Source: a virus (taxonomy: Duplodnaviria > Caudoviricetes). From it: 64,000 nucleotides of DNA. Both the position numbers and the translations under genes were made by a program. Of this stretch, positions 1-64,000 are shown piece after piece. A model generated the notes under the pieces. It worked only from the letters and a program-made list of their open reading frames with translations. It made no database searches and was not told the origin of the DNA. Numbering within the stretch: the first letter of the stretch is position 1; each line of letters opens with the position of its first letter. The stretch lies in IMG/VR virus record IMGVR_UViG_3300003155_000119, positions 49,779-113,778 of that record; one strand, given 5' to 3'.

Positions 1-2
1 TT

Positions 3-2303
3 AAATGCGCCGCGGTTAGCAATGGTTTTAGTTTAGGAACGGCATCAATAACATTAACGAATAGTTTAGAAAGCGAATCTGGTTACTCTTTGACTATTGT
101 CAATGGAACGCAAGTCTTTAAATATGATGAAAATGGGGTAAGCCCAACTAGCTAGTCTAATGATGTGCCAATGGTATTAGAACCTTTGCGGCTTTAGTTA
201 ACATCTGCGGACGGGGCGGCGATAGCAGATAGCGTTTTAGAAAACTTGCCTATATCGTGGGAAATTCCGACAGAGGACACTTTGTTGATTGTAGAGGAAA
301 ATAGCCTATCAAGAATAGAACTTTCATATGACATTGCCGCATCTTATAGCTATCAAAAAACAAATAATACAATTACCGCTTCTGTTACCTACTAGGGTTA
401 GCGGTTAAGCGCAAGTACGAATTTCTTATTCTTGAAAGATGGAGACCCAGGAACAAATGGTACTAATTTCGTATGTAAGATAATACCAAATGTAGCAAGC
501 AATGTAACGCCCCCTGACCGCGTAATATATGATGTAACGCATGGAAGATTAAATTACACCCCGTCTGGCGCGAATACTTAGTGGGTAAGAGCTTAGCTTT
601 GGGAAAATGGAGAGTTAATTTTTGATGGGGTAAGTAGCTAGAATAATTTTGATGTAACTTGGAGTTTATTAGCTAATAAATATAATTATAATACTTCAGA
701 TATTTCAACTCTTTAGATAAATTCCATTACTGGATAGATTAATTGTAGTGGATATAATGAATTAAATCACGTGGCTGACATTATTAAAGTAGTAATTTCT
801 TATTAGGGAGTAGAATATGTAGGTGTCTTGCCTATTGTACTTGTAAGTATTAAAAATTTGAGTTATAATATTAGTATACCAGAAAAATCAGGATTTCAAT
901 TCGTTACTTATAGCTCAGATGGGACTAACCCCTCTTATGACAAGTCTAATCCATTTGAAGTACGAATTTTAAATAATGGTACTGATGTGAGCGAAAATAA
1001 TAATACTACTTACACATGGAATATAAAAGGCGCAATATACGAAGACAATAGCTGGAAAGAACAGTCTTTATTAACTGTCTCAAATAATGATAGTGATGCT
1101 TTAAATAAGAATTAGTAGAATTTAAAACCCTCTAGCTCTTATAATGGACTATGTGTAACTAATGCAGTAGAATGCGTTGTCCGAATAAGCGGGGCAGAAA
1201 CTGCGAGAGTTCATATCCCAGTATATCTAGGATTAAATCGTTACGGACTGGCCGCTTTAAATGGTTGGGACGGAAACAGTATACAGACTAGTGCGGAAGG
1301 CGGCTTTATTTTAGCTCCTTAGATGGGGGCTGGCCGTAAAGAAACAGATAATAGTTTCACTGGTTTAGTGATGGGCGAGGTCAAAGAAGGCGGTAGCTCA
1401 ACTAGTGAAGTTGGTTTATTTGGTTACAATAAAGGATAGAGGTCCATATTCCTTGATGCCGAAACGGGCACTGCCGCATTTGGAGTAGAAGGGAAAGGAC
1501 AAGTAATAATTGACCCAACAGAGGATAGAGCGCTATTAAGGAGTGGGAACTATAGACAAGGTTACTCTGGTATGGCTATTGATTTAACTACTCCTCAAAT
1601 TACGTATGGGAACGGAAATTTTACAGTGGACAATGAAGGTCATCTGTATGCGTCCGAAGGAGAGCTGGGAGCTGGAAGTTCAAAAATTCACCTTGGAGGA
1701 CAAGGGAGTAGAAGTTATGTCTATAGTGGCAATAAAAATACATTAACATCTACTTCTACTGGTTTCTATTTGGGAACGGATGGTTTTGCTATGGGCGCAG
1801 GAAGTTCTGGCTAGAGCGCGTTTTAGATTGATACAACTGGCGCGGTTAAAGCAACTAATATATCAGTTTAGAATGCAGCCACGAGTAATGGTAGAATTGA
1901 AATAACAGCAGGCAGCTCTTGGTCTTAGATAAACTTTTATTATGGAGGCTCAAGAAGAGGCTATATCTATGGAGGTTCTAATGGCCTAGAGATATGGGGA
2001 TCTCCAACTTATATTGGAGGCTCTAGGATGGATATTTCTGCCAGTTCTTTAGATATTAGTTCTTCTTCTATGTCAATTACGTCTAGTGTATTATATCTTA
2101 GACCAGGCACTTTATATGCGAGAACAAATTCTGGGTCAGGATATGCCCCAGCTATTAGTGCTACTTACTAGGTTTTATCATTAAAAACCCATGCTAACCC
2201 TGGAGTACCAGGCTTTCCAACTTTAACCAAAGTTTATTATAATATGACTTTTTATAATGGAATATTGGTAAATACTTCTTCTGGAGAAGAAACAGATGAA
2301 TAA
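3..2303 (+). CDS. Large tail/baseplate structural protein, 5' truncated by window edge (TAG=Gln)
   Basis: Frame 3 reads from base 3 to TAA at 2301-2303, and the stops I saw in between are TAG; joins track ORFs 828-1115 and 1572-1814; tail-type motifs LNGWDGNS, TGLVMGEV, STGFYLGTDG. Confidence 0.8.
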
Positions 2304-2332
2304 TATTTTTATGGAGGTCAAAAGGAGATAAT

Positions 2333-2656
2333 ATGACAGAAAAAGAAATTTATGATTTACAGAGAGACATATATTGGTATCTTTCAAATAGATTTTAGCA
2401 AAAAAATATTCCTCCTATTATTTAGAAATTAATAATAGAAGGTATATACTGTAAAATTTAGATGCTTGCAGAAAGTTATGATTGGAACCTTTTCATAGAA
2501 AAAAGAGTAAAAGAGAAAGAATTAAAAAATAAACAAGAAACTGAAATAATAGTTCCTGATTATATGAAAGATGAAGAGTAGTAGCCTATACCAGATTATA
2601 TAAGGGATTCAAAAGGAGTAGCTGAAGAAACTTCAGAGGGGGTTACTTATAAATGA
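2333..2656 (+). CDS. Hypothetical protein (5 in-frame TAG)
   Basis: AAGGAG RBS, ATG 2333, TGA 2654-2656 overlapping next ATG. Confidence 0.7.
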
Positions 2657-3159
2657 GTAGAATTAAAAGTTTAAAAATAAAGATAACTGATACTGATTTT
2701 GGTGAGCCAATTCCTCTTGGCGCAGATGCTACGAATGTAGATATGTCAACAGGCGAAAGTGTTGAGGAAGCAATGTTGAATAGAGTTGAGCAGGAATTCG
2801 ATAACACCGCACAAGGGGACGCATCTTTAATAAATGCTGATACTGTACAAGGAGAAGGACTAGCTCATTTATATTCGGATTTCATAGTCATAAATGTTCC
2901 AGCCTCATCTGAATAGCCAAATTAGGAAGATATGTATTTTGCGGATGTTACTGTAAGCGGGATGACGCCTCAAAAAGCTATACTCGGAATACAAATGAGT
3001 TACGATACTAGTATAGACACTCAAAAAGCTAAGGCCGCCTACTCATGGGATTATTTAGAGACTGGAACAGATAAAATATCTTTTTATGGGACCAGCTCAT
3101 GGGTTGATTCTTTTACTATTGTTGGAGTTGTGGTTTAGGCAGAGGAAGGTGAATATTAA
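2653..3159 (+). CDS. Hypothetical tail-associated protein (TAG=Gln)
   Basis: Joins track ORFs 2653-2916 and 2932-3138 in one frame; ends TAA overlapping next ATG (TAATG). Confidence 0.75.
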
Positions 3160-3713
3160 TGCCAGAAGCGCAATATTTAAAACCTTAGATTCCGTTGAAG
3201 AAGGGAGAAGATTACTTTTATCCCTTAACAACAGATGACTAGGTAATTTTATCAGATGGTCGAAGACTTAACTAGGTAGATTTTAATAACGAGCAAATAA
3301 TTTTCGTTGGGTCAAATGAAAGTTTCCCAACAAGAGGAGATTCTGGTAAAATATATGTAAAGAATAATTATTTATATATATGGAATGGTGTAAATTATTA
3401 GATACTAAGTGTTTAGACAGTAAACGGGAAGTCTGGTTAGGTAGAATTGACTGCGGCGGACGTGGGAGCTTTAAACCATCCTTCTGATATTTCTGGTGCT
3501 GCTGTAGGGTCATATTTAGTCATATAGAGTATTACGAATGGAAGAATTAATGTAGGGTTTGCGTCAATGTCGGATATTACTGGAGGCTTTATAGAAGCAG
3601 CGAATGGTAGCGAACCAGATGTTTCGTCTAGGCGCGCAAATACTCTGTATGGTGTTCAAATGAGAGTAATTAGCGGAGACAATGAATAGTCTGTTATTAG
3701 TTATAATAACTAA
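3159..3713 (+). CDS. Short tail fibre-like protein (8 in-frame TAG)
   Basis: Reads SV(Q)TVNGKSG(Q)VELTAADVGAL, a typical phage fibre repeat motif, only with TAG=Gln; not in ORF track. Confidence 0.8.
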
Positions 3714-3724
3714 GGAGGTTATTC

Positions 3725-5710
3725 ATGGGAAATAGATATTTATGGTCGCAATATGACCTTGAATCAGTATATCGGTATGATTATAATGCAGTTTCTAATA
3801 AAATAGTCCGTATAGCAGTAAGTTCTAGTAGTAATCCTTCATACAGTAATTATTAGATACTAGCGATGGCAGATAGACCTGATCCAGTAGGACGGAATCG
3901 GTGGACGTATACCGGAAAATATAAAATAGGACGCACTTATATGTATACAGATGATTACCCCTACTGCATAGTTTTATATACAAAGGCCAGTTCTAGTTTA
4001 ATAAATTCGTTGTTAGGTAAAACGTCTATTAGCACAGGCACATTTAGTGGTACTTTAAATATTGATTTTAATATTATTGGCGGAAGCACTAATTCTTCTC
4101 TCATTTGGGGAGGCGACTATATATATTGGTCTATTATGACCGCAGCAAAGACATGGGAAATAGATAAACAAGCATATACTGGTTCTTCTTCTGGATACGA
4201 AGGAGAAGTTATATTAGTATGTAGTAGTTCAGCAAATTCATCAGCAGAATCTTATAGACAAGGATTTGAATATCTTTATACTACATTAGAATATAATAAA
4301 GGAGATAAACTTGGATATAGAACTAGTAGTTCGTCATCTGCATATCCAAGTAATGATTATAGAGGCGGATATTGGTATGAATATGCTTATTACAGTGGTA
4401 ATAGATATGACAATATAGACCCAACAGCTATTTCTATTCCAGATACTATAAATGCCAATGATTATATAACCGTAACAATTACACCTAATACCGCAGGTAA
4501 CGCAAATAGCGGGATGGGAACTAATACTTATTATACTTATGAATATAAATTTGGTTCTAGTGGTTCATGGACTTAGTTCCAGCGAGCGACGACATCAACA
4601 ACCGCAACTTTATAGATTCCAGCAGGAACAAAAAGTGTTCAAGTTAGAGCTAGAGCGTCAGATACTTTAGGATTCACTTCAACAACATATGTTACTTCAT
4701 AGACCGTAGAAGTTATTAATAACTACCCACCCTCCGCGCCAGACTCAATTACCGTTACTGGAGTTCAAGTTGACCAAGAGGCGACTATAACCATAACGGA
4801 AGCAACTGATACCGATGGATATATTACTAACTACTATTGGGAGAGAAGCATAGATGGCGGGTCTTTTACTTAGATTCAAGAAACTACAAATTTAGTATTA
4901 TCAATAAAAGATTAGATTAGTGCGGACTGGGGTACGGTAACTTATAGAGTTAGAGCTAAAGATGATTATGGCGAGTATGGCGATTATGCGACTTCAACTA
5001 CTTACGAAGTTCAAGAAGGTGTTTTAATGATTTCAACACCTTCGTACAACTTAGGAGAACAAATTAGTCCATTTTATTTCATCTTTTAGATAAATGTCAC
5101 TGGAACTCCTTCTGATACAAGCGTTCATGTGGATGTATATTTAGATGGGAGACCAAAAGAATCGAAAGATACAAACTTTGCAACTGATATATCAATACCA
5201 ATAGACCCAAGATTACTAAGCGCAACAACGCATACCATAACAATTACAGCTGAGAAGGAGGGGTATACTACGGCGCAATCATCAAATGTTTTTTATATAT
5301 CTGGAATAACTGCTCCAAATGGTGGAGTAGTTGAACAATTATAGAACCCTGCGGGCCAGACTGTTTTGCCGATGACACTAGGTCAATGTGTGATTGGACG
5401 AGACGGCAAAGACATGAATACTATTATAGAAGAAGTTGAGGCGGCCCAAGCAAAAGTTTACTCTGGAAGTTATGTTGGGACTGGAACCTATGGTTCAGGA
5501 AGTCCCAATACCATTTCTGTACAGGGGACGCCTAAAATGGCGTTTATTGCTGAGTCAGGAAGCAGTTCTGGTTTAATGTGGGGAGGAAGTCCAACCGTCG
5601 GAAATGTTACTTTTAATGCGGTAGATGGAAATTTGACTTGGTATGCTTCATCTGCTTCAGCGCAGTATAATACGACAGGAACTAATTATTATTATATGAT
5701 ATTAGTATAA
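3725..5710 (+). CDS. Tail-associated protein with fibronectin type III-like repeats (TAG=Gln)
   Basis: GGAGG RBS; joins track ORFs 3866, 5129, 5366 in one frame; FN3-like segments NYPPSAPDSITV, VTYRVRAKDDYG. Confidence 0.75.
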
Positions 5711-5723
5711 GGAGGAAATATAT

Positions 5724-6017
5724 ATGAAGATAATTAAAAATACTCCATTTAAGAACGGAGCTTATCCATCTATTTAGAACTGGGACGGGATTTCCGCTCC
5801 AGAAGGCTATTATATATGGCTAGATGGGCTAGACACAGAAAATTTTTACCAGTATAATGGTTTTGTAACATTAAATGTTTTAAGAGGAGCTGTAATTAGC
5901 TATACTCCTAATGAAGAGGCTTGGGAGGCATGGAAAGCCACATTGCCGCCAGAACCAGAACCTGAAACAACAGATACTGAAATATTAAATATGCTTTTAG
6001 GAATGGAGGAGGAATAA
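5724..6017 (+). CDS. Small hypothetical protein, tail-fibre assembly-like (1 TAG)
   Basis: AAGGAGG RBS, ATG 5724, TAA 6015-6017; ends PPEPEPETTDTEILNMLLG. Confidence 0.7.
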
Positions 6018-6020
6018 TTT

Positions 6021-6650
6021 ATGGCTATAACAAGAAAACAAGCAGCTGAGCAACTAAGAAAAGCTATTCAACTATTTATAAATTCATTAGATGAAGAAAC
6101 CGCACTAGAGGTTGCTACAGTCTATCCTGCGTGGAAAGTCAACACTTATTATGCGAAAGGCTAGATTATCAGTTATGGGACTAATTCTGTTGGGGACCCT
6201 CAACTATATAAAGTAATTACTGGACATACTTCTCAGGCGGATTGGACTCCAGACACCTAGGCCGCATTATTTGATGCTTTTGGTTTGGACGAAAGCGGCT
6301 ACTCTATTTGGGCGCAACCCGCTGGAGCTCATGACGCATATAATATTGGAGATGAAGTGAATTATAAAGGTTCTATATATCGCTCTTTAATTAATGGAAA
6401 CGTATGGGCGCCAGATGTTTATACGGCAGGATGGGAACTTGTAAAAGAGAGTCCAGAAGAGCCAGAGGGACCTGACGAGCCTATTACCGAGGAATATCCA
6501 GATTGGGTGAGACCTACTGGCGCGCATGATGCTTATAATATTGGAGATATAGTTAAGTATAATGGAAAACTTTATCAATCTACTATTGATGGAAACGTAT
6601 GGGCGCCAGATGAATATCCAGCTGGATGGACTTTATACGAGGAAACATGA
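6021..6650 (+). CDS. Carbohydrate-binding (CBM5/12, chitin-binding-like) repeat protein (2 TAG)
   Basis: Repeats W.QPxGAHDAYNIGD.V.Y.G..Y.S.I.GNVWAPD.Y.AGW; N-terminal extension through TAGs gives YPAW..HTSQADWTPD. Confidence 0.8.
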
Positions 6651-6775
6651 AAATAGTAAATCCTTTATTATATTAGGAAGTTTATAATACAGCTGTAAGC
6701 GTTCGATAGTAGGTGCCGCAAGAGATAGTAGACGAAGAAGAGGAGGAAGATGTGTTAAATGAAAATAATAAATAA
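6647..6775 (+). CDS. Small acidic peptide (3 TAG)
   Basis: ATGA overlap with upstream stop; 42 codons to TAA; fills the gap between neighbours. Confidence 0.45.
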
Positions 6776-8126
6776 TTTGCGTTTTAAGACATATATTCCT
6801 CCTGTAATAAAAGCAACTAATTTATACGTTACAGAAGAAAATATAAATCTAGGTAATGATAATTATATTCTTACTTATTACTTAGAACCAGAAGATGTTG
6901 ACACGAAATCTATTGATTGGTACTATTTGCCGAAGGATGGAAATTTAATTATTACCGCGTTAGATAATAATAGAATATCCATATATAGAGCGCCAACGAT
7001 TTAGCCAAATACAACTTATACACTAGTACTTCAAACAATAGACGGAAGTAATTTAGAAGATTCTGTTTCTATCTTTATAGAAGATACTACTGTCTATGTA
7101 AATAATATTACTTTTAGTCCAAGGTCTTTAGAAATTCCTGTGGGCGGTCAAGGGCAATTTGCTTTTACGGTACTGCCGTCTGACGCGACGAATCGCAATA
7201 TAGAATTAAAAGTAACGAGCGCCGCAGGTGGGAATACTAGCGGAATAACAGTGTCAAAAGAATCAAGTATTGTGACCGTTTAGACGACAGACTCTGCGGA
7301 ATTGGGCCAGTATACAATTACTGGAACCGCGTAGGACGGAAGCGGTGTTACTGGTTCTTGCTCTTTTACTATTGTTAAGGCAAGTAGTTCTGAGGAAGAG
7401 ATAGAGGAGCATAGAAGCACATGGCGCGGAACAGATTTATTATCTAGCGGACATTTTTCTGACATAGATGAAATTGCTGATGCTGTTGCGACAGGAGATT
7501 TTTCTGATATATGGGTTGGTGATTATTTCACTATTAATGGGCCTATATTTAATAATAGCAGTATCTTAGGTTATGATGAGTATAATTTAGTTGTAATGGA
7601 CATTAATACTATTTCTAGTTTGAGTTAGCCTCATCTTGTTTTAATGCCAGACCACATTATTGGAGTAACTAATTCATTATAGCCAAATAGATATAACTTA
7701 TATGAAGCAGCTGTTTCCAATATGCTGCAAGTTTATTCTCAGTCGTTGAAAGTCTATCTAGGAGAGAATAATTTAATTGATTTTACAGACAGGATGCCTA
7801 CAGAAACTTAGTATTCAGCTACCTTCCCTGGAATTACGCTACCAAGTGTAAAGAGTTTAACTAATTCTTATTCTAACGTGAATCCTCTTTCTATGAGTTC
7901 AGTATTTGTATCAGTCCTTCCAGGAATTTCATTAAGTAGTTCAGGAGCTGGACGACCTACTCTTTCAGCTTTAGCTTCCTATTAGGCTATTGCCATGTAT
8001 GCGGTTAGTGATTTAAATAATACGAATGAGTACTTAATTACGGTTATGAATAATGGATAGCTAATGTCTAATGCAATGTTTCAAAATATGTCTTTAGGTA
8101 TTTGTCCATTATTAATTTTTGGTTGA
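6759..8126 (+). CDS. Ig-like (Big_2-type) domain tail/decoration protein (TAG=Gln)
   Basis: Ig-like motifs TVLPSDATNR, TGTA(Q)DGSGVTGSC; C-terminal HRSTWRG..GDFSDIWVGDYF..PHLVLMPD segment typical of Firmicutes phage tail proteins. Confidence 0.75.
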
Positions 8127-8146
8127 TAGGAGGGATAATAAAGAAA

Positions 8147-8515
8147 ATGAGAATATATAATCCAATATACCCTTCCATTAAAGACAATTTAGAAGAATTA
8201 TTTGGGAAGGCTCCTACCTCAATTACTTTAACATCTTATTCCGCTTAGTATTCTATTGCGGATCAAGGTACTTGTAAAATAAAAGGGTACGTTTATCCAC
8301 AAGACGCATTAAATTAGCAGGTGCTAATAACTTATACGTCTTAGAAAGAAGGTTCTGTCTTAACATATTCTATTAACTATGGAGAAGATTCTACAGGAAA
8401 ATATTTTGAGATTTCTGTTTCGACAACAATAGAAGATGTTTATAGTATAAGGGTTAAAGCAAAAGGGAATTCGTCTGTACAAGCAGATATTTTTACTTTG
8501 ACCGCAGTTAGCTAA
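8147..8515 (+). CDS. Single Ig-like domain protein (3 TAG)
   Basis: GGAGG RBS; VYPQDALN(Q)QV Ig-like motif; ends TAA 8513-8515. Confidence 0.65.
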
Positions 8516-8717
8516 ATATCTAGTTCAGGATATTATCCAGTCCGACTATGAGGAAGGACCAGTCTGTCCTATAATTATATTTGGCTGATAGAAAAATAAA
8601 AAGGAAATATGTTAAAATTACTAGAGGATGGTCTAAAATAGATTATCCTCTTTTATCTTTTTTCAATATATTTATAATAATTTTTAAGAGTAGAGGAGGA
8701 GGAGGAGGTCTAGCAAG

Positions 8718-9278
8718 ATGATAGACTTATTAGAAAAATATTCTATTACAGACATTATAATATTTTTAGTTTTTCTTGCTCTTGCCGCAAAAGAACTAAT
8801 TACCTTCATAGAATGGTCAAAAAGTAAAATAAGAGAAGCAGGGTTAGAAGCCACAATGGATAAGAGAGAAGAAGAGAAATTAGATGGTTATGACGAAGCT
8901 ATAAGAAAGAATAATTCAAGAATAGTAAATTTAGAGAAGGAGTTAGAATCATTATCAGAAGAAGTAACTAAATTAGAAAAAGATTTTAATGAGCACTTAG
9001 ATGAGACTAAAGAAATAAAAGATAGTTTAAGTAGATTGAATACTAATATTTCTTTGCTCTTGGAATCTAATAGAGATATTATTAAAACTACTTTAACAGA
9101 AAAACATCATTATTATTGTTATAGTAAAAAGTGGATTGATGACTACAGTCTTGAATGTTGCGAAAAATTATTTCAACATTATAAATAGGAAGGCGGGAAC
9201 TCTTTTATTGAGCACTTCATGGAAGATTTAAGAAGTTTACCTACTTCTGAAGAAAAAAGGAGAGAAAAGGATGGCTAA
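8718..9278 (+). CDS. Membrane-anchored coiled-coil protein (holin-like/lysis-associated family; 1 TAG)
   Basis: N-terminal hydrophobic helix, coiled coil; read-through of TAG 9186-9188 restores HYK(Q)EGGNSFIEHFMEDLRSLP, the Y..xGGN...M...LP tail common in phage proteins of this type. Confidence 0.7.
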
Positions 9279-11892
9279 TTTAAATATTACTTTATACCCA
9301 CCACAAATACCCACATATCAGAATGCTTTTGTTCTAACGTCTAAATGCCGCATTTATTTTTCTTTATCTATATACAATAGCTATAAAGATATATAGAATA
9401 ATGCGCAAGTAACAGTATCGAATTAGAATACGAATCAATCAGTTCTTTCTTTAACTAAGTATCCTAATGAAATAAAGTTATGTGATGTGAAAATAGATAA
9501 TACTAAGAGTTCTGATAGATATTATATAGAAATTGAGCCAGAAGACTTATAGAATGGCTTTTAGATAAATCAATATTATAAAGTTTAGATAAGATTCACT
9601 AGTGCGGATGCGCCGACTCCACCAGATTCTGCGGCTATAAATAAATGGTTAGTTGATAACGTTGACTATTTTTCTGAATGGTCTACTGTATGTTTAGTTA
9701 GAGCTATCAGTTAGCCAATTTTAACTCTATAGAATCTTTCTTCTAGCTCAGGAGAGGAAGGCTCTAATGTCGCTATTACAACGAATACCTTGGATATAGT
9801 AGGTAGTTTAACTTTTCAAGATTCACACGAGAGTGATTCACTAAGTAGTTATTAGATAAAACTATATGACGAAGATAATAATTTACTGACTGATAGTAGA
9901 ATTATTTATACTAGTGCATACAACAATCCAAATGAAATAAATTATACTTTAAAATATATTTTAGAAAACGGGTCTGCTTATACAGTAACTATTGATATTG
10001 CAACTAATAACTATTATTATTAGACTTTTACTTATAATATTATTGTTATTTAGACACATGAAAATCCATTAAATGCGTTAGTTGTTGCGGAAAATGAAAA
10101 AGAATCTGGCCGCATTAAATTGACAATAGCTAGTACCACTACAGATACTTTCCAAGGTAGCGTCATTATAAGACGGACTTCTAATAGAAGTAATTTCACT
10201 ATATGGGAAGATATTTATACGAGAGTTTATCCTACCAAAGAATTAATTAACTTTACTTGGTATGATTGCACTGTTGAGAGCGGAATCTGGTATAATTATT
10301 CAGTGCAGAAAAAAGACGTATCTGGACAAAGAGGGGAAGAGACGTACATCGAGAAACCGGTTTCAGCGTATTTCGAAGATATGTTCTTAAATGCGGAAAA
10401 ACAATAGCTAAGAATAAGATACAACCCCGCGGTCTCAACTATGCGGCAAAACGTATCTGAAGCCAGAGCCGAAACACTTGGTTCTTAGTATCCTATTATT
10501 AGACGAAATGGATATATTAACTACCGTTCTTTAAATATTTCTGGACTAATTACTGCACTTGATGACTTTAAGGATATTTTTACAAGTAAAGAAGAATTGT
10601 ATGGCAAGGAAGCAACATCTTTATATGATGATTATAATGAGGAAGAAAGAATTACTGAATATAATGATTATATACTAGAGAGAGAATTTAGAGAAAAAGT
10701 AATTACTTTCTTATATAAAGACAATATAAAATTGCTTAGAACACTTACAGAAGGCAACGTCTTAGTAAAATTAATGAATATTTCCTTAACTCCGCAAACT
10801 ACTTTAGGAAGAATGATTTATTCCTTCTCAGCTGAGGTGTATGAAGTAGCAGAATGCTCTTTAGATAATTTTATCAACTATGGAATTATTGAAACAGAGG
10901 AAGATAATATAATATTTGAACAAGAGGAAGAAGAAACAGTTACGCGGAAAGAGGTACTTGGTTAGATTCAGGATACTATCTCCGCAGATACTAATATCGT
11001 TGAATTGATTAAAGAGAAACACGAAACAGATGCGGTTTCAGTTGAGTTGATACAAGATATTAAGTTCTCCTTTTATGATGACCCGTATTAGATAAAAGAG
11101 GACCCGTCAGGTAATTTATTGCCCCTGGCCGCAACAGATGATTAGTCTTTGTCTATTGGTTTAGGCTATATCATTTATATAAATGGAGAGTCAATAATGG
11201 TAAGCGAGGACGGCGTATATTCTCTTATGGATTTAAATGAAATGTTGACGTCAGTTACTTTTCCTATTGATTCGTTTGTGTCTATTGACTACATTGCGGT
11301 CTTAGCTGAAGAAAAAAGTGTTGAACCAGAGAGTTAGATAACGAGTTCTATCTATTATTATAATGATATTGTTGGTCAAATCTGGGGAGGCTTTAACTAC
11401 GGAGAATCTTTATATGAGTATATTGAAGCTAAGTACGCATTCAATTATGATAACTATAACTAGAGATTAATCTATATAGGAGATATTTCAATAGAAGCAA
11501 ATACTAATATGGTATTTTATATATAGACAGATGAAGAATCTACCCCTTTGCGCAATGTTATAAATGAAACAAATGTTTTAACTATTCAAGATAAAACTCT
11601 AAAAATAAGAGATATTTTATTTGGAGGTATTCATCTTGACAAAGAAACAGATAAAAATAAAGAACTTGTTAATTCAAATAAATATTATCAAGAAGATAAA
11701 GAATATAGTTCCTTGGCCGCAATAGGATACCCCCAAGCCAACCATGTATATGTAGTTGATAATGAGAGATATATATGGTATAATGAAAATTGGGAAAATA
11801 TAAATGAGAATGATGATGTAGAAATTCCTACTAGCGGTCTTATTGATTATTATTGTAGAATTGTAAGGGAGGTTTATTTATTGAATGAATGA
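9271..11892 (+). CDS. Large baseplate/tail protein, about 870 aa (TAG=Gln)
   Basis: Joins track ORFs 10120, 10597, 11149, 11548, all in one frame; RAETLGS(Q)YPIIRRNG and LGRMIYSFS motifs. Confidence 0.8.
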
Positions 11893-13933
11893 TAGACCTT
11901 ATTTAAGAGATAAAAATTTTCTAAAGACAATAGACAGAATCTCTTTAAAAGAAGAATTTGCTAAAATAACTATACTAAATTGGCAAGAGCGCCCAATAGA
12001 AGACATACAAGGAAAAGTTAGTTCTGGTACTTTAAATATTAATGGTAATTCCTCCTTGCGCCGCACTTGCAATCTAACTATCTTAATTGACGAAAATAAT
12101 TCAAATATTACTAGTGTAAAAAATTCTTTGTCTATAAATAAAAAAATAAAATTAGACATTGGGATAAAAAACAATACTAGCCAGTATTCAGAGTATGACA
12201 TTATATGGTTTTCTCTTGGGACATATATAATATCTAGTGTTTCAATTACAAATACAAATAGCTAGATAACCTCAGCATCTTTGCAACTGAAAGATAAAAT
12301 GTGTTTATTAAATGGGGAATGTGGCGGGCTCCTTCCGGCGAGCGTTACATTTAGTTCTTATGATACTTTAGACGCCAATGGCGCATATCAAACAGAGCAG
12401 CCTACGATTTATACAATTATTAAATATGTTGTTAATTATTTTGGCGGAGAGTAGCTACCTAAAATTTTAATTAGTGATGTAGACGAGAGAGTTAGAAAAG
12501 TTATGAAATGGACTGGTTCTAATCCTTTATATATTACTCAATACACTAGCACAACATCTGGTGTATAGTATGGAGCTACTACAGATAAAGAGCAGGTAGA
12601 CGAAGCACTTGCCGCGGGAACGATTGATTCTTATACAGAATATAAAAGCGGCCAAGATGTAGGATACATTTATACAGATTTTATTTATCCAGGAGAATTA
12701 ATTGGAGACGCTGGAAATTCTGTCTGTGATATATTAGATAAGATAAAAAGCGCTTTGGGCAATTATGAATATTTTTATGATTTAGATGGGAATTTTATTT
12801 TTCAAGAGATAAAGAATTATTTAAATACATCTAAATCAACTACTGATTTGAATGACATGGAATAGAACAATTATTTAATAGATATTACAAAAGGAAAGTC
12901 TGTTTATACCTTTGATGATAGTTTCCTAATTTCCTCTTATTCAAATGCCCCTTAGTATAGTATGATTAAAAATGATTATATAGTGTGGGGGATGAGAGAA
13001 GATGCTACAACAGGAGCTACATACCCTATACGGTATCATTTAGCTATTGATACAAAACCCTAGACAGGTAATACTTACAAAGTGTTCTTTTATGATGACC
13101 CAGATGACGGAATACGAAAAGCAAAGCGGCCAATACAATTTTCTACTAGAAACGGATTTCCTGCTTAGGGCGCGGAAGATACATTTTATCTTGCTCTTGA
13201 TACTAATATTGTATATAAATGGGATACTGAATAGAACACTTATGTGAGGTTCGCTACACAGACAAAAGATATAACAACTACTGATTGGCGGACAGAGCTT
13301 TATTTATCTGGAGCGCAGGCAGAAGGTTTTAGTTTAGATACAAACAATTATTATACTGAGTTAAATAATGAATGGCCTAAAATGTATGATATAGAGAACG
13401 GGGAATTTTATGAGGGATACGAGAAAGACCCCGCTTCTTTAGATTATTTTTTAGATTTTATAGATTCGTCTGCGGCAATAGGTGAACTTAGTATATCGAA
13501 CATTGGGAAGCGTTCTAAAATAGTTGTAGACGAGGACATCAACTGCATATTTGAAAGAGAAATTCCTAATTTGGTAATGATAGATGCTAGTTAGGATTCT
13601 GCTATTGTAACGGAATAGAGAGAGGAAGCATAGCGCAAAGGGCAAGATTATATACAAGTCACTGGGGCTATTTACAACTTATTAGCTACTGGTGGGACTT
13701 AGAATTCTGCTTTTGAGCGGGTTAAGGAACTAATATATTAGTATACTAGTTATAACGAAAGTATTACTTTACAATGCTTACCTATATATTACTTAGATGT
13801 TAATTAGAGAATTACTGTTAATGATTCAAAAAGTAATATCTATGGAGACTATATGATTAATTCGATTTCAATTCCTCTTAATATATCTAGTATGATGACA
13901 ATATCTGCAACGAGAGCGTTAGAAAGATTTTAA
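11885..13933 (+). CDS. Baseplate hub / tail protein, about 680 aa (TAG=Gln)
   Basis: Joins track ORFs 11885 and 13244; INGNSSLRRTCNLT, QLKDKMCLLNGECGG, LGNYEYFYDLDGNFIFQEI; ends TAA 13931-13933. Confidence 0.8.
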
Positions 13934-13946
13934 GGAGGCAAATAAA

Positions 13947-14492
13947 GTGATTGGACAATTAAGAAGAAATAAAATAAATGATTATATATCTGATATAGAT
14001 ACTTCTTTTTCAGATAATATTATTACAGGAAATTTTATTGCCGCAAAGCATTACTATATAAGCATTGATATAAACACAACAACTCAATAGGAGTAGAATA
14101 TTTCAATAGTTTTAAAGAATTCTGAGAACGAACAACAAGAGCAAACAATAAAAAGAATGAAAATAATAAATGGAAATAATGAATCTATTGAAACGGTTTT
14201 CGTTCCTAATGCGGCATATGATTAGATAATTATAAAAGACTGCACTAATTACACCGTCGTTCTTAACTAGGCCGCAGAAATAAATAATGTCCTCACTAAA
14301 CTTAATATTAATAAACTAACTAAGATTGGCGTTCAAGGTCCGTCTGGTTTAGTAATGGATATTAATGGCGAAGAAATTAGGGTTGGAAGATTTGGAATAT
14401 ATGAGTTAATAAGAAGGATAGATATAGACTTTATCAGTTTTATTGTTAATAATGATGATAATAGATTTTTTATTCTTGATTATTAGTATTAA
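13947..14492 (+). CDS. Hypothetical protein with C-terminal ING..I.(I/V)G..G.YE domain (TAG=Gln)
   Basis: AAGGAGG RBS, GTG start; KIGVQGPSGLVMDINGEEIRVGRFGIYEL; paralogous to 16265 and 59577 genes. Confidence 0.75.
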
Positions 14493-14511
14493 ATAAAGGA
14501 GGGAAAATACT

Positions 14512-16260
14512 ATGGCTGATTATGGTTTTTATGGTGGTCGAAGAGGTCAACCATTTATTCTAAGAACGAATTTTCCTTCTATTCAGGATATGATAGATGC
14601 TTTTTCTTAGGGGAAAGAATATACAGAAGTAAAATTTGATGAATATGTTATTATAGACACTGCGGACAAGGGTAATGACGACAATGGAAAAATCTATCGG
14701 CGCGGGTATGATTACACTAATGACATGGGCGGTGCTGAATATATATGCTAGATAAAAGGAAGCGGAGGCGCCAGTCCGCATTTATTACTTACTACTATTG
14801 ATAATATTAATTAGCTGAAATAGTAGCAAGATGTTTCATTCACCGGTGAAGGCGAGTACTCTTATACGGAGAATAATTTAGTTCCAGGTAAAGATGGTGA
14901 TTCATATAATGATTCCATTACTTGGGCCTATTGTTCAGTGAAGAATCCTGATGGAACTGATACTATCTCATACATAGGATTCACTTTCCCTTATACAGTA
15001 ATTGACTATGAAGCAGAAAGTGTTCCATATGATTATGAAGGTACTTTAGTTGAAAGACAAGACACAGCTGATCACCCTTTTTATGAGAAGTGGAAGTTAA
15101 AAATTCCTAGGGGCGCAAAAGGTGATACTATAGAAAATATTCGCGTCATAACTCCCACCGCGGAAAACGTACAAGATTATACTGGTAAAGATGATGACGT
15201 AGCTAATCAAAGACAAATTATAGTTTATGATTAGACCGCCTATGAAGAAAACACCCAGGGCGAAATTCAAACTTTATACCTAGGTGATTATAATATGATT
15301 CAAAGTCTTTCTATGGACGAGGACGGTCATATTACGATTCATTACACTCATGGAGAGGACTAGCTTATAACAGTAATTGCAAGATGGATTACTGCTGTTC
15401 ATTTATCAGAGACTGGTTAGCTGTCAATAGATTATACAACAGGAGAATCTACTTAGGTAGAAAATGTTATAAAATGGATAGACACTATTAGTTTATCTGA
15501 TGAAGGTAATTTAATAGTTACTTATAATGATGGAACATCAGACACCATCCAAGAAGGTATTAAGTGGATTACGGATGTTTCACTATCTGATAATGGAACA
15601 TTTAGAATAGAATTTGGAAATAATTTACCTGCATACGAAGCGACAATTAAATTCCCCACATTAGTAACTTTAGATACAGGAGATGAAGAAGGGGAAGGCT
15701 CTTAGAAAGTTAAAGTAACATATAATGATGGAACATCTCAAGAATTAGGCAATCCATTGAACTATATTATGCGGATGGTTCTAAATGAAGAGGATTATCA
15801 TATATTGGTGTTATTTAGCGACCCGGCTAAGAGACAATAGATAGTAGAATCTGGAGAAGCAAAATCTTATGACGGAAGAAACGACTGGTATGATTTAGGT
15901 GCTGTAAAAGAAGACTCTGGTATTCTCATAGGAATGAATTTAACATTAGACCATTTTACTGGCGGCACTTCAAATATAAGAATAATTAATTAGTTAAATC
16001 AGGAATATCCATCAGGACTCCCCTCCTCAGATGTTAATTTACATGGAAAAATCATTACCGTGGGTGACGCAGACGATGATAAAAAGTTCTTTGCTTTTGA
16101 TTACAATACTGATTCTTGGTATTATGTAGGAAACACATCTGCGGCAGGTCAGGTTACTTAGACTCAAGGTATTATAGTTGGGTACGAGGATGATGATGAA
16201 CTGATTTAGCAAGCGGAAGATTTGCCAGTCGGCACTGTTTGGATGATTGAGGAGGATTAA
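14512..16260 (+). CDS. Tail fibre/baseplate-attached protein, about 580 aa (TAG=Gln)
   Basis: AAGGAGG RBS; begins MADYGFYGGRRG; repeated (I/R/K)WI..(V/I).LS..G.L.(I/V).Y..G units; contains track ORF 14938-15234. Confidence 0.75.
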
Positions 16261-16264
16261 GTAA

Positions 16265-16507
16265 ATGAGTAAGAAAATTTAGTTAAAAGGCCCTTTCAAA
16301 GCCGAAACAGAATTGTTAAAAGATTTATATGAAAAAATAAATAAGATTAGTATTTTTTGTAAACCAGAACATCTTATCGTCATTAACGGAATGACATTCG
16401 AGATAGGAAAGACTGGAATGCTAGAAATAGAAGGGACTAATATTGAATCTTTAAAGTTCTAGCAAGACGAAGATGAAAATACTTATATAGACTTTTTAGA
16501 ATTATAA
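16265..16507 (+). CDS. Small protein paralogous to 59577-59861 (2 TAG)
   Basis: MSKKI(Q)LKGPF...VINGMTFEIGKTGMLEI...IESLKF..TYIDF aligns by eye with GQVLGPF...EINGVQIKIGKTGIYEL...IKSLKF..TIIDF. Confidence 0.75.
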
Positions 16508-16512
16508 AAAAT

Positions 16513-16618
16513 ATGCTCTGCGGTCAAAGGAAAAATAAGCCGCAGAGCATTTTATTTTCTGATATAATAAGAAGAACAAGGCACAGACGATACTTTATTC
16601 ATCTGTGCCTTTTATTTT
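16513..16618 (+). terminator. Two tandem intrinsic terminators closing the tail operon
   Basis: ATGCTCTGCGG/CCGCAGAGCAT (16513-16550) and AAGGCACAGA/TCTGTGCCTT (16578-16611), each followed by T-rich tract. Confidence 0.7.
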
Positions 16619-16738
16619 GTGTATCCTGTTAATTTTAATAAAATATATTAAAATTTGGTCAAAGAAAGTAAGGAAATTTTAATTAAAATTTATATATAGT
16701 GTAAAGACATGAAAGAAAGGAAGGTTAAGACAAAATTG

Positions 16739-17194
16739 ATGAATTATTATAATAATTATCCTTATAATTATAGCTTTGGAGTTAATCCATACCTCCAACA
16801 GTAGCCAAGTTATTCATATCAATAGGCGCCGGCCGCACCTAATAGCACTAATATACTAAATGGAAAAATAGTAGATAGTGAAGATATGGTAAAAGCAACT
16901 GAAGTCCCGATTGGCGGTTTTGGAATATTCCCCAAAGCTGACTTAAGTGAAATCTATATAAAGTCTTGGAATAATAATGGTACAACAAATTTAATAACTT
17001 TTAAGCCATATATTCCACCTGCCGCAGAACAAAATAATAATAGCAATAGCTTAGTTGACTTTACTATTGTTAATGAGATACTAGAAAAAGTTTCTGCATT
17101 GGAAGGGAAGATAGATACTATATTAAATATTAAAAGCAATGCTCCAGTCTCAATAGCACAATAGAAAGAAGGTCTTAAAGCAAATGGCTATTAA
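16739..17194 (+). CDS. Hypothetical protein, Tyr/Asn/Gln-rich N-terminus (gene 1 of six-gene operon; 3 TAG)
   Basis: Extends track ORF 16886-17164 both ways through TAG; LNGKIVDSEDMVKATEVPIGG..FPKADLSEIYIKSW. Confidence 0.75.
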
Positions 17195-17441
17195 TAATTT
17201 TGGAATGAATCCTATGCAATTATTTCAGTTCGTCCAAGCGCAGAAAAATCCCCAGCAATTTATGCTGAATGCTTTAAAGCAGGGAGGAAGTAATAATCCT
17301 GTTTTAGCAAATATTGTTAGTCTAGCGGAGCAAGGAAAAACTAATGAAATTGAATAGGTAGTAAGAAATGTCTTTAAAGAGAGAGGTCTTGATTTTGATA
17401 AAGAGTTTACAAGTTTCAAGCAATAGCTTGGAATAAAATAA
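17184..17441 (+). CDS. Hypothetical helical protein with NP(M/Q)Q motifs (gene 2; 2 TAG)
   Basis: MNPMQLFQFVQAQKNPQQFM...NNPVLANIV...RNVFKERGLDFD; ends TAA 17439-17441. Confidence 0.7.
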
Positions 17442-17470
17442 AGTAATAAAATAAACGGAGGTAAAGGTAT

Positions 17471-18331
17471 ATGTTTAATAATGCAAATGGTTATAGTCTA
17501 TCAGACATTGCGGCAGTTACGAATGCTGAATCCAATAGATGTTGCAATAACGGCAATGGATTTGGCTTTGATAATGGCGCCTGGTGGATTATTATCCTGT
17601 TCCTGTTCTGCTTTGCGGGATGGAGCGGCAACGGAATGTTTGGAGGCGGATTCGGTGGAAGTCCGACATACCAAGGCACAACAACTCGTGAAGAAATTGC
17701 TTACGGATTCGATATGAACGGCTTAGAGAACGGAATCCGTGGAATTTAGAACGGGCTATGTGATGGATTCTATAATATGAATACTAGCCTATTGACTGGC
17801 TTTAATGGATTACAAAATTCAATGAACCAAGGTTTCGCTGGATTAAATACTGTAATCAATAATTCCACTTCAAACATCCAGCAGGATTTAAATAGCATTA
17901 ATATTGCTAATATGCAGAATACTAATGCTATTACAGCTCAGTTAAATGCGCTTGGGACTCAACAAGCCGATTGTTGTTGCTAGACTCAAAGACAGCTGGA
18001 ACGCGGTTTCGCGGATTTGGGGTACAATCTTGCAACACAAGAATGCCAGACTCGTCAAGCAATAAACGACAGCACAAGAGACATAGTAGATAATCAGAAT
18101 GCTGGAGTTCGGTCTATCCTTGATTTCTTAACTCAGGATAAGATTGCAACTCTTCAAGCTGAGAATCAGAGTCTGAAGTTTGCGGCATCTCAAGCTAATC
18201 AAAACAACTATTTAGTTAACACTTTGCGGCCCTGCCCAATTCCTGCATATATTCAGCCAAACCCTTTCTGCAATTATGATTATTTAAGTCTATACAGAAA
18301 TGGTTGCTGCAATAATACCGGTTGCTGCTAA
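17471..18331 (+). CDS. Gly-rich membrane-anchored N/Q coiled-coil protein with Cys clusters (gene 3; 2 TAG)
   Basis: Joins track ORFs 17471, 17777, 18017 in one frame: GIRGI(Q)NGLCDGFY and ADCCC(Q)TQRQL; WWIIILFLFCFAGW helix; C-terminal PCPIPAY..GCCNNTGCC. Confidence 0.85.
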
Positions 18332-18363
18332 TTAAATAATAAGAATGGAGGAAAGATAAAAGT

Positions 18364-18786
18364 ATGGAAATTACTGCCAATGCTTTACAAACAGTAGAAG
18401 CAAACCAAAACGTTTTATTTACGGATACCGCAGTATGTGGTAGCTGCTCCATAATTCACAGAGATGGAAGCGGACTAGTCACTTTACGCGCGTTACCAAA
18501 TAATCAATGTAGAGCTAGATTCAGAGTGACCTTTGGCGGCAATATTGAAGTTCCAACAGGCGGAACATTAGGTCCTATATCTTTAGCTATTGCGGTTAAT
18601 GGAGAGCCAGTTGGTGCTACCACTATGATTTCAACCCCGGCCGCACTAGAAGAATTAAATAATGTATTTAGTAGTGTTTTCTTAGATGTCCCTATTGGAT
18701 GTTGCTCTCAAGTGAGTGTTAAAAATACTAGCTCTTAGTCTATTGGTGTATAGAATGCTAATTTGATTGTAGAAAGAGTTGCTTAA
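18364..18786 (+). CDS. Beta-rich protein, possibly BclA C-terminal/C1q-like (gene 4; 2 TAG)
   Basis: All-beta pattern; read-through gives SVKNTSS(Q)SIGV(Q)NANLIVERVA then TAA; fold call is tentative. Confidence 0.7.
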
Positions 18787-18802
18787 GGAGGAGGAATAAA
18801 GT

Positions 18803-19396
18803 ATGGAAAGATTAAAAAACATGAAAGAAACTCTTCTGTCAGCAGCTCAATCATAGATGGGGAATCTTGCGGCTGCCGATACAAAAGAGTTAGGTCAAGT
18901 AATTGATATGATAAAAGATTTAGAGGAAGCAATTTATTATTGTTCAATTACAGAGGCTATGAAGGAAAACAAAGAAAAAGAGAAGTATAGTCAAATGTAT
19001 TATCAGGAGAGATATTTGCCAATTCCAATGATGAATGAAATGTATCAAAGAGATATGGATAGAAATAGCTATGGAAGAATGTATTACCCAGACCGCATAA
19101 TGAACAATAGAGACGAATCTACTAATAGAGGTGGTTCTCGCTATTATACGGAAAGAGATTGGGATACATATCCAATTAATACAAGAGACAGTAGAGAAGG
19201 ACGAAGTCCTTTAAGCCGAAAAAGCTATATGGAAGCCAAAGAACTACATCAAGGTAAAGAGATACAGATGAAAGAACTTGATAAATATATTCAAGAACTA
19301 GGTCATGACATTACTGAGATGATTCAAGATGCTTCGCCAGAAGAGAAACAAATGCTGCAACAGAAGATTAGTGCTTTAGCCACTAAAATAAAATAA
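18803..19396 (+). CDS. Hypothetical protein (gene 5; 1 TAG)
   Basis: AAGGAGGAGG RBS, ATG 18803; ELGQVIDMIKDL, REGRSPLSRKSYMEAKE, EMIQDASPEEKQML. Confidence 0.8.
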
Positions 19397-19405
19397 TAAA
19401 ATGAA

Positions 19406-19729
19406 ATGTTTAATATTAATGGTGAAGAATGGCGCATAGTCTCTGTTTCATCTAATCATCCAAAACTATATAGAAGCAACGGTTCTTTAGCTGTGGCAAC
19501 GTGCGATGACAATAGCAAAACGATTTATTTAAATAATACTTTAAAAGGTAAATTCTTGAAAAAAGTTCTATGCCATGAAATTACTCATGCGGCAATGTTT
19601 TCTTATAATGTAGATTTGACTATTGATTAGGAAGAATTGCTAGCAGATTTAATTGCTACTTATGGAGAGGAAATTATTCAAATTACTAATAAAGTATTCA
19701 GACGTATGAGAGGAAGATTCTTATTTTGA
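19406..19729 (+). CDS. Small HEXXH zinc metallopeptidase-like protein (gene 6; 1 TAG)
   Basis: VLCHEITHAAMF followed, through TAG, by ID(Q)EELLAD providing a candidate third zinc ligand Glu. Confidence 0.75.
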
Positions 19730-19755
19730 CGGAGGAATCTTCCTCTCTTTTATTT
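19708..19755. terminator. Intrinsic terminator at the convergent strand switch
   Basis: GAGAGGAAGATTC/GAATCTTCCTCTC perfect 13-bp stem followed by TTTTATTTT on +. Confidence 0.75.
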
Positions 19756-19762
19756 TATTTAA

Positions 19763-20263
19763 TTATTCCCAGTTGTATTCAGAATTTTCTTTTAATACTT
19801 GACTATATGCAATTAAAATAGCATCTGCTTCATCATCATTAACGTCTTTCCCAAATTTATCTTTTACAAATTTAATGTCTGCGGCTTTCAGTTCTGCACG
19901 TTTTATACCGCGTCCCGTATGTATCCCGACGGCAGCCCGCCACGAATTAGGCATTATATATTCTATTTCAATACTAGGAAAATTATCATGTACCATTATT
20001 GCTATTGCTCCTTGTAACCACATAAGAGCTTTATGTGTTTTAATGTTTCCTTTAGTATTTTCTGGCAATACTTCTTCTAAAATAATTTTATCTATATCAG
20101 GATTCTATCTAATTGCTTCCTCTATTGAATCAACCATCTTATGAATTCTTTTAATTAAATCAGAAGAGGTCGCGCCACAAAATCCAGAGTACACTAGCTT
20201 CTATCCATCAAAGACTGCAATTCCGCTCATCTTGGAGCTTCCATCAATTCCCATTATTTTCAT
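19763..20263 (-). CDS. ruvC: RuvC-like Holliday junction resolvase (2 TAG)
   Basis: N-terminal MKIMGIDGSSKMSGIAVFDG recovered only through TAGs at 20201-20203 and 20105-20107; ILEE, LQGAI, NDDEADAILI motifs. Confidence 0.85.
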
Positions 20264-20369
20264 ACTATCACCCCCTGTATATAGTGTAGCACAAAAAATA
20301 TTATAAAACAAGAGCAAAAAGAAAAAGAGCTGAAACAAATCAGCTCTTTCATATCTTTCATTTATTCAA

Positions 20370-20801
20370 TCACTTAACTCCAGTAGAACCAAATCCGCCT
20401 TCTCCGCGTTCAGTATCTTCCAAAGAATCTACTAGTTGAAAATCTGCGGTTACATAAGGCATTATAATAAGTTGACAAATTCTTTCTCCACGCTGAATCG
20501 TTTGCGGCAAGTCCGTGTCGTTGTGCATTGGGACTAGTATCTCTCCACGATAATCTGAGTCCACCACGCCGATGCAATTCGCCAACCGCAGGCCGCGTTT
20601 AGAGGCAATACCAGAGCGAGGGAAAAGTCCGCCAAAACATCCGCCAGGAAGTTCCATTGCAAGGCCGGTATGAATCATTGTAGTGCAGTGGGGTGCAATC
20701 AGAATATCATCAGACTCGGCCGCATAAATATCATAACCTGCGGCACATGAGCTTCCGCGAAGAGGCATTTGCGCATAATCATTTGTAAATTTAACTTTCA
20801 T
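20370..20801 (-). CDS. dut: dUTPase
   Basis: AGYDI, PRSG, GVVDSDYRGEI, ERICQLI, RGEGGFGSTG motifs. Confidence 0.95.
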   Translation of the reverse strand: MKVKFTNDYAQMPLRGSSCAAGYDIYAAESDDILIAPHCTTMIHTGLAMELPGGCFGGLFPRSGIASKRGLRLANCIGVVDSDYRGEILVPMHNDTDLPQTIQRGERICQLIIMPYVTADFQLVDSLEDTERGEGGFGSTGVK

Positions 20802-20807
20802 CTATTG

Positions 20808-21056
20808 TTATTTCACCTCATAATTGATATCGACTTCATTCAGAGGCTCTTTAAGTTCGTTGAAGGCTTTATTTAAGCTAACTTTAAAGTAGGTATCGAC
20901 GATTTCACCTTTCAGTTTTATATCTTTCTTCTCTGTTGTATACTTCAGCAAATCAAATTTATCGTCTGTTTTTGCGTCTTGAATCAACTGCTCTGCCTCT
21001 GCTTCACTGTCTACTCGATAAATTTCAGTTGTACTAATCAAAAATTTCATAATCAA
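20808..21056 (-). CDS. Hypothetical protein
   Basis: Intact ORF tightly packed in operon. Confidence 0.65.
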   Translation of the reverse strand: MIMKFLISTTEIYRVDSEAEAEQLIQDAKTDDKFDLLKYTTEKKDIKLKGEIVDTYFKVSLNKAFNELKEPLNEVDINYEVK

Positions 21057-21325
21057 AATACCTCAATTTCTAAATTATTTTTATTATACGTTGCCATTTC
21101 TTTTTCTTTAATCTTTTGAACAATTTTTTCTGTAAATTTCTTTGGGCCTACAATAGTTATTTTGCTAAAATCTTCATAATGGCCGTCTGTAGTAATGATA
21201 CCAAAAATATCGTTTGGTATATTAGAAACTGTGCTATTTACAGAAGCAAATTTATGACCATTTTCGTATCCCTCGACTTTCTGTGTCATAGCAAAAGGTT
21301 GAATCATTACAATAATCTTCTTCAT
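21053..21325 (-). CDS. Hypothetical protein
   Basis: Intact ORF, overlaps neighbours by 1-4 nt. Confidence 0.65.
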   Translation of the reverse strand: MKKIIVMIQPFAMTQKVEGYENGHKFASVNSTVSNIPNDIFGIITTDGHYEDFSKITIVGPKKFTEKIVQKIKEKEMATYNKNNLEIEVF

Positions 21326-21783
21326 TATATCTCAATTACTCCTTCGTTGTAAGGAAATAGATAATAACATAGCATACCTTTTTCTGCGTCCTTCAACCAA
21401 ATTTCTATAGCATAATTATCTTCTGTATTTTCTATACTATAGACTTTTCCTCTGTTCTTTAAACAAATCCTTAATTCATCACAAGCTATAAGAATTGGTT
21501 CGTGAAAGTCTAAATAATTGCGAACATTGAACAAGGTATAGTTATTATCTTCTTTACACAATAGCATAAAGTAACAATTATCAAAATCTTCTTTATTTAT
21601 TCTCTATTCAATATTTTTTTTGAAGAAAGGGGCCACAATGTAATCTAAAGCATCATATAGATTTTCATCTGTCATAGGATTTTCTGTCTATTCTATTATC
21701 TATTTATTTAAATCATATAGAGTTGCTCCGCTTATTTTTGTTTTTTCACTTTTCTAAAACTCTTTAATTTTATTATTTGTCAT
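21325..21783 (-). CDS. Hypothetical protein (4 TAG)
   Basis: AAGGAG RBS and ATG at 21783 in frame with track ORF 21325-21567 through four TAGs. Confidence 0.7.
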
Positions 21784-21833
21784 AGGCTTTGCTCCTTCAC
21801 CTTTTTATTTTATTATAGCATAAAATAATATTT

Positions 21834-22478
21834 TTAACAAATATTTTCTTTCTCTTTATAAAGAGCAAGTCTTTCTTTTATTTTCCCTAGCGTTATTTCT
21901 TCAATCTTTTGCTTTAATATATTATCTATTTTGTCAAAATATTCTATAGCTATTGGATTTCTGCTAATAGTTTGAAGTCCAAAGTATTCTTCTGCTGTTT
22001 TTCTACACCATATGGCCTCTTGTAGAGTTTCAAAATGTGGAAAATAAAATCTTTTTTTATTAAAATAAAAATCTACTGTATAGCTATGCCAGTTAGGATG
22101 GTATGTTATTCCTCTTATTTGAGTTTTACTTTCCTTTCTAACATTTACATTCTAAATATTTTTCAATCTAGTGACAATTCTTAAATTTGATTTTCTATTA
22201 TCAAAAGAATTGCTGCTTATGTGGTCAATCTCACACCCATCTGGAACTTCTTTGTTTAAAATATATTTATGTAAATAAATTTGTTTTTGTCCATTTTTGC
22301 TTTGTCCAGTAACAGCGTATACTTTATTCTTTTTATGGCTAGTTCTCCAGTGATATTTTTGAACTCTTTCGATATCATCTGTATCAATTATAAAATCATA
22401 CCAGATATCTTTATACTAAATTTTTAGTATGCAATACTCTTCTTGTTGAATATATTGATTTGAATCTTTTTTATACAT
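21834..22478 (-). CDS. Free-standing HNH endonuclease with AP2-like C-terminal domain (2 TAG)
   Basis: IYLHKYIL...EIDHISSNSFDNRKSNLRIVT HNH motif, then RGI..H...F.TLQEAIWCRKTAE; absent from ORF track. Confidence 0.85.
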
Positions 22479-22956
22479 TATTTGTTAAAACTCCTCGCTT
22501 AGTTATTCTTTGATTAGTAGACCCTCTAAGTTTTAAAGTTATATCTCGCTTTTCTTCAAGGTATGGACCGTCAATTAAAATATCTATCAAAGGAAGAATT
22601 GTTTTTTGTTCCTCATTAAAATTTTCTAATACATACCCAGTCCATAAATATATCTTTATATCAGGATAAGTATTTCTTACTTTTTTAACGATATAAATAG
22701 TATTATTTAAATTTTGTGCGGCTAAAGGCTCGCCACCTAGAATAGAAAAACTCCTTGCTATTCCGTTTTCTCTTAATGCGGTGATAATCTTACTAACTAA
22801 TTCATCTCTGTCGATTTCTTGACCACCATTAAAATCCCAAGTTTCTTGATTGTGGCACCCTTTGCAGTGAATAGGGCATCCTTGGCACCAATAAGAAACA
22901 CATATCCCATTTTCACAATCTACTATATCATTGTATTTTAAAGCTGCATATCTCAT
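22471..22956 (-). CDS. nrdG: Anaerobic ribonucleotide reductase activating enzyme
   Basis: Radical SAM CPIHCKGC, LGGEP, DILIDGPY, LRGSTNQR; start reassigned to MRYAAL. Confidence 0.92.
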   Translation of the reverse strand: MRYAALKYNDIVDCENGICVSYWCQGCPIHCKGCHNQETWDFNGGQEIDRDELVSKIITALRENGIARSFSILGGEPLAAQNLNNTIYIVKKVRNTYPDIKIYLWTGYVLENFNEEQKTILPLIDILIDGPYLEEKRDITLKLRGSTNQRITKRGVLTNNV

Positions 22957-22969
22957 TTTTTTATTTCTC

Positions 22970-25126
22970 TCACCAATCAATATGAAGAACTCGTTCTTTA
23001 ATTTCTTCTGTGCGACCTTGATTCCAGAAATTAGTTCCGATGTATCCACAAGTCCGTCTAGCAACACTCATCTTATCTCGGTCCCGATTTCCACAGTTTG
23101 GACACTCCCAATACAGATGACCAGGTTCTCCTTTGATTTTAATCTCGCCGGAATAGCCACAACATTGACAATAATCAAATTTGCTATTTATTTCCGCATA
23201 CATAATATTATCATAAATGAACTTAAGAATTTCCAGCACTGCGGGAATATTATTACTCATATCTGGAACTTCTACATAGCTAATTGCGCCTCCCGGAGAA
23301 AGTTTTTGAAATTCAGATTCTAACTTCAATTTAGTAAAAGCATCAATTTTTTCTCTTACATTCACATGATAAGAGTTGGTGATATAATCGTGGTCGGTTA
23401 TTCCCGAAATAACCCCAAACCGCTCTTTTAAACATTTTGCAAATTTATAAGTAACACTCTCGATAGGAGTACCATAGACGCTATAATCAATATCCTCTTC
23501 TTTTTTCCATCTGGCGCACGCATCATTTAAGGTTTGCATTACGGATAAAGCAAATTTTTTACCTTCTTCTGTGGTATGAGAGACACCGAGCATCGCCATT
23601 GTACATTCATAAAGCGCAGCATATCCTAGGCTGATAGTGGAATATCCATGATAAAGTAGTTCATCTATTGTATCATCTTTATTTAGTCTTGCTATTGCCC
23701 CGTTCTGCCATAAAATAGGAGCTACCTTAGATGATACGCCTACCAGTCTATTATGCTTACATTTTAATGCCTTATGACATAATTCAAGGCGCGAGTCAAG
23801 AATAGTCCAAAATTTATTCATATCTCCTTTTGAACTTAATGCCACGTCAGCTAAGTTAATGGTAACGACACCTTGATTGAATCTTCCGTAGTATTTATGT
23901 TCACCCTCTTTATAGTTTAATGCATGAGCATAATTCTTAGTGGTGCGGTCTGTAGTTAAGAAAGAACGGCATCCCATGCAGGTGTAAATATCTCCGCCTT
24001 TCAACTCTCTTTCGACTTTATTAGAAATATAATCAGGAACCATTCTTTTAGCTGTGCATTCTGCGGCTATTTTCGTTAAGTAATAATACTTACTGTTTGG
24101 ATAAATATTAATTTCATCAAGAGCATAAATAAGTTTTGGAAAAGCTGGAGTGATATATACTCCTTTTTCGTTTTTCACTCCTTTAATGCGTTGGCGAAGA
24201 ACCTCCTCGATAACAAGAGCTAAATCCTCTCTAGCCGGACCGTCGGGAACTTCATTAAGATTCATATATACAGTAATAAATGGCGCCTGTCCATTTGTCG
24301 TCATCAAAGTAATAATTTGATATTGAAGAGTTTGTACGCCAGCACTAATATCATTTTTTACCATCTGCTCTATCATCGCATCTGCCGCAGTCGGATAATC
24401 TTTTTTAAACTTTTGACGAGAGCTCTCAACAAACGGACTCAAATGAGCTAGACTAATAGATTGACCTCCGTATTGGCTAGATGCGACTTGGGCAATAATT
24501 TGAGTGGCAATATTGCACGCAGTAGAAAACTTATGCGGCTTGTCTATTTTTGTTTTACTAATTATAGTTCCATTTTGCAACATATCTTCAAGATTAATTA
24601 AGCAACAATTATAAATAGGTTGCAATATATAATCTAAATCATGAACATGAATAAGACCTGTATCATGAGCTTCTACAACGTCTTGCGGCAAGATTCTACG
24701 TCTTGCAATGTCAGTAGACACTGCGCCTGCTACATAATCTCTTTGAGTTGTAACTAATTGAGCATCCTTATTAGAATTTTCTGTCATCCAATATTCATTA
24801 GAATTATTTACTATTTCATCAATAGTTTTATCGATGGTGTTCTGCCTAGCATTATCTCTTTGTTTTCTATAAAGAATATATGCTTTAGCAACGTCTTTTC
24901 TCTTTAGACTCATTAAGCCGCGCTCTACATAATCTTGTATTTCTTCTACGCTCAATTCGTCTTTAGAGGTAGAAATAGAAGCAATATAATCTGCAATATT
25001 TTGAGCCTTTATGCTTGCATAATCAGTAATTTCGCCATCAACGACCAGAAAAGCTTTTAATATAGCATTTATAATCTTCTCCTTGTTAAATTGGACTATA
25101 CGTCCATCTCTTTTTAATACATTCAT
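22970..25126 (-). CDS. nrdD: Anaerobic (class III) ribonucleoside-triphosphate reductase
   Basis: ATP cone VLKRDG, NCCL, MGCRSFL, glycyl-radical RRTCGYIG. Confidence 0.97.
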   Translation of the reverse strand: MNVLKRDGRIVQFNKEKIINAILKAFLVVDGEITDYASIKAQNIADYIASISTSKDELSVEEIQDYVERGLMSLKRKDVAKAYILYRKQRDNARQNTIDKTIDEIVNNSNEYWMTENSNKDAQLVTTQRDYVAGAVSTDIARRRILPQDVVEAHDTGLIHVHDLDYILQPIYNCCLINLEDMLQNGTIISKTKIDKPHKFSTACNIATQIIAQVASSQYGGQSISLAHLSPFVESSRQKFKKDYPTAADAMIEQMVKNDISAGVQTLQYQIITLMTTNGQAPFITVYMNLNEVPDGPAREDLALVIEEVLRQRIKGVKNEKGVYITPAFPKLIYALDEINIYPNSKYYYLTKIAAECTAKRMVPDYISNKVERELKGGDIYTCMGCRSFLTTDRTTKNYAHALNYKEGEHKYYGRFNQGVVTINLADVALSSKGDMNKFWTILDSRLELCHKALKCKHNRLVGVSSKVAPILWQNGAIARLNKDDTIDELLYHGYSTISLGYAALYECTMAMLGVSHTTEEGKKFALSVMQTLNDACARWKKEEDIDYSVYGTPIESVTYKFAKCLKERFGVISGITDHDYITNSYHVNVREKIDAFTKLKLESEFQKLSPGGAISYVEVPDMSNNIPAVLEILKFIYDNIMYAEINSKFDYCQCCGYSGEIKIKGEPGHLYWECPNCGNRDRDKMSVARRTCGYIGTNFWNQGRTEEIKERVLHIDW

Positions 25127-25182
25127 TGTTTTTATCCTCCTAATTAGATAATTATTTTAAGGTTGATAACTTATACATAATA

Positions 25183-25211
25183 ATTATACCATATATAATT
25201 GTTAAAGTCAA
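25183..25211 (-). promoter_or_regulatory. sigmaA-type promoter for nrdD
   Basis: TTGACT-17-TATAAT with extended TG. Confidence 0.7.
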
Positions 25212-25249
25212 TAGGCTTAACAATATATATGGTTTTTGTAGAATTTATA

Positions 25250-26137
25250 TTAACTATTTTTGACCAATTTTATCAAAACTCTTTTATATACATTCTTACC
25301 ATTGCAAATGAATTGACCGTCTGAAATGCCAGCTCCGCCATCACCGGTTAAATCATGGTCATGACCTATTAATTGGAACTGCTCTGGACAATATTTACTT
25401 AAGAAAGTAACAGGGACTCCCATTAGTCCGTCATAATCGCAAGGAATATTAACTACTTTAGATACTTCAATAGCATCATAGTTATCATATTTAGGATATT
25501 TCTCCTCATTACCATAATATTTTTCTTTTAGCGGGATGCGGCAATGCCTTTTTTCATTATCTAAATTTGTATACCAAATGATATTACCAAATTTCTTTTC
25601 TGTGCGGTCTGGCGTTAAAAACACTTTAGGGCTAGTATTTCCGAACCATACTTGGTTATTTTTAAAGAGCGGGAATATTTCTTTATAGGTTGCAGCATTC
25701 ATATTACCTATAACAAGAAACTTCTTATTATATTTTATAAGTTGCGCGATATATTCGCGGAAGAGGCTAAATGGCGGATTAGTGATAACGAAGTCCGCAC
25801 TTTTAAGTAATTCAACGCATTCTTCTGAACGAAAATCCCCATTGCCGCACAGTTGAGTCCTTACTTCTTTGCTATTGTTATCAAACTCTGTTTTATATGC
25901 CGTTTTATTTAATGACAAATTTGTTGCAATGATTTTTTTTATTCCTAGCTCATAAAAATTCTCTTTAAAATATTTATAAAAATTTGAATACTCTACATCA
26001 TCACAATTACAATAAATAATTTTATCTTTAAAATATTCTTTATAATTAGTTAATTCTTTTTCTATATCTTCTAATCTTGTATAAAATTCATCATTTTTAA
26101 TGCGCTTGGCCGCAGTTAGATTTTTATTATCACTCAT
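25250..26137 (-). CDS. Orphan adenine DNA methyltransferase, EcoRI-methylase family
   Basis: KNDEFYT, IYCNCDD, GDFRSEEC, ITNPPFSLFREY, YPKYDNYDAIEV. Confidence 0.9.
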   Translation of the reverse strand: MSDNKNLTAAKRIKNDEFYTRLEDIEKELTNYKEYFKDKIIYCNCDDVEYSNFYKYFKENFYELGIKKIIATNLSLNKTAYKTEFDNNSKEVRTQLCGNGDFRSEECVELLKSADFVITNPPFSLFREYIAQLIKYNKKFLVIGNMNAATYKEIFPLFKNNQVWFGNTSPKVFLTPDRTEKKFGNIIWYTNLDNEKRHCRIPLKEKYYGNEEKYPKYDNYDAIEVSKVVNIPCDYDGLMGVPVTFLSKYCPEQFQLIGHDHDLTGDGGAGISDGQFICNGKNVYKRVLIKLVKNS

Positions 26138-26720
26138 TATTTATTCTCTCCTTTGTCCAGTTAACAAAAGATTCATAGAAGTTAAGTCCTTGTAAAGGCA
26201 ATTCATAAATCTTATTTGGATGTTTTTCTATATATTCCTTTTTTGCGCAATTAAATTCTACGTCATTAAAATCTTGCTTGTCCGCTAAAAAGCGTCTACA
26301 AATTTCATCACAATTAGGATTTTTTTCTCTTCTTAATGAGCGCATTAATCTATCTTTATCACTAGCTGAAACCTCAATAGCCATTAAATCAAAATGTTCA
26401 TCATTGTCTTCAAATAGTTTTTTCATCCAATAGAGATTAAATATTCCTACATTAATCTTATCATTCTTAATAGACTCTCTTGCTATTGCATAAATCCAAT
26501 TATTATAATCAATAGGCCAAAGGAAATTATCATCCCTTAAAATATCTTTCTTTTTCTTAAATAGGTAATCAATACCGTCAATTTCCTTTTCGCGCGGCGG
26601 TCTGGAAGTAGTTAAAAGAATTTTGTTTAAATCAAAGTTATTTGATAGGTGATTCAGAAAAGTATCTTTCCCTGCCGCGCTCATTCCATAAATAGCTAAA
26701 ATTTTAGGCTTTACGCCCAT
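26130..26720 (-). CDS. gmk: Guanylate kinase-like nucleotide kinase
   Basis: GMSAAGKDT P-loop and TTSRPPREKEIDGIDY. Confidence 0.8.
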   Translation of the reverse strand: MGVKPKILAIYGMSAAGKDTFLNHLSNNFDLNKILLTTSRPPREKEIDGIDYLFKKKKDILRDDNFLWPIDYNNWIYAIARESIKNDKINVGIFNLYWMKKLFEDNDEHFDLMAIEVSASDKDRLMRSLRREKNPNCDEICRRFLADKQDFNDVEFNCAKKEYIEKHPNKIYELPLQGLNFYESFVNWTKERINNE

Positions 26721-26726
26721 ATGGCA

Positions 26727-29700
26727 TCATCCTCTCTCATGCTCAATAATAATATCTTGACCATTGTTAATTACATCTTTGATCCTATAAAGTTGATGAG
26801 TTGAAGTATGCGAATAAGACTTAGCTCTAAAAGTGTCATCAATTCGATACCCAGTTACCATGATTTTCGTTCCTCTTGTAAACCAACTCTTATCAATAAC
26901 TTTCTTAGTTCCATCTAATTGAACTTCACTTAATTGACGATTATAATTCGCATAATATTCTTTAGTGAATTTAACATCTACGACACCTGTAGTAGTTAAA
27001 ATCGAAACCGTTGAACGAACATCATTCTTGCCAAGAACTGTTCCAATAATTCTTGTCGTTTCATAGATAGGAATTTCTTTTCCTTTCCTCTTGAAGAATT
27101 TTTCTGCTTTAGGAACGGTAGGAAGTTTATTAAAATCACTTATTCCATATTTAGAAGTATTAACTTTTGCCAATTCATGTTCGTGATAGTAAAAACACAT
27201 ACTTTCCATTTCCCATGCGGAAACAGTTCCTGCTGCGTACTTATCCCAACATTCTTTAAATAATAAATCATTTAATTCATTTAATACTCTCTTTTGATTT
27301 TCTTTTAACCATTCTCTAATATTATTCATCATTTTTGAATAAATATTATCCCATTTGCTTTGCGGCAAAAGATTTTCTCCGTTAATGATAGTTAAGTCAT
27401 CTTGAGAGAAGTGCTCCTCGTAGAATAGAAAATCGTCCTCTTTTAACAGATAATATTCCTTGCCTTCCTTTTGATTCTTCAATTTTTTATTAAGCAAGAA
27501 TACTTGCCTTTCAAGAGACAAAGAATCTGGAATGAGATTTTTCTGAATCAATATGCTCAGATTTTGTAGAGTAAGTTTTTTCTTTGGCTCACAAATCTTT
27601 GAGATATAATAAGCCATGATTGCGCGGCGAGGGGCAGATGGATTAACTGATTTTGCCCAGACTTCATCAGTTTCATCAAAAGCTCCTGACTTAATAAGAG
27701 AAATCATTACCGTTTTATTAAGAGGACATTTAACTAAGAAATCATTTAGACTCTTATATTGTCTGTTCTTAATAATATTCCCAATAACATCTCCGCCTAC
27801 TTTATTAAGAGCATTCATCGCATACAAAATTCTATTATTTGCCGCGTCTGGTTTAAAACTATAATCTGATTCATTGATATTTACAAGAGAAACAGAAATA
27901 CCGTTTGAAATGATTTTACCTAGCGCCTTGGCGATTTTAGCATAGTCTGTTTGCCCTTCTGACTCCTCCAATGACTCACTATCAACAATAAGACAAGCCG
28001 TATTCCAGTATATAGGATTCCAATGGGTTGCGAGGTATGCTGTTTGGAACCCGATAAAAGAATACGACATCGCGTGTATGTCGGAGAATGAATATCCCAG
28101 CTGAGTGGATGCGATATTGTCCCAAACATAATTAGCCATCGCAAGAGAGGACGCCTTTTCGAATACTTCAGATTTCAACTCTGCGATTTTATCCATGCGT
28201 TTCTTGCTTACGACTTTTCGTGCTGAGTTGGCTTGGGCTAGGCTAAACCCGCAAATATCGGAATCCATCAAAGTCCGCATTAGCTGTTCTTGTGAAATGC
28301 CAATACCATAACTTTTACCAACATATTTATTCAGTGCTTTTTCCTCTTGTTCGGTCAGACCATATTTTTTCATTTCTTTATGGACTAGTTCAGAATTCTT
28401 CTTAAATCGCACATACTTTTCCATTGGTGGCTCACCACCATCCTCCGCCATAAGGCGAATCAGTCCATTGGTATTACTTAATTCCTGCATATTCTTAGGA
28501 CGCACTTTTTTTGCGCCTTGACGACCAATAGTAGAATCCAACTGAAACAGATTAAGACTAGAAGCATTTTGAATTGTGTTCCAAGTATCTTTATCATCAA
28601 GCGGCAAAACGTCAGGATGAAGATATTTGTTATACAACTCGCGGAGACTCAATCCTTGTTCAAGAATTCCGTCCTTCTGCATCATAAGAAGCGTCTGAAC
28701 GAACATGTCTTGCACAGAGGTGACCAAGGCGTCCAATTTGGTCAGACCACAAGCTTCGTCCATATGCAAATCATACTGCGTTACAATTTCGCCGCTAGTC
28801 GCGCGCATAAAGCAGCAATGTTCATATGGATCATTCTCAAACATTACGACACCAGACGCGTGTATGCCGCGAGATTTAGTTAACCCCTCCACGCCCATAA
28901 TAATATCCAACAATCCTGGGTACTGGTCTACTTCATTAATAAAAGCGGAAATTGGTTTTCGTCCTTTCTCGTCATTTCCGTACACCACATCTCGTATCGA
29001 CCAGACAAAGCCTCGTTCTGATGGAATAAGACTAGATAAATATTGCGCAATATCAACGTCAATTCCCTCTGGGAACTCGTCACTTCTATAGCCGCGACAG
29101 GCCGTGAGTACCGCAGACTTAGATGATTCTGTGCCGAAAGTTGCAATCATAGTACATCCAAGATTTTGTTTCTCTTGTTCACTAAGACTGGCATTCAAAT
29201 ATTTCTGACGTTCGTCTTTAATATTTTTGATAATTAGAGGTCTCTTTGAAGGTGCTAAATCCAGGTCAATATCACCAAGTCCATCCGTATCACGATTCAT
29301 ATAGCGGAAGAACGGGAATTCGTATTGGATAGGGTCGAGCTGCGATATACCTAACAAATAATGATTCAATGCGGCACAAGCACTACCTCGACCTACACCA
29401 ACCGTCGAACCGCATTCCCAAAACATATCAATGTAATGCTGCAAAAGAAGCGGGTATCTAAACATATTAGTATTTAATTTATCACCAACGATTTTCTTAA
29501 CCTCAGCCTCTTCTTCAAGTTCATCTAAATACTCTTTTTTATTAAGTAAATCTTTTTCCGCAAGTTTGTTCCAACATTGATTAATCCAATTCCGTTCAAC
29601 TTTATCATCAGAATTGAACATTCTATCTAACTCTTTATATCCAGTTTCTTTCTTTTGTTTTGGATAATCAGAAATTTCTACTTCAGGAATTTGTTGAGAA

Positions 29701-30647
29701 TGTTGCAAAGAATAATTTTCTATTTTACTATAAATTTCCATACTATTCTTAAACATTTGCTCAACAAAAGAAATATCATAATTAGATGCGGCCAAATTTT
29801 CGATTATCTCTTCATTACTTTGAAGATACGCATACTCGTAAAAACTATCAACTTCACGCTCTCCGCCTTTAGAGTTAAGATATGCTTTATGCACATACCG
29901 GTCCTCTTTCCGCAGATAGTGCGCGTCTGTACAAACAATCATCTTGAGCCCAAATGCATGAGCAATAGAAAGAAATCTTTGGTTTACTTCAATCTGGTCT
30001 TTAGAACAACCTGGAGCGCACTCCAAATAAAAATCCTCACCGAATAGTTTTTTACACCAGAGAATAAAATTAATGATGTGATTGTGTGCGGCAATGCGGC
30101 CAGACTCGTCCCCGTTGCGCTCAGCTTGAATTAGTTTTAAAGTGGTTTTAGATACTTCGCCGTTCAGACACGCGGTACAAGCGACCAAGGATGAGGGGAA
30201 TTTTTGAACGATTTTTTCGAGGTCATCGTAAGTTGTTACGACTCTTTCCATTCCTCTATCGGAGTAAGAATTTAGCCATGCTTTAGAGGATAATTCTCTT
30301 AACGCTCTATGCCCTGCCGCGTTTTTCGCAATAAGAATAAAATGGTAATACTCTTGATTTTTCTCTCTATTTGCGCACAGATAAATTTCGTTACCAAGCG
30401 CAATCTTAAAATCAGGATATTTTTTAATTAATTCTTGCTGATAAATATTTAATTCAGGGTGAGCGGCTAGTGTCTCGTGATCTGTAATTGCAATACCGCT
30501 AAGACCCAATTCAACCGCTCTATCCACTAAGTCTTTCGGCTTATTGATGCAGTCCAGCAATCTAAGATTAGAATAATGACTGTGAGAATGCAATTCCATC
30601 CTTTGATAAACTAAATTAGTTCTCTTGTAACGGTTCGAGAGTTCCAT
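26727..30647 (-). CDS. dnaE: DNA polymerase III alpha subunit (C-family)
   Basis: PHP HSHSHYS/AITDHE, GRGSA, DIDLD, GIHASG, LTKLD, GYSFSDIHAMSYS; 1306 codons without TAG. Confidence 0.96.
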   Translation of the reverse strand: MELSNRYKRTNLVYQRMELHSHSHYSNLRLLDCINKPKDLVDRAVELGLSGIAITDHETLAAHPELNIYQQELIKKYPDFKIALGNEIYLCANREKNQEYYHFILIAKNAAGHRALRELSSKAWLNSYSDRGMERVVTTYDDLEKIVQKFPSSLVACTACLNGEVSKTTLKLIQAERNGDESGRIAAHNHIINFILWCKKLFGEDFYLECAPGCSKDQIEVNQRFLSIAHAFGLKMIVCTDAHYLRKEDRYVHKAYLNSKGGEREVDSFYEYAYLQSNEEIIENLAASNYDISFVEQMFKNSMEIYSKIENYSLQHSQQIPEVEISDYPKQKKETGYKELDRMFNSDDKVERNWINQCWNKLAEKDLLNKKEYLDELEEEAEVKKIVGDKLNTNMFRYPLLLQHYIDMFWECGSTVGVGRGSACAALNHYLLGISQLDPIQYEFPFFRYMNRDTDGLGDIDLDLAPSKRPLIIKNIKDERQKYLNASLSEQEKQNLGCTMIATFGTESSKSAVLTACRGYRSDEFPEGIDVDIAQYLSSLIPSERGFVWSIRDVVYGNDEKGRKPISAFINEVDQYPGLLDIIMGVEGLTKSRGIHASGVVMFENDPYEHCCFMRATSGEIVTQYDLHMDEACGLTKLDALVTSVQDMFVQTLLMMQKDGILEQGLSLRELYNKYLHPDVLPLDDKDTWNTIQNASSLNLFQLDSTIGRQGAKKVRPKNMQELSNTNGLIRLMAEDGGEPPMEKYVRFKKNSELVHKEMKKYGLTEQEEKALNKYVGKSYGIGISQEQLMRTLMDSDICGFSLAQANSARKVVSKKRMDKIAELKSEVFEKASSLAMANYVWDNIASTQLGYSFSDIHAMSYSFIGFQTAYLATHWNPIYWNTACLIVDSESLEESEGQTDYAKIAKALGKIISNGISVSLVNINESDYSFKPDAANNRILYAMNALNKVGGDVIGNIIKNRQYKSLNDFLVKCPLNKTVMISLIKSGAFDETDEVWAKSVNPSAPRRAIMAYYISKICEPKKKLTLQNLSILIQKNLIPDSLSLERQVFLLNKKLKNQKEGKEYYLLKEDDFLFYEEHFSQDDLTIINGENLLPQSKWDNIYSKMMNNIREWLKENQKRVLNELNDLLFKECWDKYAAGTVSAWEMESMCFYYHEHELAKVNTSKYGISDFNKLPTVPKAEKFFKRKGKEIPIYETTRIIGTVLGKNDVRSTVSILTTTGVVDVKFTKEYYANYNRQLSEVQLDGTKKVIDKSWFTRGTKIMVTGYRIDDTFRAKSYSHTSTHQLYRIKDVINNGQDIIIEHERG

Positions 30648-31380
30648 CTAATCTAATCCTTTCATCTAAAGAAATAGCTTTTATCATATCTGAAAGTCCG
30701 CTATAAGTATAGAGATTTTTATATCCTTCCTTCCATATATTTAAAAGTTTTTCCCCATTAGCAATTCTTTCTTTTATTTTTTGTTTTTCTTTTAAAGAAA
30801 TTCTTCTTCTTAGTGACCCTTCATATTCTCGTGAAAGGTGAATTTGTTTTTCTCTATTCTTTTGAGTAAAAACTTCTGGCATAATATCCTATGCATTCTG
30901 TCCTATCCAGATAGCTTGAAATCCTCTCTTTGTTATTTTATTTTTAAATTCATTTTCCCAAATATAAGAAGCAGGATATTTGCATTCTAAATATCTTTTT
31001 CTTAAATAAATTACTTCTTCCTTTGTTAATTTACCATAAGATGCTCTTGGGTCTTTAACAGTTATACCTCCGTCTCCTCCTTCAGTTTCATTATATCCAT
31101 TATTATAACTATCATAATAAGAAATCCAAAATTTCTCCCTCTCGTTACATTGCTCATTATAATTTGCATCTAATACTTCTATTATTTCAAAAGAAAAATT
31201 CTGAACACCATATTTCCTAAATGCTTTATAAAGCGTTTTATTCCACTCTCTAATTGATTCATATTTTTGTTTATGATATTCCCATCTTTTTTTAATATCA
31301 GAAGACTTTCCAATATATTTTTTGTTATTTATTTTATTTGTTATCACATAAATTCCTTTTATTATTTCTTTTTCTTTCAT
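30616..31380 (-). CDS. Free-standing GIY-YIG homing endonuclease (1 TAG)
   Basis: GIYVITNKINNKKYIGKS, GYNETEGG; TAG 30889-30891 joins track ORFs 30889-31380 and 30616-30882 in frame. Confidence 0.85.
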
Positions 31381-31449
31381 TTTTTTTTCTCCTTTAGTTT
31401 ACTCTTTCTTATTATAACATAAAAATAGATAAAAATCTACCTTGGCCGC

Positions 31450-33747
31450 TCACTCATTCAACACTAAAACTAATTTCTTTGCTGCTCTTGTTACCGCAGT
31501 ATATAGACATTGCTTATGTAATTCTTTCTCAAAAGGAAAAGATTCATCAATAACTAATACTTTATCCCACTCGCTGCCTTGGCTTTTCCATGTCGTAATT
31601 GCGTATCCATAAGCAAATTCCTTCGGCACTTGTCTATGGAAGAATTTAGAGTGGCTCATATTTCTTTCTACTTTTGTATTAAGAGATTTTTCTCCAGTTA
31701 GGAGATATTTATTATCAATTACTACATCAATAATGTCATTTCCATCAGTATATAATCTTGCTCTTGTTTCATCTACATATGGTTTATCATTTTGTGCTCT
31801 ATATTTAAGCGGCAAATAAATTTGTCCTTGCTTTGTGATATTGATATTTCCTAACGTACCATTTATAAGAGCATTACCTTCCTGTGAAATTTCTTTCCAA
31901 TAGTTACGGAGGCAAATCATTTTGTCTCCTTCAACAGGATAGGGAGTATTGTATCCTAAAAGACGTCTTATTTGCTCATTTAGATTATTTCTAGTTTTGT
32001 TCATATTACAAATAACTTCGTCTGCCCACAAGAGCATTCCGTTACTTAGTTCTTCTCTTGTAACGATTTGGACTTCTTTCCCTTTAAAAGGCTTCAATGG
32101 GCGGCCAAGGCGTATGTCAGTACTAACTCTAATAATCTCTGACTCTGCGGCCTGACGCATGATTTCAGTTAGCCTCGCGTGCGGATGGTCTAGTAAGTGA
32201 TTGTCAGAGTCATCAGATACGGGCGGAAGTTGATGCTCATCGCCGAGACAAATGACTTGCGTCTCTTCATGACTAAAGAGTAAATCCATCATCTCCCTAG
32301 GCGCCATCGAAACTTCATCAACCACGACAAGAGAATAAGGCAAAAAATCTAATGGCTCATGAGTAAATGTACCATCCTCATTAGGGATTGACTTATACAA
32401 TAACTTATGCAAGGTCATTGAATTTCGATTGCCTTTCTTCTGAAGAACTTGTGCGGCCTTGCCTGTATAAGTTGCATACGCGACCTCTGCTTCATTAAGA
32501 CCAAGCTCTTCAATGATGGCTCTAACTGTAGTTGTATTATGAGTGACGATAAAATCATTTGTTAAGTACAGCTCTGTTGGACTATCAACTTTGATACAAA
32601 CCATTTCTTTATACTCGTTAAGAGGATTTATTTCAGAAATAGATACTCTATCATAATTTCTATGCTGTTTTTTATTAATTGCTTCTTCTGCAATACTTCT
32701 TTTTCTCTTTAACCTGAACAATTTATATTTCTCAGAATTAGGAATGTTAATTGAAATATTATAACAAATACCTGCACGATATTTTTCTTTCCTATTATCC
32801 TCTGAAATACTTGACACATAACCTAAACTAAATAGGATTTCTCTTATATCGTCAATTAATTGTTTACTAGTATTAGTAAATCTTATAGTATAACGATTTC
32901 CGTTTACTGTGATAGAACCATCTGTATCCATTAATCCTTGAATTAATTTATATCTATCTTCTACAGAGGCATATTTGTAATCATCTGGTATCTTCTTATT
33001 AGCAGAAGCACAAATAATATACTCACTATATTCGCCAAAAAAGTCATTTGTTTGAATATAACTTTGACTGGCTACACTTTTTATCCGATTATATTCTTCC
33101 TCTCCATTCTCGTTTTGAAGGAACTGCCAACTATAATTAGTTAAAGAATTCCTTTTATAGCTTTTCGCATTGATTAGTTTAGCAACTTCAGCAACAAGCT
33201 CTTCGTCAGAACTAGAAACTGTTAATTGTCTTTCCAAACAACAGCCATCTCCAAGGAATACTCCAAAAACATAAGGGTCAATAGGAAGTCTAAAAGGATA
33301 TTCTTTATACTGCACTGGTGTTTGGCATACAGGAATTTTATATTTGCAAGTATTATCTTTCTTTCCAGAATATAATCCACTATCAAGAATTTCTTGTGTA
33401 GTTAGAATTTTAATATTCCCTTTTTTAGTTTGGACTTGCCATAAATGTTCTTTGCAACAATAAGTTTTTCTTTTATCGCCTAAAACAACTTCATATACTT
33501 GCTTTTGTCCTTGTGGATAAACACCAATTATTTTTACTGGTTCCCCATACTCATTAAAAACATAATCTCCAATTTTTAAATCACCCATTTGTTTCTGACC
33601 AAGCGGAGTTGGGATAATAGTATCTACCGGTTGAGCTTTTCCCGAGCCAGCGGGACCAGATATAACTGTATATCGTTTTCCGTCCTTAAATCGTTGAACT
33701 GCAATTTTGAGCGCATTAATTTGACCTTCATTTAATTCCATTATCAA
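31450..33747 (-). CDS. SF1B RecD/Dda-like helicase containing an intein
   Basis: GPAGSGK[intein]TTT, ATYTGKAA, VVDEVSM, LGDEHQLPPV, EIMRQ, YAITTWKSQGSEW, LYTAVTRA. Confidence 0.92.
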   Translation of the reverse strand: MIMELNEGQINALKIAVQRFKDGKRYTVISGPAGSGKAQPVDTIIPTPLGQKQMGDLKIGDYVFNEYGEPVKIIGVYPQGQKQVYEVVLGDKRKTYCCKEHLWQVQTKKGNIKILTTQEILDSGLYSGKKDNTCKYKIPVCQTPVQYKEYPFRLPIDPYVFGVFLGDGCCLERQLTVSSSDEELVAEVAKLINAKSYKRNSLTNYSWQFLQNENGEEEYNRIKSVASQSYIQTNDFFGEYSEYIICASANKKIPDDYKYASVEDRYKLIQGLMDTDGSITVNGNRYTIRFTNTSKQLIDDIREILFSLGYVSSISEDNRKEKYRAGICYNISINIPNSEKYKLFRLKRKRSIAEEAINKKQHRNYDRVSISEINPLNEYKEMVCIKVDSPTELYLTNDFIVTHNTTTVRAIIEELGLNEAEVAYATYTGKAAQVLQKKGNRNSMTLHKLLYKSIPNEDGTFTHEPLDFLPYSLVVVDEVSMAPREMMDLLFSHEETQVICLGDEHQLPPVSDDSDNHLLDHPHARLTEIMRQAAESEIIRVSTDIRLGRPLKPFKGKEVQIVTREELSNGMLLWADEVICNMNKTRNNLNEQIRRLLGYNTPYPVEGDKMICLRNYWKEISQEGNALINGTLGNINITKQGQIYLPLKYRAQNDKPYVDETRARLYTDGNDIIDVVIDNKYLLTGEKSLNTKVERNMSHSKFFHRQVPKEFAYGYAITTWKSQGSEWDKVLVIDESFPFEKELHKQCLYTAVTRAAKKLVLVLNE
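32536..33636 (-). mobile_element. Intein (367 aa, Ala1, LAGLIDADG, class 3 WCT signature) in helicase P-loop
   Basis: AQPVDTIIPTP start; CKEHLW; VFLGDG and LIQGLMDTDG; VCIKVD...IVTHN/T end. Confidence 0.92.
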
Positions 33748-33971
33748 ACCTCCACGTACTCATATCTCATTTTATTCATTTCGCCCTCATACTTGCAAAG
33801 CGGACAAACAGATTCATATTTATCTCGAAGAGTATAATACTGAATGAAAATGGTAGTTTTAACAAAAGAATATGAATATTCTCCATCATTTGCTTCAAAT
33901 ATAGTTCCACATTTTGGACATTTTAATATAACTTTCTTATTAGGGATTTTACCTTCTTTAATAATTCTCAT
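33744..33971 (-). CDS. Small zinc-ribbon protein
   Basis: CPKC...CPLC. Confidence 0.7.
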   Translation of the reverse strand: MRIIKEGKIPNKKVILKCPKCGTIFEANDGEYSYSFVKTTIFIQYYTLRDKYESVCPLCKYEGEMNKMRYEYVEV

Positions 33972-33993
33972 AATTATATCATCTCCTTATATA

Positions 33994-34022
33994 ATTATAT
34001 CATTTTCCTTGTTTTTTGTCAA
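33994..34022 (-). promoter_or_regulatory. sigmaA-type promoter
   Basis: TTGACA-17-TATAAT with extended TG. Confidence 0.8.
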
Positions 34023-34110
34023 TAAGAAAAAATCGCTTTCAAAATATCTGAAAAGCGATTTACATTTTGGATTTTCTATTGAACTCAGTCCAAGCAACCC
34101 ATCTAATATA

Positions 34111-35874
34111 TCAAAAGTAGTAATCAACTTGATTAACTATTTGATAATCTGTCATAAATATTTGAGCAGAAATATTTCCATTCCATACATTTTTATTACA
34201 AGAGCCAACTAAATTAATTTCTATATATCCTTCGTCTGTTGGAGATAGGGATTCATATTCATCTACAGATGATTTAAACTTCATAATATTTATTTTATTA
34301 GGTAGCGTTATTCGAAGGGTTGGGTTTTTATCTGGAGACAATAGAGTAATCATATTTTTAGTTATTTTTAATTTTTCTATTGCAATTAAAGGCTCCTCAA
34401 CGTCTTTCCCATAAAGTTTTCCTAACGCGGCAATAGCAAGAATATCATCTGAGTCAACATTTTTCTCATTATATATTTTATCTACCAAATAAACAGATTC
34501 TTCATCTATATCTTTTAGTAGTTGATTTGCGGCCAGGACGAAGTCATTCACTCTTTCTTTTGGTATACTTAATCCCGCAGAATTATTATGCCCCTACACC
34601 CAGTTAACGCAATGCGTTTTTTCGCAAATGTCTTTAAAGTTAGTAATGCCTGAACGCTCATATCCGCGCATACTGCCTTCATAATTGTCTCCATTAAGCG
34701 CAACTATGCAACAAGGACGTTGGTATTCTTCTTTTAGCTTATTGGCAATCAGTCCTCTTAATTCAGATTGAACTTCCTCTGGCCGCGTAATGATAAACAA
34801 TATTTTATTAGAATCTAAGTGTTCATCTTTAATCTTATTCTCTAATAGAGCGAGTCCTTCCTCTTGAGCTTTAGTTTGTCTCTTTTTTGCATTAGTCACT
34901 GCTCTTAATGCTTGAGCTAGCACGGTTTCTGTCTCATTTAGTTTATGTCCTCTCTTAGTTGAGGGTATTTTATCATTAGCTTTAAATTCAAGCATCGACT
35001 CAAATACTATTTCTTTTTCCTCTTGCGTTCCTGACCGAGTAATTGCGTTTACAAAAGGAACAATATAGAAAGCAACGCCAAAAGGAGTTATTTCACCTTT
35101 TAAAGAGTATGAATTCTTTTCTACCGTTGCGGCCAAGAAAGGATTTTGGATGCGTTCCAATCCTTTTTGAATTAGATGCTTAGTCTCTATGGAACGCAAA
35201 CTCATCACGTCTCCAACGAGCCCCGCCGCAACTAAATCAAGAAAATCATCTGCGCATTTATCTTTATCATCTAGTTTCTGGTCAATATATCTACAAAATT
35301 GCCAAGTAACACCAACGCCAGATAATGCTTTATTTGGATACTCGCAGCACTGGTTATTAATAATTATTGCATACTTATAAGTATCAGGATTAGCTATTTC
35401 TGTTTGGTGATGGTCTAATACTATTACTGGTATATTTGCATCGAATAATCTTTTGTGCTCAGCTATATCAGATGACGCACTATCCGGGCATATGACTAAA
35501 TCATATTTTAAAGCCTCGTTTACACAGTCTTTTAATCCATGTTGTTTACTTGTATGATGTAGCCAAGATAAATTATTTTGGACCCAAGTAGGAAACAAAC
35601 GATTTAAATAATTAATAAAGAGAGCACTAGATACATATCCATCCATATCGCAATCCACAATTACCAAGGCTCGTTTATTATCTTTTATAGACGAAAGTAA
35701 AACACTTGCCGCATCATAAAGTCTTGCCTCACCTAGCAATTCTGGCTTACTAATATCTTCATCTGTTGTATTTAGATAATGATTTATTTCGTTATAAGGA
35801 ATTCCTCGATTAATTAATATTTGTTCTTCTATTGTATAATTAGGATTTATTTCGTTTATTAATTTATACCTCAT
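34111..35874 (-). CDS. recJ: RecJ-like ssDNA exonuclease (1 TAG)
   Basis: DCDMDG, HGL, LDHH, GLVGDVM, NAITR, GSMR; TAG 34594-34596 read as Gln restores DHHA1 motif WV(Q)GHNNSAG and joins track ORF 34111-34551. Confidence 0.9.
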
Positions 35875-36969
35875 TCATAACATTATCCTTTCTTTAAGTA
35901 ATTTCATAAATATATCTTTTCCTTTGTCTATTGGACTGTCTTTATATCCTAATAAGCCTCTCCTATCAAATATAAAGCTAATTTGAAAGAAAGATTTATA
36001 TTTATCATTTATTTTCTTTAATTTATTAGTCCAAGTTTTATATTCCTCGTCTCCGACTTTCTTGAATTGCCTGTCAAAAGCTACCAGTATTTCGTTCACA
36101 CCAAGAGCAGAAAGCAAATTGGCTTGATAGTTAAGTAAATTACTTCCGCAACACGCAACACTAATATCACTCTCGCGGCCAAAAAAAGTCCTATAAGACA
36201 AAGTTGCTTTTTCAGATTCAAATATAATTGCCTTTTTAATAATTTGTATGTTTTGTTTGCTATTGTTCAGATTGTATAAATTAAAACCTAATGGGTGAGA
36301 ATAAAGTACTCCATTTAAATAGGCAGGACGATATTTACCATTAGATTCTTCCTCTTTAATAAGCGTTCTTTCTCTTATTCCGATTAAGCGATTATCTATG
36401 TCATAATGAGGAATTACTATTCCTTGATTAATTGGGTCATAACAGATATTAGCTTCTTTAATTGCAGTACTTGAAATACCTTCTCTTTCCCAAGGTATGA
36501 TGCGCGGTCTAGGTAAAAAATCTAATATACTAGTATCATAAATTTTTAGATTAATTCTTTGCTCTTGCGGCAGGTCAGCTCTATCATTATATTGTTTTAA
36601 TATGTCCCAGTCTGGTAGACTTGATGGTAGTTCATCAAAGTCTAAATGTTCCTCTTCTATTGCTAATCCAAAATAATCTGCGGTGAAAGTAATTGCTTTG
36701 TTTAGAGGAATTTTTTTTACTTTCATAGTAAGCTGGTATATATCAAAGCTAGGTTCCTCGCATCCAGTGTAACAATGGAAAAGGTGAGTATTATCATAAT
36801 AATATAACTTATAACTAGCTTCATCATAGTGGGCAATGTCGTTATGACAGATAGTCCTACTAACGAAACTATTGCCTTTGTCATACCTCGGTTCTCCTCC
36901 TAAATATTCAACAAACTCAAATACTTGTTCTATAGAGAGTTCGTTCTTCAAAGTATCTTTATTAAGCAT
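35875..36969 (-). CDS. DNA primase (DnaG-like)
   Basis: Zinc-binding TICH...HCYTGC, IVIPHYD, LYNLN, TOPRIM FESEK and AFDR. Confidence 0.85.
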   Translation of the reverse strand: MLNKDTLKNELSIEQVFEFVEYLGGEPRYDKGNSFVSRTICHNDIAHYDEASYKLYYYDNTHLFHCYTGCEEPSFDIYQLTMKVKKIPLNKAITFTADYFGLAIEEEHLDFDELPSSLPDWDILKQYNDRADLPQEQRINLKIYDTSILDFLPRPRIIPWEREGISSTAIKEANICYDPINQGIVIPHYDIDNRLIGIRERTLIKEEESNGKYRPAYLNGVLYSHPLGFNLYNLNNSKQNIQIIKKAIIFESEKATLSYRTFFGRESDISVACCGSNLLNYQANLLSALGVNEILVAFDRQFKKVGDEEYKTWTNKLKKINDKYKSFFQISFIFDRRGLLGYKDSPIDKGKDIFMKLLKERIML

Positions 36970-36971
36970 TA

Positions 36972-39599
36972 TTACTTTTCATCCTCGTCCTCAAAATTCA
37001 TAACTTGGATATTTGTCTCCTCAATAGGCAATAATTCATAATTATAATTCGTTACAAATATTGGATTAATGCGGCAAGTACTTCTATCTGCTTTACACCA
37101 TAACAAAACACCTTTCCATCTACCGCGTCTATTTTTATATATACTTATTTTCATTTCAGGCATTTCAATACCTAGTCTATTTACAATATCTATTAATGCC
37201 TCTTTATCTCGTTCAGTTGTATCTAGCGCAATCATGCCAATATCCACTCTGTCTGAAATCGCTTTCGATCCTCTCAACAGGTTCTGGTCAAAAACGTCTG
37301 CGTCGGCCCATCCGCCATTTAACTGTGTGCTAGTCATGATGAAGACACCATACTCATTACATAAATCCTTTAGCCGCGTACTAATCATAAAGAGTACATT
37401 ATCTTCACGCAGATTTGCGACTCTAGCTTTGCTACTAACTTCACTCAGAATCTTCATTGACGAATGCAAGTAATCAAAAAATACATATTTAGTATTCCAA
37501 TCATGAACAGCAAATTTAATTGTATTTTCAATATCTTGCAACGAAAAATCTGGCAAGTATTTGATATGAAGAGGAGAACTCTTTAACACATTAGCAGCGT
37601 AAAGTACACGCTCTTCTTCATTATCTTCATACTTCGCGGTCAAAATATGCTCTTCATCTACTTCCGCCAAAAATGCGAGAATTGCAGTTTGAACTTCATC
37701 TAGTCTTTGTTCTGTTGTGATGAATAAAGTAGACTCTTTAATTCCGTTTTTTCTCCATTCTCCTTTAGTCTTATCATACAAAGTGTCGCAAGCCATATTA
37801 CAAGCATCAGCCACCATCATTCTTGTATTATGCGTTACAATGAAATCATTGGCTAAAAACAAATGGTCTTTATTGTCTACAGTAAAACAAGTCATATTAG
37901 TATATTCATTAGTAGGGTAAATATCTACAATAGGAAGGAAGTCTTTCTTTTCTTCTCTCTTCCCATTGTTTGCGTACGCCTCTGCGATAACTTTTTTTCG
38001 TTTTAAAGAGAAAAGCATTGGCTTGGTAGACTTACAACATTGAATACGAACAGTATACCCAACTCCTGTAGTATATTTCTCTTTTCTTTTGTCTAATATA
38101 ACGGAAGTCATCATTCCTAAACTTCTGCATAATTCTATTACATTGTCTTTCAGCTTAGAAGAAATTGTATAATAAGAGATTCTTCCCCTCTCATCTATAT
38201 GTCCGTCCGTATCCAATAAACCCGCAAGTAATGCGTATCTCTGATAAATGTCGCTCATTAAGTATTCTTCTGGAATAAATTTATCTTCTGATTTAGTATT
38301 CCAGAGTTCTGGATAATTACATAGAATTTCTTCTACCCACAAATTATGCTTAGGATTTTCAATCGGTTTAAATGTATAACTATAGTTAAAATTACTATTT
38401 TTATGCGGGACGATATTTTTACCTAGTTCTTTAGCGACTCTATTTGGCAATTCATCATCTGCGCTACTAAAAGAAAGACCTTTTTGACTAGAATCATACC
38501 TAAAACTACCATCTCCTAGTAAAGCGCCCATAGCATAAGGACTTGGATATAACTTTTTCGTAGTATAAGCTACTGGCTCATTCATTCTAACAGCAAATCT
38601 ATATCCTGTGTCTTTAAATCCTCCTCTCTCTTTAGCTCTTTTATAAATTTCTTCAGTAGATTCTACTTTTAATAAATTACGTTTTCTATCATATCGGTAT
38701 TCCCATAGATGGTCTTTACAACATTTTACGGCCCTGCCATCTTTAAAGACAACTTCCCATACTTGTTTTAACTCTGATTGAGGATGAATAGCAAGAACTT
38801 CCGTTGGGTTGCCGTCTTGTCCAAATAAATAATCTCCAGGTCTAATATCTCCTACTCTTTTCCATCCGTTGGGCGTAGGAATTAGAGTGTCATTTGGAAG
38901 AGCTTTTCCGACTCCAGTACCGGCGGAACGAAGATAAAATTTCCCGAGACGAGCTCCGCGCGTAACTGTATTAATTAAAGTGCCGTAAAGAGGAGAACCA
39001 ACCTCTGGCCGCGTCTTTAAACTCTCAATTAAGTCGTCAATACCTTCCGCGGCTTGGTGAAAGTCTTTTTCTGTTATATTAGCATATTTTAATTTAATTT
39101 GAATAATTTTATCATCAATAGAATCAGCAATGTCACTTAAACTTGTATTATCCAGCCATTCTTCTTGCTTTTGTTTTTTCTTTACATCAAATACATTATC
39201 TACGTCATATAAATCAGAAATATCTAGTCCTACATCATCATACATACGAAGTAAAGTAAATTTCTTCATTCTATTGTAGTAATAAGTAAAAGCTGAAGGC
39301 TGAGCCATCTTGCTTACTTGCTCTAACCACTTTGCTCCGTTATTAGCTTTATAAATCCCATAATTCTTTGGCCGCGTAGACAGGAACTCTTCAATAGTAG
39401 ATACATCTATTTGACGAGCACCTAATTGAAACAAATTATAGATAGAACCAAAAATTGTTTTATGAAAATCTTCTGTAAAGTCATCAAGAGAAAAAGAATA
39501 CTTATCTGATTGCTCAATAAGAGACGGATTTAAATATACACATCCAATAACTTGCATATTTGCTTGAATGTCTACAATTTTATTTTTAGCTCTTGCCAT
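36972..39599 (-). CDS. dnaB: Replicative DNA helicase with intein
   Basis: SAGTGVGK[intein]TRMM, FITTEQ, FFDYL, STQLN, LRGSKAI, KNRRG. Confidence 0.9.
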   Translation of the reverse strand: MARAKNKIVDIQANMQVIGCVYLNPSLIEQSDKYSFSLDDFTEDFHKTIFGSIYNLFQLGARQIDVSTIEEFLSTRPKNYGIYKANNGAKWLEQVSKMAQPSAFTYYYNRMKKFTLLRMYDDVGLDISDLYDVDNVFDVKKKQKQEEWLDNTSLSDIADSIDDKIIQIKLKYANITEKDFHQAAEGIDDLIESLKTRPEVGSPLYGTLINTVTRGARLGKFYLRSAGTGVGKALPNDTLIPTPNGWKRVGDIRPGDYLFGQDGNPTEVLAIHPQSELKQVWEVVFKDGRAVKCCKDHLWEYRYDRKRNLLKVESTEEIYKRAKERGGFKDTGYRFAVRMNEPVAYTTKKLYPSPYAMGALLGDGSFRYDSSQKGLSFSSADDELPNRVAKELGKNIVPHKNSNFNYSYTFKPIENPKHNLWVEEILCNYPELWNTKSEDKFIPEEYLMSDIYQRYALLAGLLDTDGHIDERGRISYYTISSKLKDNVIELCRSLGMMTSVILDKRKEKYTTGVGYTVRIQCCKSTKPMLFSLKRKKVIAEAYANNGKREEKKDFLPIVDIYPTNEYTNMTCFTVDNKDHLFLANDFIVTHNTRMMVADACNMACDTLYDKTKGEWRKNGIKESTLFITTEQRLDEVQTAILAFLAEVDEEHILTAKYEDNEEERVLYAANVLKSSPLHIKYLPDFSLQDIENTIKFAVHDWNTKYVFFDYLHSSMKILSEVSSKARVANLREDNVLFMISTRLKDLCNEYGVFIMTSTQLNGGWADADVFDQNLLRGSKAISDRVDIGMIALDTTERDKEALIDIVNRLGIEMPEMKISIYKNRRGRWKGVLLWCKADRSTCRINPIFVTNYNYELLPIEETNIQVMNFEDEDEK
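37827..38903 (-). mobile_element. Intein (359 aa, Ala1, LAGLIDADG, class 3 WCT signature) in DnaB P-loop
   Basis: ALPNDTLIPTP start; CKDHLW; ALLGDG and LLAGLLDTDG; TCFTVD...IVTHN/T end. Confidence 0.92.
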
Positions 39600-39606
39600 A
39601 TAATAT

Positions 39607-40152
39607 TTAATTATCCCCTTTCTCGAACGAATCTATATCTAACATCTTAATATTTCTTATTGGTTGCGGCTCAAGGATTTTTATCTGCTCTGACTCTTGT
39701 TTATAATTATCTAAAGCGTTTTTATTATTTACATAAATTTTTTGATAATAGCTCTTTGCTTCCTGATAATATCTAGCTACCACATTTATGTGTCCGCCTA
39801 AACGAAAACGATCTATCTGTTTTACCTCAAATAAATAAATAAGAGTTTTATGAATCCCGCTTAGAGAGAAGCCCATCTGTTGAAACTGTTTAATTTCTCT
39901 TCCAATAACCGGCCAATTTGGATTCATTCCTTTGAACGCTTCATGAATGTACTGTCTTAAAGTGTTCATATCAGTCTCTCGTTTCTCTTCTTCGCTTAAA
40001 TTGCGTATCCGATGTGCATGAAATTTATCATAACATTTTTTATGGCACCAACGAGAATTGCTGATTTGAATAATTCCTTCACCAGATTTTTTTATGCCTT
40101 TGCCGCAATACACGCAATGAACTAGTTGATTTTCACTTGTCGTCATAAGCAT
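39607..40152 (-). CDS. Hypothetical zinc-binding protein upstream of dnaB
   Basis: CVYC...HKKC; GGAGG RBS. Confidence 0.7.
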   Translation of the reverse strand: MLMTTSENQLVHCVYCGKGIKKSGEGIIQISNSRWCHKKCYDKFHAHRIRNLSEEEKRETDMNTLRQYIHEAFKGMNPNWPVIGREIKQFQQMGFSLSGIHKTLIYLFEVKQIDRFRLGGHINVVARYYQEAKSYYQKIYVNNKNALDNYKQESEQIKILEPQPIRNIKMLDIDSFEKGDN

Positions 40153-40167
40153 AACCTCCCTTTATAT

Positions 40168-40196
40168 ATTATACCATAATAAAAGAAAAAAGTCAA
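40168..40196 (-). promoter_or_regulatory. sigmaA-type promoter overlapping upstream terminator
   Basis: TTGACT-17-TATAAT with extended TG; -35 is the 3' arm of hairpin 40191-40224. Confidence 0.8.
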
Positions 40197-40234
40197 ACAG
40201 ATAATTCTCTTAATCTGCTTGACTATTGTTTTAA

Positions 40235-41458
40235 TTAATTACTTAGATATTCATCTTTAATTTCGTCTACTATTGTTTTAATTAACTCTACCTGTTCGGG
40301 AGTTGAGTCAGAAACTTTCTTACCTTTTCCAAGGATTTTATTTACAATAGCAGTAATTCTTGGCCCATAATATTCTTTGTCTTTCTGCATCAAAGTTGAT
40401 ACTATTTCATTGAAGTCTGCAATCAGACTATCATAATTAAGAACTTCTGCTTTGACCGCAACATTTCTTTCGTCAGTGACGAATTTATTATCATTCATCT
40501 TGGCTTCTTTGTCTATTGCTTCGTTCACAGCATCTACTAATGCGGAATATGTAAAATCAATAACGGGAGGAATATACTTAAATCTACATCCAGTATCAAT
40601 CGTTCCGTCTTGAGAGCGAAGAACTAGTCTTACTTTAGGAGCTCCATCCTCTCCTTTATACTTTTGTGCATATCCGTATATATCCGCGGCATTCTTAGCA
40701 ATATCATTAAAACTGCTTTGACACGAAGGCCCAATCTGAAGAATTTCCTCACCATTAACTTTTACAATGCGTTCCTTGTCATGTGAAATGAATACTAGTG
40801 CATAACCAAGTTGCGTTATTGCTCTGCACGTTTCCTCGAATTCGCGTTTCATTTGACTATAGCCGCCGCCATAGGGAACTTCTGCTATTTTTTCAACTGA
40901 GTTCTGAGCGCATATATATTTTTCACACAATGAGCCAGCAATATCGATAGTATCAATGATTACTGTTTTAAATCTTTCCTTGACCGCAGGCTTCTTCAAA
41001 TCTCTTAGTACCGCTCTCATTTCGGACCAAGACGTAACATCTTGCGGGATTACCTTCGGAATTGCATTATATCCTACTTCAAACGCCAGCAGGATGGGGT
41101 CGGGGAATTGTGAAGCGAGTGTAGTTTTACCTACTTTCAATTTGTTATCCTAAAGGCTTTTTATCCTTTAGCTCTTATACTTCCTATTCGTATAAGTTCG
41201 GCATAGCTTTCACCCTATAATATACAGGGGTGCAGTCTCTTGGATATATTATTTCAATATCTATGCTCTGCGCGTGTAATAATTAATTCTTACTTCCGCT
41301 CGGGTTAGCATCTCAGCTTTCCCGCTCTTACTGCATTTTAACTACCTAATTACTTAGATAGTGCCCAAAGTTTTAGGCCCACCATAAATGTAAACTATAT
41401 ACCCGCTCAAATCCCTACTAACCTTATGAGGTTGTAGGGCTAATAAGTCAATCGCCAT
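40235..41458 (-). CDS. AAA ATPase, Sak4-like recombinase; two exons 41458-41375 and 41137-40235
   Basis: Exon 1 MAIDLLALQPHKVSRDLSGYIVYIYGGP joins exon 2 KVGKTT to give Walker A GGPKVGKTT; VIIDTID, LVFISH. Confidence 0.88.
41138..41374 (-). mobile_element. ORF-less group I intron (237 nt)
   Basis: 5' exon ends U, intron ends G; P1 GCCU/GGGC, P10 ACUUU/AAAGU, P3 UGCAGU/ACUGCA, P7 GCAUAG/CUAUGC; removal restores the P-loop. Confidence 0.88.
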
Positions 41459-41475
41459 ATATTAGCCCCTCCTTA

Positions 41476-42426
41476 TTAAAAATCAAAACTAGTGTCCATC
41501 TTAGGCTGAATCTTTGGATTCATAGAACTAGCTTTCCGAGCTTCGTATTCCTCCTTATCCCGACGAATACCAGCCAGCTTAACCTCTCTATCTTGAACCG
41601 CTTTCTTCAAATCGTCTGCGGTCATAATTGATTCATCACCAAATTCATACGGAACAGTAATCATACCAGTAATCAGCCATTCGCGCTGTTTATTTTCGTA
41701 CGTCTGTACCTCAGGCTCACCAAACGCAGATTCAGTGACGCGTTCTGTCTTAATTGTCATGCAATTAATACGACCCCAAACATTCGTATAAGTAGGATTG
41801 CTCACACTAGCATCCATGTCCTCAAAACACGCCATTCCCTGCTCATTACGGCAGACGAAAGTGACGGGAAGCAATTCGTTCTTGAAGTTAAAGACAGCTC
41901 CGCCTACACGAACAAAATCTTTGTCAATGTTCTTTTCAGGATCCGCTTCTACCCTATTAACTTTATTAATCAGCATATCCATACTGAAAGTATTTCTCTT
42001 TTTCGGCTCAGGAAGAGAACCATTAATCATGTTCAAGAAACCGCCATCAATGCGAATCGCTGAAACGACTTCGTTTGTACGATTAGAAATGAATTCATTC
42101 AATTCGAGTGCGCCACTGACAGAAACCTTAAACGCGTTCTCCTTGCCGCCCATAATCCAAGTCTTATCTGGATTCTGGATAATCTGCTTTAGATTATTAA
42201 AAGTATCTTTCTTCTTATCAGCAGTTACATACATAAAATGGACAGTAATGACATTCATTCCATCTTCATCAACCGCAATATCAAGATTACCAGAAATGAA
42301 CTCTTTACCATAATTTGCAGAGTTTGCGTTCTGCACAGTTTTAACACTCAAACCAATTCGCGGGTCTTGATTATTCTGATACACATAACCAGCAATTTTT
42401 ACTTCGTTCTTACTTCTCTTTTTCAT
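41476..42426 (-). CDS. Probable single-stranded DNA-binding protein
   Basis: OB-fold-like beta pattern, acidic/aromatic C-terminus DTSFDF, adjacent to recombinase. Confidence 0.65.
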   Translation of the reverse strand: MKKRSKNEVKIAGYVYQNNQDPRIGLSVKTVQNANSANYGKEFISGNLDIAVDEDGMNVITVHFMYVTADKKKDTFNNLKQIIQNPDKTWIMGGKENAFKVSVSGALELNEFISNRTNEVVSAIRIDGGFLNMINGSLPEPKKRNTFSMDMLINKVNRVEADPEKNIDKDFVRVGGAVFNFKNELLPVTFVCRNEQGMACFEDMDASVSNPTYTNVWGRINCMTIKTERVTESAFGEPEVQTYENKQREWLITGMITVPYEFGDESIMTADDLKKAVQDREVKLAGIRRDKEEYEARKASSMNPKIQPKMDTSFDF

Positions 42427-42514
42427 ATATTCCTATTTTCTCCTTTATAAAAACATTCTATTCTTTATCATTATCATTACTGTAATTATATTATAACATA
42501 ATTTTTCTTAATAA

Positions 42515-43189
42515 TCATTTTTCTCTTGGCGGCTTGCGACAACTCTTTTTATTCTCAGGACAATAGCCAAATATCTCACATTTTGGAACGAAATATTCAT
42601 CAACAATAGTAGCCCATTCTGTAGAATAATTAGCTAAGGCCGCCTTTATATCCTCCATCAGTTCCCTGTATTCCCAGTACGCCCTGGCGCACATTCTTTG
42701 ATGACTCATATCAATAAGATTGCGCAGATTAGTTCTTACTACTACTTTTGTCGTCATATTAAGCGGTAAGATACCAGACGCGTCTTCATTTTTAATACCT
42801 AGCTTTTGCAATCTATCATACGCATCCAAAATATCTTGCATGACTGCGTCATATGTTCTACAAGCTTCCTCATTATTAACAATAGAATAAGGTGTGATGT
42901 AATCAAAATTTTTATAATTAATGTACCTCGTTGAACTCTGCAAACGAGTCGGCATCCCGCCTATATGAGTGTAAAATTCTCTAATAACTTTCGCGGAATA
43001 ACCATCTAAAATCATATAAACTTGCGGAATTTCAAGAACGCGGCCGTGATTATTTTGTAGACACTCAATCCCACGATTATAGTTTTTAGCATCTGAACTA
43101 ATATTAGACCCATAACAAATTCCGGCATAGTAGCCCATTTGAGTAATAGGATTAGTCATTGTATCTACTTGAATTCGTACTTGCCCCAT
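42515..43189 (-). CDS. thyX: Flavin-dependent thymidylate synthase
   Basis: HGRVLE, QSSTRY, EDASGILP, TNLRNL, RMCARAYWEYR. Confidence 0.9.
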   Translation of the reverse strand: MGQVRIQVDTMTNPITQMGYYAGICYGSNISSDAKNYNRGIECLQNNHGRVLEIPQVYMILDGYSAKVIREFYTHIGGMPTRLQSSTRYINYKNFDYITPYSIVNNEEACRTYDAVMQDILDAYDRLQKLGIKNEDASGILPLNMTTKVVVRTNLRNLIDMSHQRMCARAYWEYRELMEDIKAALANYSTEWATIVDEYFVPKCEIFGYCPENKKSCRKPPREK

Positions 43190-44137
43190 TTAGCTTCCTC
43201 CTTGTGTCATGTTGTAACCAAATTTATCTGTTTGATAAAGTAATATATAAAATTTTTCTCTTTCGTTTAATTGCTCTTTAGAACACTGTTCTATCAATTC
43301 AAAAGCAAAATTCCAAACACCATATTTTTGCATTGAGTTATAGAGTATATTGGTATGCGAAGCATCTATTCCTAGACCGCATTTTATATGTTGCTTTATT
43401 CGGTCTTGAATATTAACACTTTGGCCTATATAAGACTGTTTTGTTGACAGATTGGTTATCTTATAAATGCCGCAGACAATAGCAGAGCCATAGATTCTAT
43501 TACATAGTTCTGTTGTATTCCTTTGAAAGTATTCGCTCCATATCAATTTACTTATTGCTCGCTCATTCCTAAAAGAAGGTCTTAACTCCAATAATCTCTT
43601 TACATCAGCTAAATCTTGTTCAGAAATAGTTAATTTATAAAACTCTTCTTTTTCTTCTATTTCTCTTTCTCTTAACTGTGCGGCCTTAGCTGCGGCGAGT
43701 TTTTGACTAATATCTTTGATATTTGATTCTAGTCCAGACTGTTTTTGAGCTAGAGCCGCGCATTCATTTTCAAGTTGTTCTTTCTTTTGTTCATACTCTT
43801 TATCTAAATTATTATAGTTTGCTGTTGCTAAATTTATTGAATCAGTTAATTGTCCTAATTCTTCTTCTTTCTTTTCTAACTGCTCCAGTATCTCGTTATA
43901 ACTATTTTCGTTCTTCTCTATTAATTCTATATATGTCTCAGAATTCTTTTTTAACTTTTCGTTTATTTGTTCTATTGATTTTTTTCTAATATTTGCTTTA
44001 TCTATTTCTTCTTGAACAGAATTATACGATTTTTTTATATTAGAAAAAGTGATTGATTGTGACCATAGATATAGTAAATAGATTGAAACAAAAACACAAT
44101 AAGTAAAAATAAATCCAAATATTATTGCCTAGCGCAT
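43190..44137 (-). CDS. Membrane-anchored coiled-coil protein with C-terminal GIY-YIG nuclease; TAG at codon 3
   Basis: AAGGTGGT RBS, ATG CGC TAG, then hydrophobic helix AIIFGFIFTYCVFVSIYLLYLW, long coiled coil, GIYKITN..SYIGQS; in frame with track ORF 43190-43591. Confidence 0.8.
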
Positions 44138-44194
44138 ATCATACCACCTTATTTTATTTATAAAAAAAGCAAGGCTTTCACCTTGCTAAACATT

Positions 44195-44506
44195 TTATTG
44201 CTCGTCTTCGTCAGCAGGAGCACAAGCTGCTTCAATATCGAAGTCTCGTCCCGCATCAGTCAGCCGAATCAATTTAATGGGACGATGCAACCCAGTATCA
44301 GGGTCAACAGCCTCAGCGGGAATTCGCTCCATCAAAGGCTCAGGATTCTTATTTGCATCCTTGTGGCGGCAGAAAGACTGAGTTACGATACCATTAACAC
44401 TCTTAAGGGGAATACCAGTCTCATTTGCAATGTCTTGAGCAGTAATATTCTCGCCGTCATGAGCCTTTACACACATATAAACCATCTTAGAAGTTTCTTT
44501 CATCAT
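44195..44506 (-). CDS. Winged-helix-like DNA-binding protein
   Basis: ITAQDIANETGIPLKSVNGIV...IRLTDAG. Confidence 0.7.
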   Translation of the reverse strand: MMKETSKMVYMCVKAHDGENITAQDIANETGIPLKSVNGIVTQSFCRHKDANKNPEPLMERIPAEAVDPDTGLHRPIKLIRLTDAGRDFDIEAACAPADEDEQ

Positions 44507-44508
44507 AA

Positions 44509-44694
44509 TTAATAATCTCCTTTTTTCTTTTCGATAATTTTATCTATATAATTATAAATTTCAAACATTTCTCTTGGAGTCAAGTCTTTCATTAAGTCAG
44601 CCATTATTTCTTGTTTCTTTCTCTCTGAAAGATTTTCATCCAACTCGTATTCAGCAATTTTACTTGCCAGATTTTTTATTTCTTTCTTTTTCAT
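44509..44694 (-). CDS. Hypothetical protein
   Basis: Intact 61-aa ORF between ligase and the winged-helix gene. Confidence 0.55.
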   Translation of the reverse strand: MKKKEIKNLASKIAEYELDENLSERKKQEIMADLMKDLTPREMFEIYNYIDKIIEKKKGDY

Positions 44695-44718
44695 GTCTTT
44701 ATTATACCATAAAAAAAA

Positions 44719-46620
44719 TTATAAATCAAATTTTTTCTTAAAGTCTTTTTCAGATAAAATAGGAATATTTGCTTTCTTCGCGGCCAGATTTTTTGCTGAA
44801 GTAGAATTTATATCATTATTAATGAGGTAGCTAGTCTTTTTATTGATGGTCTCAACTACCCTGCCGCCATTCTCCTCAATGATGGATTTGAGTTCCGCTC
44901 TGTTCTTATACTCAGTCAATTTCCCAGTGATAACAAAAGTCAAACCATCTAAATGCGCCGAAAGTAGATTTTTTTCTGGTTTGGCCGCACTAAAAGTAAT
45001 CAACTCTGCAATTTTATCTGCCTCTTGATAATCAAAATTCATTATCTCATATGCTTTACTTAAACCAAAATTTGGGATTTGAGTGAAATCATAATTGTTA
45101 TTAATTGCGTCTCTAAAGCTCTCATAGCTACTAAAATACTTTGCAATGTCTTTAGCTACGTTCTGACCAATAAGCGGGATACCAATAGCAGAAATGAATT
45201 TATTTAACTCACAACTTTCTTTGCTTTTGTCTATTGCGGCAAGAATTTTATCTACTGACCGCGGTCCAAAGCCTTCCTTCTTTATCCATTCGTCTCTATG
45301 CTGTTCAAGGTTAAATATATCAATCGCAGAACTAATCCAGCCATAATTAATTAGCTTCTCTAAGGTAGCTCGTGAAAGTCCTTTAATATCTAGTCCCTTC
45401 TTGCCTGCAAAATGGTCCAGCCGCACAACAAGATTAGACTCGCATTCTGAGTTATTGCAATATAATACGATTGACCCATTCTCATTTTTTTGAGTTAGCT
45501 TCGCTCCGCAATAAGGACAAATTTCAGGAATTTCAAAGTATTCAACTCGAACAGTTGGTTCGCTTTTGTCTGCGGAGTAAATTTGAGGGATAATCATATT
45601 AGACCTATACACTTCGATAAGCTGGCCTTGGTATGGCTTATCACCAAGTAGTTCATTCATAATACTAATATTATGTAGATTAGCTCTTGATACTACTGCG
45701 CCCTCAATTTCAATCGGTTCAAAAACGGCAACTGGAGTTAACGTACCAAGTCTACCCATAGTCCACTCGATATCGAATAGTCTACTTGAATAAATTTCAT
45801 CGTAAAACTTAAAAGCTAATGCTCCACGAGGATGATGTGCAGTATTACCAAGAGAAGCTGAATATTCTTCATCATCGTATCTGACTACTACACCATCAAT
45901 AGGAATAGAATAATATGCAGCCCAAGACTTAATTATCTCAATACCGTCCTCTAAAGATTTCGTTTTATCAGGGATAATTGCGGTTTCATAAAATCCATTA
46001 AGGAACAGATGATGCAAATTTGCATTAAAGGAACTAGTCTTAAAATCACTTTTAATAAGCGCCCAAGCCCAGAATTCTAGTCCTCTTTTCTCGCATTCCT
46101 TCGAATCCAGAAGCCGGATACTACCTGCGGTAAAGTTGCGTGCATTACTATACTGGTCTGCAAAGTTATTCTCAAATACATTTTGGCGACAAAGGATTTC
46201 GCCATCAATAATTACTTCTTCACTCTTGTCGTTAATTATCTTAGGAATAGAAGAAATAACCATTGCATTGTGAGTAATATCTTCGCCAACTTGGCCATTG
46301 CCGCGAGTCTCAGCGCGTACCAATTTGCCTTTCTTATACAATAGAGAGCATGATAAACCATCATATTTAGGCATGATTACATACTCGCGGTCACCAATAA
46401 ATGACTTTAATACCTCAATATCTTTCGTTTTATCAAGACTAAGCATTGGATGATTGTGTTCAACTTTTTTAAGTTCAGATACTACTTGATAATTAATCCC
46501 TTGACTATCTACTTGTCTCTTGATACTAAAATATAAGTTATCCCACTCTTTATCCGACATAATTGGATGACCTTCATCATATGCTTTAGTCGCTTTATTT
46601 AAGAGGTCAATTTTATCCAT
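44719..46620 (-). CDS. ligA: NAD-dependent DNA ligase
   Basis: MLSLDK, KYDG, TRGNGQVGEDIT, DGVV, CPYC zinc finger, BRCT FVITG; start reassigned to MDKID. Confidence 0.95.
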   Translation of the reverse strand: MDKIDLLNKATKAYDEGHPIMSDKEWDNLYFSIKRQVDSQGINYQVVSELKKVEHNHPMLSLDKTKDIEVLKSFIGDREYVIMPKYDGLSCSLLYKKGKLVRAETRGNGQVGEDITHNAMVISSIPKIINDKSEEVIIDGEILCRQNVFENNFADQYSNARNFTAGSIRLLDSKECEKRGLEFWAWALIKSDFKTSSFNANLHHLFLNGFYETAIIPDKTKSLEDGIEIIKSWAAYYSIPIDGVVVRYDDEEYSASLGNTAHHPRGALAFKFYDEIYSSRLFDIEWTMGRLGTLTPVAVFEPIEIEGAVVSRANLHNISIMNELLGDKPYQGQLIEVYRSNMIIPQIYSADKSEPTVRVEYFEIPEICPYCGAKLTQKNENGSIVLYCNNSECESNLVVRLDHFAGKKGLDIKGLSRATLEKLINYGWISSAIDIFNLEQHRDEWIKKEGFGPRSVDKILAAIDKSKESCELNKFISAIGIPLIGQNVAKDIAKYFSSYESFRDAINNNYDFTQIPNFGLSKAYEIMNFDYQEADKIAELITFSAAKPEKNLLSAHLDGLTFVITGKLTEYKNRAELKSIIEENGGRVVETINKKTSYLINNDINSTSAKNLAAKKANIPILSEKDFKKKFDL

Positions 46621-46654
46621 GTAATTATTTACCTTTCTTTCTTTTCTTATATAT

Positions 46655-46683
46655 ATTATATCATAATAATAAAAAATTGTCAA
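46655..46683 (-). promoter_or_regulatory. sigmaA-type promoter for ligA overlapping gyrA terminator
   Basis: TTGACA-17-TATAAT; perfect inverted repeat TGTCAAGGTA/TACCTTGACA 46678-46703. Confidence 0.8.
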
Positions 46684-46709
46684 GGTAGGAATTTACCTTG
46701 ACAGATATG

Positions 46710-49034
46710 TTATATTTTCATAACGGATTTAATTTTATCGTCTTTCGTTACAATAACTCCAGTTGTCATTCTGCCTGTCACTGGTATATCATTTGCGGCA
46801 ATACTCACTGTATTATTTTGACCAATAATTAAAATATTATCGTCTTTCGTTAAGATAAGAGCAGAAACTAATTTCCCCTTTTCTTCTGACGGCTTATATA
46901 CAAAGACTCCTTTGCCATTGCGGCCCTGGATATAAAATTCGTCGACACGCGTTAATTTACCATACCCATTCTCAGTAAAAGTGCCAATACATTCGTTCTT
47001 CGGATCTCTAATTGCGCTTGCCGCAATGACATAATCTTGCTCTTGCAGTTTCATACCTTTGACACCGATTGCGTTTCTTCCTATTGGCGCAATATCTTTA
47101 GTTTCTACCTTGACCGCAAGACCGCACTTCGAGATTAGCATTACGTCCTCGTCATTCATAAATTCTACATTAACTATAGAATCCCCTTCTTGCAATTTAA
47201 TTGCGGTAATACCAGTCTTTCTTTTTACGTTTTTATATTCATCAATAAGACTTTTCTTAATATACCCTTTTTTAGTAAAGAAAACAATATATTTAGAGAA
47301 CGAGAAAGAAGATACTGCAATCAAAGAATCATCAGAGTCTAGTCCAACTAGATTTCCTACACTAGTATTCTCATTCGCGGGAATATCATTTACTAGCAAT
47401 TTATACATCTTACCTTTTTTGGTAAAAATAAACAAATAATTCTGCGTATTTACCTTCAAAGAAGTTAGAATAGACTCCTCTTTAGTTTTAGACCCTTTCC
47501 CGCCTCTTCTTTGTACTTTAATTGATTTTTGAGGGACTCGTTTAACATAGCCCTCGTTATTAAAGATAACAATTACATCTTCTGATGGAATTTCTTCTTT
47601 AACTTTCTCTTCCTCTTTTTCTTCTAACTGAATAATTTCTGTTCTTCTCTTGTCTCCATACCTTTTTACGATACTAGAAAGACGTTCTCTAATAATTTGG
47701 TGCTGTCTGTCTTGGGACGAAAGAATATTTTCATACTCTAAAAGTTTGTTAGTCAACTCAGCCTTTTCATTTTGTAATTCAATCTTTTCCAAACCAGCTA
47801 AACTACCTAATTTCATGTTGACAATCGCTTGGGCTTGGTTCGTAGAGAAAGAATATTTCTCAATTAATTTATTACAAGCATCTTTTGAGGATTCAGCTTT
47901 CTTTATCAGATTAATAATATTATCAATATCTTCAAGCGCTTTTAAAAGACCATTAATTATTTCAAGCCTACTAAGCGATTTCTCTTTATCAAAGTTAATT
48001 TCCTTAATTAAGCAATCTATATTATGAGATAGATATATTTTAATACAGTCTTTTAATCCTAATTCAGTTGGGACTTTATTGACAAGAGCAACTTGGTTAT
48101 AGTTAATAGACTTCTGCATATTCGTCTTTGCAAAAATCTTTTTAACTACAGTTTCAATATTTGAACCTTTGCGACACTCAACAACGATTCTAACTCCTTT
48201 TTTATTACTCTCATCATGAACGTCAATAATATCTTCTATCTCTTGTTCACCTAAAGCTCCAATTTCTTTAATCAACTCTTCAAGAGTAGTTTCATAAGGA
48301 ATTTCATAATAGATAATTTTATTCTTTTCTATTCTGTACTTAGCTCTTACTTTAACCGCGCCTTTGCCGCAAGCAATAATTTTTGGTAACTCACTCCCAT
48401 TGATAATAAGTCCACCTGTGGGGAAATCAGGACCAGGAAGAGTTGGTTCTTTACCTTCCATATAATCATAAATAGCATTAGCTACTTCAGGCAAGTTATG
48501 CGTTAAAAAATGGCAGCTAATTGCGACACCAATTCCCAGATTTGGATTGCACAATAGATTAGGAAAGATTGCGGGAAGAGTGACTGGCTCTTCATCGTTC
48601 TCGTCATAGTTTGGAACAAAATGAACATTTCTCTTTTTAATATTAGCTAGCAAGCCATCCTCTGCAATCTTAGCTAACCTAGCATTGGTATAGCGGTACG
48701 CGGCAGGGCCGTCTCCGCTAATATTGCCCATGTTACCATGAAAGTCAATTAGAGGATAACGCATTACCCATGGTTGAGAGAGATTAACTAATGCACCGTA
48801 TATGGACGAGTCACCGTGAGGATGGAAACGGGCCATGGTCGATCCGACGATATTGGCACACTTCACATGTTCATGATTAGATGTATACCCCTCATCATAT
48901 GCGTCCCAAAGAATACGACGGGCAACTGGTTTTAATCCAGACTTAGCATCTGGAATTGCTCTGTCCGTATTTACTGCAACAGAGTACTCAATAAAATTTT
49001 GTTGTAATTCATTATTCAAATCATTAAATTCCAT
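46710..49034 (-). CDS. gyrA: Type IIA topoisomerase subunit A (gyrase A-like)
   Basis: GLKPVARRIL, HPHGDSS, AAYRYT, PGPDFPTGG, GyrA-box-like QRRGGKG, beta-pinwheel repeats. Confidence 0.93.
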   Translation of the reverse strand: MEFNDLNNELQQNFIEYSVAVNTDRAIPDAKSGLKPVARRILWDAYDEGYTSNHEHVKCANIVGSTMARFHPHGDSSIYGALVNLSQPWVMRYPLIDFHGNMGNISGDGPAAYRYTNARLAKIAEDGLLANIKKRNVHFVPNYDENDEEPVTLPAIFPNLLCNPNLGIGVAISCHFLTHNLPEVANAIYDYMEGKEPTLPGPDFPTGGLIINGSELPKIIACGKGAVKVRAKYRIEKNKIIYYEIPYETTLEELIKEIGALGEQEIEDIIDVHDESNKKGVRIVVECRKGSNIETVVKKIFAKTNMQKSINYNQVALVNKVPTELGLKDCIKIYLSHNIDCLIKEINFDKEKSLSRLEIINGLLKALEDIDNIINLIKKAESSKDACNKLIEKYSFSTNQAQAIVNMKLGSLAGLEKIELQNEKAELTNKLLEYENILSSQDRQHQIIRERLSSIVKRYGDKRRTEIIQLEEKEEEKVKEEIPSEDVIVIFNNEGYVKRVPQKSIKVQRRGGKGSKTKEESILTSLKVNTQNYLFIFTKKGKMYKLLVNDIPANENTSVGNLVGLDSDDSLIAVSSFSFSKYIVFFTKKGYIKKSLIDEYKNVKRKTGITAIKLQEGDSIVNVEFMNDEDVMLISKCGLAVKVETKDIAPIGRNAIGVKGMKLQEQDYVIAASAIRDPKNECIGTFTENGYGKLTRVDEFYIQGRNGKGVFVYKPSEEKGKLVSALILTKDDNILIIGQNNTVSIAANDIPVTGRMTTGVIVTKDDKIKSVMKI

Positions 49035-51194
49035 ATTGTACAGCCTCCTGAGAATGATTTTTAATGAATTCTTTACGCGGTTCAACAGCGTTCCCCATTA
49101 AGTCATCAAATAATTGATTAGCTTTTTCTACATCGGCTACCGTTACTTGCTTAATGATACGCATTTCAGGATTTACAAGGATTTCAGTCTCGTCTTCGGA
49201 CATTTCGCCTACGCGATATTCCGCTATTTCTAGCGGCGCTGACTATTTCTTCCGAGTAACTCGGTCTACCGTTTCCCAGAACGTACCAATAGTTCCAGTA
49301 CTTCCCTACAAAGGGAATAGTCGATACAGGATTTAATTCCCACGAGATCATCATGCTAATTACTTAGTTTAGACTACCTCGTTAGCTTAGATAATATATA
49401 TAAACCCCTATGGTCAATAGGAAAAGTAGATAAGGGCCAGACTACCTCTTACCCTTTTAAATGCTTAACACTATACTTTTTAGACTTAGCTTCTTCTTTA
49501 TACTTAACTAAAGCCGCATCGTCTTTAAGATAAATATATTTATCTTTGCCTTCCGTTACTTTATACAGAGGCGGAACTCCGGCATAAACATATCCATCAA
49601 TGATAAGCTGAGGTGCAAACGTCCACAAAAAGGTGTAAAATAGATTCTTGATATGGGACCCGTCGCTGTCCGCGTCACTTTCGATTATAATTTTACCATA
49701 ACGCAATTCATCTTCATCATAAGTCAATTTCATTGTCTTAGGGTCAACTTTAAGGCCAAAAGCCTCAATCATTGTCATTATTTCTGCGTTCTTTTGAATT
49801 TTATCTAAAGAACTTTTTCTCACATTGAGCAGTTTTCCTCTCACGGGAAGAACAGCAATGAACTCATTATCTCGCGCGGATTTCAAATTGCCTGCGGCGG
49901 AGTTCCCTTCCACTACATAAATTTCACACTTTTTGCGGTCAGGACTGAAACAATCCGCAAGTTTGCTATCAAATTTAAGAGCTTTAGTTTTCTTTTTAGT
50001 ACCTTCTCTTACGGCTTCTCGTGCTTTCTTTGCTGCCTCTCTAGCTTTTCGCGCATTAAGCGCCTTCTCAATTATTATCTTAATATCTTTCTCTTGATGA
50101 ATAAAAATATTTTTAAGCGCTTTAGTTGTTAACTTCTGAACATAAGTGCGTCCTTCTGAAGAACTTAACTCTTCTTTATTCTGACCTTTAAATACGGGGT
50201 CAATCATTTTAAAATTAAGAATAAGAATTTGACCTTCCTCAAAATCAGAACCTGTTAAATTATTATCCTTATCTTTCAACATTTTTTTGTCTCTTGCAAA
50301 ATCATTAAGAGCACTAGTCCATGCCATCTTAAAGCCTGTAAGATGAGTTCCTTTCTCTTGAGGAATGTTATTAGTATATAATTTTACAATAGAAGAATAG
50401 CTATTATTGTAGCCAAGAGCGACTTCTATTTGATAACTATTTTCTGATTCAGTAAAATAAATAGAATTACAAATAAAATCTTTATCTTTATTTAAATAAT
50501 TTAAATAATCATACAGACCTTTCTCAGAATAATAAGTTCTTACAATGTTATTTTTTTCATCTGTGAAATTAAAAGTAAGTCCACGACAAAGATAAGAAAA
50601 TTCCTGAATCATATTTTGCAGTTCCTGACTGTCTGCTTCGACTGTTTCAAAAATATCTGAATCAGGATAAAATAAAACAGAAACGCCACTTTTATTTTTA
50701 TCTATTGCTTCTGTACTATATGAAACAAATTTTCCTTTACTAAACTCAACGATTTCTTTCTCCCCATCTCGTTCGGTAGTTACTATCATCTTAGTCGACA
50801 AAGCATTTACAGCTTTGCCTCCTGTTCCATGCTCCCCTCCAGATGTATTATATCCAGACTCTCCCGTTGCATTATTGAATTTTCCTCCTGTATTAGCAAT
50901 GCCAAAACAGGCTTGCAAGATAGAACATCCACTTTTATGCTTTCCATGCGGGATTCCTCTACCATTGTCTTTTATATAAATACCACCATCTCGTTGCAGA
51001 ACTATCTCAATTTGAGTCCCCGCTCCATTTAAATATTCATCAATGCTATTAGAAATAATTTCTTTAATACAATGATGTAATCCTTTAATATCTTTCGAAC
51101 CAATATACATACCTGGGTATCTTCGTATATGTTCAAAATAATCAAGCGACTCAATACTATCTTTTGTATAAAGTTTTTCCATTTGATATTTCAC
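49024..51194 (-). CDS. gyrB: Type IIA topoisomerase subunit B; two exons 51194-49451 and 49211-49024
   Basis: HIRRYPGMYIG, DNGRGIP, VEGNSA, PVRGK, DADSDG; splicing restores HLKG-LGEM...LMGNAVEPRKEFI. Confidence 0.93.
49212..49450 (-). mobile_element. ORF-less group I intron (239 nt) in gyrB
   Basis: Exon ends U (GGG T), intron ends G; P1 AAGGGU/GCCCUU, P3 UCUAC/GUAGA, P7 GACUAUU/AAUAGUC; splicing makes TTA Leu of KGLGEM. Confidence 0.9.
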
Positions 51195-51982
51195 TCTCCT
51201 CTTTGTTCTTCCTCAAAATATCTCCACTTAAATCCACCACAAAAATTTCTTCTTCCCTTACAGACTTTAATAATAGCACTCGAATCACAATTATTCATCC
51301 GACTAGCTAAAGCCGCAGTATCATAAATATCTATTATTTCATTAGTATTTGGGTCTATTTTTACAACTTTCTTACTCTTGGACTGAATTTGCGTTGTATT
51401 TTTATCTCCTTTATACTAATATCCAGTATAATTAGGTATAGCCAGTTCATTATTATCATTTAGCCAACAAAAATATCTATTAGAAGTTGTTTTCTATTCT
51501 CCTCGACAACAAGCTGCTATCTTTCTTTCATCGCATCCTGTCTATTCTGCACAATCAACAATACTTCTGTATATATTAATAATATTAAAATTCTTATCAA
51601 TTTCTGCAACACATTTTGCTTTATTTCTTTTTGTCTCTCTAATTTTTTGATAAGTATTAGCGTCATTTATAGGATGCTCTGTATTAATGGTTTGATTGTA
51701 ACCATTTGGAGATAACGAATTCATTTTTATGATATAACGCTATTCTATTTCACGAATTTCCTGCTCAGAGCACTCTTTTTCTTCCAAAATTTCAAATTTA
51801 AAATTATTTATTCCATATTTTCTTATTGCCGAATATAAAGGATAATTATATTTTGGATTATTTTTATGAGTTGCATTATATATATGCTAATTAAATCTTC
51901 TTTTTGGTTCGTTTATTGTAGAGCCAATATATTTTTTATTATTTATTAAATTAGTAAAACAATAAATATAATTTTTCGCCAT
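51191..51982 (-). CDS. Free-standing GIY-YIG endonuclease with two NUMOD1-like repeats (5 TAG)
   Basis: YIYCFTNLINNKKYIGST, PNGYN, IAACCRGE, IIKVCKGRR..GGFKWRY; TGA overlaps gyrB GTG. Confidence 0.85.
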
Positions 51983-52018
51983 TCTCTTTTTCCTTTCTTC
52001 TATATATTTTATATGATA

Positions 52019-52047
52019 ATTATAGCATATTTTCTTTTGTACGTCAA
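52019..52047 (-). promoter_or_regulatory. sigmaA-type promoter for GIY-YIG/gyrB/gyrA
   Basis: TTGACG-17-TATAAT with extended TG. Confidence 0.75.
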
Positions 52048-52154
52048 GGTTTGTGCCGCCGTGGGAAAATCATCATTACAGTAAAATAACTTTTAAATTT
52101 TAGCACCTCGTCCCTTGCCCGCATAAAAAATAATAAGAGGACAAGACCGCCCTC

Positions 52155-52658
52155 TTATATATCTTCTGCTTTATTCACTATATTATTTACTTTAATTAGT
52201 TGATAATACTTATTCTTATCTAATGTAGCTAATGAATCAGCTATCTCATTTTCTATTGATTTACTATGCCCTTTAATCTTTTCTATTCTAAAATTAGGAA
52301 AACTTATTGTTAGATATTTATATATTTCTTTCATCAATTCAACATTCTTGACGTCTCCTTTATTTGCGGTTTTCCATCCATTATTAGCCCAAGTATAAAT
52401 CCAGTCGTTACACGCATGCACACAATAAGCAGAATCGCAATATATAACGAATTTTTCGGAGACATTAGCTTCATCTTGAGTAATTTCTAATGCTCGTAAT
52501 ACCCCATTTAATTCCGCTTGATTATTCGTAGTTAAATCATATCTCTTATACTCTGACTTAATCAAGATTCCATTCTCGTCAAAGATGCAAACACCATACC
52601 CCCCTACTCCAGGATTTCCTCTACTAGACCCATCTGTATAAATTTTCTTCATCATCAT
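52155..52658 (-). CDS. rnhA: Ribonuclease HI
   Basis: IYTDGSSRGNPG, TNNQAEL, CDSAYC, WANNGW, KIKGHS, NEIADSLA. Confidence 0.93.
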   Translation of the reverse strand: MMMKKIYTDGSSRGNPGVGGYGVCIFDENGILIKSEYKRYDLTTNNQAELNGVLRALEITQDEANVSEKFVIYCDSAYCVHACNDWIYTWANNGWKTANKGDVKNVELMKEIYKYLTISFPNFRIEKIKGHSKSIENEIADSLATLDKNKYYQLIKVNNIVNKAEDI

Positions 52659-52756
52659 ACAACACTCTCCTTTGACTTATATCTATTATATTATAACATA
52701 TCTTTGCACTTTTCTCGTCTATACTTATATTCCTTCTAGTCCTCGGGATCCCTCAC

Positions 52757-52785
52757 TTGACAAAGAAAAAATTTTTTGCTACAAT
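52757..52785 (+). promoter_or_regulatory. sigmaA-type promoter firing into an AT-rich intergenic region
   Basis: TTGACA-17-TACAAT with extended TG. Confidence 0.7.
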
Positions 52786-53017
52786 ATTACCGGTGGGTGG
52801 ATGGAAAATAAACAAACAAAAAACAAAAGGGAAAAGGAAGTTATTATATATATTATATTACTATATATTACTATATATTACTTATACTATATGTATATAT
52901 TATATATCTTCTCTTTCCCTTATTCTCCTATAAGCCCTTTACAATTTGTATAATCTTTCTATCATATTACAATACATAATATTATAAATACACTCCACAT
53001 ATAACACACATAATTAA

Positions 53018-53048
53018 AAGGTATACGGTTTTCCTTTCCGTATACCTT
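53018..53048. terminator. Intrinsic terminator downstream of holin
   Basis: AAGGTATACGG/CCGTATACCTT stem flanked by A and T tracts. Confidence 0.7.
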
Positions 53049-53068
53049 CTTTTATTATATACAATTTG

Positions 53069-53449
53069 TTATTCGGTCTTAGTAGGAGTTATAGTTCCAT
53101 CAATTACATAAGCCTTTACTTTTTCGTTACTCTCTAACTGATTATTCATCCATTCAAGAGCTTCATCTACCCAGGTACTAAATGTCTCAAATGTAATAAA
53201 TTCACCAACCCAAGGGAATTTTTCTACAGCCATATCATATACATCTCGTAATTTTAGTTGACCAGTACCGCTCCCTAGGGCCGCCTCAGCCTCTGTAACC
53301 GCAAGTTTTAACCACTCTTTTAGGTTTTCAATTTGTTTATCAGATGGTGAGCGTACAAACTGTACAACTTTAACAATAAAAACTGCTAGGGCCGCAATAC
53401 TTAAAATAATTGTCAGCCAGTTATTCATAATAAATCCTAAAATATCCAT
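53069..53449 (-). CDS. Holin (LL-H-like)
   Basis: Single N-terminal TM helix, WLKLAVTEAEAALGSGTGQLKL, next to endolysin. Confidence 0.8.
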   Translation of the reverse strand: MDILGFIMNNWLTIILSIAALAVFIVKVVQFVRSPSDKQIENLKEWLKLAVTEAEAALGSGTGQLKLRDVYDMAVEKFPWVGEFITFETFSTWVDEALEWMNNQLESNEKVKAYVIDGTITPTKTE

Positions 53450-53455
53450 ATCTAA

Positions 53456-54109
53456 TTATCCTCCTAATGCCGCCCATGTTTTAGTTCCAACTATTCCATC
53501 AACAGCTAGTCCATGAGCTTTCTAAAATTCTTTTACTTTCGTTTCGGTTTTAGCTCCAAATATGCCGTCCGCAGTAACTCCTAGGTGTCGTTGCAATGCG
53601 GTAACTGCATAACTGATTCCATTGCTATTGTCTCTAGCTCCTTTTTTAATAGTAGGCATTATTTTAGATACTGAGACATAAGCGGTTCCAGATTTACTAA
53701 TCCAGCGACTAGACCAAGACCGCGTATCCACATGGACAAATCCCGCTTTTAAATCCGTCCTGGAGTAATAGCCAATCCCGCCCTTGGCCACAAATTCTGG
53801 TAAAGACGCAATATATAAAGCAACAGCCAATGGGTCAGTATCTTTTACAACAATATCTGCGGCAGTTCCTTTACAGTGTTGGCTATTGGAACTTCCACCA
53901 ACTTTTTTGTTATAAGAGCTAGTCCTATATGCGCTATTAATTGTAACCGCTTTACCGAAATGGTTGCGTACCTTCTAAAGAACTGATACAAGAGCATCAT
54001 CAATTAGCACTCTATCTGAGCCGTTATTACAAGCAAACTCTCTTACATGAAAATTCGCGGAAAGAGCTAAGTTTCTTTGAGTTGCCATTGAGTAAGTTTT
54101 TACACTCAT
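53456..54109 (-). CDS. Endolysin: peptidase M15A domain plus peptidoglycan-binding domain (2 TAG)
   Basis: L(Q)KVRNHFG, SAYRT..NKKVGG..SQHCKGTAADI, FVHVDTR; PG-binding VKEF(Q)KAHGLAVDGIVGTKTW; TAGs at 53975-53977 and 53522-53524. Confidence 0.9.
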
Positions 54110-54139
54110 AACTTTATTTATCTTACTCCTTTCTATTGT

Positions 54140-54457
54140 TTAGTCATTTTTTACTAATATTTCAATTATATGGTCGATTAATTCACTAAATTCGTTGAAA
54201 GATACTAGCTCCTAAAATTTTAATTCTTTAGGAATAATCTAGCATAGAACAGTATATAATGCTTTCTTAACTGGCGCAGTCTGCTGATATAAAACTCCTA
54301 AAAGCGCGTTAAGAAAATTATTATTACCGAAGTTAATAGAGTTTTCTTCCTCTATTTTCTCAGTAATATCTATATTATATGTATTCTTTAGCTCTTGTTT
54401 TAACAATAGCCAAAAGTTCTATTCAAACTCAGTTATTTGATTCTTTAGATTCGTCAT
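54140..54457 (-). CDS. Hypothetical protein in lysis cassette (3 TAG)
   Basis: GGAGG RBS, ATG 54457, TAA 54140-54142; absent from ORF track. Confidence 0.65.
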
Positions 54458-54911
54458 CAGTTATTCCTCCTTGCCGCATTGCGGTTTCATAAGTGATTCC
54501 GCCTTTTGTGTTTTCTTTAGTTGCTTTAATAGTATATATTGCGTATCCTATAACTTCAGTTACTACAGCTCCAATAAGTGCGGTCAAAGGAGAAAAATCT
54601 ATAACAGAACCACTTGCCGCATATGATTTAACAGCAATATATAAAATAAAGCATGAAAAAATCTCTATAATGGTACAATTAATAAAAAGAAAAGAGATAA
54701 GAAATTTTGATGTGTTTGGCTTTTTAAATTTTATCTCCAATTTTTTCCTTTTAAGCTATTGTTCCTCTTTAAACAGGCGTTTTTCCATTTTGAGCTTATG
54801 TTCTCTCTATAACAGAGGTTTCTATTGCTCCCACAATTTTTCTTCTGCTGAAATATCTTTCTCCTTTTCCTCTATGGAGCGCCTTCCGATTCTAATGATT
54901 ATTTCCTTCAC
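54429..54911 (-). CDS. Two-TM membrane protein, holin-like (3 TAG; start uncertain)
   Basis: Track ORF 54429-54740 extends upstream in frame through TAGs; two hydrophobic helices and KATKENTKGGITYE. Confidence 0.65.
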
Positions 54912-54973
54912 CACCTTAAAAAAACTCTATTCTTCATAAGGTACATGAAAAATAGAGCAATTAAATTATCTTA

Positions 54974-55525
54974 TTATGACCAGCCGTAATGATTTTTCAG
55001 GTCTGTAAGTATTTCTTCTTGTGAAATAGGACAGCTATTATGCGCGTCTACAGAAACGTTATACACTAGCATCTGACTATCAGAGGACGGGAAAATTAAT
55101 TTAGAATGAGTATGTCCATGAATACTAACCATTTTATGCCTGCTAATATTGTCACCACAAAGAACTGGATAATGGCACAGGAAAAAATCTTTAGTCTTGC
55201 TAATATTGTGGACAAGAGCGTTAGATACCCATTCAATATTATTGCATTCACTTGTAAGAATTTTTACTTTATTGTCTGTGTCATGATTGCCTTTGATGAT
55301 GCGCAAATGCCCGTTTAAGCGCTTGATGTATTGAACTCCTTCATAAATATTTCCCATTACTAAGTCGCCAAGGACATAAACTATGTCGTCTGGACGGACT
55401 AGTGAATCATGCCGCTGAACAAGTGCTTCATTCATACTCTCAATATCTTTAAATCCGCGCTCTTTATAAATGAAATCTTTATTATGATTAAAATGCCAGT
55501 CCGATGTGAACCAAATATTAGACAT
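54974..55525 (-). CDS. Calcineurin-like metallophosphoesterase
   Basis: TSDWH, LGD, GNHD, CHYP, HGHTH; start reassigned to MSNIWF. Confidence 0.88.
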   Translation of the reverse strand: MSNIWFTSDWHFNHNKDFIYKERGFKDIESMNEALVQRHDSLVRPDDIVYVLGDLVMGNIYEGVQYIKRLNGHLRIIKGNHDTDNKVKILTSECNNIEWVSNALVHNISKTKDFFLCHYPVLCGDNISRHKMVSIHGHTHSKLIFPSSDSQMLVYNVSVDAHNSCPISQEEILTDLKNHYGWS

Positions 55526-55823
55526 AATTAACCCTCCAATCAACATAATCAGAATTAACAATAGCATTAGATACAGCAAAAATAATTGCGTCCTTGTAAT
55601 CAGAATTATATATTACAATAGGAAAAGTACAAAATGCGGTCTTAGCCTTAACGTCGTTGACACTAAATTCAACAATCGTCAAGACGCCGTCCCGCATAGT
55701 CCTATTAATTTACTTTACATAAAAAATATCTGTTTCGAGCAATCTACATAGCTCTCTATTCAGGCGTTTAATAAAACGGTTAATTTCTCTTTGCTCTTGC
55801 TTAATCTTTTTAAAGTTAGCCAT
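55518..55823 (-). pseudogene. Third paralog of the MA..K..K..QR..N family, interrupted by in-frame TAA
   Basis: MANFKKIKQEQREINRFIKRLN... TAA at 55710-55712, same frame continues to TAA 55518-55520. Confidence 0.55.
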
Positions 55824-55998
55824 TACCTCTCCTTACTTTAATTAAGTAATCATCAATTTTTGCTTTAGCTGCATTGATTTCATAGATGGATGCTTCAATA
55901 CTTCTGTTGCTGTCTGCGCAGTCAAAATGGGAATATGCAATATTAAGTCTGTTAATTAACTCCACCCACTCTTTATTTGTTGAATAGTTTGGATTCAT
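55816..55998 (-). CDS. YaaL/DUF2508-like small protein
   Basis: AYSHFDCAD...IEASIYEINAAKAK resembles the DUF2508 pattern A...F....D.DLID..IYE..A as recalled. Confidence 0.55.
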   Translation of the reverse strand: MNPNYSTNKEWVELINRLNIAYSHFDCADSNRSIEASIYEINAAKAKIDDYLIKVRRGNG

Positions 55999-56329
55999 TG
56001 ATAGCTTCCTCCCACTCTGCTTCAGAAACAGTTCTATAATAATTCTCAAGAGACATAGAATAATTTTCAATGTACTCTGCAATATAGTGAAGAATTTCAT
56101 CTATGTTGGTATTATCATAGATAACGAAAGCAACTGGTTCGCAATTATTTCCGCAAAGAGTTACTCGCTCCCATAGACGTTCTGTTCTTCTATTGTATCC
56201 ATTAAAAGGAAAATCAAGAAAGTAATGGTCTGCGGCAAGGAGCTTTTCCTGATTAAGAATTTTATTGATTTCTCGAACAATTTTATTAATCTTTCTCTGT
56301 TGCTTCTTACGATTTTTATAACAAGCCAT
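55973..56329 (-). CDS. Hypothetical protein (paralog family)
   Basis: MACYKNRKKQQRKINKIV. Confidence 0.7.
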   Translation of the reverse strand: MACYKNRKKQQRKINKIVREINKILNQEKLLAADHYFLDFPFNGYNRRTERLWERVTLCGNNCEPVAFVIYDNTNIDEILHYIAEYIENYSMSLENYYRTVSEAEWEEAINESKLFNK

Positions 56330-56691
56330 TAATAGTATACCTCTGTCTGCTCATAAGGACTAGGTTTTTCTCTCCATACATCGCAGTAAAAAACAATAAA
56401 ATCGTTTAGTAGCACATAAATATGATTTTCAAATAAGGAAAGAGGCTGATACCAGCTTCTTTTTGTTTTACCAGTTTTTTTATCAACGAATTCTAGCTCT
56501 ACATAAAAATCGCCATCGTCACAAAAGCCTTTCTCATAATAATCTCTAGGAAATGGATGATAGTCGCTTCGGAGCTGTTTAATCTGGAACCTACCGCGCC
56601 AAAGACTATCATCTTTCATTCGCTGATTAACTTTTTTGATAATTTTGTTCATTTTACGCTGCTGTTTTTTTCGGTCTTTAAAGCAAGCCAT
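56329..56691 (-). CDS. Hypothetical protein (paralog family)
   Basis: MACFKDRKKQQRKMNKII; DDSLWRGRF. Confidence 0.7.
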   Translation of the reverse strand: MACFKDRKKQQRKMNKIIKKVNQRMKDDSLWRGRFQIKQLRSDYHPFPRDYYEKGFCDDGDFYVELEFVDKKTGKTKRSWYQPLSLFENHIYVLLNDFIVFYCDVWREKPSPYEQTEVYY

Positions 56692-56693
56692 AA

Positions 56694-56942
56694 TTAAATC
56701 TCCTTATCAAGCCAATTATCTTCCAGTTCCGCTTTCGCCATGTCACTAAAATCAATATCTTCTGGGTCAATTCCGCGATCTTTAAACATGGAATAATTTT
56801 CTTTATTATACTCAATAAAGTTACCTAATGAAACGCCATACCACTCCCAGTTATCAACTCCACCATTTACAAGCGCGCATAGACGCATATCAGATTCAAT
56901 AAGGTTAAGGAGTTTATCTTCTGCAATTTTGTAATATTTCAT
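56694..56942 (-). CDS. Conserved phage hypothetical protein
   Basis: ALVNGGVDNWEWY motif; RBS and promoter upstream. Confidence 0.7.
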   Translation of the reverse strand: MKYYKIAEDKLLNLIESDMRLCALVNGGVDNWEWYGVSLGNFIEYNKENYSMFKDRGIDPEDIDFSDMAKAELEDNWLDKEI

Positions 56943-56969
56943 TGTTTACACCTTTCCTTTCTATATAAT

Positions 56970-56998
56970 ATTATATCATAAAACAAAAGAAAAGTCAA
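56970..56998 (-). promoter_or_regulatory. sigmaA-type promoter overlapping upstream terminator
   Basis: TTGACT-17-TATAAT; hairpin 56991-57022. Confidence 0.8.
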
Positions 56999-57035
56999 TA
57001 AGCAATTTTACTTACTGACTTTATAATATTAAGCA

Positions 57036-57887
57036 TTAATAAGTTGTAAATTTATCATTTGCAAGAAAGTCATTTAACTCAATTAATTTATCATTAAATA
57101 GCATTAGATGTTTGCGGCCTAGCTCATCTTTACCATAATCGCGATACTGATGAAAATGACCCCAGCACCATGCGCTGTAGGATGCGCTTTGCCGCACTTT
57201 CTCCAAAAACCTTTCCATTGTTTTATCCACTACGTTTTGGTCTAGGTTTGGAATAAATAAATCAGAGGGTTCAAACGAAATAGGACAAGTATGCGATATA
57301 ATAAGGTCAAAATGCTTAATTCTGTGCAGAGGATAACTTATTACTTCATCCATTTCCTCTTGTGTAAGTTGTTCATCTTTAAACCATCTTAGTCCAGTTG
57401 CTAAACGATAATATTTATCAATAGAGTAAGCACCTGGAAGAGAGAAAATAGAATATCCATTTAAAGTAAAAGAACAAGGTCCGTCTGGCAAGTACCAGAT
57501 ATTAGGATAATTCTTTTCATAATAGTATTCAATATTGGTGATAGGGTCTGTTGCGTACCAATTATCATTAGGGACTAAATACTCATATCCATGGCTTTCA
57601 AGTTTATTACAGATATATTTATAAGGATATTTAAGTATCATATTGCTAATGCGTTCTTCATGATTACCTCTCATCACAAGAATTGTACAACCTAAATCGT
57701 TTATCTCTTGTTTAAATTCTTCCTCTCTTAGATTTCCGTTACAAAAGTAATTAGCGCCAAAGTCTCCTAAAAAAATAATGGTATCGGTTTTATCAAGGTT
57801 TATATTGCGTTCGTGGAGTCTATTAATGAAATCGCGCACTGGGCTAATTTCTTGATGTATATCTCCACATAAATAAATTTTGTTCAT
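57036..57887 (-). CDS. Calcineurin-like metallophosphoesterase
   Basis: CGDIH, LGDFG, RGNHE, GAYSIDK, ISHTCP, WGHFH; start reassigned to MNKIYL. Confidence 0.88.
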   Translation of the reverse strand: MNKIYLCGDIHQEISPVRDFINRLHERNINLDKTDTIIFLGDFGANYFCNGNLREEEFKQEINDLGCTILVMRGNHEERISNMILKYPYKYICNKLESHGYEYLVPNDNWYATDPITNIEYYYEKNYPNIWYLPDGPCSFTLNGYSIFSLPGAYSIDKYYRLATGLRWFKDEQLTQEEMDEVISYPLHRIKHFDLIISHTCPISFEPSDLFIPNLDQNVVDKTMERFLEKVRQSASYSAWCWGHFHQYRDYGKDELGRKHLMLFNDKLIELNDFLANDKFTTY

Positions 57888-58018
57888 AAAAATAGAATTC
57901 TCCTCTTTATAGAATTTACAATAGAAAAATGCGAAATGCGGTCTTTCGTTTCGGCGTTCGGGGAATTCAGTCCAAAGCGTTCCGAGGCTACGACCGCGAG
58001 TAAAAGAAAGAGAGCCCT

Positions 58019-58762
58019 TCAACTCTCCTTGATTAATTTAATCATGTACTCCTGAACTTCATCTTTGAAGGCTTCCCTATCAAATCCATCAGGGAGTGCA
58101 GTATAGAATTTTTGGCTATACGCCTTAGAGAGAAAGTCTTTAGTGTCCTCAAAGAACTGACTTAAATCCCCGTGTTCTTTTTTCGCTCTTGCCGCATTAA
58201 AAATATCTTCTCTTTGCGTATCAGTTGAGAGATATGGATTATAAATATTGTTTGAGCTAACGTTATTTAGCATAATTGCGATTCGGTAAAAATTCCTTAC
58301 CCCTTTCTCGTCGCAACGTTTAAGGTAAGTAAAAGCCAGTCCGTTTGCCGCGTTGAAGAATGAACTAGGATTATATTTCAAGAATTTTTCTCTCTCGGCA
58401 ATGAAGTATTTAAAGCTCCAAAAGTAAATTGAGTATTTAGTATATAATAACTCAATAGCATTAGGATTGGATTTAAGCAATTCATTCGCATAATTACGAA
58501 TGTCTTTAATGGTGCAGTGCTCGTTACTTCCATCATCCATAATTAACTGATGATTATTCGGAGAGTTGACAATAGCAAAATCTACTGTAGGAACGTAAAT
58601 ACTTATAGTATCAACATCTGACTCTGCGGTATCTAAGTTATAATTTTGAGAACCATGAAGGAAAGTGCCGATAATATATCCACCTTTCTTCTCAACATAG
58701 TCCCATGCGGCCTGATGATGTAGATTCACTCGTTCCATGATATAACGCTCATTACTTTTCAT
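58019..58762 (-). CDS. Nucleotidyltransferase (Pol beta superfamily)
   Basis: HGSQNYNLDTAESDVD catalytic motif; LLKSNPNAIELLY. Confidence 0.82.
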   Translation of the reverse strand: MKSNERYIMERVNLHHQAAWDYVEKKGGYIIGTFLHGSQNYNLDTAESDVDTISIYVPTVDFAIVNSPNNHQLIMDDGSNEHCTIKDIRNYANELLKSNPNAIELLYTKYSIYFWSFKYFIAEREKFLKYNPSSFFNAANGLAFTYLKRCDEKGVRNFYRIAIMLNNVSSNNIYNPYLSTDTQREDIFNAARAKKEHGDLSQFFEDTKDFLSKAYSQKFYTALPDGFDREAFKDEVQEYMIKLIKES

Positions 58763-58763
58763 C

Positions 58764-59426
58764 TTATACCTCATCTTTTCTACTAATAAATTTAATGTAT
58801 GTACCATTGACGCCTTGGTTCTTTATTTCTATTAGACCGCATTCTTTAAGTTTTTGGAATAGACTTTTATATACGGGTCTTGAAATTTTTGTGTCAAAGC
58901 ATAATTGAGAAATAGAAACAGAACCTTCGCCTTGCGGCAAGTAGTTTTTTAATTCAGAAAAAGCTTTTTGTTCTGTCTTAGATAATAGTTTTTCAATGTT
59001 TATGTTGCTTGTCTCTTGTCCTTTTATTTCTTTGATATGCGTTCCTTGTTCCATGAGTTTTAAATAGCTCTTTATGAAACTAGAACTTTCATAATTTTGA
59101 TACGCATATAAAAAATTGTCAAAAGCGTGTTGATAAGAAGGATTAATTCTAATTAAAGAGTTGTTTGCGGCCTCAATTAAATCTTCAAGGTATCCCGTCC
59201 TAAAGCCGGAACCATCGAAACCTATAGCAACTCTTATATCTGTTACTTTAAAGTATTTCTTATCTGGAGTACATTTATCTATTAATGGATATATATTTAA
59301 AAGTTGCTCGTATGTTGGAAATATAATTGCGTAAAAACAATTACTGTCATTAGTATTGACATAGACACATACTAAGTATTTACCGTAATCAGCCAAGGCC
59401 GCATCATATACTTCTTCTATTGTCAT
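58764..59426 (-). CDS. Protein with C-terminal CodY-like winged HTH
   Basis: LSKTEQKAF...EGSVSISQL...ISRPVYKSLFQKLKECGLIEIKNQGVNGTYIK parallels CodY LSYSELEAI...EGLLVASKI...[32 protein letters not shown]. Confidence 0.78.
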   Translation of the reverse strand: MTIEEVYDAALADYGKYLVCVYVNTNDSNCFYAIIFPTYEQLLNIYPLIDKCTPDKKYFKVTDIRVAIGFDGSGFRTGYLEDLIEAANNSLIRINPSYQHAFDNFLYAYQNYESSSFIKSYLKLMEQGTHIKEIKGQETSNINIEKLLSKTEQKAFSELKNYLPQGEGSVSISQLCFDTKISRPVYKSLFQKLKECGLIEIKNQGVNGTYIKFISRKDEV

Positions 59427-59452
59427 TATTATATTATCCTCCTTTCTATATA

Positions 59453-59481
59453 ATTATATCATTTTTTTAATTTTTTGTCAA
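59453..59481 (-). promoter_or_regulatory. sigmaA-type promoter at the divergent strand switch
   Basis: TTGACA-17-TATAAT with extended TG. Confidence 0.8.
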
Positions 59482-59576
59482 TTATGAATTTTTCTGGTCA
59501 ATTTTATTTTATCTTCTTTTCATTCTTTTTAAGAGAATAAAAGAGAATAATGATTAACAAGGAGGCCATATAAATC

Positions 59577-59861
59577 ATGATTTTAAATGGACGAGTGGGT
59601 CAAGTGCTTGGCCCTTTTGCTGCTAATGTAGATTTATTAGCAGAAGGCGGAGCTATTTCAGATTTTACTCCTGAAGCATCCGCACCCATTATCGAAAAAT
59701 TGGGAATACAAACAGATGTTGGCAATCTTATTGAAATTAATGGAGTTCAAATAAAGATAGGAAAGACTGGCATCTATGAATTAGACAATCGCGTTGCCAT
59801 TAAATCATTAAAATTTCCTAATGGCGCAAACGCAGATACCATAATTGATTTTGTCTATTGA
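59577..59861 (+). CDS. Small putative tail-fibre adaptor (paralog of 13947 and 16265 genes)
   Basis: KLGIQ...EINGVQIKIGKTGIYEL; AAGGAGG RBS. Confidence 0.75.
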   Translation: MILNGRVGQVLGPFAANVDLLAEGGAISDFTPEASAPIIEKLGIQTDVGNLIEINGVQIKIGKTGIYELDNRVAIKSLKFPNGANADTIIDFVY

Positions 59862-59884
59862 TTTATAGGAGGTGAAAATAGAGT

Positions 59885-62800
59885 ATGACAAGTTTTTATG
59901 GCGGAGGAGCCCCTTCTACAAGTGGAGGTGGGTCTACCCCTACTAAAGGTGCGCTTATTTTTAAAGGCACTTTAGGTATTTCTGATGACGGGGCTACAGT
60001 TCTTGCTTTGCCAGATACGCATGAAGAAGGTTGGACTTATCTAGTTGTAACAGCTGGAACATATGCTGGACAATTATGCGAAAAAGGCGACTTCGTTATT
60101 TGCGTGAGTTCAGGTGAGGCTGCTTCCGATTTAGACTGGACTGTCGTTCAAGGAAATACTTTCAGTACGTTACCAACTCCTACAGCTTTAGACGAAGGAA
60201 AAATTATTTCTGTAGGGGCTGATGGGAATTATATATTAATTGACAATCCTTCAAGCGGCGAAACAGAAAATTTACCAGACCCGTCTGAAGCAGATGAAGG
60301 AAAGATTCTTTCTGTAGGGGCTGATGGGAATTATATTTTAACGGATAATCCAGCAAAAGATAAGTTAGATAAAAATAATGGTACTGCAACAGGTACAACT
60401 ACTTTTGATAAAGCGCAAGCCAATAGCCTAGAATTATTAGTCGATGGAGAAAGTATAGGCGGGTTCCGTTCTATTGATTCAACTCTTGCTGTAACAGACA
60501 AAGGAGGAGATTCTGGCTTCAAATTTGTCCCATTGTCTATTGGCGAACCAACAAAAGACTCTCATGCCGCAACTAAGAAGTATGTAGATGATGAAATAAA
60601 GGATAATCTTTCTAATATTAATTTAGATGAATTACAAAGTTCTATTGAAGATATTAAAAATGAATAGCAGACATAGAATGAAAATATAAGCTCCATAAAT
60701 TCGTCAATAAATAATCTTTTACCAAAAGATAATCCTACTTATACGGGATTACTTTCTGGTGAAAATTTAAATATTTCTGGTAGCATATCTATTCCTATAA
60801 ATCCCGTTAATGATAATAATGCTACTTCTAAACAATATGTTGATAATAAATTAGAAGAAGAAAAATAGACAAGAGAAAGTGCGGATAGTAATAACTCTGA
60901 ATAGATTAATACTTTACGAGAACAAATTACATAGTTACCATATCTATCAAATAATGGAGATACAGCTACTGGTATATATGACTTTACAGGAGCTACTATT
61001 AATGTATCATAGCCAAATTCAGATAATAACGTAGCTAATAAAAAATATGTTGATACTAAAGTCGCAACAATACAAGGAAGCGGCGGAAGTGAAGTAAGTT
61101 ATACTCAAGGTAATGGAATTACTATTTCTTCAGAGAATACAATTTCTATTAATCTTAATTAGAATAAAGCTAATGGATTAAAAATAGACTCAGATGGACT
61201 TTCTTTAGAAAATGCTTCTTCTACTCAATCTGGTGCTATGAGCGCCACTGATAAATAGAATTTAGATACAGCAATACAAGATATTAATAATATAAAAGCA
61301 GGCTCAACAGATCTTCCATATATAAAAGATGAAAATGGCTCATTCTCTGGAACCTTAACAGGAGAAAACACTATCTTTACAGGAAGTGTTCAAATTAGAG
61401 AACCTCTTGAAGATAATGAAGCAACAAATAAAAGTTATGTAGATGATTAGATCAAAAATATAAAATTATCTTATTATACTCCGAATGTTGATGAAGATGG
61501 GAATTTAACTTGGACAGGAAATAACGAAGGAATGCCTCCTGTTGATAGTTCTAATATTATGGGACCTCAAGGGCCTAAAGGAGATTAGGGATAGCAAGGA
61601 ATTCAAGGACCAGCAGGAGAAAATGGCGCCGCAGGCGGCTTTGGTACGCCGACAGCCTCTATTGATGCGTCAACAGGATCTCCTTCTGTTACTGTTTCAG
61701 CATCCGGGCCAGATTCCGCAAAGATATTTAATTTCTAGTTCTCTGGTTTAAAGGGCGAGACTGGGGTAGGAGCACCTGGGAAAAACGGAGTTACTTTTAC
61801 CCCTACTGTCTTAGAAGATGGAACTTTATCTTGGACTAATGATGGAGACTTAGATAATCCTGACTCTGTTAATATAAAGGGCCCTCAAGGACCGAAGGGC
61901 GATACTGGCCCATAGGGATTATAGGGTGAAAAAGGAGAAAAGGGAGATATTGGCCCACAGGGGCCACAGGGTGAGCTTGGCGCAGATGGAAGAACTCCCG
62001 TTAAAGGAACTGATTATTGGACTACAGAAGACAAACAGGAAATAAAAGATGAGCTTAAAGGAGAAGTAGTTTTATCCGTTAATGGCAAAAGCGGAGAAGT
62101 AGAATTAGTAGCTGACAGCCTTCCTTTTAATAATATAGGCACTCCTTTTGTTTCCACTACCGTGCAAGACGCAATCGAGGAACTATTAGGTATTGATGGC
62201 GTGGCTGTTTCCACCATTACCGTAACAGCACCAGCTGGCGCTATTGTAACCATTTAGAAAGGCGTTAAAAAATACACTCAGACTGTTGATGAAGATGGAA
62301 CAGCGCTGTCCTTTAAAGTGCTGGAAACTGGTGAATGGTCTGTTACGGGAACGCTTAACGAGCAAAAAGATAGCGGCAGTGTGACCGTTTCAGAGATTGG
62401 CGGCGCTTACAGCATCACTCTTGACTTTGCCCCATATCGAGCTTATATCAAGGTTACCGCCCCAGATGGCGCTACTGTAAAGGCTACCAAAGGCGATAAG
62501 TCCGTGTCGGGTCAAGCATCTGGCGGGTCTGTAACTCTTACTGTCAATGAGGATGGTGAGTGGACTATTACTGCCTCTTACAAGGACGGTATTGCACAGG
62601 CGGCAACAGCCAATGTGCTGGAAGAAGGCGAAACCTACACTATAGAAGCAAAATTTGCAACTTTGACTGTAACAGCACCTGTAGGCTCTACGGTTGAAAT
62701 CAAAAACGGTGTTTCAACTCTGACTGGCACAGCAGACAGCGGCAGTATCAAGTTTTGGCTTCCCAACACTGGTACATGGACCACAAAAGCGACACTGGGC

Positions 62801-64000
62801 GAACAGACTGCCAGCGGCAGCGTGGACTGTTATGCATATCAGGATTACAGCACATCTCTTTCCTATTTCAGCGCCACAATTAAAGTGACAGCTGTTCAAG
62901 GCGCCACTGTAAAAGCCGTTCTGGATGGGCACACAGTAAGTGGTGAAGCCGGTTCCGGTGGAGTTGTTACTCTTACTGTCCTGCATCCTGGCAGCTATAC
63001 TGTTAGCGCAACTTACAAAAACGCATTGTCCAACAGCAAGGCTGTCCAGGTGAGCCAGTCTGGACGGGAATACACGGTGTCGGTGGAGTTTGTGACCCTG
63101 ACGGTCACCGCCCCGGAAGGTTCCACCATCACCGCCAAAAATGGCGCTACCACCCTGACCGATACCGGCGGCACCGTCAAGTTCTACCTGCCCAACATCG
63201 GCACCTGGACGGTGTCTGCATCCCTAGACGGAGACAGCTCCAGTAAAGAAGTACAATGCAATGTTTATCAGGACTATTTTGTTGAACTGGCTTATATACC
63301 CGAAACGCTGAATGAATGTACCTGGCAGCAGATTCACGAATTGTCTGCCGCAGGCAAGCTGAGCGATTATTACGATGTTGGTGATAGAAAAGATATTACG
63401 CTCAACGGCACAGTTGGCATTCTGAACCTTTCCAATCTTGTTATTACAGCTTTTATCATTGGCATCAACCACAACGCATCGTTGGAGGGCAACAATTTAA
63501 CCCATTTTGCATTGGGCAAAATCCGCGGCAAGCAGGTGGCCCTGTGCGACAGTCAGTACGACAACTATGGGAGCTCGACGCGCTTCCACATGAACAGCAG
63601 TGACTCGAACAATGGAGGCTGGAATCAGAGCTATATGCGGCGTACTATCCTGGGGAATACGGGCACCCCTGATTCTCCCCCGGCCAACAGCCTGCTGGCG
63701 GCTCTTCCGGCTGACCTGCGAGCCGTGATGAAATCCGTGACCAAGTACACGGACAACACAGGAAATAGCGGCAACAGCAGCGGCGCGGTGACGGCGACGC
63801 AGGATTATATGTTCCTCTTGGCCGAGTTTGAGGCATATGGCCGTCGGACGTATGCCAACGACTACGAAAAGAACAGCCAGCAGCAGTATGATTATTTTAA
63901 GGCGGGAAATCCCAAGACCTTTAATAATCATAATAACGTAGGCTCCGTGGTGTGGGCGTGGTCCCGCTCTCCTCGTTACGACTACTCCGATCTCTTCGTG
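59885..64000 (+). CDS. Long tail fibre / receptor-binding protein, over 1370 aa, 3' truncated (TAG=Gln)
   Basis: One frame to window end interrupted only by TAG (last at 62255-62257); repeated A(T/A)(K/N)KYVD motifs, collagen GPQGPKGD(Q)G(Q)QGIQ, VTAP.G..V repeats, DUF6273-like C-terminus GGWNQSYMR...WAWSRSP. Confidence 0.88.
60191..60352 (+). repeat. Direct repeat, two 60-nt copies 102 nt apart, in tail fibre
   Basis: DEGKI(I/L)SVGADGNYIL(I/T)DNP twice; TTCTGTAGGGGCTGATGGGAATTATAT identical. Confidence 0.85.

Follow-up and report, generated by a model that had tools for sequence, protein, structure and literature searches.

TAG is a sense codon in the phage analysed here, never a terminator, and homologue alignments show its meaning to be glutamine. 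We examined a 64,000-nt stretch (the window) of an IMG/VR viral contig. The phage is, we are confident, a roughly 140-kb virus of the gut (chicken and other) in which part of the genome is written in code 15. Its decoder is most likely its own tRNA-CUA, whose gene is split by a probable group I intron and lies just beyond the end of the contig. Recoding of TAG to Gln is already established in gut phages; such phages were reportedly described by Ivanova in 2014. The present lineage, which has no close match among GenBank phage records and probably infects Oscillospiraceae, adds phages of roughly 140 kb to those known to use code 15.

Reading TAG as sense restores a block of late genes

Under code 11, the + strand of positions 3–19729 is shattered into fragments. 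To compare codes, as a first-pass annotation of the sequence had proposed, we measured how much of each 4-kb bin was covered by stop-to-stop open reading frames (ORFs) no shorter than 100 aa. Coverage of the first five bins rose from 0.21–0.47 under code 11 (0.21, 0.33, 0.45, 0.26 and 0.47) to 0.88–1.00 with TAG as sense (1.00, 0.97, 0.96, 1.00 and 0.88), and that of the whole window from 0.69 to 0.95. The effect is specific to TAG. Reading TGA as sense brought no gain (0.21, 0.41, 0.45, 0.26 and 0.58 across the same bins), and the rise seen with TAA as sense (0.66–0.90) is trivial because it removes the commonest stop triplet in DNA of 35% GC.

With TAG read as Gln, the same strand resolves into a virion and tail-fibre block of 21 consecutive, tightly packed genes with 1–19 in-frame TAGs each, consistent with the earlier proposal that TAG-broken fragments join into whole genes. 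The block holds 124 TAG codons among 6377, beside 128 CAA and 44 CAG. Most neighbouring genes are separated by −8 to +32 nt, and a Shine–Dalgarno motif of the AGGAG/GGAGG type precedes 16 of 20 starts (background, 10%). The claim that genes end only in TAA or TGA holds throughout: stops are TAA in 16 and TGA in 5 of the + strand genes, and TAA in 23 and TGA in 12 of the 35 − strand genes, so that none of the 56 modelled window genes terminates at TAG. We found no early gene with a TAG near its 3′ end and an unsupported extension beyond it.

The recoded block is wider than first noted. Its start lies ~31 kb before the window, at genome position 18916, recoding resumes at 59885–64000, and a few − strand genes also carry TAG. 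The first-pass annotation had based its case on four TAG-bearing motifs (asterisks, TAG) and a paralogue, all of which exist. SV*TVNGKSG*VEL (3408) and KI*LKGPF (16274; paralogue GQVLGPF at 59598) lie within 3–19729 as claimed; GD*G*QGIQ (61580, in the collagen-like fibre gene) and VKEF*KAHGL (53536, − strand, in the endolysin gene) fall outside that span.

TAG aligns with glutamine in homologues

The residue encoded by TAG was read from alignments of window genes with stop-free, standard-code homologue high-scoring segment pairs (HSPs), which covered 83 TAG columns. Gln lay opposite TAG in 28.3% of cases, compared with 3.1% in the background and 32.8% opposite genuine CAA/CAG codons. The substitution profile at TAG (Q 25–28%, K 10%, E 8%) fits that of true Gln codons (Q 31–33%, K 8%, E 8%) and of no other residue. 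Gln was the maximum-likelihood residue, 363 log units above Lys in the standard-code HSP set, with a lead of 363–635 units across HSP sets (standard-code-only and all HSPs). Among strongly conserved TAG columns, 15 of 19 were Q; about a fifth held other residues (for example K, D, G or Y). The portal gene carries 20 TAGs, opposite which 46 standard-code relatives have Q in 44% of cases, with six columns almost invariantly Q. The tabulation thus bears out the assignment of TAG to Gln that the first-pass annotation had put forward, Gln dominating the columns.

Recoded genes encode virion, fibre, lysis and nuclease proteins

The + strand block opens with the 3′ part of a gene for a 1236-aa virion protein (3–2303), which starts 1407 nt before the window and has 19 TAGs in its window part; column 198 is Q in 8 of 11 standard-code homologues and column 440 in 9 of 12. 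Also on this strand are genes for a Hoc-like head-decoration protein (3725–5710, 8 TAGs; phrog_10993, E 1.6e-24) and a CBM_5_12 carbohydrate-binding fibre protein (6021–6650, 2 TAGs; PF02839, E 5.7e-19). An 873-aa structural protein (9271–11892, 18 TAGs; phrog_30026) has Q at TAG columns 52, 106, 379, 565 and 731 in 9–13 of 12–13 standard-code homologues, and a 682-aa tail protein (11885–13933, 14 TAGs; phrog_32343 at 8.8e-48, phrog_1887) has Q at columns 190, 357 and 619 in 13–14 of 14. A 582-aa Rib/Ig-like surface protein (14512–16260, 14 TAGs) shows weak aRib/Rib Pfam matches. The last six genes of the block (16655–19729) have 1–4 TAGs each, the final one being SprT/metallopeptidase-like; Q-conserved TAG columns occur in those at 18364–18786, 18803–19396 and 19406–19729. 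Farther along the + strand, a collagen-like fibre gene with 15 TAGs (59885–64000; Collagen and DUF6273 Pfam matches) is cut by the contig end and is complete, at 1397 aa, in a longer contig of the same phage. Its last TAG is at 62255, and its GC-rich 3′ 1.7 kb contains none.

The − strand (19763–59426) carries the arm for replication and nucleotide metabolism, whose 35 genes are nearly free of TAG (25 in 11969 codons). No TAG interrupts the genes for NrdD, Pol III alpha, RecD-like and DnaB-like helicases (with inteins), NAD ligase, GyrA and GyrB. TAG is found in RuvC-like, HNH, GIY-YIG and RecJ genes and in the endolysin cassette. In the RecJ-like exonuclease gene (34111–35874), the DHHA1 domain (374–454) spans the in-frame TAG at codon 427 and RecJ_OB (483–576) follows it; this TAG must therefore be read through. 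The GIY-YIG homing-endonuclease-like gene (51191–51982; PF01541, I-HmuI NUMOD) has 5 TAGs. The lysis cassette (53456–54914) comprises an M15 endolysin with PG_binding_1 (2 TAGs) and two small genes (3 TAGs each), and the endolysin TAG at codon 196 falls within PG_binding_1 (178–215). These − strand genes fit the late/lysis TAG pattern described for recoded gut phages by Borges et al. (bioRxiv 10.1101/2021.08.26.457843).

Recoding matters here mainly for annotation: code 11 miscalls about a third of the phage genes as fragments, and all of the window's tail and fibre genes are among them. Within the family, the portal gene uses from 0 to 20 TAG codons, a good series in which to study how a code change spreads.

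A split tRNA-CUA gene lies past the contig end

The first-pass annotation was correct that the window holds no CUA tRNA: no tRNA gene of any kind was found in the 64-kb window or in the entire 113.8-kb contig. This contig, estimated to be 73% complete, breaks off just before a tRNA array. The ENA contig k127_4248 (139,878 bp) is 99.95% identical to it over 15.2 kb up to its end and then runs on into a tRNA array with 22 or more members. Independent assemblies of the phage agree at 99.9–100% identity, and we infer that k127_4248 is the same phage; the suppressor is assigned to the window's contig through this 99.9%-identical sequence.

The search beyond the window that the annotation had called for turned up a non-canonical, intron-split tRNA-CUA gene in the array of this longer contig, establishing that the same phage has one. 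In L146, exon 1 spans 8558–8592, the intron 8593–8801 and exon 2 8802–8862. The 209-nt intron interrupts the anticodon loop after C34–U35, and the joined exons yield a 96-nt five-arm tRNA, as in the intron-less gene of the relative G001, from which the intron boundaries were fixed. To look for the conserved catalytic core (P3–P9), we compared the intron with the Rfam Intron_gpI model (RF00028). In a search of 441 nt it aligned with the full model (positions 1–253) and scored 41.2 bits (E 3e-9), below the gathering score of 50; it went unreported in a 10.5-kb search. Its ends are canonical, with the 5′ exon ending in CUCU (U) and the intron in ACG (G), and the conserved AGACUAUA and AAGAAAUAGUCC group I core segments are present. 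The P1 pairing (U8·G16/C7–G17/U6–A18) is our own reading of the sequence. Splicing of the precursor would be expected in vivo.

The same split gene occurs in three more relatives, making four phages at 84–98% identity in which exons, anticodon and extra arm are intact, with one compensatory change in the extra arm. Across the family, tRNA-CUA is present in all seven recoded members (this phage counted) and in none of the four standard-code relatives. Another tRNA gene of the array, Leu(UAA), is also split by an intron, one that the relative L164 lacks, and protein genes of the same genome hold at least four further group I introns.

Standard tools did not call the interrupted gene. Even after splicing, the tRNA, whose anticodon stem has an A–C mismatch at 27–43, was found by ARAGORN only at a relaxed threshold and with its anticodon misread. 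The suppressor was thus hidden threefold and seemed absent because the contig is cut short, an intron splits the anticodon and an unusual fifth arm confuses tRNA finders. We found no paper describing an intron-split, extra-armed suppressor tRNA. The annotation had also suggested looking for a release factor or tRNA synthetase; that search came back empty, with no phage release factor (RF2 included) and no Gln/Glu-tRNA synthetase.

The extra arm displays a glutamine anticodon loop

The suppressor's extra arm is a 6-bp helix in the variable-arm position, and its 7-nt loop is identical to the tRNA-Gln(CUG) anticodon loop (YUCUGAC). The true anticodon is CUA, with A36 where the E. coli-type GlnRS set has G36 (after C/U34 and U35, in a 7-nt loop), and the CUG loop is shown on the extra arm. 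Among CUA tRNAs from different large phages, five stems unrelated to one another all bear YUCUGAC. In a scan that imposed no arm sequence, extra-armed UCA (opal) phage tRNAs carried UCCAA(A), with the tRNA-Trp anticodon, in the loop in 22 of 22 distinct cases. A rule by which extra arms copy an anticodon appears, from these sequences, to be general.

We tentatively read the extra arm as a spare anticodon that signals the amino acid to a host synthetase, a proposal we hold at somewhat less than even confidence. CUA has lost G36, and the tRNA would therefore present the unaltered tRNA-Gln(CUG) anticodon loop on its fifth arm. The arm thereby suggests a testable route by which a stop-reading tRNA might keep its amino-acid identity. 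tRNA-Gln is normally class I, and U1–A72 and G73 are typical of it. The phage suppressor has A1–U72, G2–C71, A3–U70 and A73, and so departs from the E. coli-type GlnRS set (U1–A72/G2–C71/G3–C70/G73). Its homologues in L148 and L153 have a UGGGG acceptor start with G73, and that in G003 has UGGGG with A73. Charging with Gln, and a part for the extra arm in it, are our predictions.

Decoding model and alternative explanations

In the model we favour, UAG is read as Gln in the genes for virion, fibre and lysis proteins and in those for free-standing nucleases, replication genes avoid TAG, and the decoder is most likely the phage-encoded tRNA-CUA from the array just past the contig end. TAG-free early genes would be expressed first by host ribosomes. 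The tRNA array would then be transcribed, the suppressor precursor would self-splice, and a host enzyme, probably GlnRS, would charge the product with Gln. TAG-laden late, lysis and nuclease genes could be translated at full length only once the charged suppressor is present, which would give it a function in timing.

That the TAGs are undecoded, and the block made up of pseudogenes in decay, of mistakes in sequencing or assembly, or of programmed readthrough confined to a few positions, has only the fragmentation under code 11 in its favour and is extremely improbable. Just one of the three stop codons breaks the frames, frameshifts are absent, at 35% GC the frames otherwise stay open for as much as 873 aa (2921 aa upstream of the window), independent assemblies are near-identical, and TAG aligns with conserved Gln. 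A sense codon for a different amino acid is highly unlikely, too. SerRS recognises long variable arms irrespective of the anticodon, and it or LeuRS might charge a long-armed suppressor. The position of the 6-bp arm is that of class II (Ser, Leu, Tyr) and allo-tRNAs (PMC5389517), and this suppressor is without the U1–A72/G73 marks. Yet opposite TAG the homologues' shares of Ser, Leu and Tyr (5%, 4% and 3%) fall far below that of Gln, the log-likelihood of Ser is 486–838 units lower than that of Gln, conserved columns favour Q, and the extra arm is not of the Ser or Leu type, its loop being a copy of a Gln anticodon loop.

Decoding by the host, through a TAG-sense code or a supplied suppressor, would make the phage tRNA-CUA dispensable or an insertion-broken pseudogene. 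The suppressor is indeed missing from the contig itself, and the sole candidate gene is interrupted and uncalled by standard tools, but we consider this very unlikely: early genes avoid TAG, as expected in a standard-code cell, the split gene is kept intact in four phages, its presence tracks recoding, and the interruption has a probable group I core and canonical ends. Within decoding by the phage's own tRNA-CUA, the intron could serve as a dedicated timer, holding back the code switch, instead of being a selfish passenger, given that there is no decoder before an intron within the anticodon is spliced and that four related phages keep it. We think this improbable. The Leu(UAA) intron is absent from L164, other group I introns sit in protein genes, and G001, the closest IMG/VR relative, is recoded with an intron-less suppressor, all of which gives the intron the look of a mobile, dispensable element.

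Comparison with known systems

As in other code-15 gut phages (crAss-like, Lak, Garnet/Amethyst/Agate/Topaz), TAG occurs in structural, lysis and homing-endonuclease genes, replication genes largely keep the standard code, standard-code relatives are nearby and the CUA tRNA is phage-encoded. In genome size and in its likely host, a member of the Firmicutes, this phage is similar to large Firmicutes-infecting code-15 clades, beside which we set it by traits only. Proteomics has shown TAG read as Gln in crAss-like phages only (Peters et al., PMC9523058). Unlike the suppressors of described code-15 gut phages, the present one is intron-split, five-armed and overlooked by standard tRNA finders, and no phage RF2 was found. 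Borges et al. (bioRxiv 10.1101/2021.08.26.457843) detected a suppressor of TAG in just 40% of the genomes that are recoded at TAG and suspected non-canonical tRNAs; if our reading is true, spare-anticodon arms and intron splitting would explain the apparent lack of a suppressor in many recoded phages.

In the E. coli amber suppressor supE (glnV), too, the CUA anticodon belongs to a tRNA that accepts Gln, as is predicted for the phage suppressor. With its 75 nt, supE is a regular class I tRNA, whereas the phage tRNAs add a hairpin showing the CUG anticodon loop. The UGGGG acceptor start is shared with supE by G003, L148 and L153, and G73 by L148 and L153; the suppressor of this phage differs in its A1–U72 and A73. 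Class II tRNAs and allo-tRNAs (PMC5389517) also have an extra helix between the anticodon and T arms, but here the 7-nt loop reproduces an anticodon loop and the residue decoded is Gln. The intron resembles IC3-type group I introns of bacterial and plastid tRNA-Leu(UAA) in its ~210-nt length, anticodon-loop position, exon-end U and intron-end G, and differs in its amber-suppressor host gene, insertion after position 35 rather than 34 and phage setting. A classical Leu(UAA) example lies in the same phage array.

Genome layout

The source record, of which the window spans bases 49779–113778, measures 113,778 bp at 34.6% GC, with a completeness of 73% by CheckV. Its genes are arranged as in a large tailed phage. 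The late arm runs on the + strand from genome 18.9 kb to window position 19729 and encodes the portal (phrog_2739), a 2921-aa protein and tail, fibre and decoration proteins. The replication and nucleotide-metabolism arm occupies the − strand (window 19763–59426), encoding NrdD, Pol III alpha, RecD-like and DnaB-like helicases, RecJ, NAD ligase, GyrA and GyrB. Both helicase genes (window 31450–33747 and 36972–39599, − strand) carry LAGLIDADG/Hom_end domains mid-protein, consistent with inteins. The last gene, a collagen-like fibre gene on the + strand (window 59885–64000), extends past the contig end, and is the break point of two independent assemblies. No close relative was found among GenBank phage records, megablast of 23.7 kb returning only a 52-nt chance match; in IMG/VR, 280 relatives were found for the portal, their contigs reaching 100–163 kb.

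TAG is a sense codon read as glutamine

Of the first 20 kb, just 21–47% is covered by ORFs of 100 aa or longer under code 11, a value that rises to 88–100% when TAG is taken as sense. TGA recoding was rejected, as reading TGA as sense brought no gain in coding density. With TAG translated as Gln, the block at 3–19729 comprises 21 back-to-back genes with 124 in-frame TAGs, or 19.4 per 1000 codons; TAG accounts for 42% of the putative Gln codons. An AGGAG/GGAGG motif is found at 16/20 starts of the block, compared with a background of 10%, and several neighbouring gene pairs overlap by 1, 4 or 8 nt. This bears out the tight, RBS-led genes described in the first-pass annotation, which had assigned TAG to Gln (code 15) in this block; its observation that genes end in TAA or TGA extends to 56/56 genes modelled in the window. 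The peptides it cited as examples are all present, two of them outside 3–19729.

For residue assignment, window genes were translated with X at TAG and aligned by tblastn to IMG/VR relatives. Counts were limited to HSPs without any stop, that is, to standard-code homologues, and covered 83 TAG columns. Gln made up 28.3% of the residues opposite TAG, compared with 3.1% in the background and 32.8% opposite the CAA/CAG codons of the same genes, and the entire substitution profile (K ~10%, E ~8%) matched that of Gln. The maximum-likelihood assignment for TAG was Gln, ahead of Lys by 363 and of Ser by 486 log units. Among TAG columns with at least 70% conservation, 15/19 held Q. Upstream of the window, the portal gene contains 20 TAGs, six of whose columns are near-invariant Q in 80 relatives. 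Coding density and the residues opposite TAG were the two points on which the first-pass annotation had staked the reassignment, and it withstood both. The reading of TAG as Gln is well supported as real and is of a known kind.

Distribution of TAG among genes

The − strand arm contains 25 TAGs in 11969 codons. TAG-bearing genes on this strand are a RuvC-like gene, an HNH gene, three GIY-YIG genes, RecJ (TAG at codon 427, with domains continuing past it), the M15/PG_binding endolysin with its two small neighbours, and a hypothetical gene (21325–21783) with 4 TAGs. Pol III alpha, also on the − strand, has a TAG at codon 6 of its long model, and the true start probably lies downstream of it. This distribution is in line with what Borges et al. 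(10.1101/2021.08.26.457843) describe. Across portal genes of relatives, 46/80 have no in-frame stop and the remainder carry 1–10 TAGs, the maximum being the 20 of this phage.

Amid the heavily recoded late-arm genes, three consecutive genes of 191, 343 and 193 aa are free of TAG (locus L002, upstream in the same genome, 10203–12484; genome 28203–30484). The 343-aa gene is phrog_4088, and the trio probably includes the scaffold and major capsid. The reassigned codon may be avoided by highly expressed virion genes.

The 3′ end of the fibre gene (window 61500–64000, chiefly 62258–64000) reaches 45–60% GC in a 35% GC genome. Beyond 62255 the gene is TAG-free, and CAG is preferred there. This end appears to be a receptor-binding module acquired recently. 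Its DUF6273 domain shares 49–59% identity with proteins of three Oscillospiraceae genomes (Colidextribacter, Acutalibacter and another Oscillospiraceae bacterium), sequence matches that may hint at the host.

The probable suppressor tRNA gene is split by a predicted group I intron

ARAGORN and Rfam (RF00005) found no tRNA in the window or the 113,778-bp contig, in agreement with the lack of a tRNA-CUA reported for the window earlier; 113 structural-module loci of relatives were likewise devoid of tRNAs (ARAGORN, Rfam). Five relatives carry arrays of 24–28 tRNAs, whose map position is just past the end of the window's contig. An ENA contig from chicken gut (139,878 bp) matches the window's contig at 99.95% identity over 15.2 kb to its last base and then runs on. 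Outward, the fibre gene is complete and is followed by several small genes (one encoding a YqeY-domain protein) and then by at least 22 tRNAs in an array, together with a ROOL RNA and a gene for sigma-70. The ROOL RNA lies inside the array at full length (L146, a locus of this contig, 5345–5932; RF03087, 301 bits).

Although tRNA finding called no CUA tRNA in this array, a homologue of the 96-nt tRNA of the relative G001 is present in two pieces. Exon 1 (L146 8558–8592) ends ...GAGUCUCU and exon 2 (L146 8802–8862) starts AAAACUCC...; the 209-nt insert between them follows a U and ends in G. This insert gave a full-model match to Rfam Intron_gpI (41.2 bits, E 3e-9), below the gathering score. 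Joining the exons yields a five-arm cloverleaf with the anticodon loop CUCUAAA, that is, anticodon CUA. The anticodons ARAGORN proposed for the long tRNAs ('Phe aaa', '??? taaa') were rejected, as they need unpaired stems; minimum free energy folds show a perfect 5-bp stem and the loop CUCUAAA. A CTCTAAA motif in tRNA-Arg(UCU) at L146 9206 is no suppressor, its loop register being UCU. A tRNA-CUA beyond the window, envisaged in the first-pass annotation, is hence missing from the record's contig and present as a split gene on the longer contig of the same phage, which accounts for the seeming absence of a suppressor.

Three more relatives keep the same split gene at 84–98% identity, a U-A pair of the extra arm having become C-G by compensatory change, and no other CUA tRNA was called in them. 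Overall, a tRNA-CUA is found in 7/7 recoded members examined, including this phage, versus 0/4 standard-code relatives. The relatives L142 (5181–5254) and L173 (4544–4617), with few TAGs (1–5 in the portal), have an ordinary 74-nt tRNA-CUA without the extra arm; the family therefore holds at least two suppressor kinds.

The intron is probably a mobile passenger, because a second tRNA is split, the genome contains at least four further group I introns, and G001 is recoded with an intron-less suppressor. The second split tRNA, tRNA-Leu(UAA) of the same array (L146 5949–6262), is interrupted after U34, the classical site of the tRNA-Leu(UAA) intron. Rfam did not detect this intron, and the tRNA-Leu(UAA) of the relative L164 (15738–15824) is intact and intron-less. 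Four group I introns above the Rfam gathering score lie in late-arm genes upstream of the window (L002 5005–5220, 5460–5714, 5904–6105 and 17309–17565; genome 23005–24105 and 35309–35565), three of them clustered between the ORFs at genome 22251–23039 and 24141–24860.

The first-pass annotation had also suggested a search for a release factor or a tRNA synthetase. Neither a phage release factor (PF00472) nor the Gln/Glu-tRNA synthetase core (PF00749) had a match in the contig, and the gene tables of the flanking loci, whether of this phage or of near ones, list neither function. A gene for a YqeY/GatB-like domain protein adjoins the tRNA array (L146 10489–10950). We rejected it as a recoding-specific helper, since 4/4 relatives with the extra arm encode it, as do 3/4 standard-code ones, and both relatives having the ordinary tRNA-CUA are without a copy.

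The extra arm, a possible spare anticodon

The fifth arm, an additional hairpin at the variable-arm position, combines a lineage-variable stem of 5–6 bp (CUAGGG, CCAGGG, CCAUCC, CACGG, UACGG) with a constant 7-nt loop, CUCUGAC or UUCUGAC. In the relative G003, the neighbouring tRNA-Gln(CUG) has exactly this loop as its anticodon loop, and the copy on the fifth arm might serve as a charging signal for a host synthetase. A true GlnRS is encoded in all bacterial genomes bearing the closest relatives of the fibre C-terminal domain (three Oscillospiraceae, one Clostridiaceae), the host link via these relatives being only a hint. Short-stem (3-bp) CUCUGAA arms in L156, L157, L159 and L161–L163 were not counted in favour of a spare anticodon, because a 5-bp stem with a GAA loop can also be folded. 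We found no paper describing either the intron-split or the extra-arm suppressor architecture. The architecture merits follow-up; it is located outside the window, and we infer its function.

Extra-armed CUA tRNAs are present, too, in two unrelated phage contigs (174 and 402 kb), and there they keep a Gln-like acceptor (UGGGG...G73). In addition, we scanned IMG/VR loci L178–L254 for phage UCA (opal) tRNAs, with only the anticodon loop and T loop fixed. In all 22 distinct extra-armed UCA tRNAs, the loop of the extra arm contains the Trp anticodon motif UCCAA(A), paralleling the Gln CUG motif in the amber suppressors.

Follow-up and report, generated by a model that had tools for sequence, protein, structure and literature searches.

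This study identified, in a stretch of viral DNA of 64,000 nucleotides (the window), a cassette that consists of a rod protein (g3), a knob protein (g4), three low-complexity helper proteins (g1, g2, and g5), and a tiny peptidase (g6). The six genes form a real, self-contained late operon that is carried by thousands of gut and rumen phages, and g3 plus g4 constitute its core. We tentatively propose that the products form a peptidase-matured, membrane-inserting rod-knob complex that is exposed at lysis and is neither a part of the virion nor a mimic of the spore coat.

Operon organization and genetic code

When TAG was read as glutamine, six closely packed genes were found on the plus strand of the window at 16709-19729, or 16655-19729 with the candidate promoter (Table 1). 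An earlier note on this DNA had described a self-contained operon of six genes, all containing TAG; both statements were confirmed, and the in-frame TAG codons number 3, 2, 2, 2, 1, and 1 from g1 to g6. The reading of TAG as glutamine was backed by homologs predicted with the standard code. The residue aligned with codon 93 of g3 was glutamine in all 19 such homologs, and glutamine was the commonest residue aligned with codons 125 and 130 of g4. The operon is the last part of the structural module and lies downstream of a tail-fiber operon, and the RuvC and dUTPase genes on the minus strand converge on it at a strand switch. An atypical GC content of g3 and g4 was considered and rejected, because both genes lie only approximately 1 SD above the genome mean and are not outliers.

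The double terminator and the strand-switch terminator that had been reported at the borders of the operon were both recovered, with the stem energies given in Table 1. The claim of an upstream motif belonging to the operon itself was upheld in part. Within the 114-kb record, the 10-mer TTGGTCAAAG occurs four times on the plus strand and never on the minus strand; two of the four copies have TTATATATA..TAAAG approximately 27 nt further on. This two-part layout is present at 16655 ahead of g1; however, it is shared with a GIY-YIG homing endonuclease gene near the terminase and portal genes. We infer from its sequence that the bipartite motif may act as a promoter.

Table 1. Positions of the cassette genes and flanking signals in the window.
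Feature	Position	Strand	Evidence or remark
Terminator T1	16513..16550	+	12-bp stem, -20.2 kcal/mol, then U-run; ends the upstream tail-fiber operon
Terminator T2, second of the double terminator	16578..16611	+	stem -17.6 kcal/mol, U-run
Candidate promoter	16655..16707	+	TTGGTCAAAG, ~27 nt, TTATATATAGTGTAAAG
g1, Y/N/Q-rich N-terminus and beta-rich domain	16709..17194 (alternative start 16739)	+	phrog_21718, E 6e-11
g2, 85 aa, helical, Met/Gln/Asn-rich (NPMQ, NPQQ motifs)	17184..17441	+	no family match
g3, rod, 286 aa	17471..18331	+	phrog_16490, E 3e-48
g4, knob, 140 aa	18364..18786	+	phrog_20016, E 3e-55
g5, helix, disordered R/Y/M-rich middle, helix	18803..19396	+	conserved motifs
g6, minimal HEXXH (HEITH) metallopeptidase, 107 aa	19406..19729	+	phrog_1233, E 3e-14
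Terminator T3, strand switch	19731..19746	+	GC-rich 6-bp stem, -7.3 kcal/mol, U-run; weaker than T1 and T2

The knob protein g4

According to its AF2 model (pLDDT 98), g4 is a stand-alone jelly roll of the C1q/TNF type, with ten strands in approximately 130-140 residues and the form of the BclA C-terminal domain. The Z scores of the model (VIA) were 17.0 against 9h38, 16.1 against 1wck, and 14.8 against 7r1m, and the Foldseek comparison with 9h38 yielded an E value of 1e-7 and a TM score of 0.76. Structure prediction thus agreed with the BclA/C1q fold that had been suggested for the fourth gene. The entries 1wck and 9h38 represent the C-terminal domains of BclA and F-BclA, which are located in the Bacillus exosporium nap and at the F-ENA tip; g4 is similar to them in size (approximately 135-140 residues) and superposed on them with an rmsd of 1.8 Å across 120-122 residues at 14-21% identity. 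Unlike BclA, g4 is a separate polypeptide without a collagen stalk or an exosporium leader, and it is encoded by phages, including those of non-sporulating hosts. The exosporium leader model TIGR03720 had no match in the genome. In sequence searches, g4 had no Pfam match at E ≤ 1, BclA_C (PF18573) included, no NCBIfam match, and no significant match in the PDB.

The g4 family comprises 7,298 clusters at 90% identity and 684 clusters at 50% identity. Among phages, g4 proteins are 61-82% identical (median 66%), whereas the adjoining RuvC and dUTPase of the same phages have a median identity of 29%. The protein contains a GCC motif and has no hypervariable loops. When fused or longer forms of 246-2000 aa were looked for, none above 245 aa was found, which argues weakly against their existence. 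Homology to g4 of a 136-aa ORF located 3' of the rod gene in crAss-like phages was not established, because hhalign returned an E value of 0.011 and a probability of only 4%.

The rod protein g3

The g3 protein comprises a leader (residues 1-18), a Gly-flanked greasy segment (37-52), a hendecad helix (82-252) with an invariant CCC at residues 168-170 in the middle of the rod, and a Pro/Cys tail (253-286). Its family contains at least 7,998 clusters at 90% identity. AF2 modeled residues 82-252 as one helix of approximately 170 aa with moderate confidence (pLDDT 63). The hydrophobic period was 3.64-3.66 residues, which corresponds to an 11-residue repeat, with a power of 164 versus 47±13 in shuffled sequences; the peak fell at 3.60-3.70 in 94% of 70 g3 relatives and at 3.5 in none. 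The coiled coil previously ascribed to g3 was therefore supported by a regular hydrophobic periodicity along a long helix, but the repeat is of 11 residues rather than 7. The rod is approximately 25 nm long and contains approximately 15 hendecad repeats.

The N-terminal 18-aa peptide is ultra-conserved: its p-distance is 0.20, whereas g4 reaches 0.37 and the rod about 0.5-0.6, which makes the leader the most conserved piece of the cassette. Mirror-tree correlations between g3 segments and g4 ranged from 0.18 to 0.53 and followed overall divergence. The leader contains a ..DIAAVTG motif that presumably resembles a double-glycine leader, and a search of the genome with the double-glycine leader model TIGR01847 gave no hit at E ≤ 10.

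The greasy segment is 12-16 aa long, has Gly-rich flanks, and is retained in the Firmicutes, Bacteroides, and archaeal-virus versions of the rod. The transmembrane label that g3 had received is right insofar as a greasy run exists; however, this run is short (a median of 12 apolar residues), it has no positive-inside flanks, and its best 19-aa Kyte-Doolittle mean of 1.45 marks it as short for a membrane span. The run could alternatively be an oligomerization core or a virion anchor, and the cysteine clusters suit an oxidizing extracellular role as well as a membrane role. Sequence comparison of g3 with the PDB revealed nothing significant, and a database homolog with 97% identity had only viral hypothetical clusters as matches in the ESM Atlas.

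The peptidase and the helper proteins

The HEITH motif of g6 occupies residues 57-61, is kept in 55 homologs, and lies in a helix as the HEXXH of zincins does. The Pfam scores of g6 were below the gathering thresholds (SprT-like, 21.4 versus 25.6 bits; DUF6782, 21 versus 27; M78, 16.7 versus 22), and its sequence match to selecase (PDB 4qhj, E 0.53) was not significant. Each cassette version encodes one small peptidase, which is an HEXXH zincin in 82 loci and a putative Cys-His-Asp peptidase in 18; no locus has both. Bacteroides-type cassettes likewise end with small HEXXH proteins. The profile of the A-type peptidase, the putative Cys-type enzyme of the variant cassettes, gave nothing significant against the PDB, and 50 accessory proteins of these cassettes had no match in Pfam.

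Among the helpers, g1 has a homolog at position B of the cassette variant found in small phages (E 0.0015). The g2 gene lies directly upstream of g3 in 75 of 83 loci, and M/Q-rich ORFs of approximately 75 aa hold its place in variant cassettes and in Clostridium perfringens phage XP41-N3. A g2-like module fused to the Bacteroides and archaeal rods was rejected: the resemblance is at the motif level only, and HMM searches were negative. The g5 gene lies directly downstream of g4 in 80 of the 83 loci; its TAG-free part had only viral hypothetical look-alikes in the ESM Atlas, and the protein had no significant sequence match in the PDB.

Searches of the six proteins against Pfam, PHROGs, NCBIfam, and PADLOC returned only PHROGs without a known function and sub-threshold zincin matches, and the defense-system models of PADLOC gave nothing better than E 0.1. 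The stalk, beta head, and peptidase that the earlier note had read from the sequence were borne out, its remaining protein descriptions were correct, and no cassette protein matched a standard capsid, tail, or lysis family, as it had stated.

Distribution and mobility of the cassette

With few exceptions, 80 IMG/VR loci retained the order g2-g3-g4-g5, and g3 and g4 were adjacent in 39 of 40 further loci; overall, g3 was found directly upstream of g4 in approximately 120 loci of other phages. These results support the claim of a dedicated block. The two outcomes named beforehand as fatal to that claim, namely a block that is not co-conserved and confident matches to virion or lysis families, were not observed.

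The placement of the cassette differs by phage: it follows tail-fiber genes or lysis genes, lies beside integrases, or occurs in the head module or among early genes. The module probably works independently of its neighbors, because its genomic position varies. The carriers include phages of Firmicutes and Bacteroides, crAss-like phages, and a virus annotated to a methanogen (Methanomassiliicoccales), and the cassette is horizontally mobile. Relatives in Clostridium perfringens phages have a reduced version annotated only as hypothetical, in line with the statement of the earlier note that similar gene strings occur in Clostridia phages. All 35 genome-contig matches in the host look-up were metagenome-assembled contigs, which are unreliable host evidence because they are probably mis-binned phage contigs. 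We found no description of the cassette in the literature, including a paper on related gut phages with recoded TAG.

Proposed function and alternatives

In the mechanism that we tentatively favor, g4 would trimerize and dock onto a conserved peptide of a trimeric rod, for which the Pro-rich tail and the N-terminal leader are candidates. The peptidase would mature one of the cassette products, with the leader of the rod as the likeliest cleavage site, and the Met/Gln-rich g2 and the Tyr/Gln/Arg-rich g1 and g5 may serve as holders or linkers. Because only g3 contains a hydrophobic segment and its partners have no export signal, the complex would be built inside the cell, either in the cytoplasm or at the inner membrane face, in the last, TAG-gated phase of infection, and would get outside only at lysis. 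Its working end would be the greasy Gly-flanked segment, which may insert into lipid membranes, either those of the dying host or those met after release.

An accessory virion fiber is unlikely, although several observations point to it. In such a fiber, the shaft would be a g3 trimer whose N-terminal peptide and greasy segment attach it to the capsid, neck, or tail, and g4 would sit at the distal end as a knob that recognizes a conserved ligand of the gut, for example mucin or a glycan of the cell surface. The operon ends the structural module and is TAG-gated as virion genes are, the cassette of Dulem virus 35 lies within the head module, relatives are automatically annotated as "spike protein" or "viral fiber", and TNF-like knobs are common as fiber tips of phages and viruses (cyanophage A-1(L), 8ke9; PRD1 P5, 1yq5; the Sf6 knob, 3rwn). 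However, the carriers differ so widely in size, gene content, and host that a shared virion docking site is hard to see, and some of them have the cassette among early genes or beside integrases. The knob also has no hypervariable loops and shows a much higher degree of conservation than is usual for receptor-binding tips, and a dedicated peptidase with three low-complexity partners is atypical of a fiber.

The chemistry of the proteins is also consistent with a self-assembling extracellular matrix or coat, which we consider quite unlikely. Rods, knobs, and Tyr/Gln/Arg-rich proteins released at lysis would cross-link through cysteine oxidation and low-complexity interactions into a material that embeds or protects virions or debris, with chemistry like that of a spore coat and no link to spores. 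The cysteine clusters (the CCC of the rod, its CC-rich tail, and the GCC of g4) and the Tyr/Gln/Asn/Arg-rich partners resemble building blocks of coats and exosporia, and exosporium proteins are the nearest structural matches of g4. Because export signals are absent, the proteins would meet oxidants only after lysis. Every sampled carrier came from anaerobic animal guts, although the searched databases are skewed to gut samples. The argument is purely one of composition, with no homology to coat proteins beyond the g4 fold, and it leaves the conserved greasy segment and leader unexplained.

A role as a lysis accessory, in which g3 would aid envelope disruption like a class III holin or an i-spanin with g4 to g6 as regulators, is very unlikely. 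In several small phages, the cassette directly follows the holin and endolysin genes, and g3 may be compared with Rz, an i-spanin, and with T, the class III holin of T4, in which a hydrophobic anchor at the N-terminus likewise precedes a large helical domain with cysteines. However, in other phages the cassette lies among early or head genes, and here an M15 and PG_binding_1 endolysin and a Holin_LLH-like ORF are encoded at 53072-54109 on the minus strand, 34 kb from the cassette, which was therefore rejected as the canonical lysis cassette of this phage; a search for Amidase_3 found nothing. Unlike Rz and holin T, the cassette has no o-spanin partner. Its proteins contain no lipobox or signal peptide, none matched a spanin family in PHROGs or Pfam, and g3 matched no holin family there and, at 286 aa, is not the small membrane protein expected. 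The envelopes of the hosts also differ greatly, because the carriers infect single-membrane and double-membrane bacteria and include the archaeon-annotated virus.

Remodeling of the spore surface, in which the proteins would be built into the coat or exosporium of the host spore, is extremely improbable: g4 has the predicted fold of BclA and ExsFA and its partners are rich in cysteine and tyrosine, but the spore link drawn in the earlier note is largely refuted by carriers that infect the non-sporulating Butyrivibrio fibrisolvens and Bacteroides uniformis and by the archaeon-annotated virus, no exosporium leader or collagen stalk is present, and late lytic expression is incompatible with sporulation running to completion.

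Relation to known systems and significance

The closest parallel is provided by the exosporium. The stand-alone, TNF-like ExsF forms a trimer that binds a long trimeric partner, F-Anchor or BclA, through a conserved, Pro-rich peptide at the partner's terminus; with BclA, this is accompanied by proteolytic trimming (PMC12357932). ExsFA/BxpB (7r1m, 8d02, and 9h3d) is similar in size to g4, which shares its fold and stand-alone form but not its context of a spore-forming host. By analogy, the cassette provides a stand-alone knob together with a rod bearing conserved terminal peptides, on which docking is predicted, and adds a peptidase. Unlike in the ExsF system, the partner is an alpha-helical hendecad rod rather than collagen, and no sequence similarity to exosporium leaders was found.

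Reovirus sigma1, the adenovirus fiber, and PRD1 P5 follow the same logic of an anchor, a rod, and a TNF-like or jelly-roll knob (g4 versus PRD1 P5, Z 9.7). These proteins are single chains and proven virion parts, whereas the rod and knob of the cassette would at most be putative virion parts and are encoded by separate genes of a mobile operon that also specifies a peptidase and low-complexity proteins. The Gly-rich hydrophobic peptide of g3 beside a long helical rod, its conserved leader, and the associated peptidase recall class I viral fusion proteins and leader-bearing membrane-active peptides such as double-glycine bacteriocins, and by this analogy the arrangement in g3 suggests activation by cleavage. 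There is no homology to either group, the rod has a periodicity of 11 rather than 7, and, to our knowledge, tailed phages have no envelope to fuse. It is doubtful that the cassette represents a new class of phage machine, in which a protease-activated rod with a C1q-like knob would insert a Gly-flanked greasy peptide into lipid membranes like a pore or fusogen. Such a machine would be passed horizontally among animal-gut viruses that infect Firmicutes, Bacteroidota, or methanogenic archaea, and it would confer a general benefit, independent of the host, at lysis or afterwards.

The g3 and g4 families are very large, with 7,000 or more clusters apiece at 90% identity, but Pfam contains no entry for them, and we found no paper that describes a function for either. 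The cassette probably confers a strong and general selective benefit in the gut, because the knob is better conserved than RuvC and dUTPase and because the cassette crosses phage lineages and domains of life, the latter according to the host annotations of public records. Direct testing is possible because cultured carriers exist, namely Butyrivibrio phage Ceridwen, Bacteroides uniformis phage C3_41T2LP, and, with the reduced version, Clostridium perfringens phages. The link in fold between g4 and BclA/ExsF suggests that the docking of a knob on a terminal peptide, combined with proteolytic trimming, is perhaps an assembly principle older and wider than the Bacillus exosporium.

Genomic setting and late, TAG-gated coding of the cassette

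Under genetic code table 11, TAG interrupted the plus-strand genes, and reading TAG as glutamine yielded long ORFs with ribosome-binding sites. Each of the six cassette genes (g1 to g6) contains one to three in-frame TAG codons. Codon 93 of g3 (TAG) corresponded to Q in 19 of 19 database homologues, and Q was the most common homologue residue at the TAG codons 125 and 130 of g4, which independently supports the glutamine assignment. TAG is clearly read as Gln in this phage record. No tRNA gene of any kind, and hence no suppressor tRNA, was found in the 113,778-bp source record, of which the window constitutes bases 49779-113778 and which is 73% complete according to CheckV; a tRNA reading TAG may be located in the missing part.

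The bipartite motif upstream of the cassette recurred at genome position 22169 (L126:670-720), where it precedes a gene for a GIY-YIG homing endonuclease (four TAG codons) that neighbors the terminase and portal genes. The 10-mer TTGGTCAAAG occurred four times on the plus strand of the record and never on the minus strand. This motif may represent a late promoter type. The coding of the cassette is late and TAG-gated, and the terminators, TAG counts, and motif recurrence confirmed the six-gene block that the earlier note had delineated by a double terminator, a strand-switch terminator, an upstream motif, and TAG in every gene. The 582-aa protein encoded immediately upstream is not co-conserved with the cassette, being present in 2 of 83 loci, and is probably a fiber or adhesin particular to this phage.

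Positions (window coordinates) of the cassette and associated features
Feature	Position	Strand	Remarks
Structural block	1-19747	+	Hoc-like, major-tail-like, tail and fiber proteins; many TAG codons
582-aa protein	14512-16260	+	Faint Rib, aRib, and RibLong repeat matches
Strong terminator	16513-16550		Upstream of cassette
Strong terminator	16578-16611		Upstream of cassette
Bipartite motif	16655-16707		TTGGTCAAAG, ~27 nt, TTATATATA..TAAAG
g1	16709 (or 16739)-17194	+	Y/N/Q-rich head and beta-rich domain
g2	17184-17441	+	85 aa; helical, Met/Gln-rich
g3 (rod)	17471-18331	+	286 aa
g4 (knob)	18364-18786	+	140 aa
g5	18803-19396	+	Helix, R/Y/M-rich disordered middle, helix
g6 (peptidase)	19406-19729	+	107 aa; conserved HEITH
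Weak terminator	19731-19746		At strand switch
RuvC, dUTPase, replication genes	from 19763	-	Mostly without TAG
GIY-YIG + NUMOD-like homing endonuclease	51194-51982	-	Free-standing; 5 TAG codons; amid TAG-poor early genes
Lysis pair	53072-54109	-	M15 peptidase + PG_binding_1 domain (217 aa, 2 TAG codons); Holin_LLH-like ORF (126 aa, E 4e-4, below Pfam threshold)
Protein of >1,371 aa	59885-64000	+	Extends beyond window; 15 TAG codons; collagen-like and tail-fiber PHROG matches; C-terminus strongly phrog_37900

Conservation of the cassette

Clustering at 90% identity gave 7,298 clusters for g4 and at least 7,998 for g3; at 50% identity (E <= 0.001), g4 had 684. The order g2-g3-g4-g5 was constant in almost all of the 80 IMG/VR loci found through g4, g6 being next in line in 64 of them, and g3 lay directly upstream of g4 in 39 of 40 further loci. 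Rod and knob are strictly paired, and the cassette holds together as a block, in line with the dedicated system proposed in the earlier note. The median identity to the window proteins was 66% for g4, 59% for g6, 49% for g3, 48% for g5, and 44% for g2. Because these values exceed that of the adjacent RuvC and dUTPase (only 29%), either unusually strong constraint acts on the cassette or its exchange was recent. Matches among 185,579 species genomes were all gut or rumen MAG contigs, which are unreliable for host assignment.

Anatomy of the rod and the knob

Conservation within the entire cassette is highest at residues 1-18 of the rod (consensus MFN...GYSL(S/A)DIAA(V/A)TG), where the mean pairwise distance is 0.20; it is 0.37 in g4 and 0.5-0.6 in the rod. 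This leader is followed by a Gly/Asn-rich linker, a sequence-conserved greasy run (WWII.LFLF; median, 12 apolar residues), and a second Gly-rich linker. The 20 residues preceding the greasy run contain on average 2.3 acidic versus 0.7 basic residues. Residues 82-252 were predicted to form one unbroken helix of approximately 15 hendecads with an invariant CCC at 168-170, and a Pro/Cys tail (PCP.PAY..PNP.C...CGCC) closes the protein. The pLDDT was 63 for the overall model and rose to 80-86 over the last third of the helix. The hydrophobic periodicity peaked at 3.64-3.66 residues, with a power of 164 versus 47±13 for shuffled sequences and only 5.5 at a period of 3.5; among 70 relatives, the maximum was at 3.60-3.70 in 94% and near 3.5 in none.

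The g4 product was predicted with a pLDDT of 98 to adopt a C1q/TNF jelly roll. The model most closely resembled the C-terminal domains of F-BclA (9h38; Z 17.0, rmsd 1.8 A over 122 residues) and BclA (1wck; Z 16.1, rmsd 1.8 A over 120 residues), C1q domains (Z 13.6-15.0), and ExsFA (7r1m; Z 14.8), supporting the BclA/C1q fold anticipated for this gene; no match was found in Pfam or NCBIfam. The knob was a stand-alone protein throughout the relatives found, and stand-alone viral look-alikes of 130-145 aa were common in BFVD, some auto-named 'BclA protein'. Its conservation was distributed across strands and loops, and a hypervariable tip was absent.

An obligatory but exchangeable peptidase

The g6 product matched phrog_1233 (E 3e-14); its matches to SprT-like, DUF6782, and M78 were all sub-threshold. 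Small phages carried a second version of the cassette in the order A (~127 aa), B (~150), C (~75), rod, knob, E (~140), and F (~110 aa), in which B was homologous to g1 (E 0.0015), C was a Met/Gln-rich analogue of g2, and E was a g5 analogue (helix, R/Y/S/G-rich stretch, helix). A had no match in Pfam or PDB, and its invariant residues (G-D-C, H, D) suggest a putative Cys-His-Asp peptidase. Over all loci, 82 contained the g6-type zincin, 18 contained the A type, and none contained both. Bacteroides-type cassettes ended with small HEXXH proteins, one annotated as a PolyVal metallopeptidase. A peptidase is obligatory in the cassette. That enzymes of two unrelated types fill this place speaks for proteolysis as an integral step. 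Zincin-type and Cys-type cassettes had the rod leader core (..(A/S)D(I/L)AAVT(G/N)..) in common. The architecture of stalk, beta head, and peptidase suggested in the earlier note was supported.

Proposed mechanism and alternatives

The cassette may be a membrane-inserting device, the reading that we tentatively favor. By analogy with its structural relatives, the knob would trimerize; it would dock on a conserved peptide at one end of a rod that is likewise trimeric. A precedent is ExsF, a stand-alone TNF-like trimer whose inter-subunit clefts accommodate the Pro-rich leader of F-Anchor or BclA; BclA residues 1-19 are removed by cleavage (PMC12357932). The peptidase would trim a protein of the cassette, with the rod leader as the most plausible cleavage site. 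Inspection by eye of the six cassette proteins revealed no hydrophobic stretch other than the g3 greasy run, and no signal peptide or lipobox. Because the partners carry no export signal, assembly would occur in the cytoplasm or on the inner side of the membrane; only upon lysis would the complex meet the outside and oxidants. Because the N-terminal tail is acidic and positive-inside flanks are absent, a classical type II anchor would be a poorer fit for g3 than either Pf3-coat-like N-out or post-translational insertion.

The cassette proteins matched no known capsid, tail, lysis, or defense family, bearing out the claim of the earlier note that none resembles a standard capsid, tail, or lysis protein. 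An accessory virion fiber appears unlikely. We attach a distinctly low probability to a cross-linking extracellular matrix. A lysis accessory is quite improbable, and a role as this phage's own lysis cassette was ruled out by the lysis pair, which lies on the mostly TAG-free strand distant from the structural genes. The spore-surface link of the earlier note was not supported, and spore remodeling is scarcely credible because of the carriers' host range and the absence of an exosporium leader and a collagen stalk. A remainder of the probability is allotted to none of these readings. No description of the cassette was found in the literature.

Mobility of the cassette

The cassette is mobile. 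It lies downstream of tail fibers in this phage and downstream of lysis genes in Butyrivibrio phage Ceridwen, bajarodcaudo virus 5, and crAss-like cr116_1; it adjoins integrases in Dulem viruses 33 and 39, is flanked by head genes in Dulem virus 35, and is located amid early genes in C. perfringens phage XP41-N3 and Bacteroides uniformis phage C3_41T2LP. Methanomassiliicoccales virus vir215 contains only the rod gene, flanked by a reverse transcriptase gene and an integrase. A homing-type endonuclease gene directly precedes the rod gene in Dulem virus 33 (L122:3413-3964) and phage C3_41T2LP (L086:2937-3557); such endonucleases may be the vehicle of mobility, an anecdotal observation from two unrelated carriers. 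The reduced version carried by the cultured phage XP41-N3 (L085:3063-4867) is possibly a tractable model: a Y/N/Q-rich protein and an NPMQ-repeat protein of 77 aa are followed by a rod of 211 aa (QCCC, LRPCPIPAY tail) and a Cys-rich beta-type 125-aa ORF.

Follow-up and report, generated by a model that had tools for sequence, protein, structure and literature searches.

In the window analyzed here (the whole 64,000-nucleotide stretch of phage DNA), the replication block, which occupies positions 19763-51982 on the minus strand, is divided by codon usage: in-frame TAG was found in all six free-standing nuclease genes (12 TAGs in total), whereas among 21 non-nuclease genes, with 8,345 codons and 266 CAA/CAG, only one hypothetical gene carried it. 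The phage is an SPbeta-like gut phage in which TAG is recoded to glutamine, and its host is probably a Firmicute from the gut of chickens or other animals. The sequence patterns described below suggest that the TAG-bearing nucleases are probably suppressor-dependent, post-switch genes embedded in early transcripts alongside a TAG-free core. A first-pass annotation of this DNA had listed replication genes without in-frame TAG, six DNase genes with 2, 2, 1, 1, 1 and 5 TAGs and a hypothetical at 21325-21783 as the sole other TAG-bearing gene of the block; upon recounting, all these numbers were exact and the TAG positions were verified. Two of its gene labels, AP2 (for the HNH gene) and SSB, had no family match. 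The genes of the block, and those just outside it (last two lines), are as follows.

19763..20338, minus strand: putative RuvC-like Holliday-junction resolvase; 2 TAG (20201-20203, 20105-20107)
21325..21783, minus strand: hypothetical protein, 152 aa (hyp152); 4 TAG, which are all its Gln codons
21834..22478, minus strand: free-standing HNH homing endonuclease; 2 TAG, GC 0.26 (Pfam HNH_3 E 3e-7, PHROG HNH)
22471..30647, minus strand: nrdG, nrdD, EcoRI-type MTase, guanylate-kinase-like gene and DnaE; TAG-free run
30616..31380, minus strand: free-standing GIY-YIG endonuclease upstream of dnaE; 1 TAG (30889-30891, codon 164; Pfam GIY-YIG E ~1e-9)
31450..33747, minus strand: SF1 helicase with a LAGLIDADG intein of ~366 aa; TAG-free, 19 Gln codons in the intein
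34111..35874, minus strand: RecJ-like exonuclease of the SPbeta YorK type; 1 TAG (34594-34596, codon 427)
35875..43189, minus strand: primase, DnaB with intein, 181-aa protein, AAA_24, 316-aa protein and ThyX; TAG-free
43190..44137, minus strand: conserved protein (TM-GIY-YIG) that combines a TM helix at its N-terminus and a coiled coil with a GIY-YIG domain at its C-terminus; 1 TAG at codon 3 (44129-44131)
44719..49085, minus strand: LigA (true start ~46620) and GyrA; both TAG-free
49024..51194, minus strand: gyrB, exon 1 at 49452-51194 and exon 2 from ~49212 down; exons TAG-free
49213..49451, minus strand: group I intron-like insertion in gyrB, ORF-less, 239 nt (tblastn; Rfam Intron_gpI)
51191..51982, minus strand: free-standing GIY-YIG+NUMOD homing endonuclease before gyrB; 5 TAG (GIY-YIG E ~1e-9)
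52155..52658, minus strand: RNase H; 0 TAG
Within 52155..54914, minus strand: holin with 0 TAG, M15 endolysin with 2 TAG and two small ORFs with 3 TAG each

Conserved coding sequence in this phage contains in-frame TAG, and the frames downstream are open and homologous for hundreds of codons; in the block, TAGs were located within or ahead of Pfam/PHROG-supported domains that run on downstream. In ortholog alignments (4,253 aligned residues), the residue most enriched opposite TAG columns was Q (4.6x), followed by E (3.0x), and reading TAG as Q raised coding density from ~0.7-0.8 to ~0.9. No tRNA genes, hence no suppressor tRNA either, were found on the 113.8-kb contig, which falls ~20-25 kb short of the complete genome and misses the tRNA array; tRNA-CTA is encoded by relatives G002-G005 and by the gut phage phAss-1. 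It is therefore highly improbable that the TAGs are true stops in pseudogenes or split genes, or that they reflect misplaced ORF starts, and the pseudogene reading was discarded on the ortholog alignments, the downstream homology and the Q opposite TAG. Such artefacts do occur, for example in the GenBank entry of phAss-1, where RecJ appears under the standard code as three fragments. Similarly, a few N-terminal TAGs in our own set were annotation errors: in the longest dnaE ORF, codon 6 is a TAG but lies upstream of the likely ATG, and two TAGs in a "gyrB C-terminal" ORF are both inside the 239-nt insertion, so neither case was accepted as codons of these genes. In an ortholog without interruption, its site corresponds exactly to the junction of residues 583 and 584 (tblastn). 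The insertion was recovered only by a permissive local scan, as a full-length Rfam Intron_gpI match below the gathering score (20.1 bits, E=0.005); at gathering thresholds, Rfam gave no match in the entire window.

Besides the genes listed as TAG-free, nrdD, nrdG, the MTase, DnaE, both intein-containing helicases (SF1 and DnaB), primase, AAA_24, ThyX, LigA, GyrA and GyrB, the dUTPase also had no TAG. With regard to the TAG-bearing genes, the RuvC-like gene matched PHROG 159/827 ("Holliday junction resolvase", E ~1e-16) and scored 21.8 bits against Pfam RuvC, for which the cut-off is 22.2 bits. The RecJ-like protein contained DHH (52.3 bits), DHHA1 (27.3) and RecJ_OB (22.7, not reaching the cut-off of 27 bits) in this order, and its TAG is located ahead of the OB domain. 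In TM-GIY-YIG, the TAG at codon 3 comes after a good Shine-Dalgarno site and ATG. Since these TAGs are in frame, full-length nucleases can be made only when a TAG-reading tRNA is present.

The first-pass annotation had also placed the nucleases on sigmaA-type units together with replication genes, and this arrangement was borne out by consensus promoters and by abutting or overlapping genes. We found the sigmaA-type consensus TTGACA-17-TGnTATAAT at 59481, 56998, 52047, 46683, 40196, 34022 and 25211 (replication block). TAG-bearing nucleases were packed with TAG-free replication genes in several shared units: the GIY-YIG+NUMOD gene, which follows the consensus promoter at 52047-52019 as its first gene, shares 4 nt with the start of gyrB, the RecJ gene directly adjoins the primase stop codon, and TM-GIY-YIG adjoins thyX. 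Genes downstream of the packed nucleases have Shine-Dalgarno sites of their own. The GIY-YIG gene by dnaE is served by an extended -10 promoter element of its own, hyp152 has a sigmaA-like promoter at 21840-21812, and the RuvC-like gene is the final gene of the minus-strand arm, preceded by a weak promoter and a separate terminator. On the plus strand, several "intergenic" gaps between late genes are intron-like. No distinct late-promoter motif was evident upstream of the plus-strand late operons and the first of these also has a sigmaA-like promoter; together with the intron-like gaps, this makes the transcription programme unusable for timing genes.

At the gene level, the difference between nucleases (6/6 with TAG) and other genes (1/21) was significant (Fisher p=2.4e-5). 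If non-nuclease genes used TAG at the late-gene rate (0.37), ~99 TAGs would be expected, and 4 were observed. AT content, which the first-pass annotation had named as a possible explanation, was checked in several ways. In the window, genes with TAG are indeed AT-richer (mean GC 0.29 vs 0.34, p=0.016). However, TAG and CAA are equal in GC and the contrast between these two codons was strong (odds ratio 10, p=3e-5); moreover, nucleases carried TAG in each GC stratum and the contrast persisted throughout, so AT-richness is not the explanation. The family-level correlation with GC (rho -0.26, p=0.22) also led us to reject it as the cause.

Six whole genomes were compared (DnaE identity 52-72%), and relatives which apparently use the standard code (L008, L012, L019, L020 and L025) were left out of the TAG tallies. 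Among the TAG-recoded relatives, TAG was present in 13 of 14 RecJ genes, including that of phAss-1, in 9 of 9 TM-GIY-YIG genes and in 9 of 10 RuvC genes. RecJ, TM-GIY-YIG and RuvC each carried TAG in all six whole genomes and were the only conserved block families to do so. The chance of picking these 3 out of 24 families is 1/2024, or 4/2024 with RNase H counted as a nuclease. Primase, DnaB, LigA, GyrA, GyrB, h316 and h181 had no TAG in any of the six, and DnaE had a single TAG in 291 Gln-type codons. In further TAG-recoded loci, TAG occurred in 6 of 7 RecJ genes and in none of 5 primases. TM-GIY-YIG orthologs contained 6-11 TAGs; in phAss-1, there were 6 in RecJ and 8 in TM-GIY, and none in GyrA/B, nrdD, primase, helicase or DnaE. 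As far as these alignments indicate, the TAG status of RecJ, RuvC and TM-GIY-YIG is conserved down to ~34% identity. The conserved difference between nuclease and replication classes points to lasting selection. Free-standing homing endonucleases (GIY-YIG and HNH) were sporadic, beside or inside conserved genes. For example, dnaE, gyrB and dnaB of relatives contain inserted endonuclease genes which bear TAG, and 10 of 11 GIY-YIG domains of relatives had TAG. The GIY-YIG gene by dnaE has an ortholog in G001 (91% identical, likewise with 1 TAG), and no positional ortholog was found in relatives for the HNH gene or for the GIY-YIG+NUMOD gene before gyrB. In HNH_3 and LAGLIDADG_3 searches of five relatives, free-standing genes were too few for separate class tests.

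These data do not bear out "nuclease" as the governing category, as had been proposed. TAG-free nucleases included RNase H (5/6 genomes), RecJ of L018 (0/24), RuvC of phAss-1 (0/8), a free LAGLIDADG gene in G001 (0/12) and the endonuclease domains that both helicases carry in frame within their inteins. Within the homing endonuclease class, intein LAGLIDADG segments had 0/25 TAG vs 8/34 in free-standing genes (p=0.016). Conversely, hyp152, h90, endolysins, a permease and several ORFs without known function were non-nucleases with TAG inside the blocks. The block boundary also flatters the contrast, because beyond it, on the same strand, are a TAG-free nuclease (RNase H) and TAG-bearing non-nucleases (the endolysin and the two small ORFs, at 53456-54914).

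With codon pattern, conservation and operon packing established, the proposal that recoding serves as a translational timer is partly supported, as judged from sequence: sigmaA promoters, shared units and the conserved class contrast agree with it, and two of its elements, a late suppressor and selection for TAG, did not find such support. Under the reading we favor, the core replication enzymes, being strictly TAG-free, would be made by ordinary host ribosomes before any suppressor is available. RecJ, the RuvC-type resolvase, the membrane GIY-YIG protein and the selfish homing endonucleases would be exempt from this constraint, and their full-length products would depend on the phage amber-suppressor tRNA despite the sigmaA-type operons shared with replication genes. 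They would thus be post-switch genes, expressed later and/or at lower yield, on early transcripts. We infer that early translation passes through a first round before the suppressor acts, and that the phage gains from keeping its DNA-cutting enzymes back and does not merely tolerate it.

TAG might instead work as a dimmer and not a timer. If inefficient amber decoding competes with host RF1, yield would be set mainly by TAG density: TAG would be avoided in genes whose products are required in large amounts or with full efficiency, and trace-level nucleases and homing endonucleases would tolerate or exploit it. We consider this unlikely, although several observations are consistent with it. The probable scaffold and major capsid genes, which are late, were TAG-free in 6/6 genomes, and the next gene as well as the tail-tube exon, both also late, had one TAG each over the six genomes; since these late genes avoid TAG, its avoidance is not a timing signal alone. 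However, identification of the capsid was based on gene order and on weak tblastn matches, at 22-24% identity, to proteins annotated by depositors. The call was left on this basis because AlphaFold, given an alignment of six sequences, produced no usable model of the presumed major capsid protein (pLDDT 44) and a profile search of PDB sequences gave no match. In addition, the tRNA arrays of relatives, with their suppressor tRNA genes, are preceded by sigmaA-like promoters, and phAss-1 has two Sup-CTA genes inside its replication block, which suggests early availability; thus, the suppressor delay may be short. The TAG load of nucleases is also graded (4-54% of Gln codons), with a TAG share of ~0.06-0.11 in RecJ, far under the late-gene level. 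In contrast to what a pure yield model predicts, TAG was virtually absent from the low-copy DnaE, primase, ligase and guanylate kinase in 6-20 genomes. TAG may be a determinant of yield no less than of timing.

It is also rather improbable that TAG is a neutral by-product with no regulatory role, arising by CAG->TAG drift where selection for pre-switch expression is weak, as in accessory recombination genes and in selfish endonucleases that are AT-rich and move horizontally. The free turnover of TAG positions from one genome to another and the AT-richness of the window's genes with TAG would fit such drift. Similarly, the four TAGs of hyp152, which align with Q/K in orthologs, were gained only in this lineage, the orthologs having none. 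An excess of RecJ genes with at least one TAG was considered as a sign of a selected lock and rejected: a TAG rate of ~0.1 over ~22 Gln codons would leave ~90% of genes with at least one, and 13/14 matches this binomial expectation from the mean rate. On the other hand, the GC-neutral comparison of TAG with CAA and the contrast in each GC stratum do not agree with drift, and the RecJ, TM-GIY-YIG and RuvC genes, with their conservation, full length and synteny, belong to the core and are not decaying cargo. Whatever the origin of TAG, translation is necessarily suppressor-dependent where it occupies codon 3, as in TM-GIY-YIG, or precedes essential domains. A stronger version of the suppressor-dependent reading, which is speculative and on present evidence doubtful, is that the code switch is a programmed developmental checkpoint for DNA metabolism in SPbeta-like code-15 phages. 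Origin-driven replication with TAG-free enzymes would come first; amber-bearing RecJ, RuvC and membrane GIY-YIG would be released once the suppressor accumulates, leading to recombination-dependent replication, concatemer resolution and packaging, and homing endonucleases would hitch-hike on the gate.

If the gate is real, codon reassignment would regulate more than lysis and virion genes, sorting individual genes within early operons with transcription unchanged, and RecJ, RuvC and the membrane GIY-YIG protein would be enzymes that the lineage must not, or need not, make before the switch. For recoded phages that have not been cultured, this conserved difference between genes with and without TAG could also serve as an inexpensive guide to expression class. 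Standard-code annotation splits such nuclease genes into fragments, as in the GenBank entry mentioned above.

Gating of nucleases inside early operons had been considered the less familiar part of the proposal, but it has already been published for an intron homing endonuclease. Borges et al. reported standard-code replication genes alongside recoded late and lysis genes, and in Agate phages a group I intron homing endonuclease that lies within an early gene, is preferentially recoded and is "expected to be prevented until late" (bioRxiv 10.1101/2021.08.26.457843). The present phage is similar in its TAG-free replication genes and in a recoded homing endonuclease by an early gene; it differs in lineage (SPbeta-like) and in reassignment (TAG->Gln here, TGA->Trp in their endonuclease case). 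The study of Borges et al. reportedly appeared later in Nat Microbiol 2022. Our set is wider, with free-standing endonucleases and also RecJ, RuvC and TM-GIY-YIG, three nucleases that are conserved and not selfish; this pattern extends the published gating idea and is not a new mechanism. In phage T4, I-TevI/II/III, segB and mobE have RBS-sequestering hairpins on early/middle polycistronic transcripts, such that endonuclease ORFs on early transcripts are translated late; the rationale given was limited nuclease activity and introns kept free of ribosomes (PMC2988022). T4 thus delays endonucleases by RNA structure and late promoters, whereas the means proposed here is codon reassignment. phAss-1, of the proposed Phassvirus group of code-15 gut phages, is ~136 kb, TAG-recoded and encodes tRNA-Sup-CTA; its "damaged" ORFs were described as "mostly virion genes and several DNA-processing enzymes", with nucleases not singled out (PMC10607447). 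Both phages have RecJ and TM-GIY homologs with TAG and a replication core without it, although DnaE and RecJ are only ~34% identical, and phAss-1 differs in its TAG-free RuvC and in the location of its suppressor tRNAs in the replication block. In Bacillus phage SPbeta, the DnaE-type polymerase YorL (38% identical to DnaE) and the RecJ-like YorK (31-32% identical to RecJ, and 31-33% across YorK-type proteins) are likewise encoded by adjacent genes, but SPbeta uses the standard code and hence has no TAG contrast.

The 64 kb analyzed here form the final part of a single 113,778-bp viral contig (GC 0.35), in which fragmented frames become tightly packed genes once TAG is taken as a sense codon. 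Gln was the residue most enriched opposite TAG columns in ortholog alignments (4.6-fold). In the virion arm (plus strand, 1-19729), TAG makes up ~37% of Gln-type codons; early, lysis and replication functions are encoded in the minus-strand arm (19763-59426). No tRNA genes were found anywhere on the 113,778-bp contig, while 4 of 5 whole-genome relatives encode, within a large array of tRNA genes, one with anticodon CTA, and the published phage phAss-1 also carries tRNA-CTA; the suppressor (amber-reading) tRNA of this phage is therefore most likely located on an unrecovered part of the genome. The contig breaks within an ORF that is thus left open-ended (59885-64000, plus strand; ≥1,371 aa), with collagen-like repeats, DUF6273 and 15 TAG codons, and in this region GC climbs to 0.43-0.50.

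Gene identities in the replication block were assigned with Pfam and PHROG, and TAG was scored from codon counts. Together these reproduced exactly the TAG-bearing genes listed in the first-pass annotation.

TAG-bearing genes of the replication block (19763-51982, minus strand).
RuvC-like gene, 2 TAG
HNH gene, 2 TAG
GIY-YIG gene adjoining dnaE, 1 TAG
RecJ gene, 1 TAG
43190-44137, membrane protein with GIY-YIG domain (TM-GIY-YIG), 1 TAG, codon 3
51191-51982, GIY-YIG+NUMOD gene ahead of gyrB (GIY-b), 5 TAG
21325-21783, hypothetical protein (hyp152), 4 TAG

The remaining 20 block genes had no TAG. At the gene level, TAG occurred in 6/6 nucleases vs 1/21 other block genes (p=2.4e-5), and non-nuclease genes contained 4 TAG against ~99 expected at the late-gene rate. 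Conserved, domain-supported sequence continues 3' of every nuclease TAG, and thus these codons are read through rather than used as stops. Two apparent exceptions among the TAG-free genes proved to be effects of annotation: in the longest dnaE ORF, codon 6 is a TAG but lies 5' of the probable ATG, and both TAGs of a "gyrB C-terminal" ORF fall within a 239-nt insertion (49213-49451). In hyp152, all four Gln codons are TAG in this genome only, whereas the orthologs, from five relatives plus 12 further loci, lack TAG altogether; this is a lineage-specific move into the TAG-bearing class.

DnaE relatives were retrieved from IMG/VR, five contigs of 133-156 kb were taken whole, and orthologs were defined as reciprocal best hits on TAG=Q gene calls. 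RecJ (1, 1, 5, 3, 2 and 3 TAG), TM-GIY-YIG (1, 11, 7, 8, 11 and 6) and RuvC (2, 2, 6, 5, 8 and 3) carried TAG in 6/6 genomes, so the possibility that relatives' nucleases lack it, raised in the first-pass annotation, did not hold for these three. These were the sole conserved block families with TAG in all six genomes; with 3 of 24 families, such an outcome has a chance of 1/2024 (4/2024 when RNase H is included among the nucleases). Primase, DnaB, LigA, GyrA, GyrB and two proteins of 316 and 181 aa (h316 and h181) had no TAG throughout, and DnaE had one among 291 Gln-type codons. When TAG share was pooled across genomes, RecJ ranked below the small proteins hyp152 and h90. TAG positions varied among genomes; the trait kept is the carrying of TAG, not individual codons. 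Among shorter TAG-recoded loci, RecJ contained TAG in 6/7 and primase in 0/5; five loci look standard-code. In phAss-1 (OQ749652.1), whose DnaE and RecJ are ~34% identical to those studied here, RecJ has 6 TAG and the TM-GIY-YIG homolog 8, and GyrA/B, nrdD, primase, helicase, DnaE and likewise RuvC have none. TAG was also present in 10/11 GIY-YIG domains of relatives and in their endonuclease genes splitting dnaE, gyrB and dnaB. However, a free LAGLIDADG ORF splitting an AAA_24 gene in the closest relative, G001 (L029:16488-17348), has 0 TAG among 12 Gln codons and is a counter-example to the notion that every free-standing endonuclease has TAG.

The conserved architecture of TM-GIY-YIG begins with an N-terminal TM helix, continues through a long coiled coil and a conserved middle domain, and ends in the GIY-YIG domain. 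Its orthologs, TAG-rich in all relatives, occur in the five whole-genome relatives and phAss-1 (L067:13607-14608), always between ligA and thyX/h316. In tblastn searches against cultured phages, only the GIY-YIG part was matched, phAss-1 excepted.

Helicase inteins, reported as TAG-free in the first-pass annotation, served as a within-class control. SF1 helicase (31450-33747, minus strand) and DnaB (36972-39599, minus strand) each contain one LAGLIDADG intein of ~360 aa; the two are related, interrupt the P-loop (GxGK|...) and have similar ends, ...DT(I/L)IPTP... and ...NDFIVTHN|T. TAG accounted for 0/25 Gln codons in the inteins vs 8/34 in the three free-standing homing endonucleases (p=0.016). 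Because intein endonuclease domains are carried within helicases, they are necessarily made along with early proteins. The deciding factor would be the need to complete the frame before the suppressor becomes active (the code switch), not enzyme class or mobility per se. The ORF-less gyrB insertion (49213-49451, minus strand, 239 nt) lies exactly between residues 583/584 of an uninterrupted ortholog and gave a full-length, sub-threshold match to the Rfam group I intron (20 bits, E 0.005). In G002 and G003 the equivalent site holds a GIY-YIG ORF with TAG; here a GIY-YIG gene is found just upstream of gyrB instead. The ORF-less intron and free-standing endonuclease may be a case of "collaborative homing".

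Minus-strand consensus sigmaA-type promoters with TG extension were located at 59481, 56998, 52047, 46683, 40196, 34022 and 25211, and a further one, its -35 hexamer a little weaker, at 21840 (10/12 matches); no separate late promoter type could be defined. Downstream of the 52047 promoter GIY-b comes first and shares 4 nt with gyrB, RecJ directly adjoins the stop codon of primase, and TM-GIY-YIG adjoins thyX; gyrB, thyX and other downstream genes have Shine-Dalgarno sites of their own. These promoters and the overlapping or abutting genes make it plausible that nucleases share host-polymerase transcripts with replication enzymes, as first proposed. The perfect promoter at 46683-46655 (minus strand) lies in a hairpin within the longest ligA ORF; ligA itself probably begins at the ATG at 46620. 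Behind another consensus promoter, a small TAG-free protein (56694-56942, minus strand) matches the T7 gp5.9 RecBCD-inhibitor family (Pfam E 2e-7). A lysis cassette (52155-54914, minus strand) lies on this "early" strand between early genes and the replication block; its holin has 0 TAG, its M15 endolysin with PG-binding domain 2 and two small ORFs 3 each. Endolysins at the equivalent place in G004 and G005 also have TAG.

Local AT content was considered as a cause, and TAG-bearing genes are indeed more AT-rich (mean GC 0.29 vs 0.34 for others). However, a tenfold difference remained when TAG was compared with CAA, the main Gln codon of equal GC content (p=3e-5). Across the six genomes, the three conserved nucleases had TAG in each GC stratum, and primase, RNase H, GK and h181 were as AT-rich, yet without TAG; by family, TAG share correlated weakly with GC (rho -0.26, p=0.22). 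Nuclease status is neither necessary nor sufficient for TAG, since RNase H is TAG-free and endolysins, a permease and ORFs of unknown function contain it. Other observations point to amber decoding carrying a cost and to a "dimmer" component: probable scaffold and major capsid genes (G000 28203-30484 = L065:8203-10484), although late, had no TAG in six genomes, and the gene after these and the tail-tube exon (G000 35913-36194) had one each over the six. The adjoining portal gene of this genome has 20 TAG. TAG seems to be avoided in late genes of high expression.

The replication core is clearly under strong, lasting purifying selection against TAG, from which the conserved nuclease set is exempt. 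With TAG either at codon 3 or preceding essential domains, full-length nuclease synthesis would, we are confident, depend on the suppressor. The TAG contrast is confirmed and generalised, and the translational timer first proposed is partly supported, but active holding back is not established, in part because nuclease status does not decide TAG carriage and because probable late virion genes avoid TAG. From a TAG share of 0.06-0.11, one or more TAG is already expected in ~90% of RecJ genes, so its presence there is no proof of positive selection. Moreover, sigmaA-like promoters lie upstream of the suppressor-containing tRNA array in a relative, and phAss-1 has two tRNA-Sup-CTA genes (L067:15006-15171) within its replication block, on the same strand and flanked by the TM-GIY-YIG homolog and nrdD. 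The phAss-1 suppressor may therefore be co-expressed with replication genes, and the delay before it acts may be brief. We consider it somewhat probable that these nucleases of the early operons depend on the suppressor and are made later and/or at lower yield. A more ambitious reading, in which the code switch acts as a programmed checkpoint that frees nucleases for recombination and packaging, is unlikely.

The replication module is of the same type as that of SPbeta (DnaE 38% identical to YorL, RecJ 31-32% to YorK). Bias of recoding to late genes is established. Gating of nucleases in early operons, considered less familiar in the first-pass annotation, has a precedent in TGA-recoded Agate phages, in which an early gene harbours a group I intron endonuclease that is itself preferentially recoded, and it was argued that this should block endonuclease production until late (Borges et al., bioRxiv 10.1101/2021.08.26.457843). 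The phAss-1 paper (PMC10607447) noted TAG only for "several DNA-processing enzymes", and a Zeta-crAss paper contributed nothing specific. In T4, RBS hairpins on early polycistronic transcripts serve I-TevI/II/III, segB and mobE (PMC2988022), an equal outcome for homing endonucleases by different means. The pattern is not a new mechanism; what is new is that it covers free-standing endonucleases and, above all, three conserved, non-selfish nucleases (RecJ, RuvC and TM-GIY-YIG), and that it is kept across a divergent SPbeta-like code-15 lineage.
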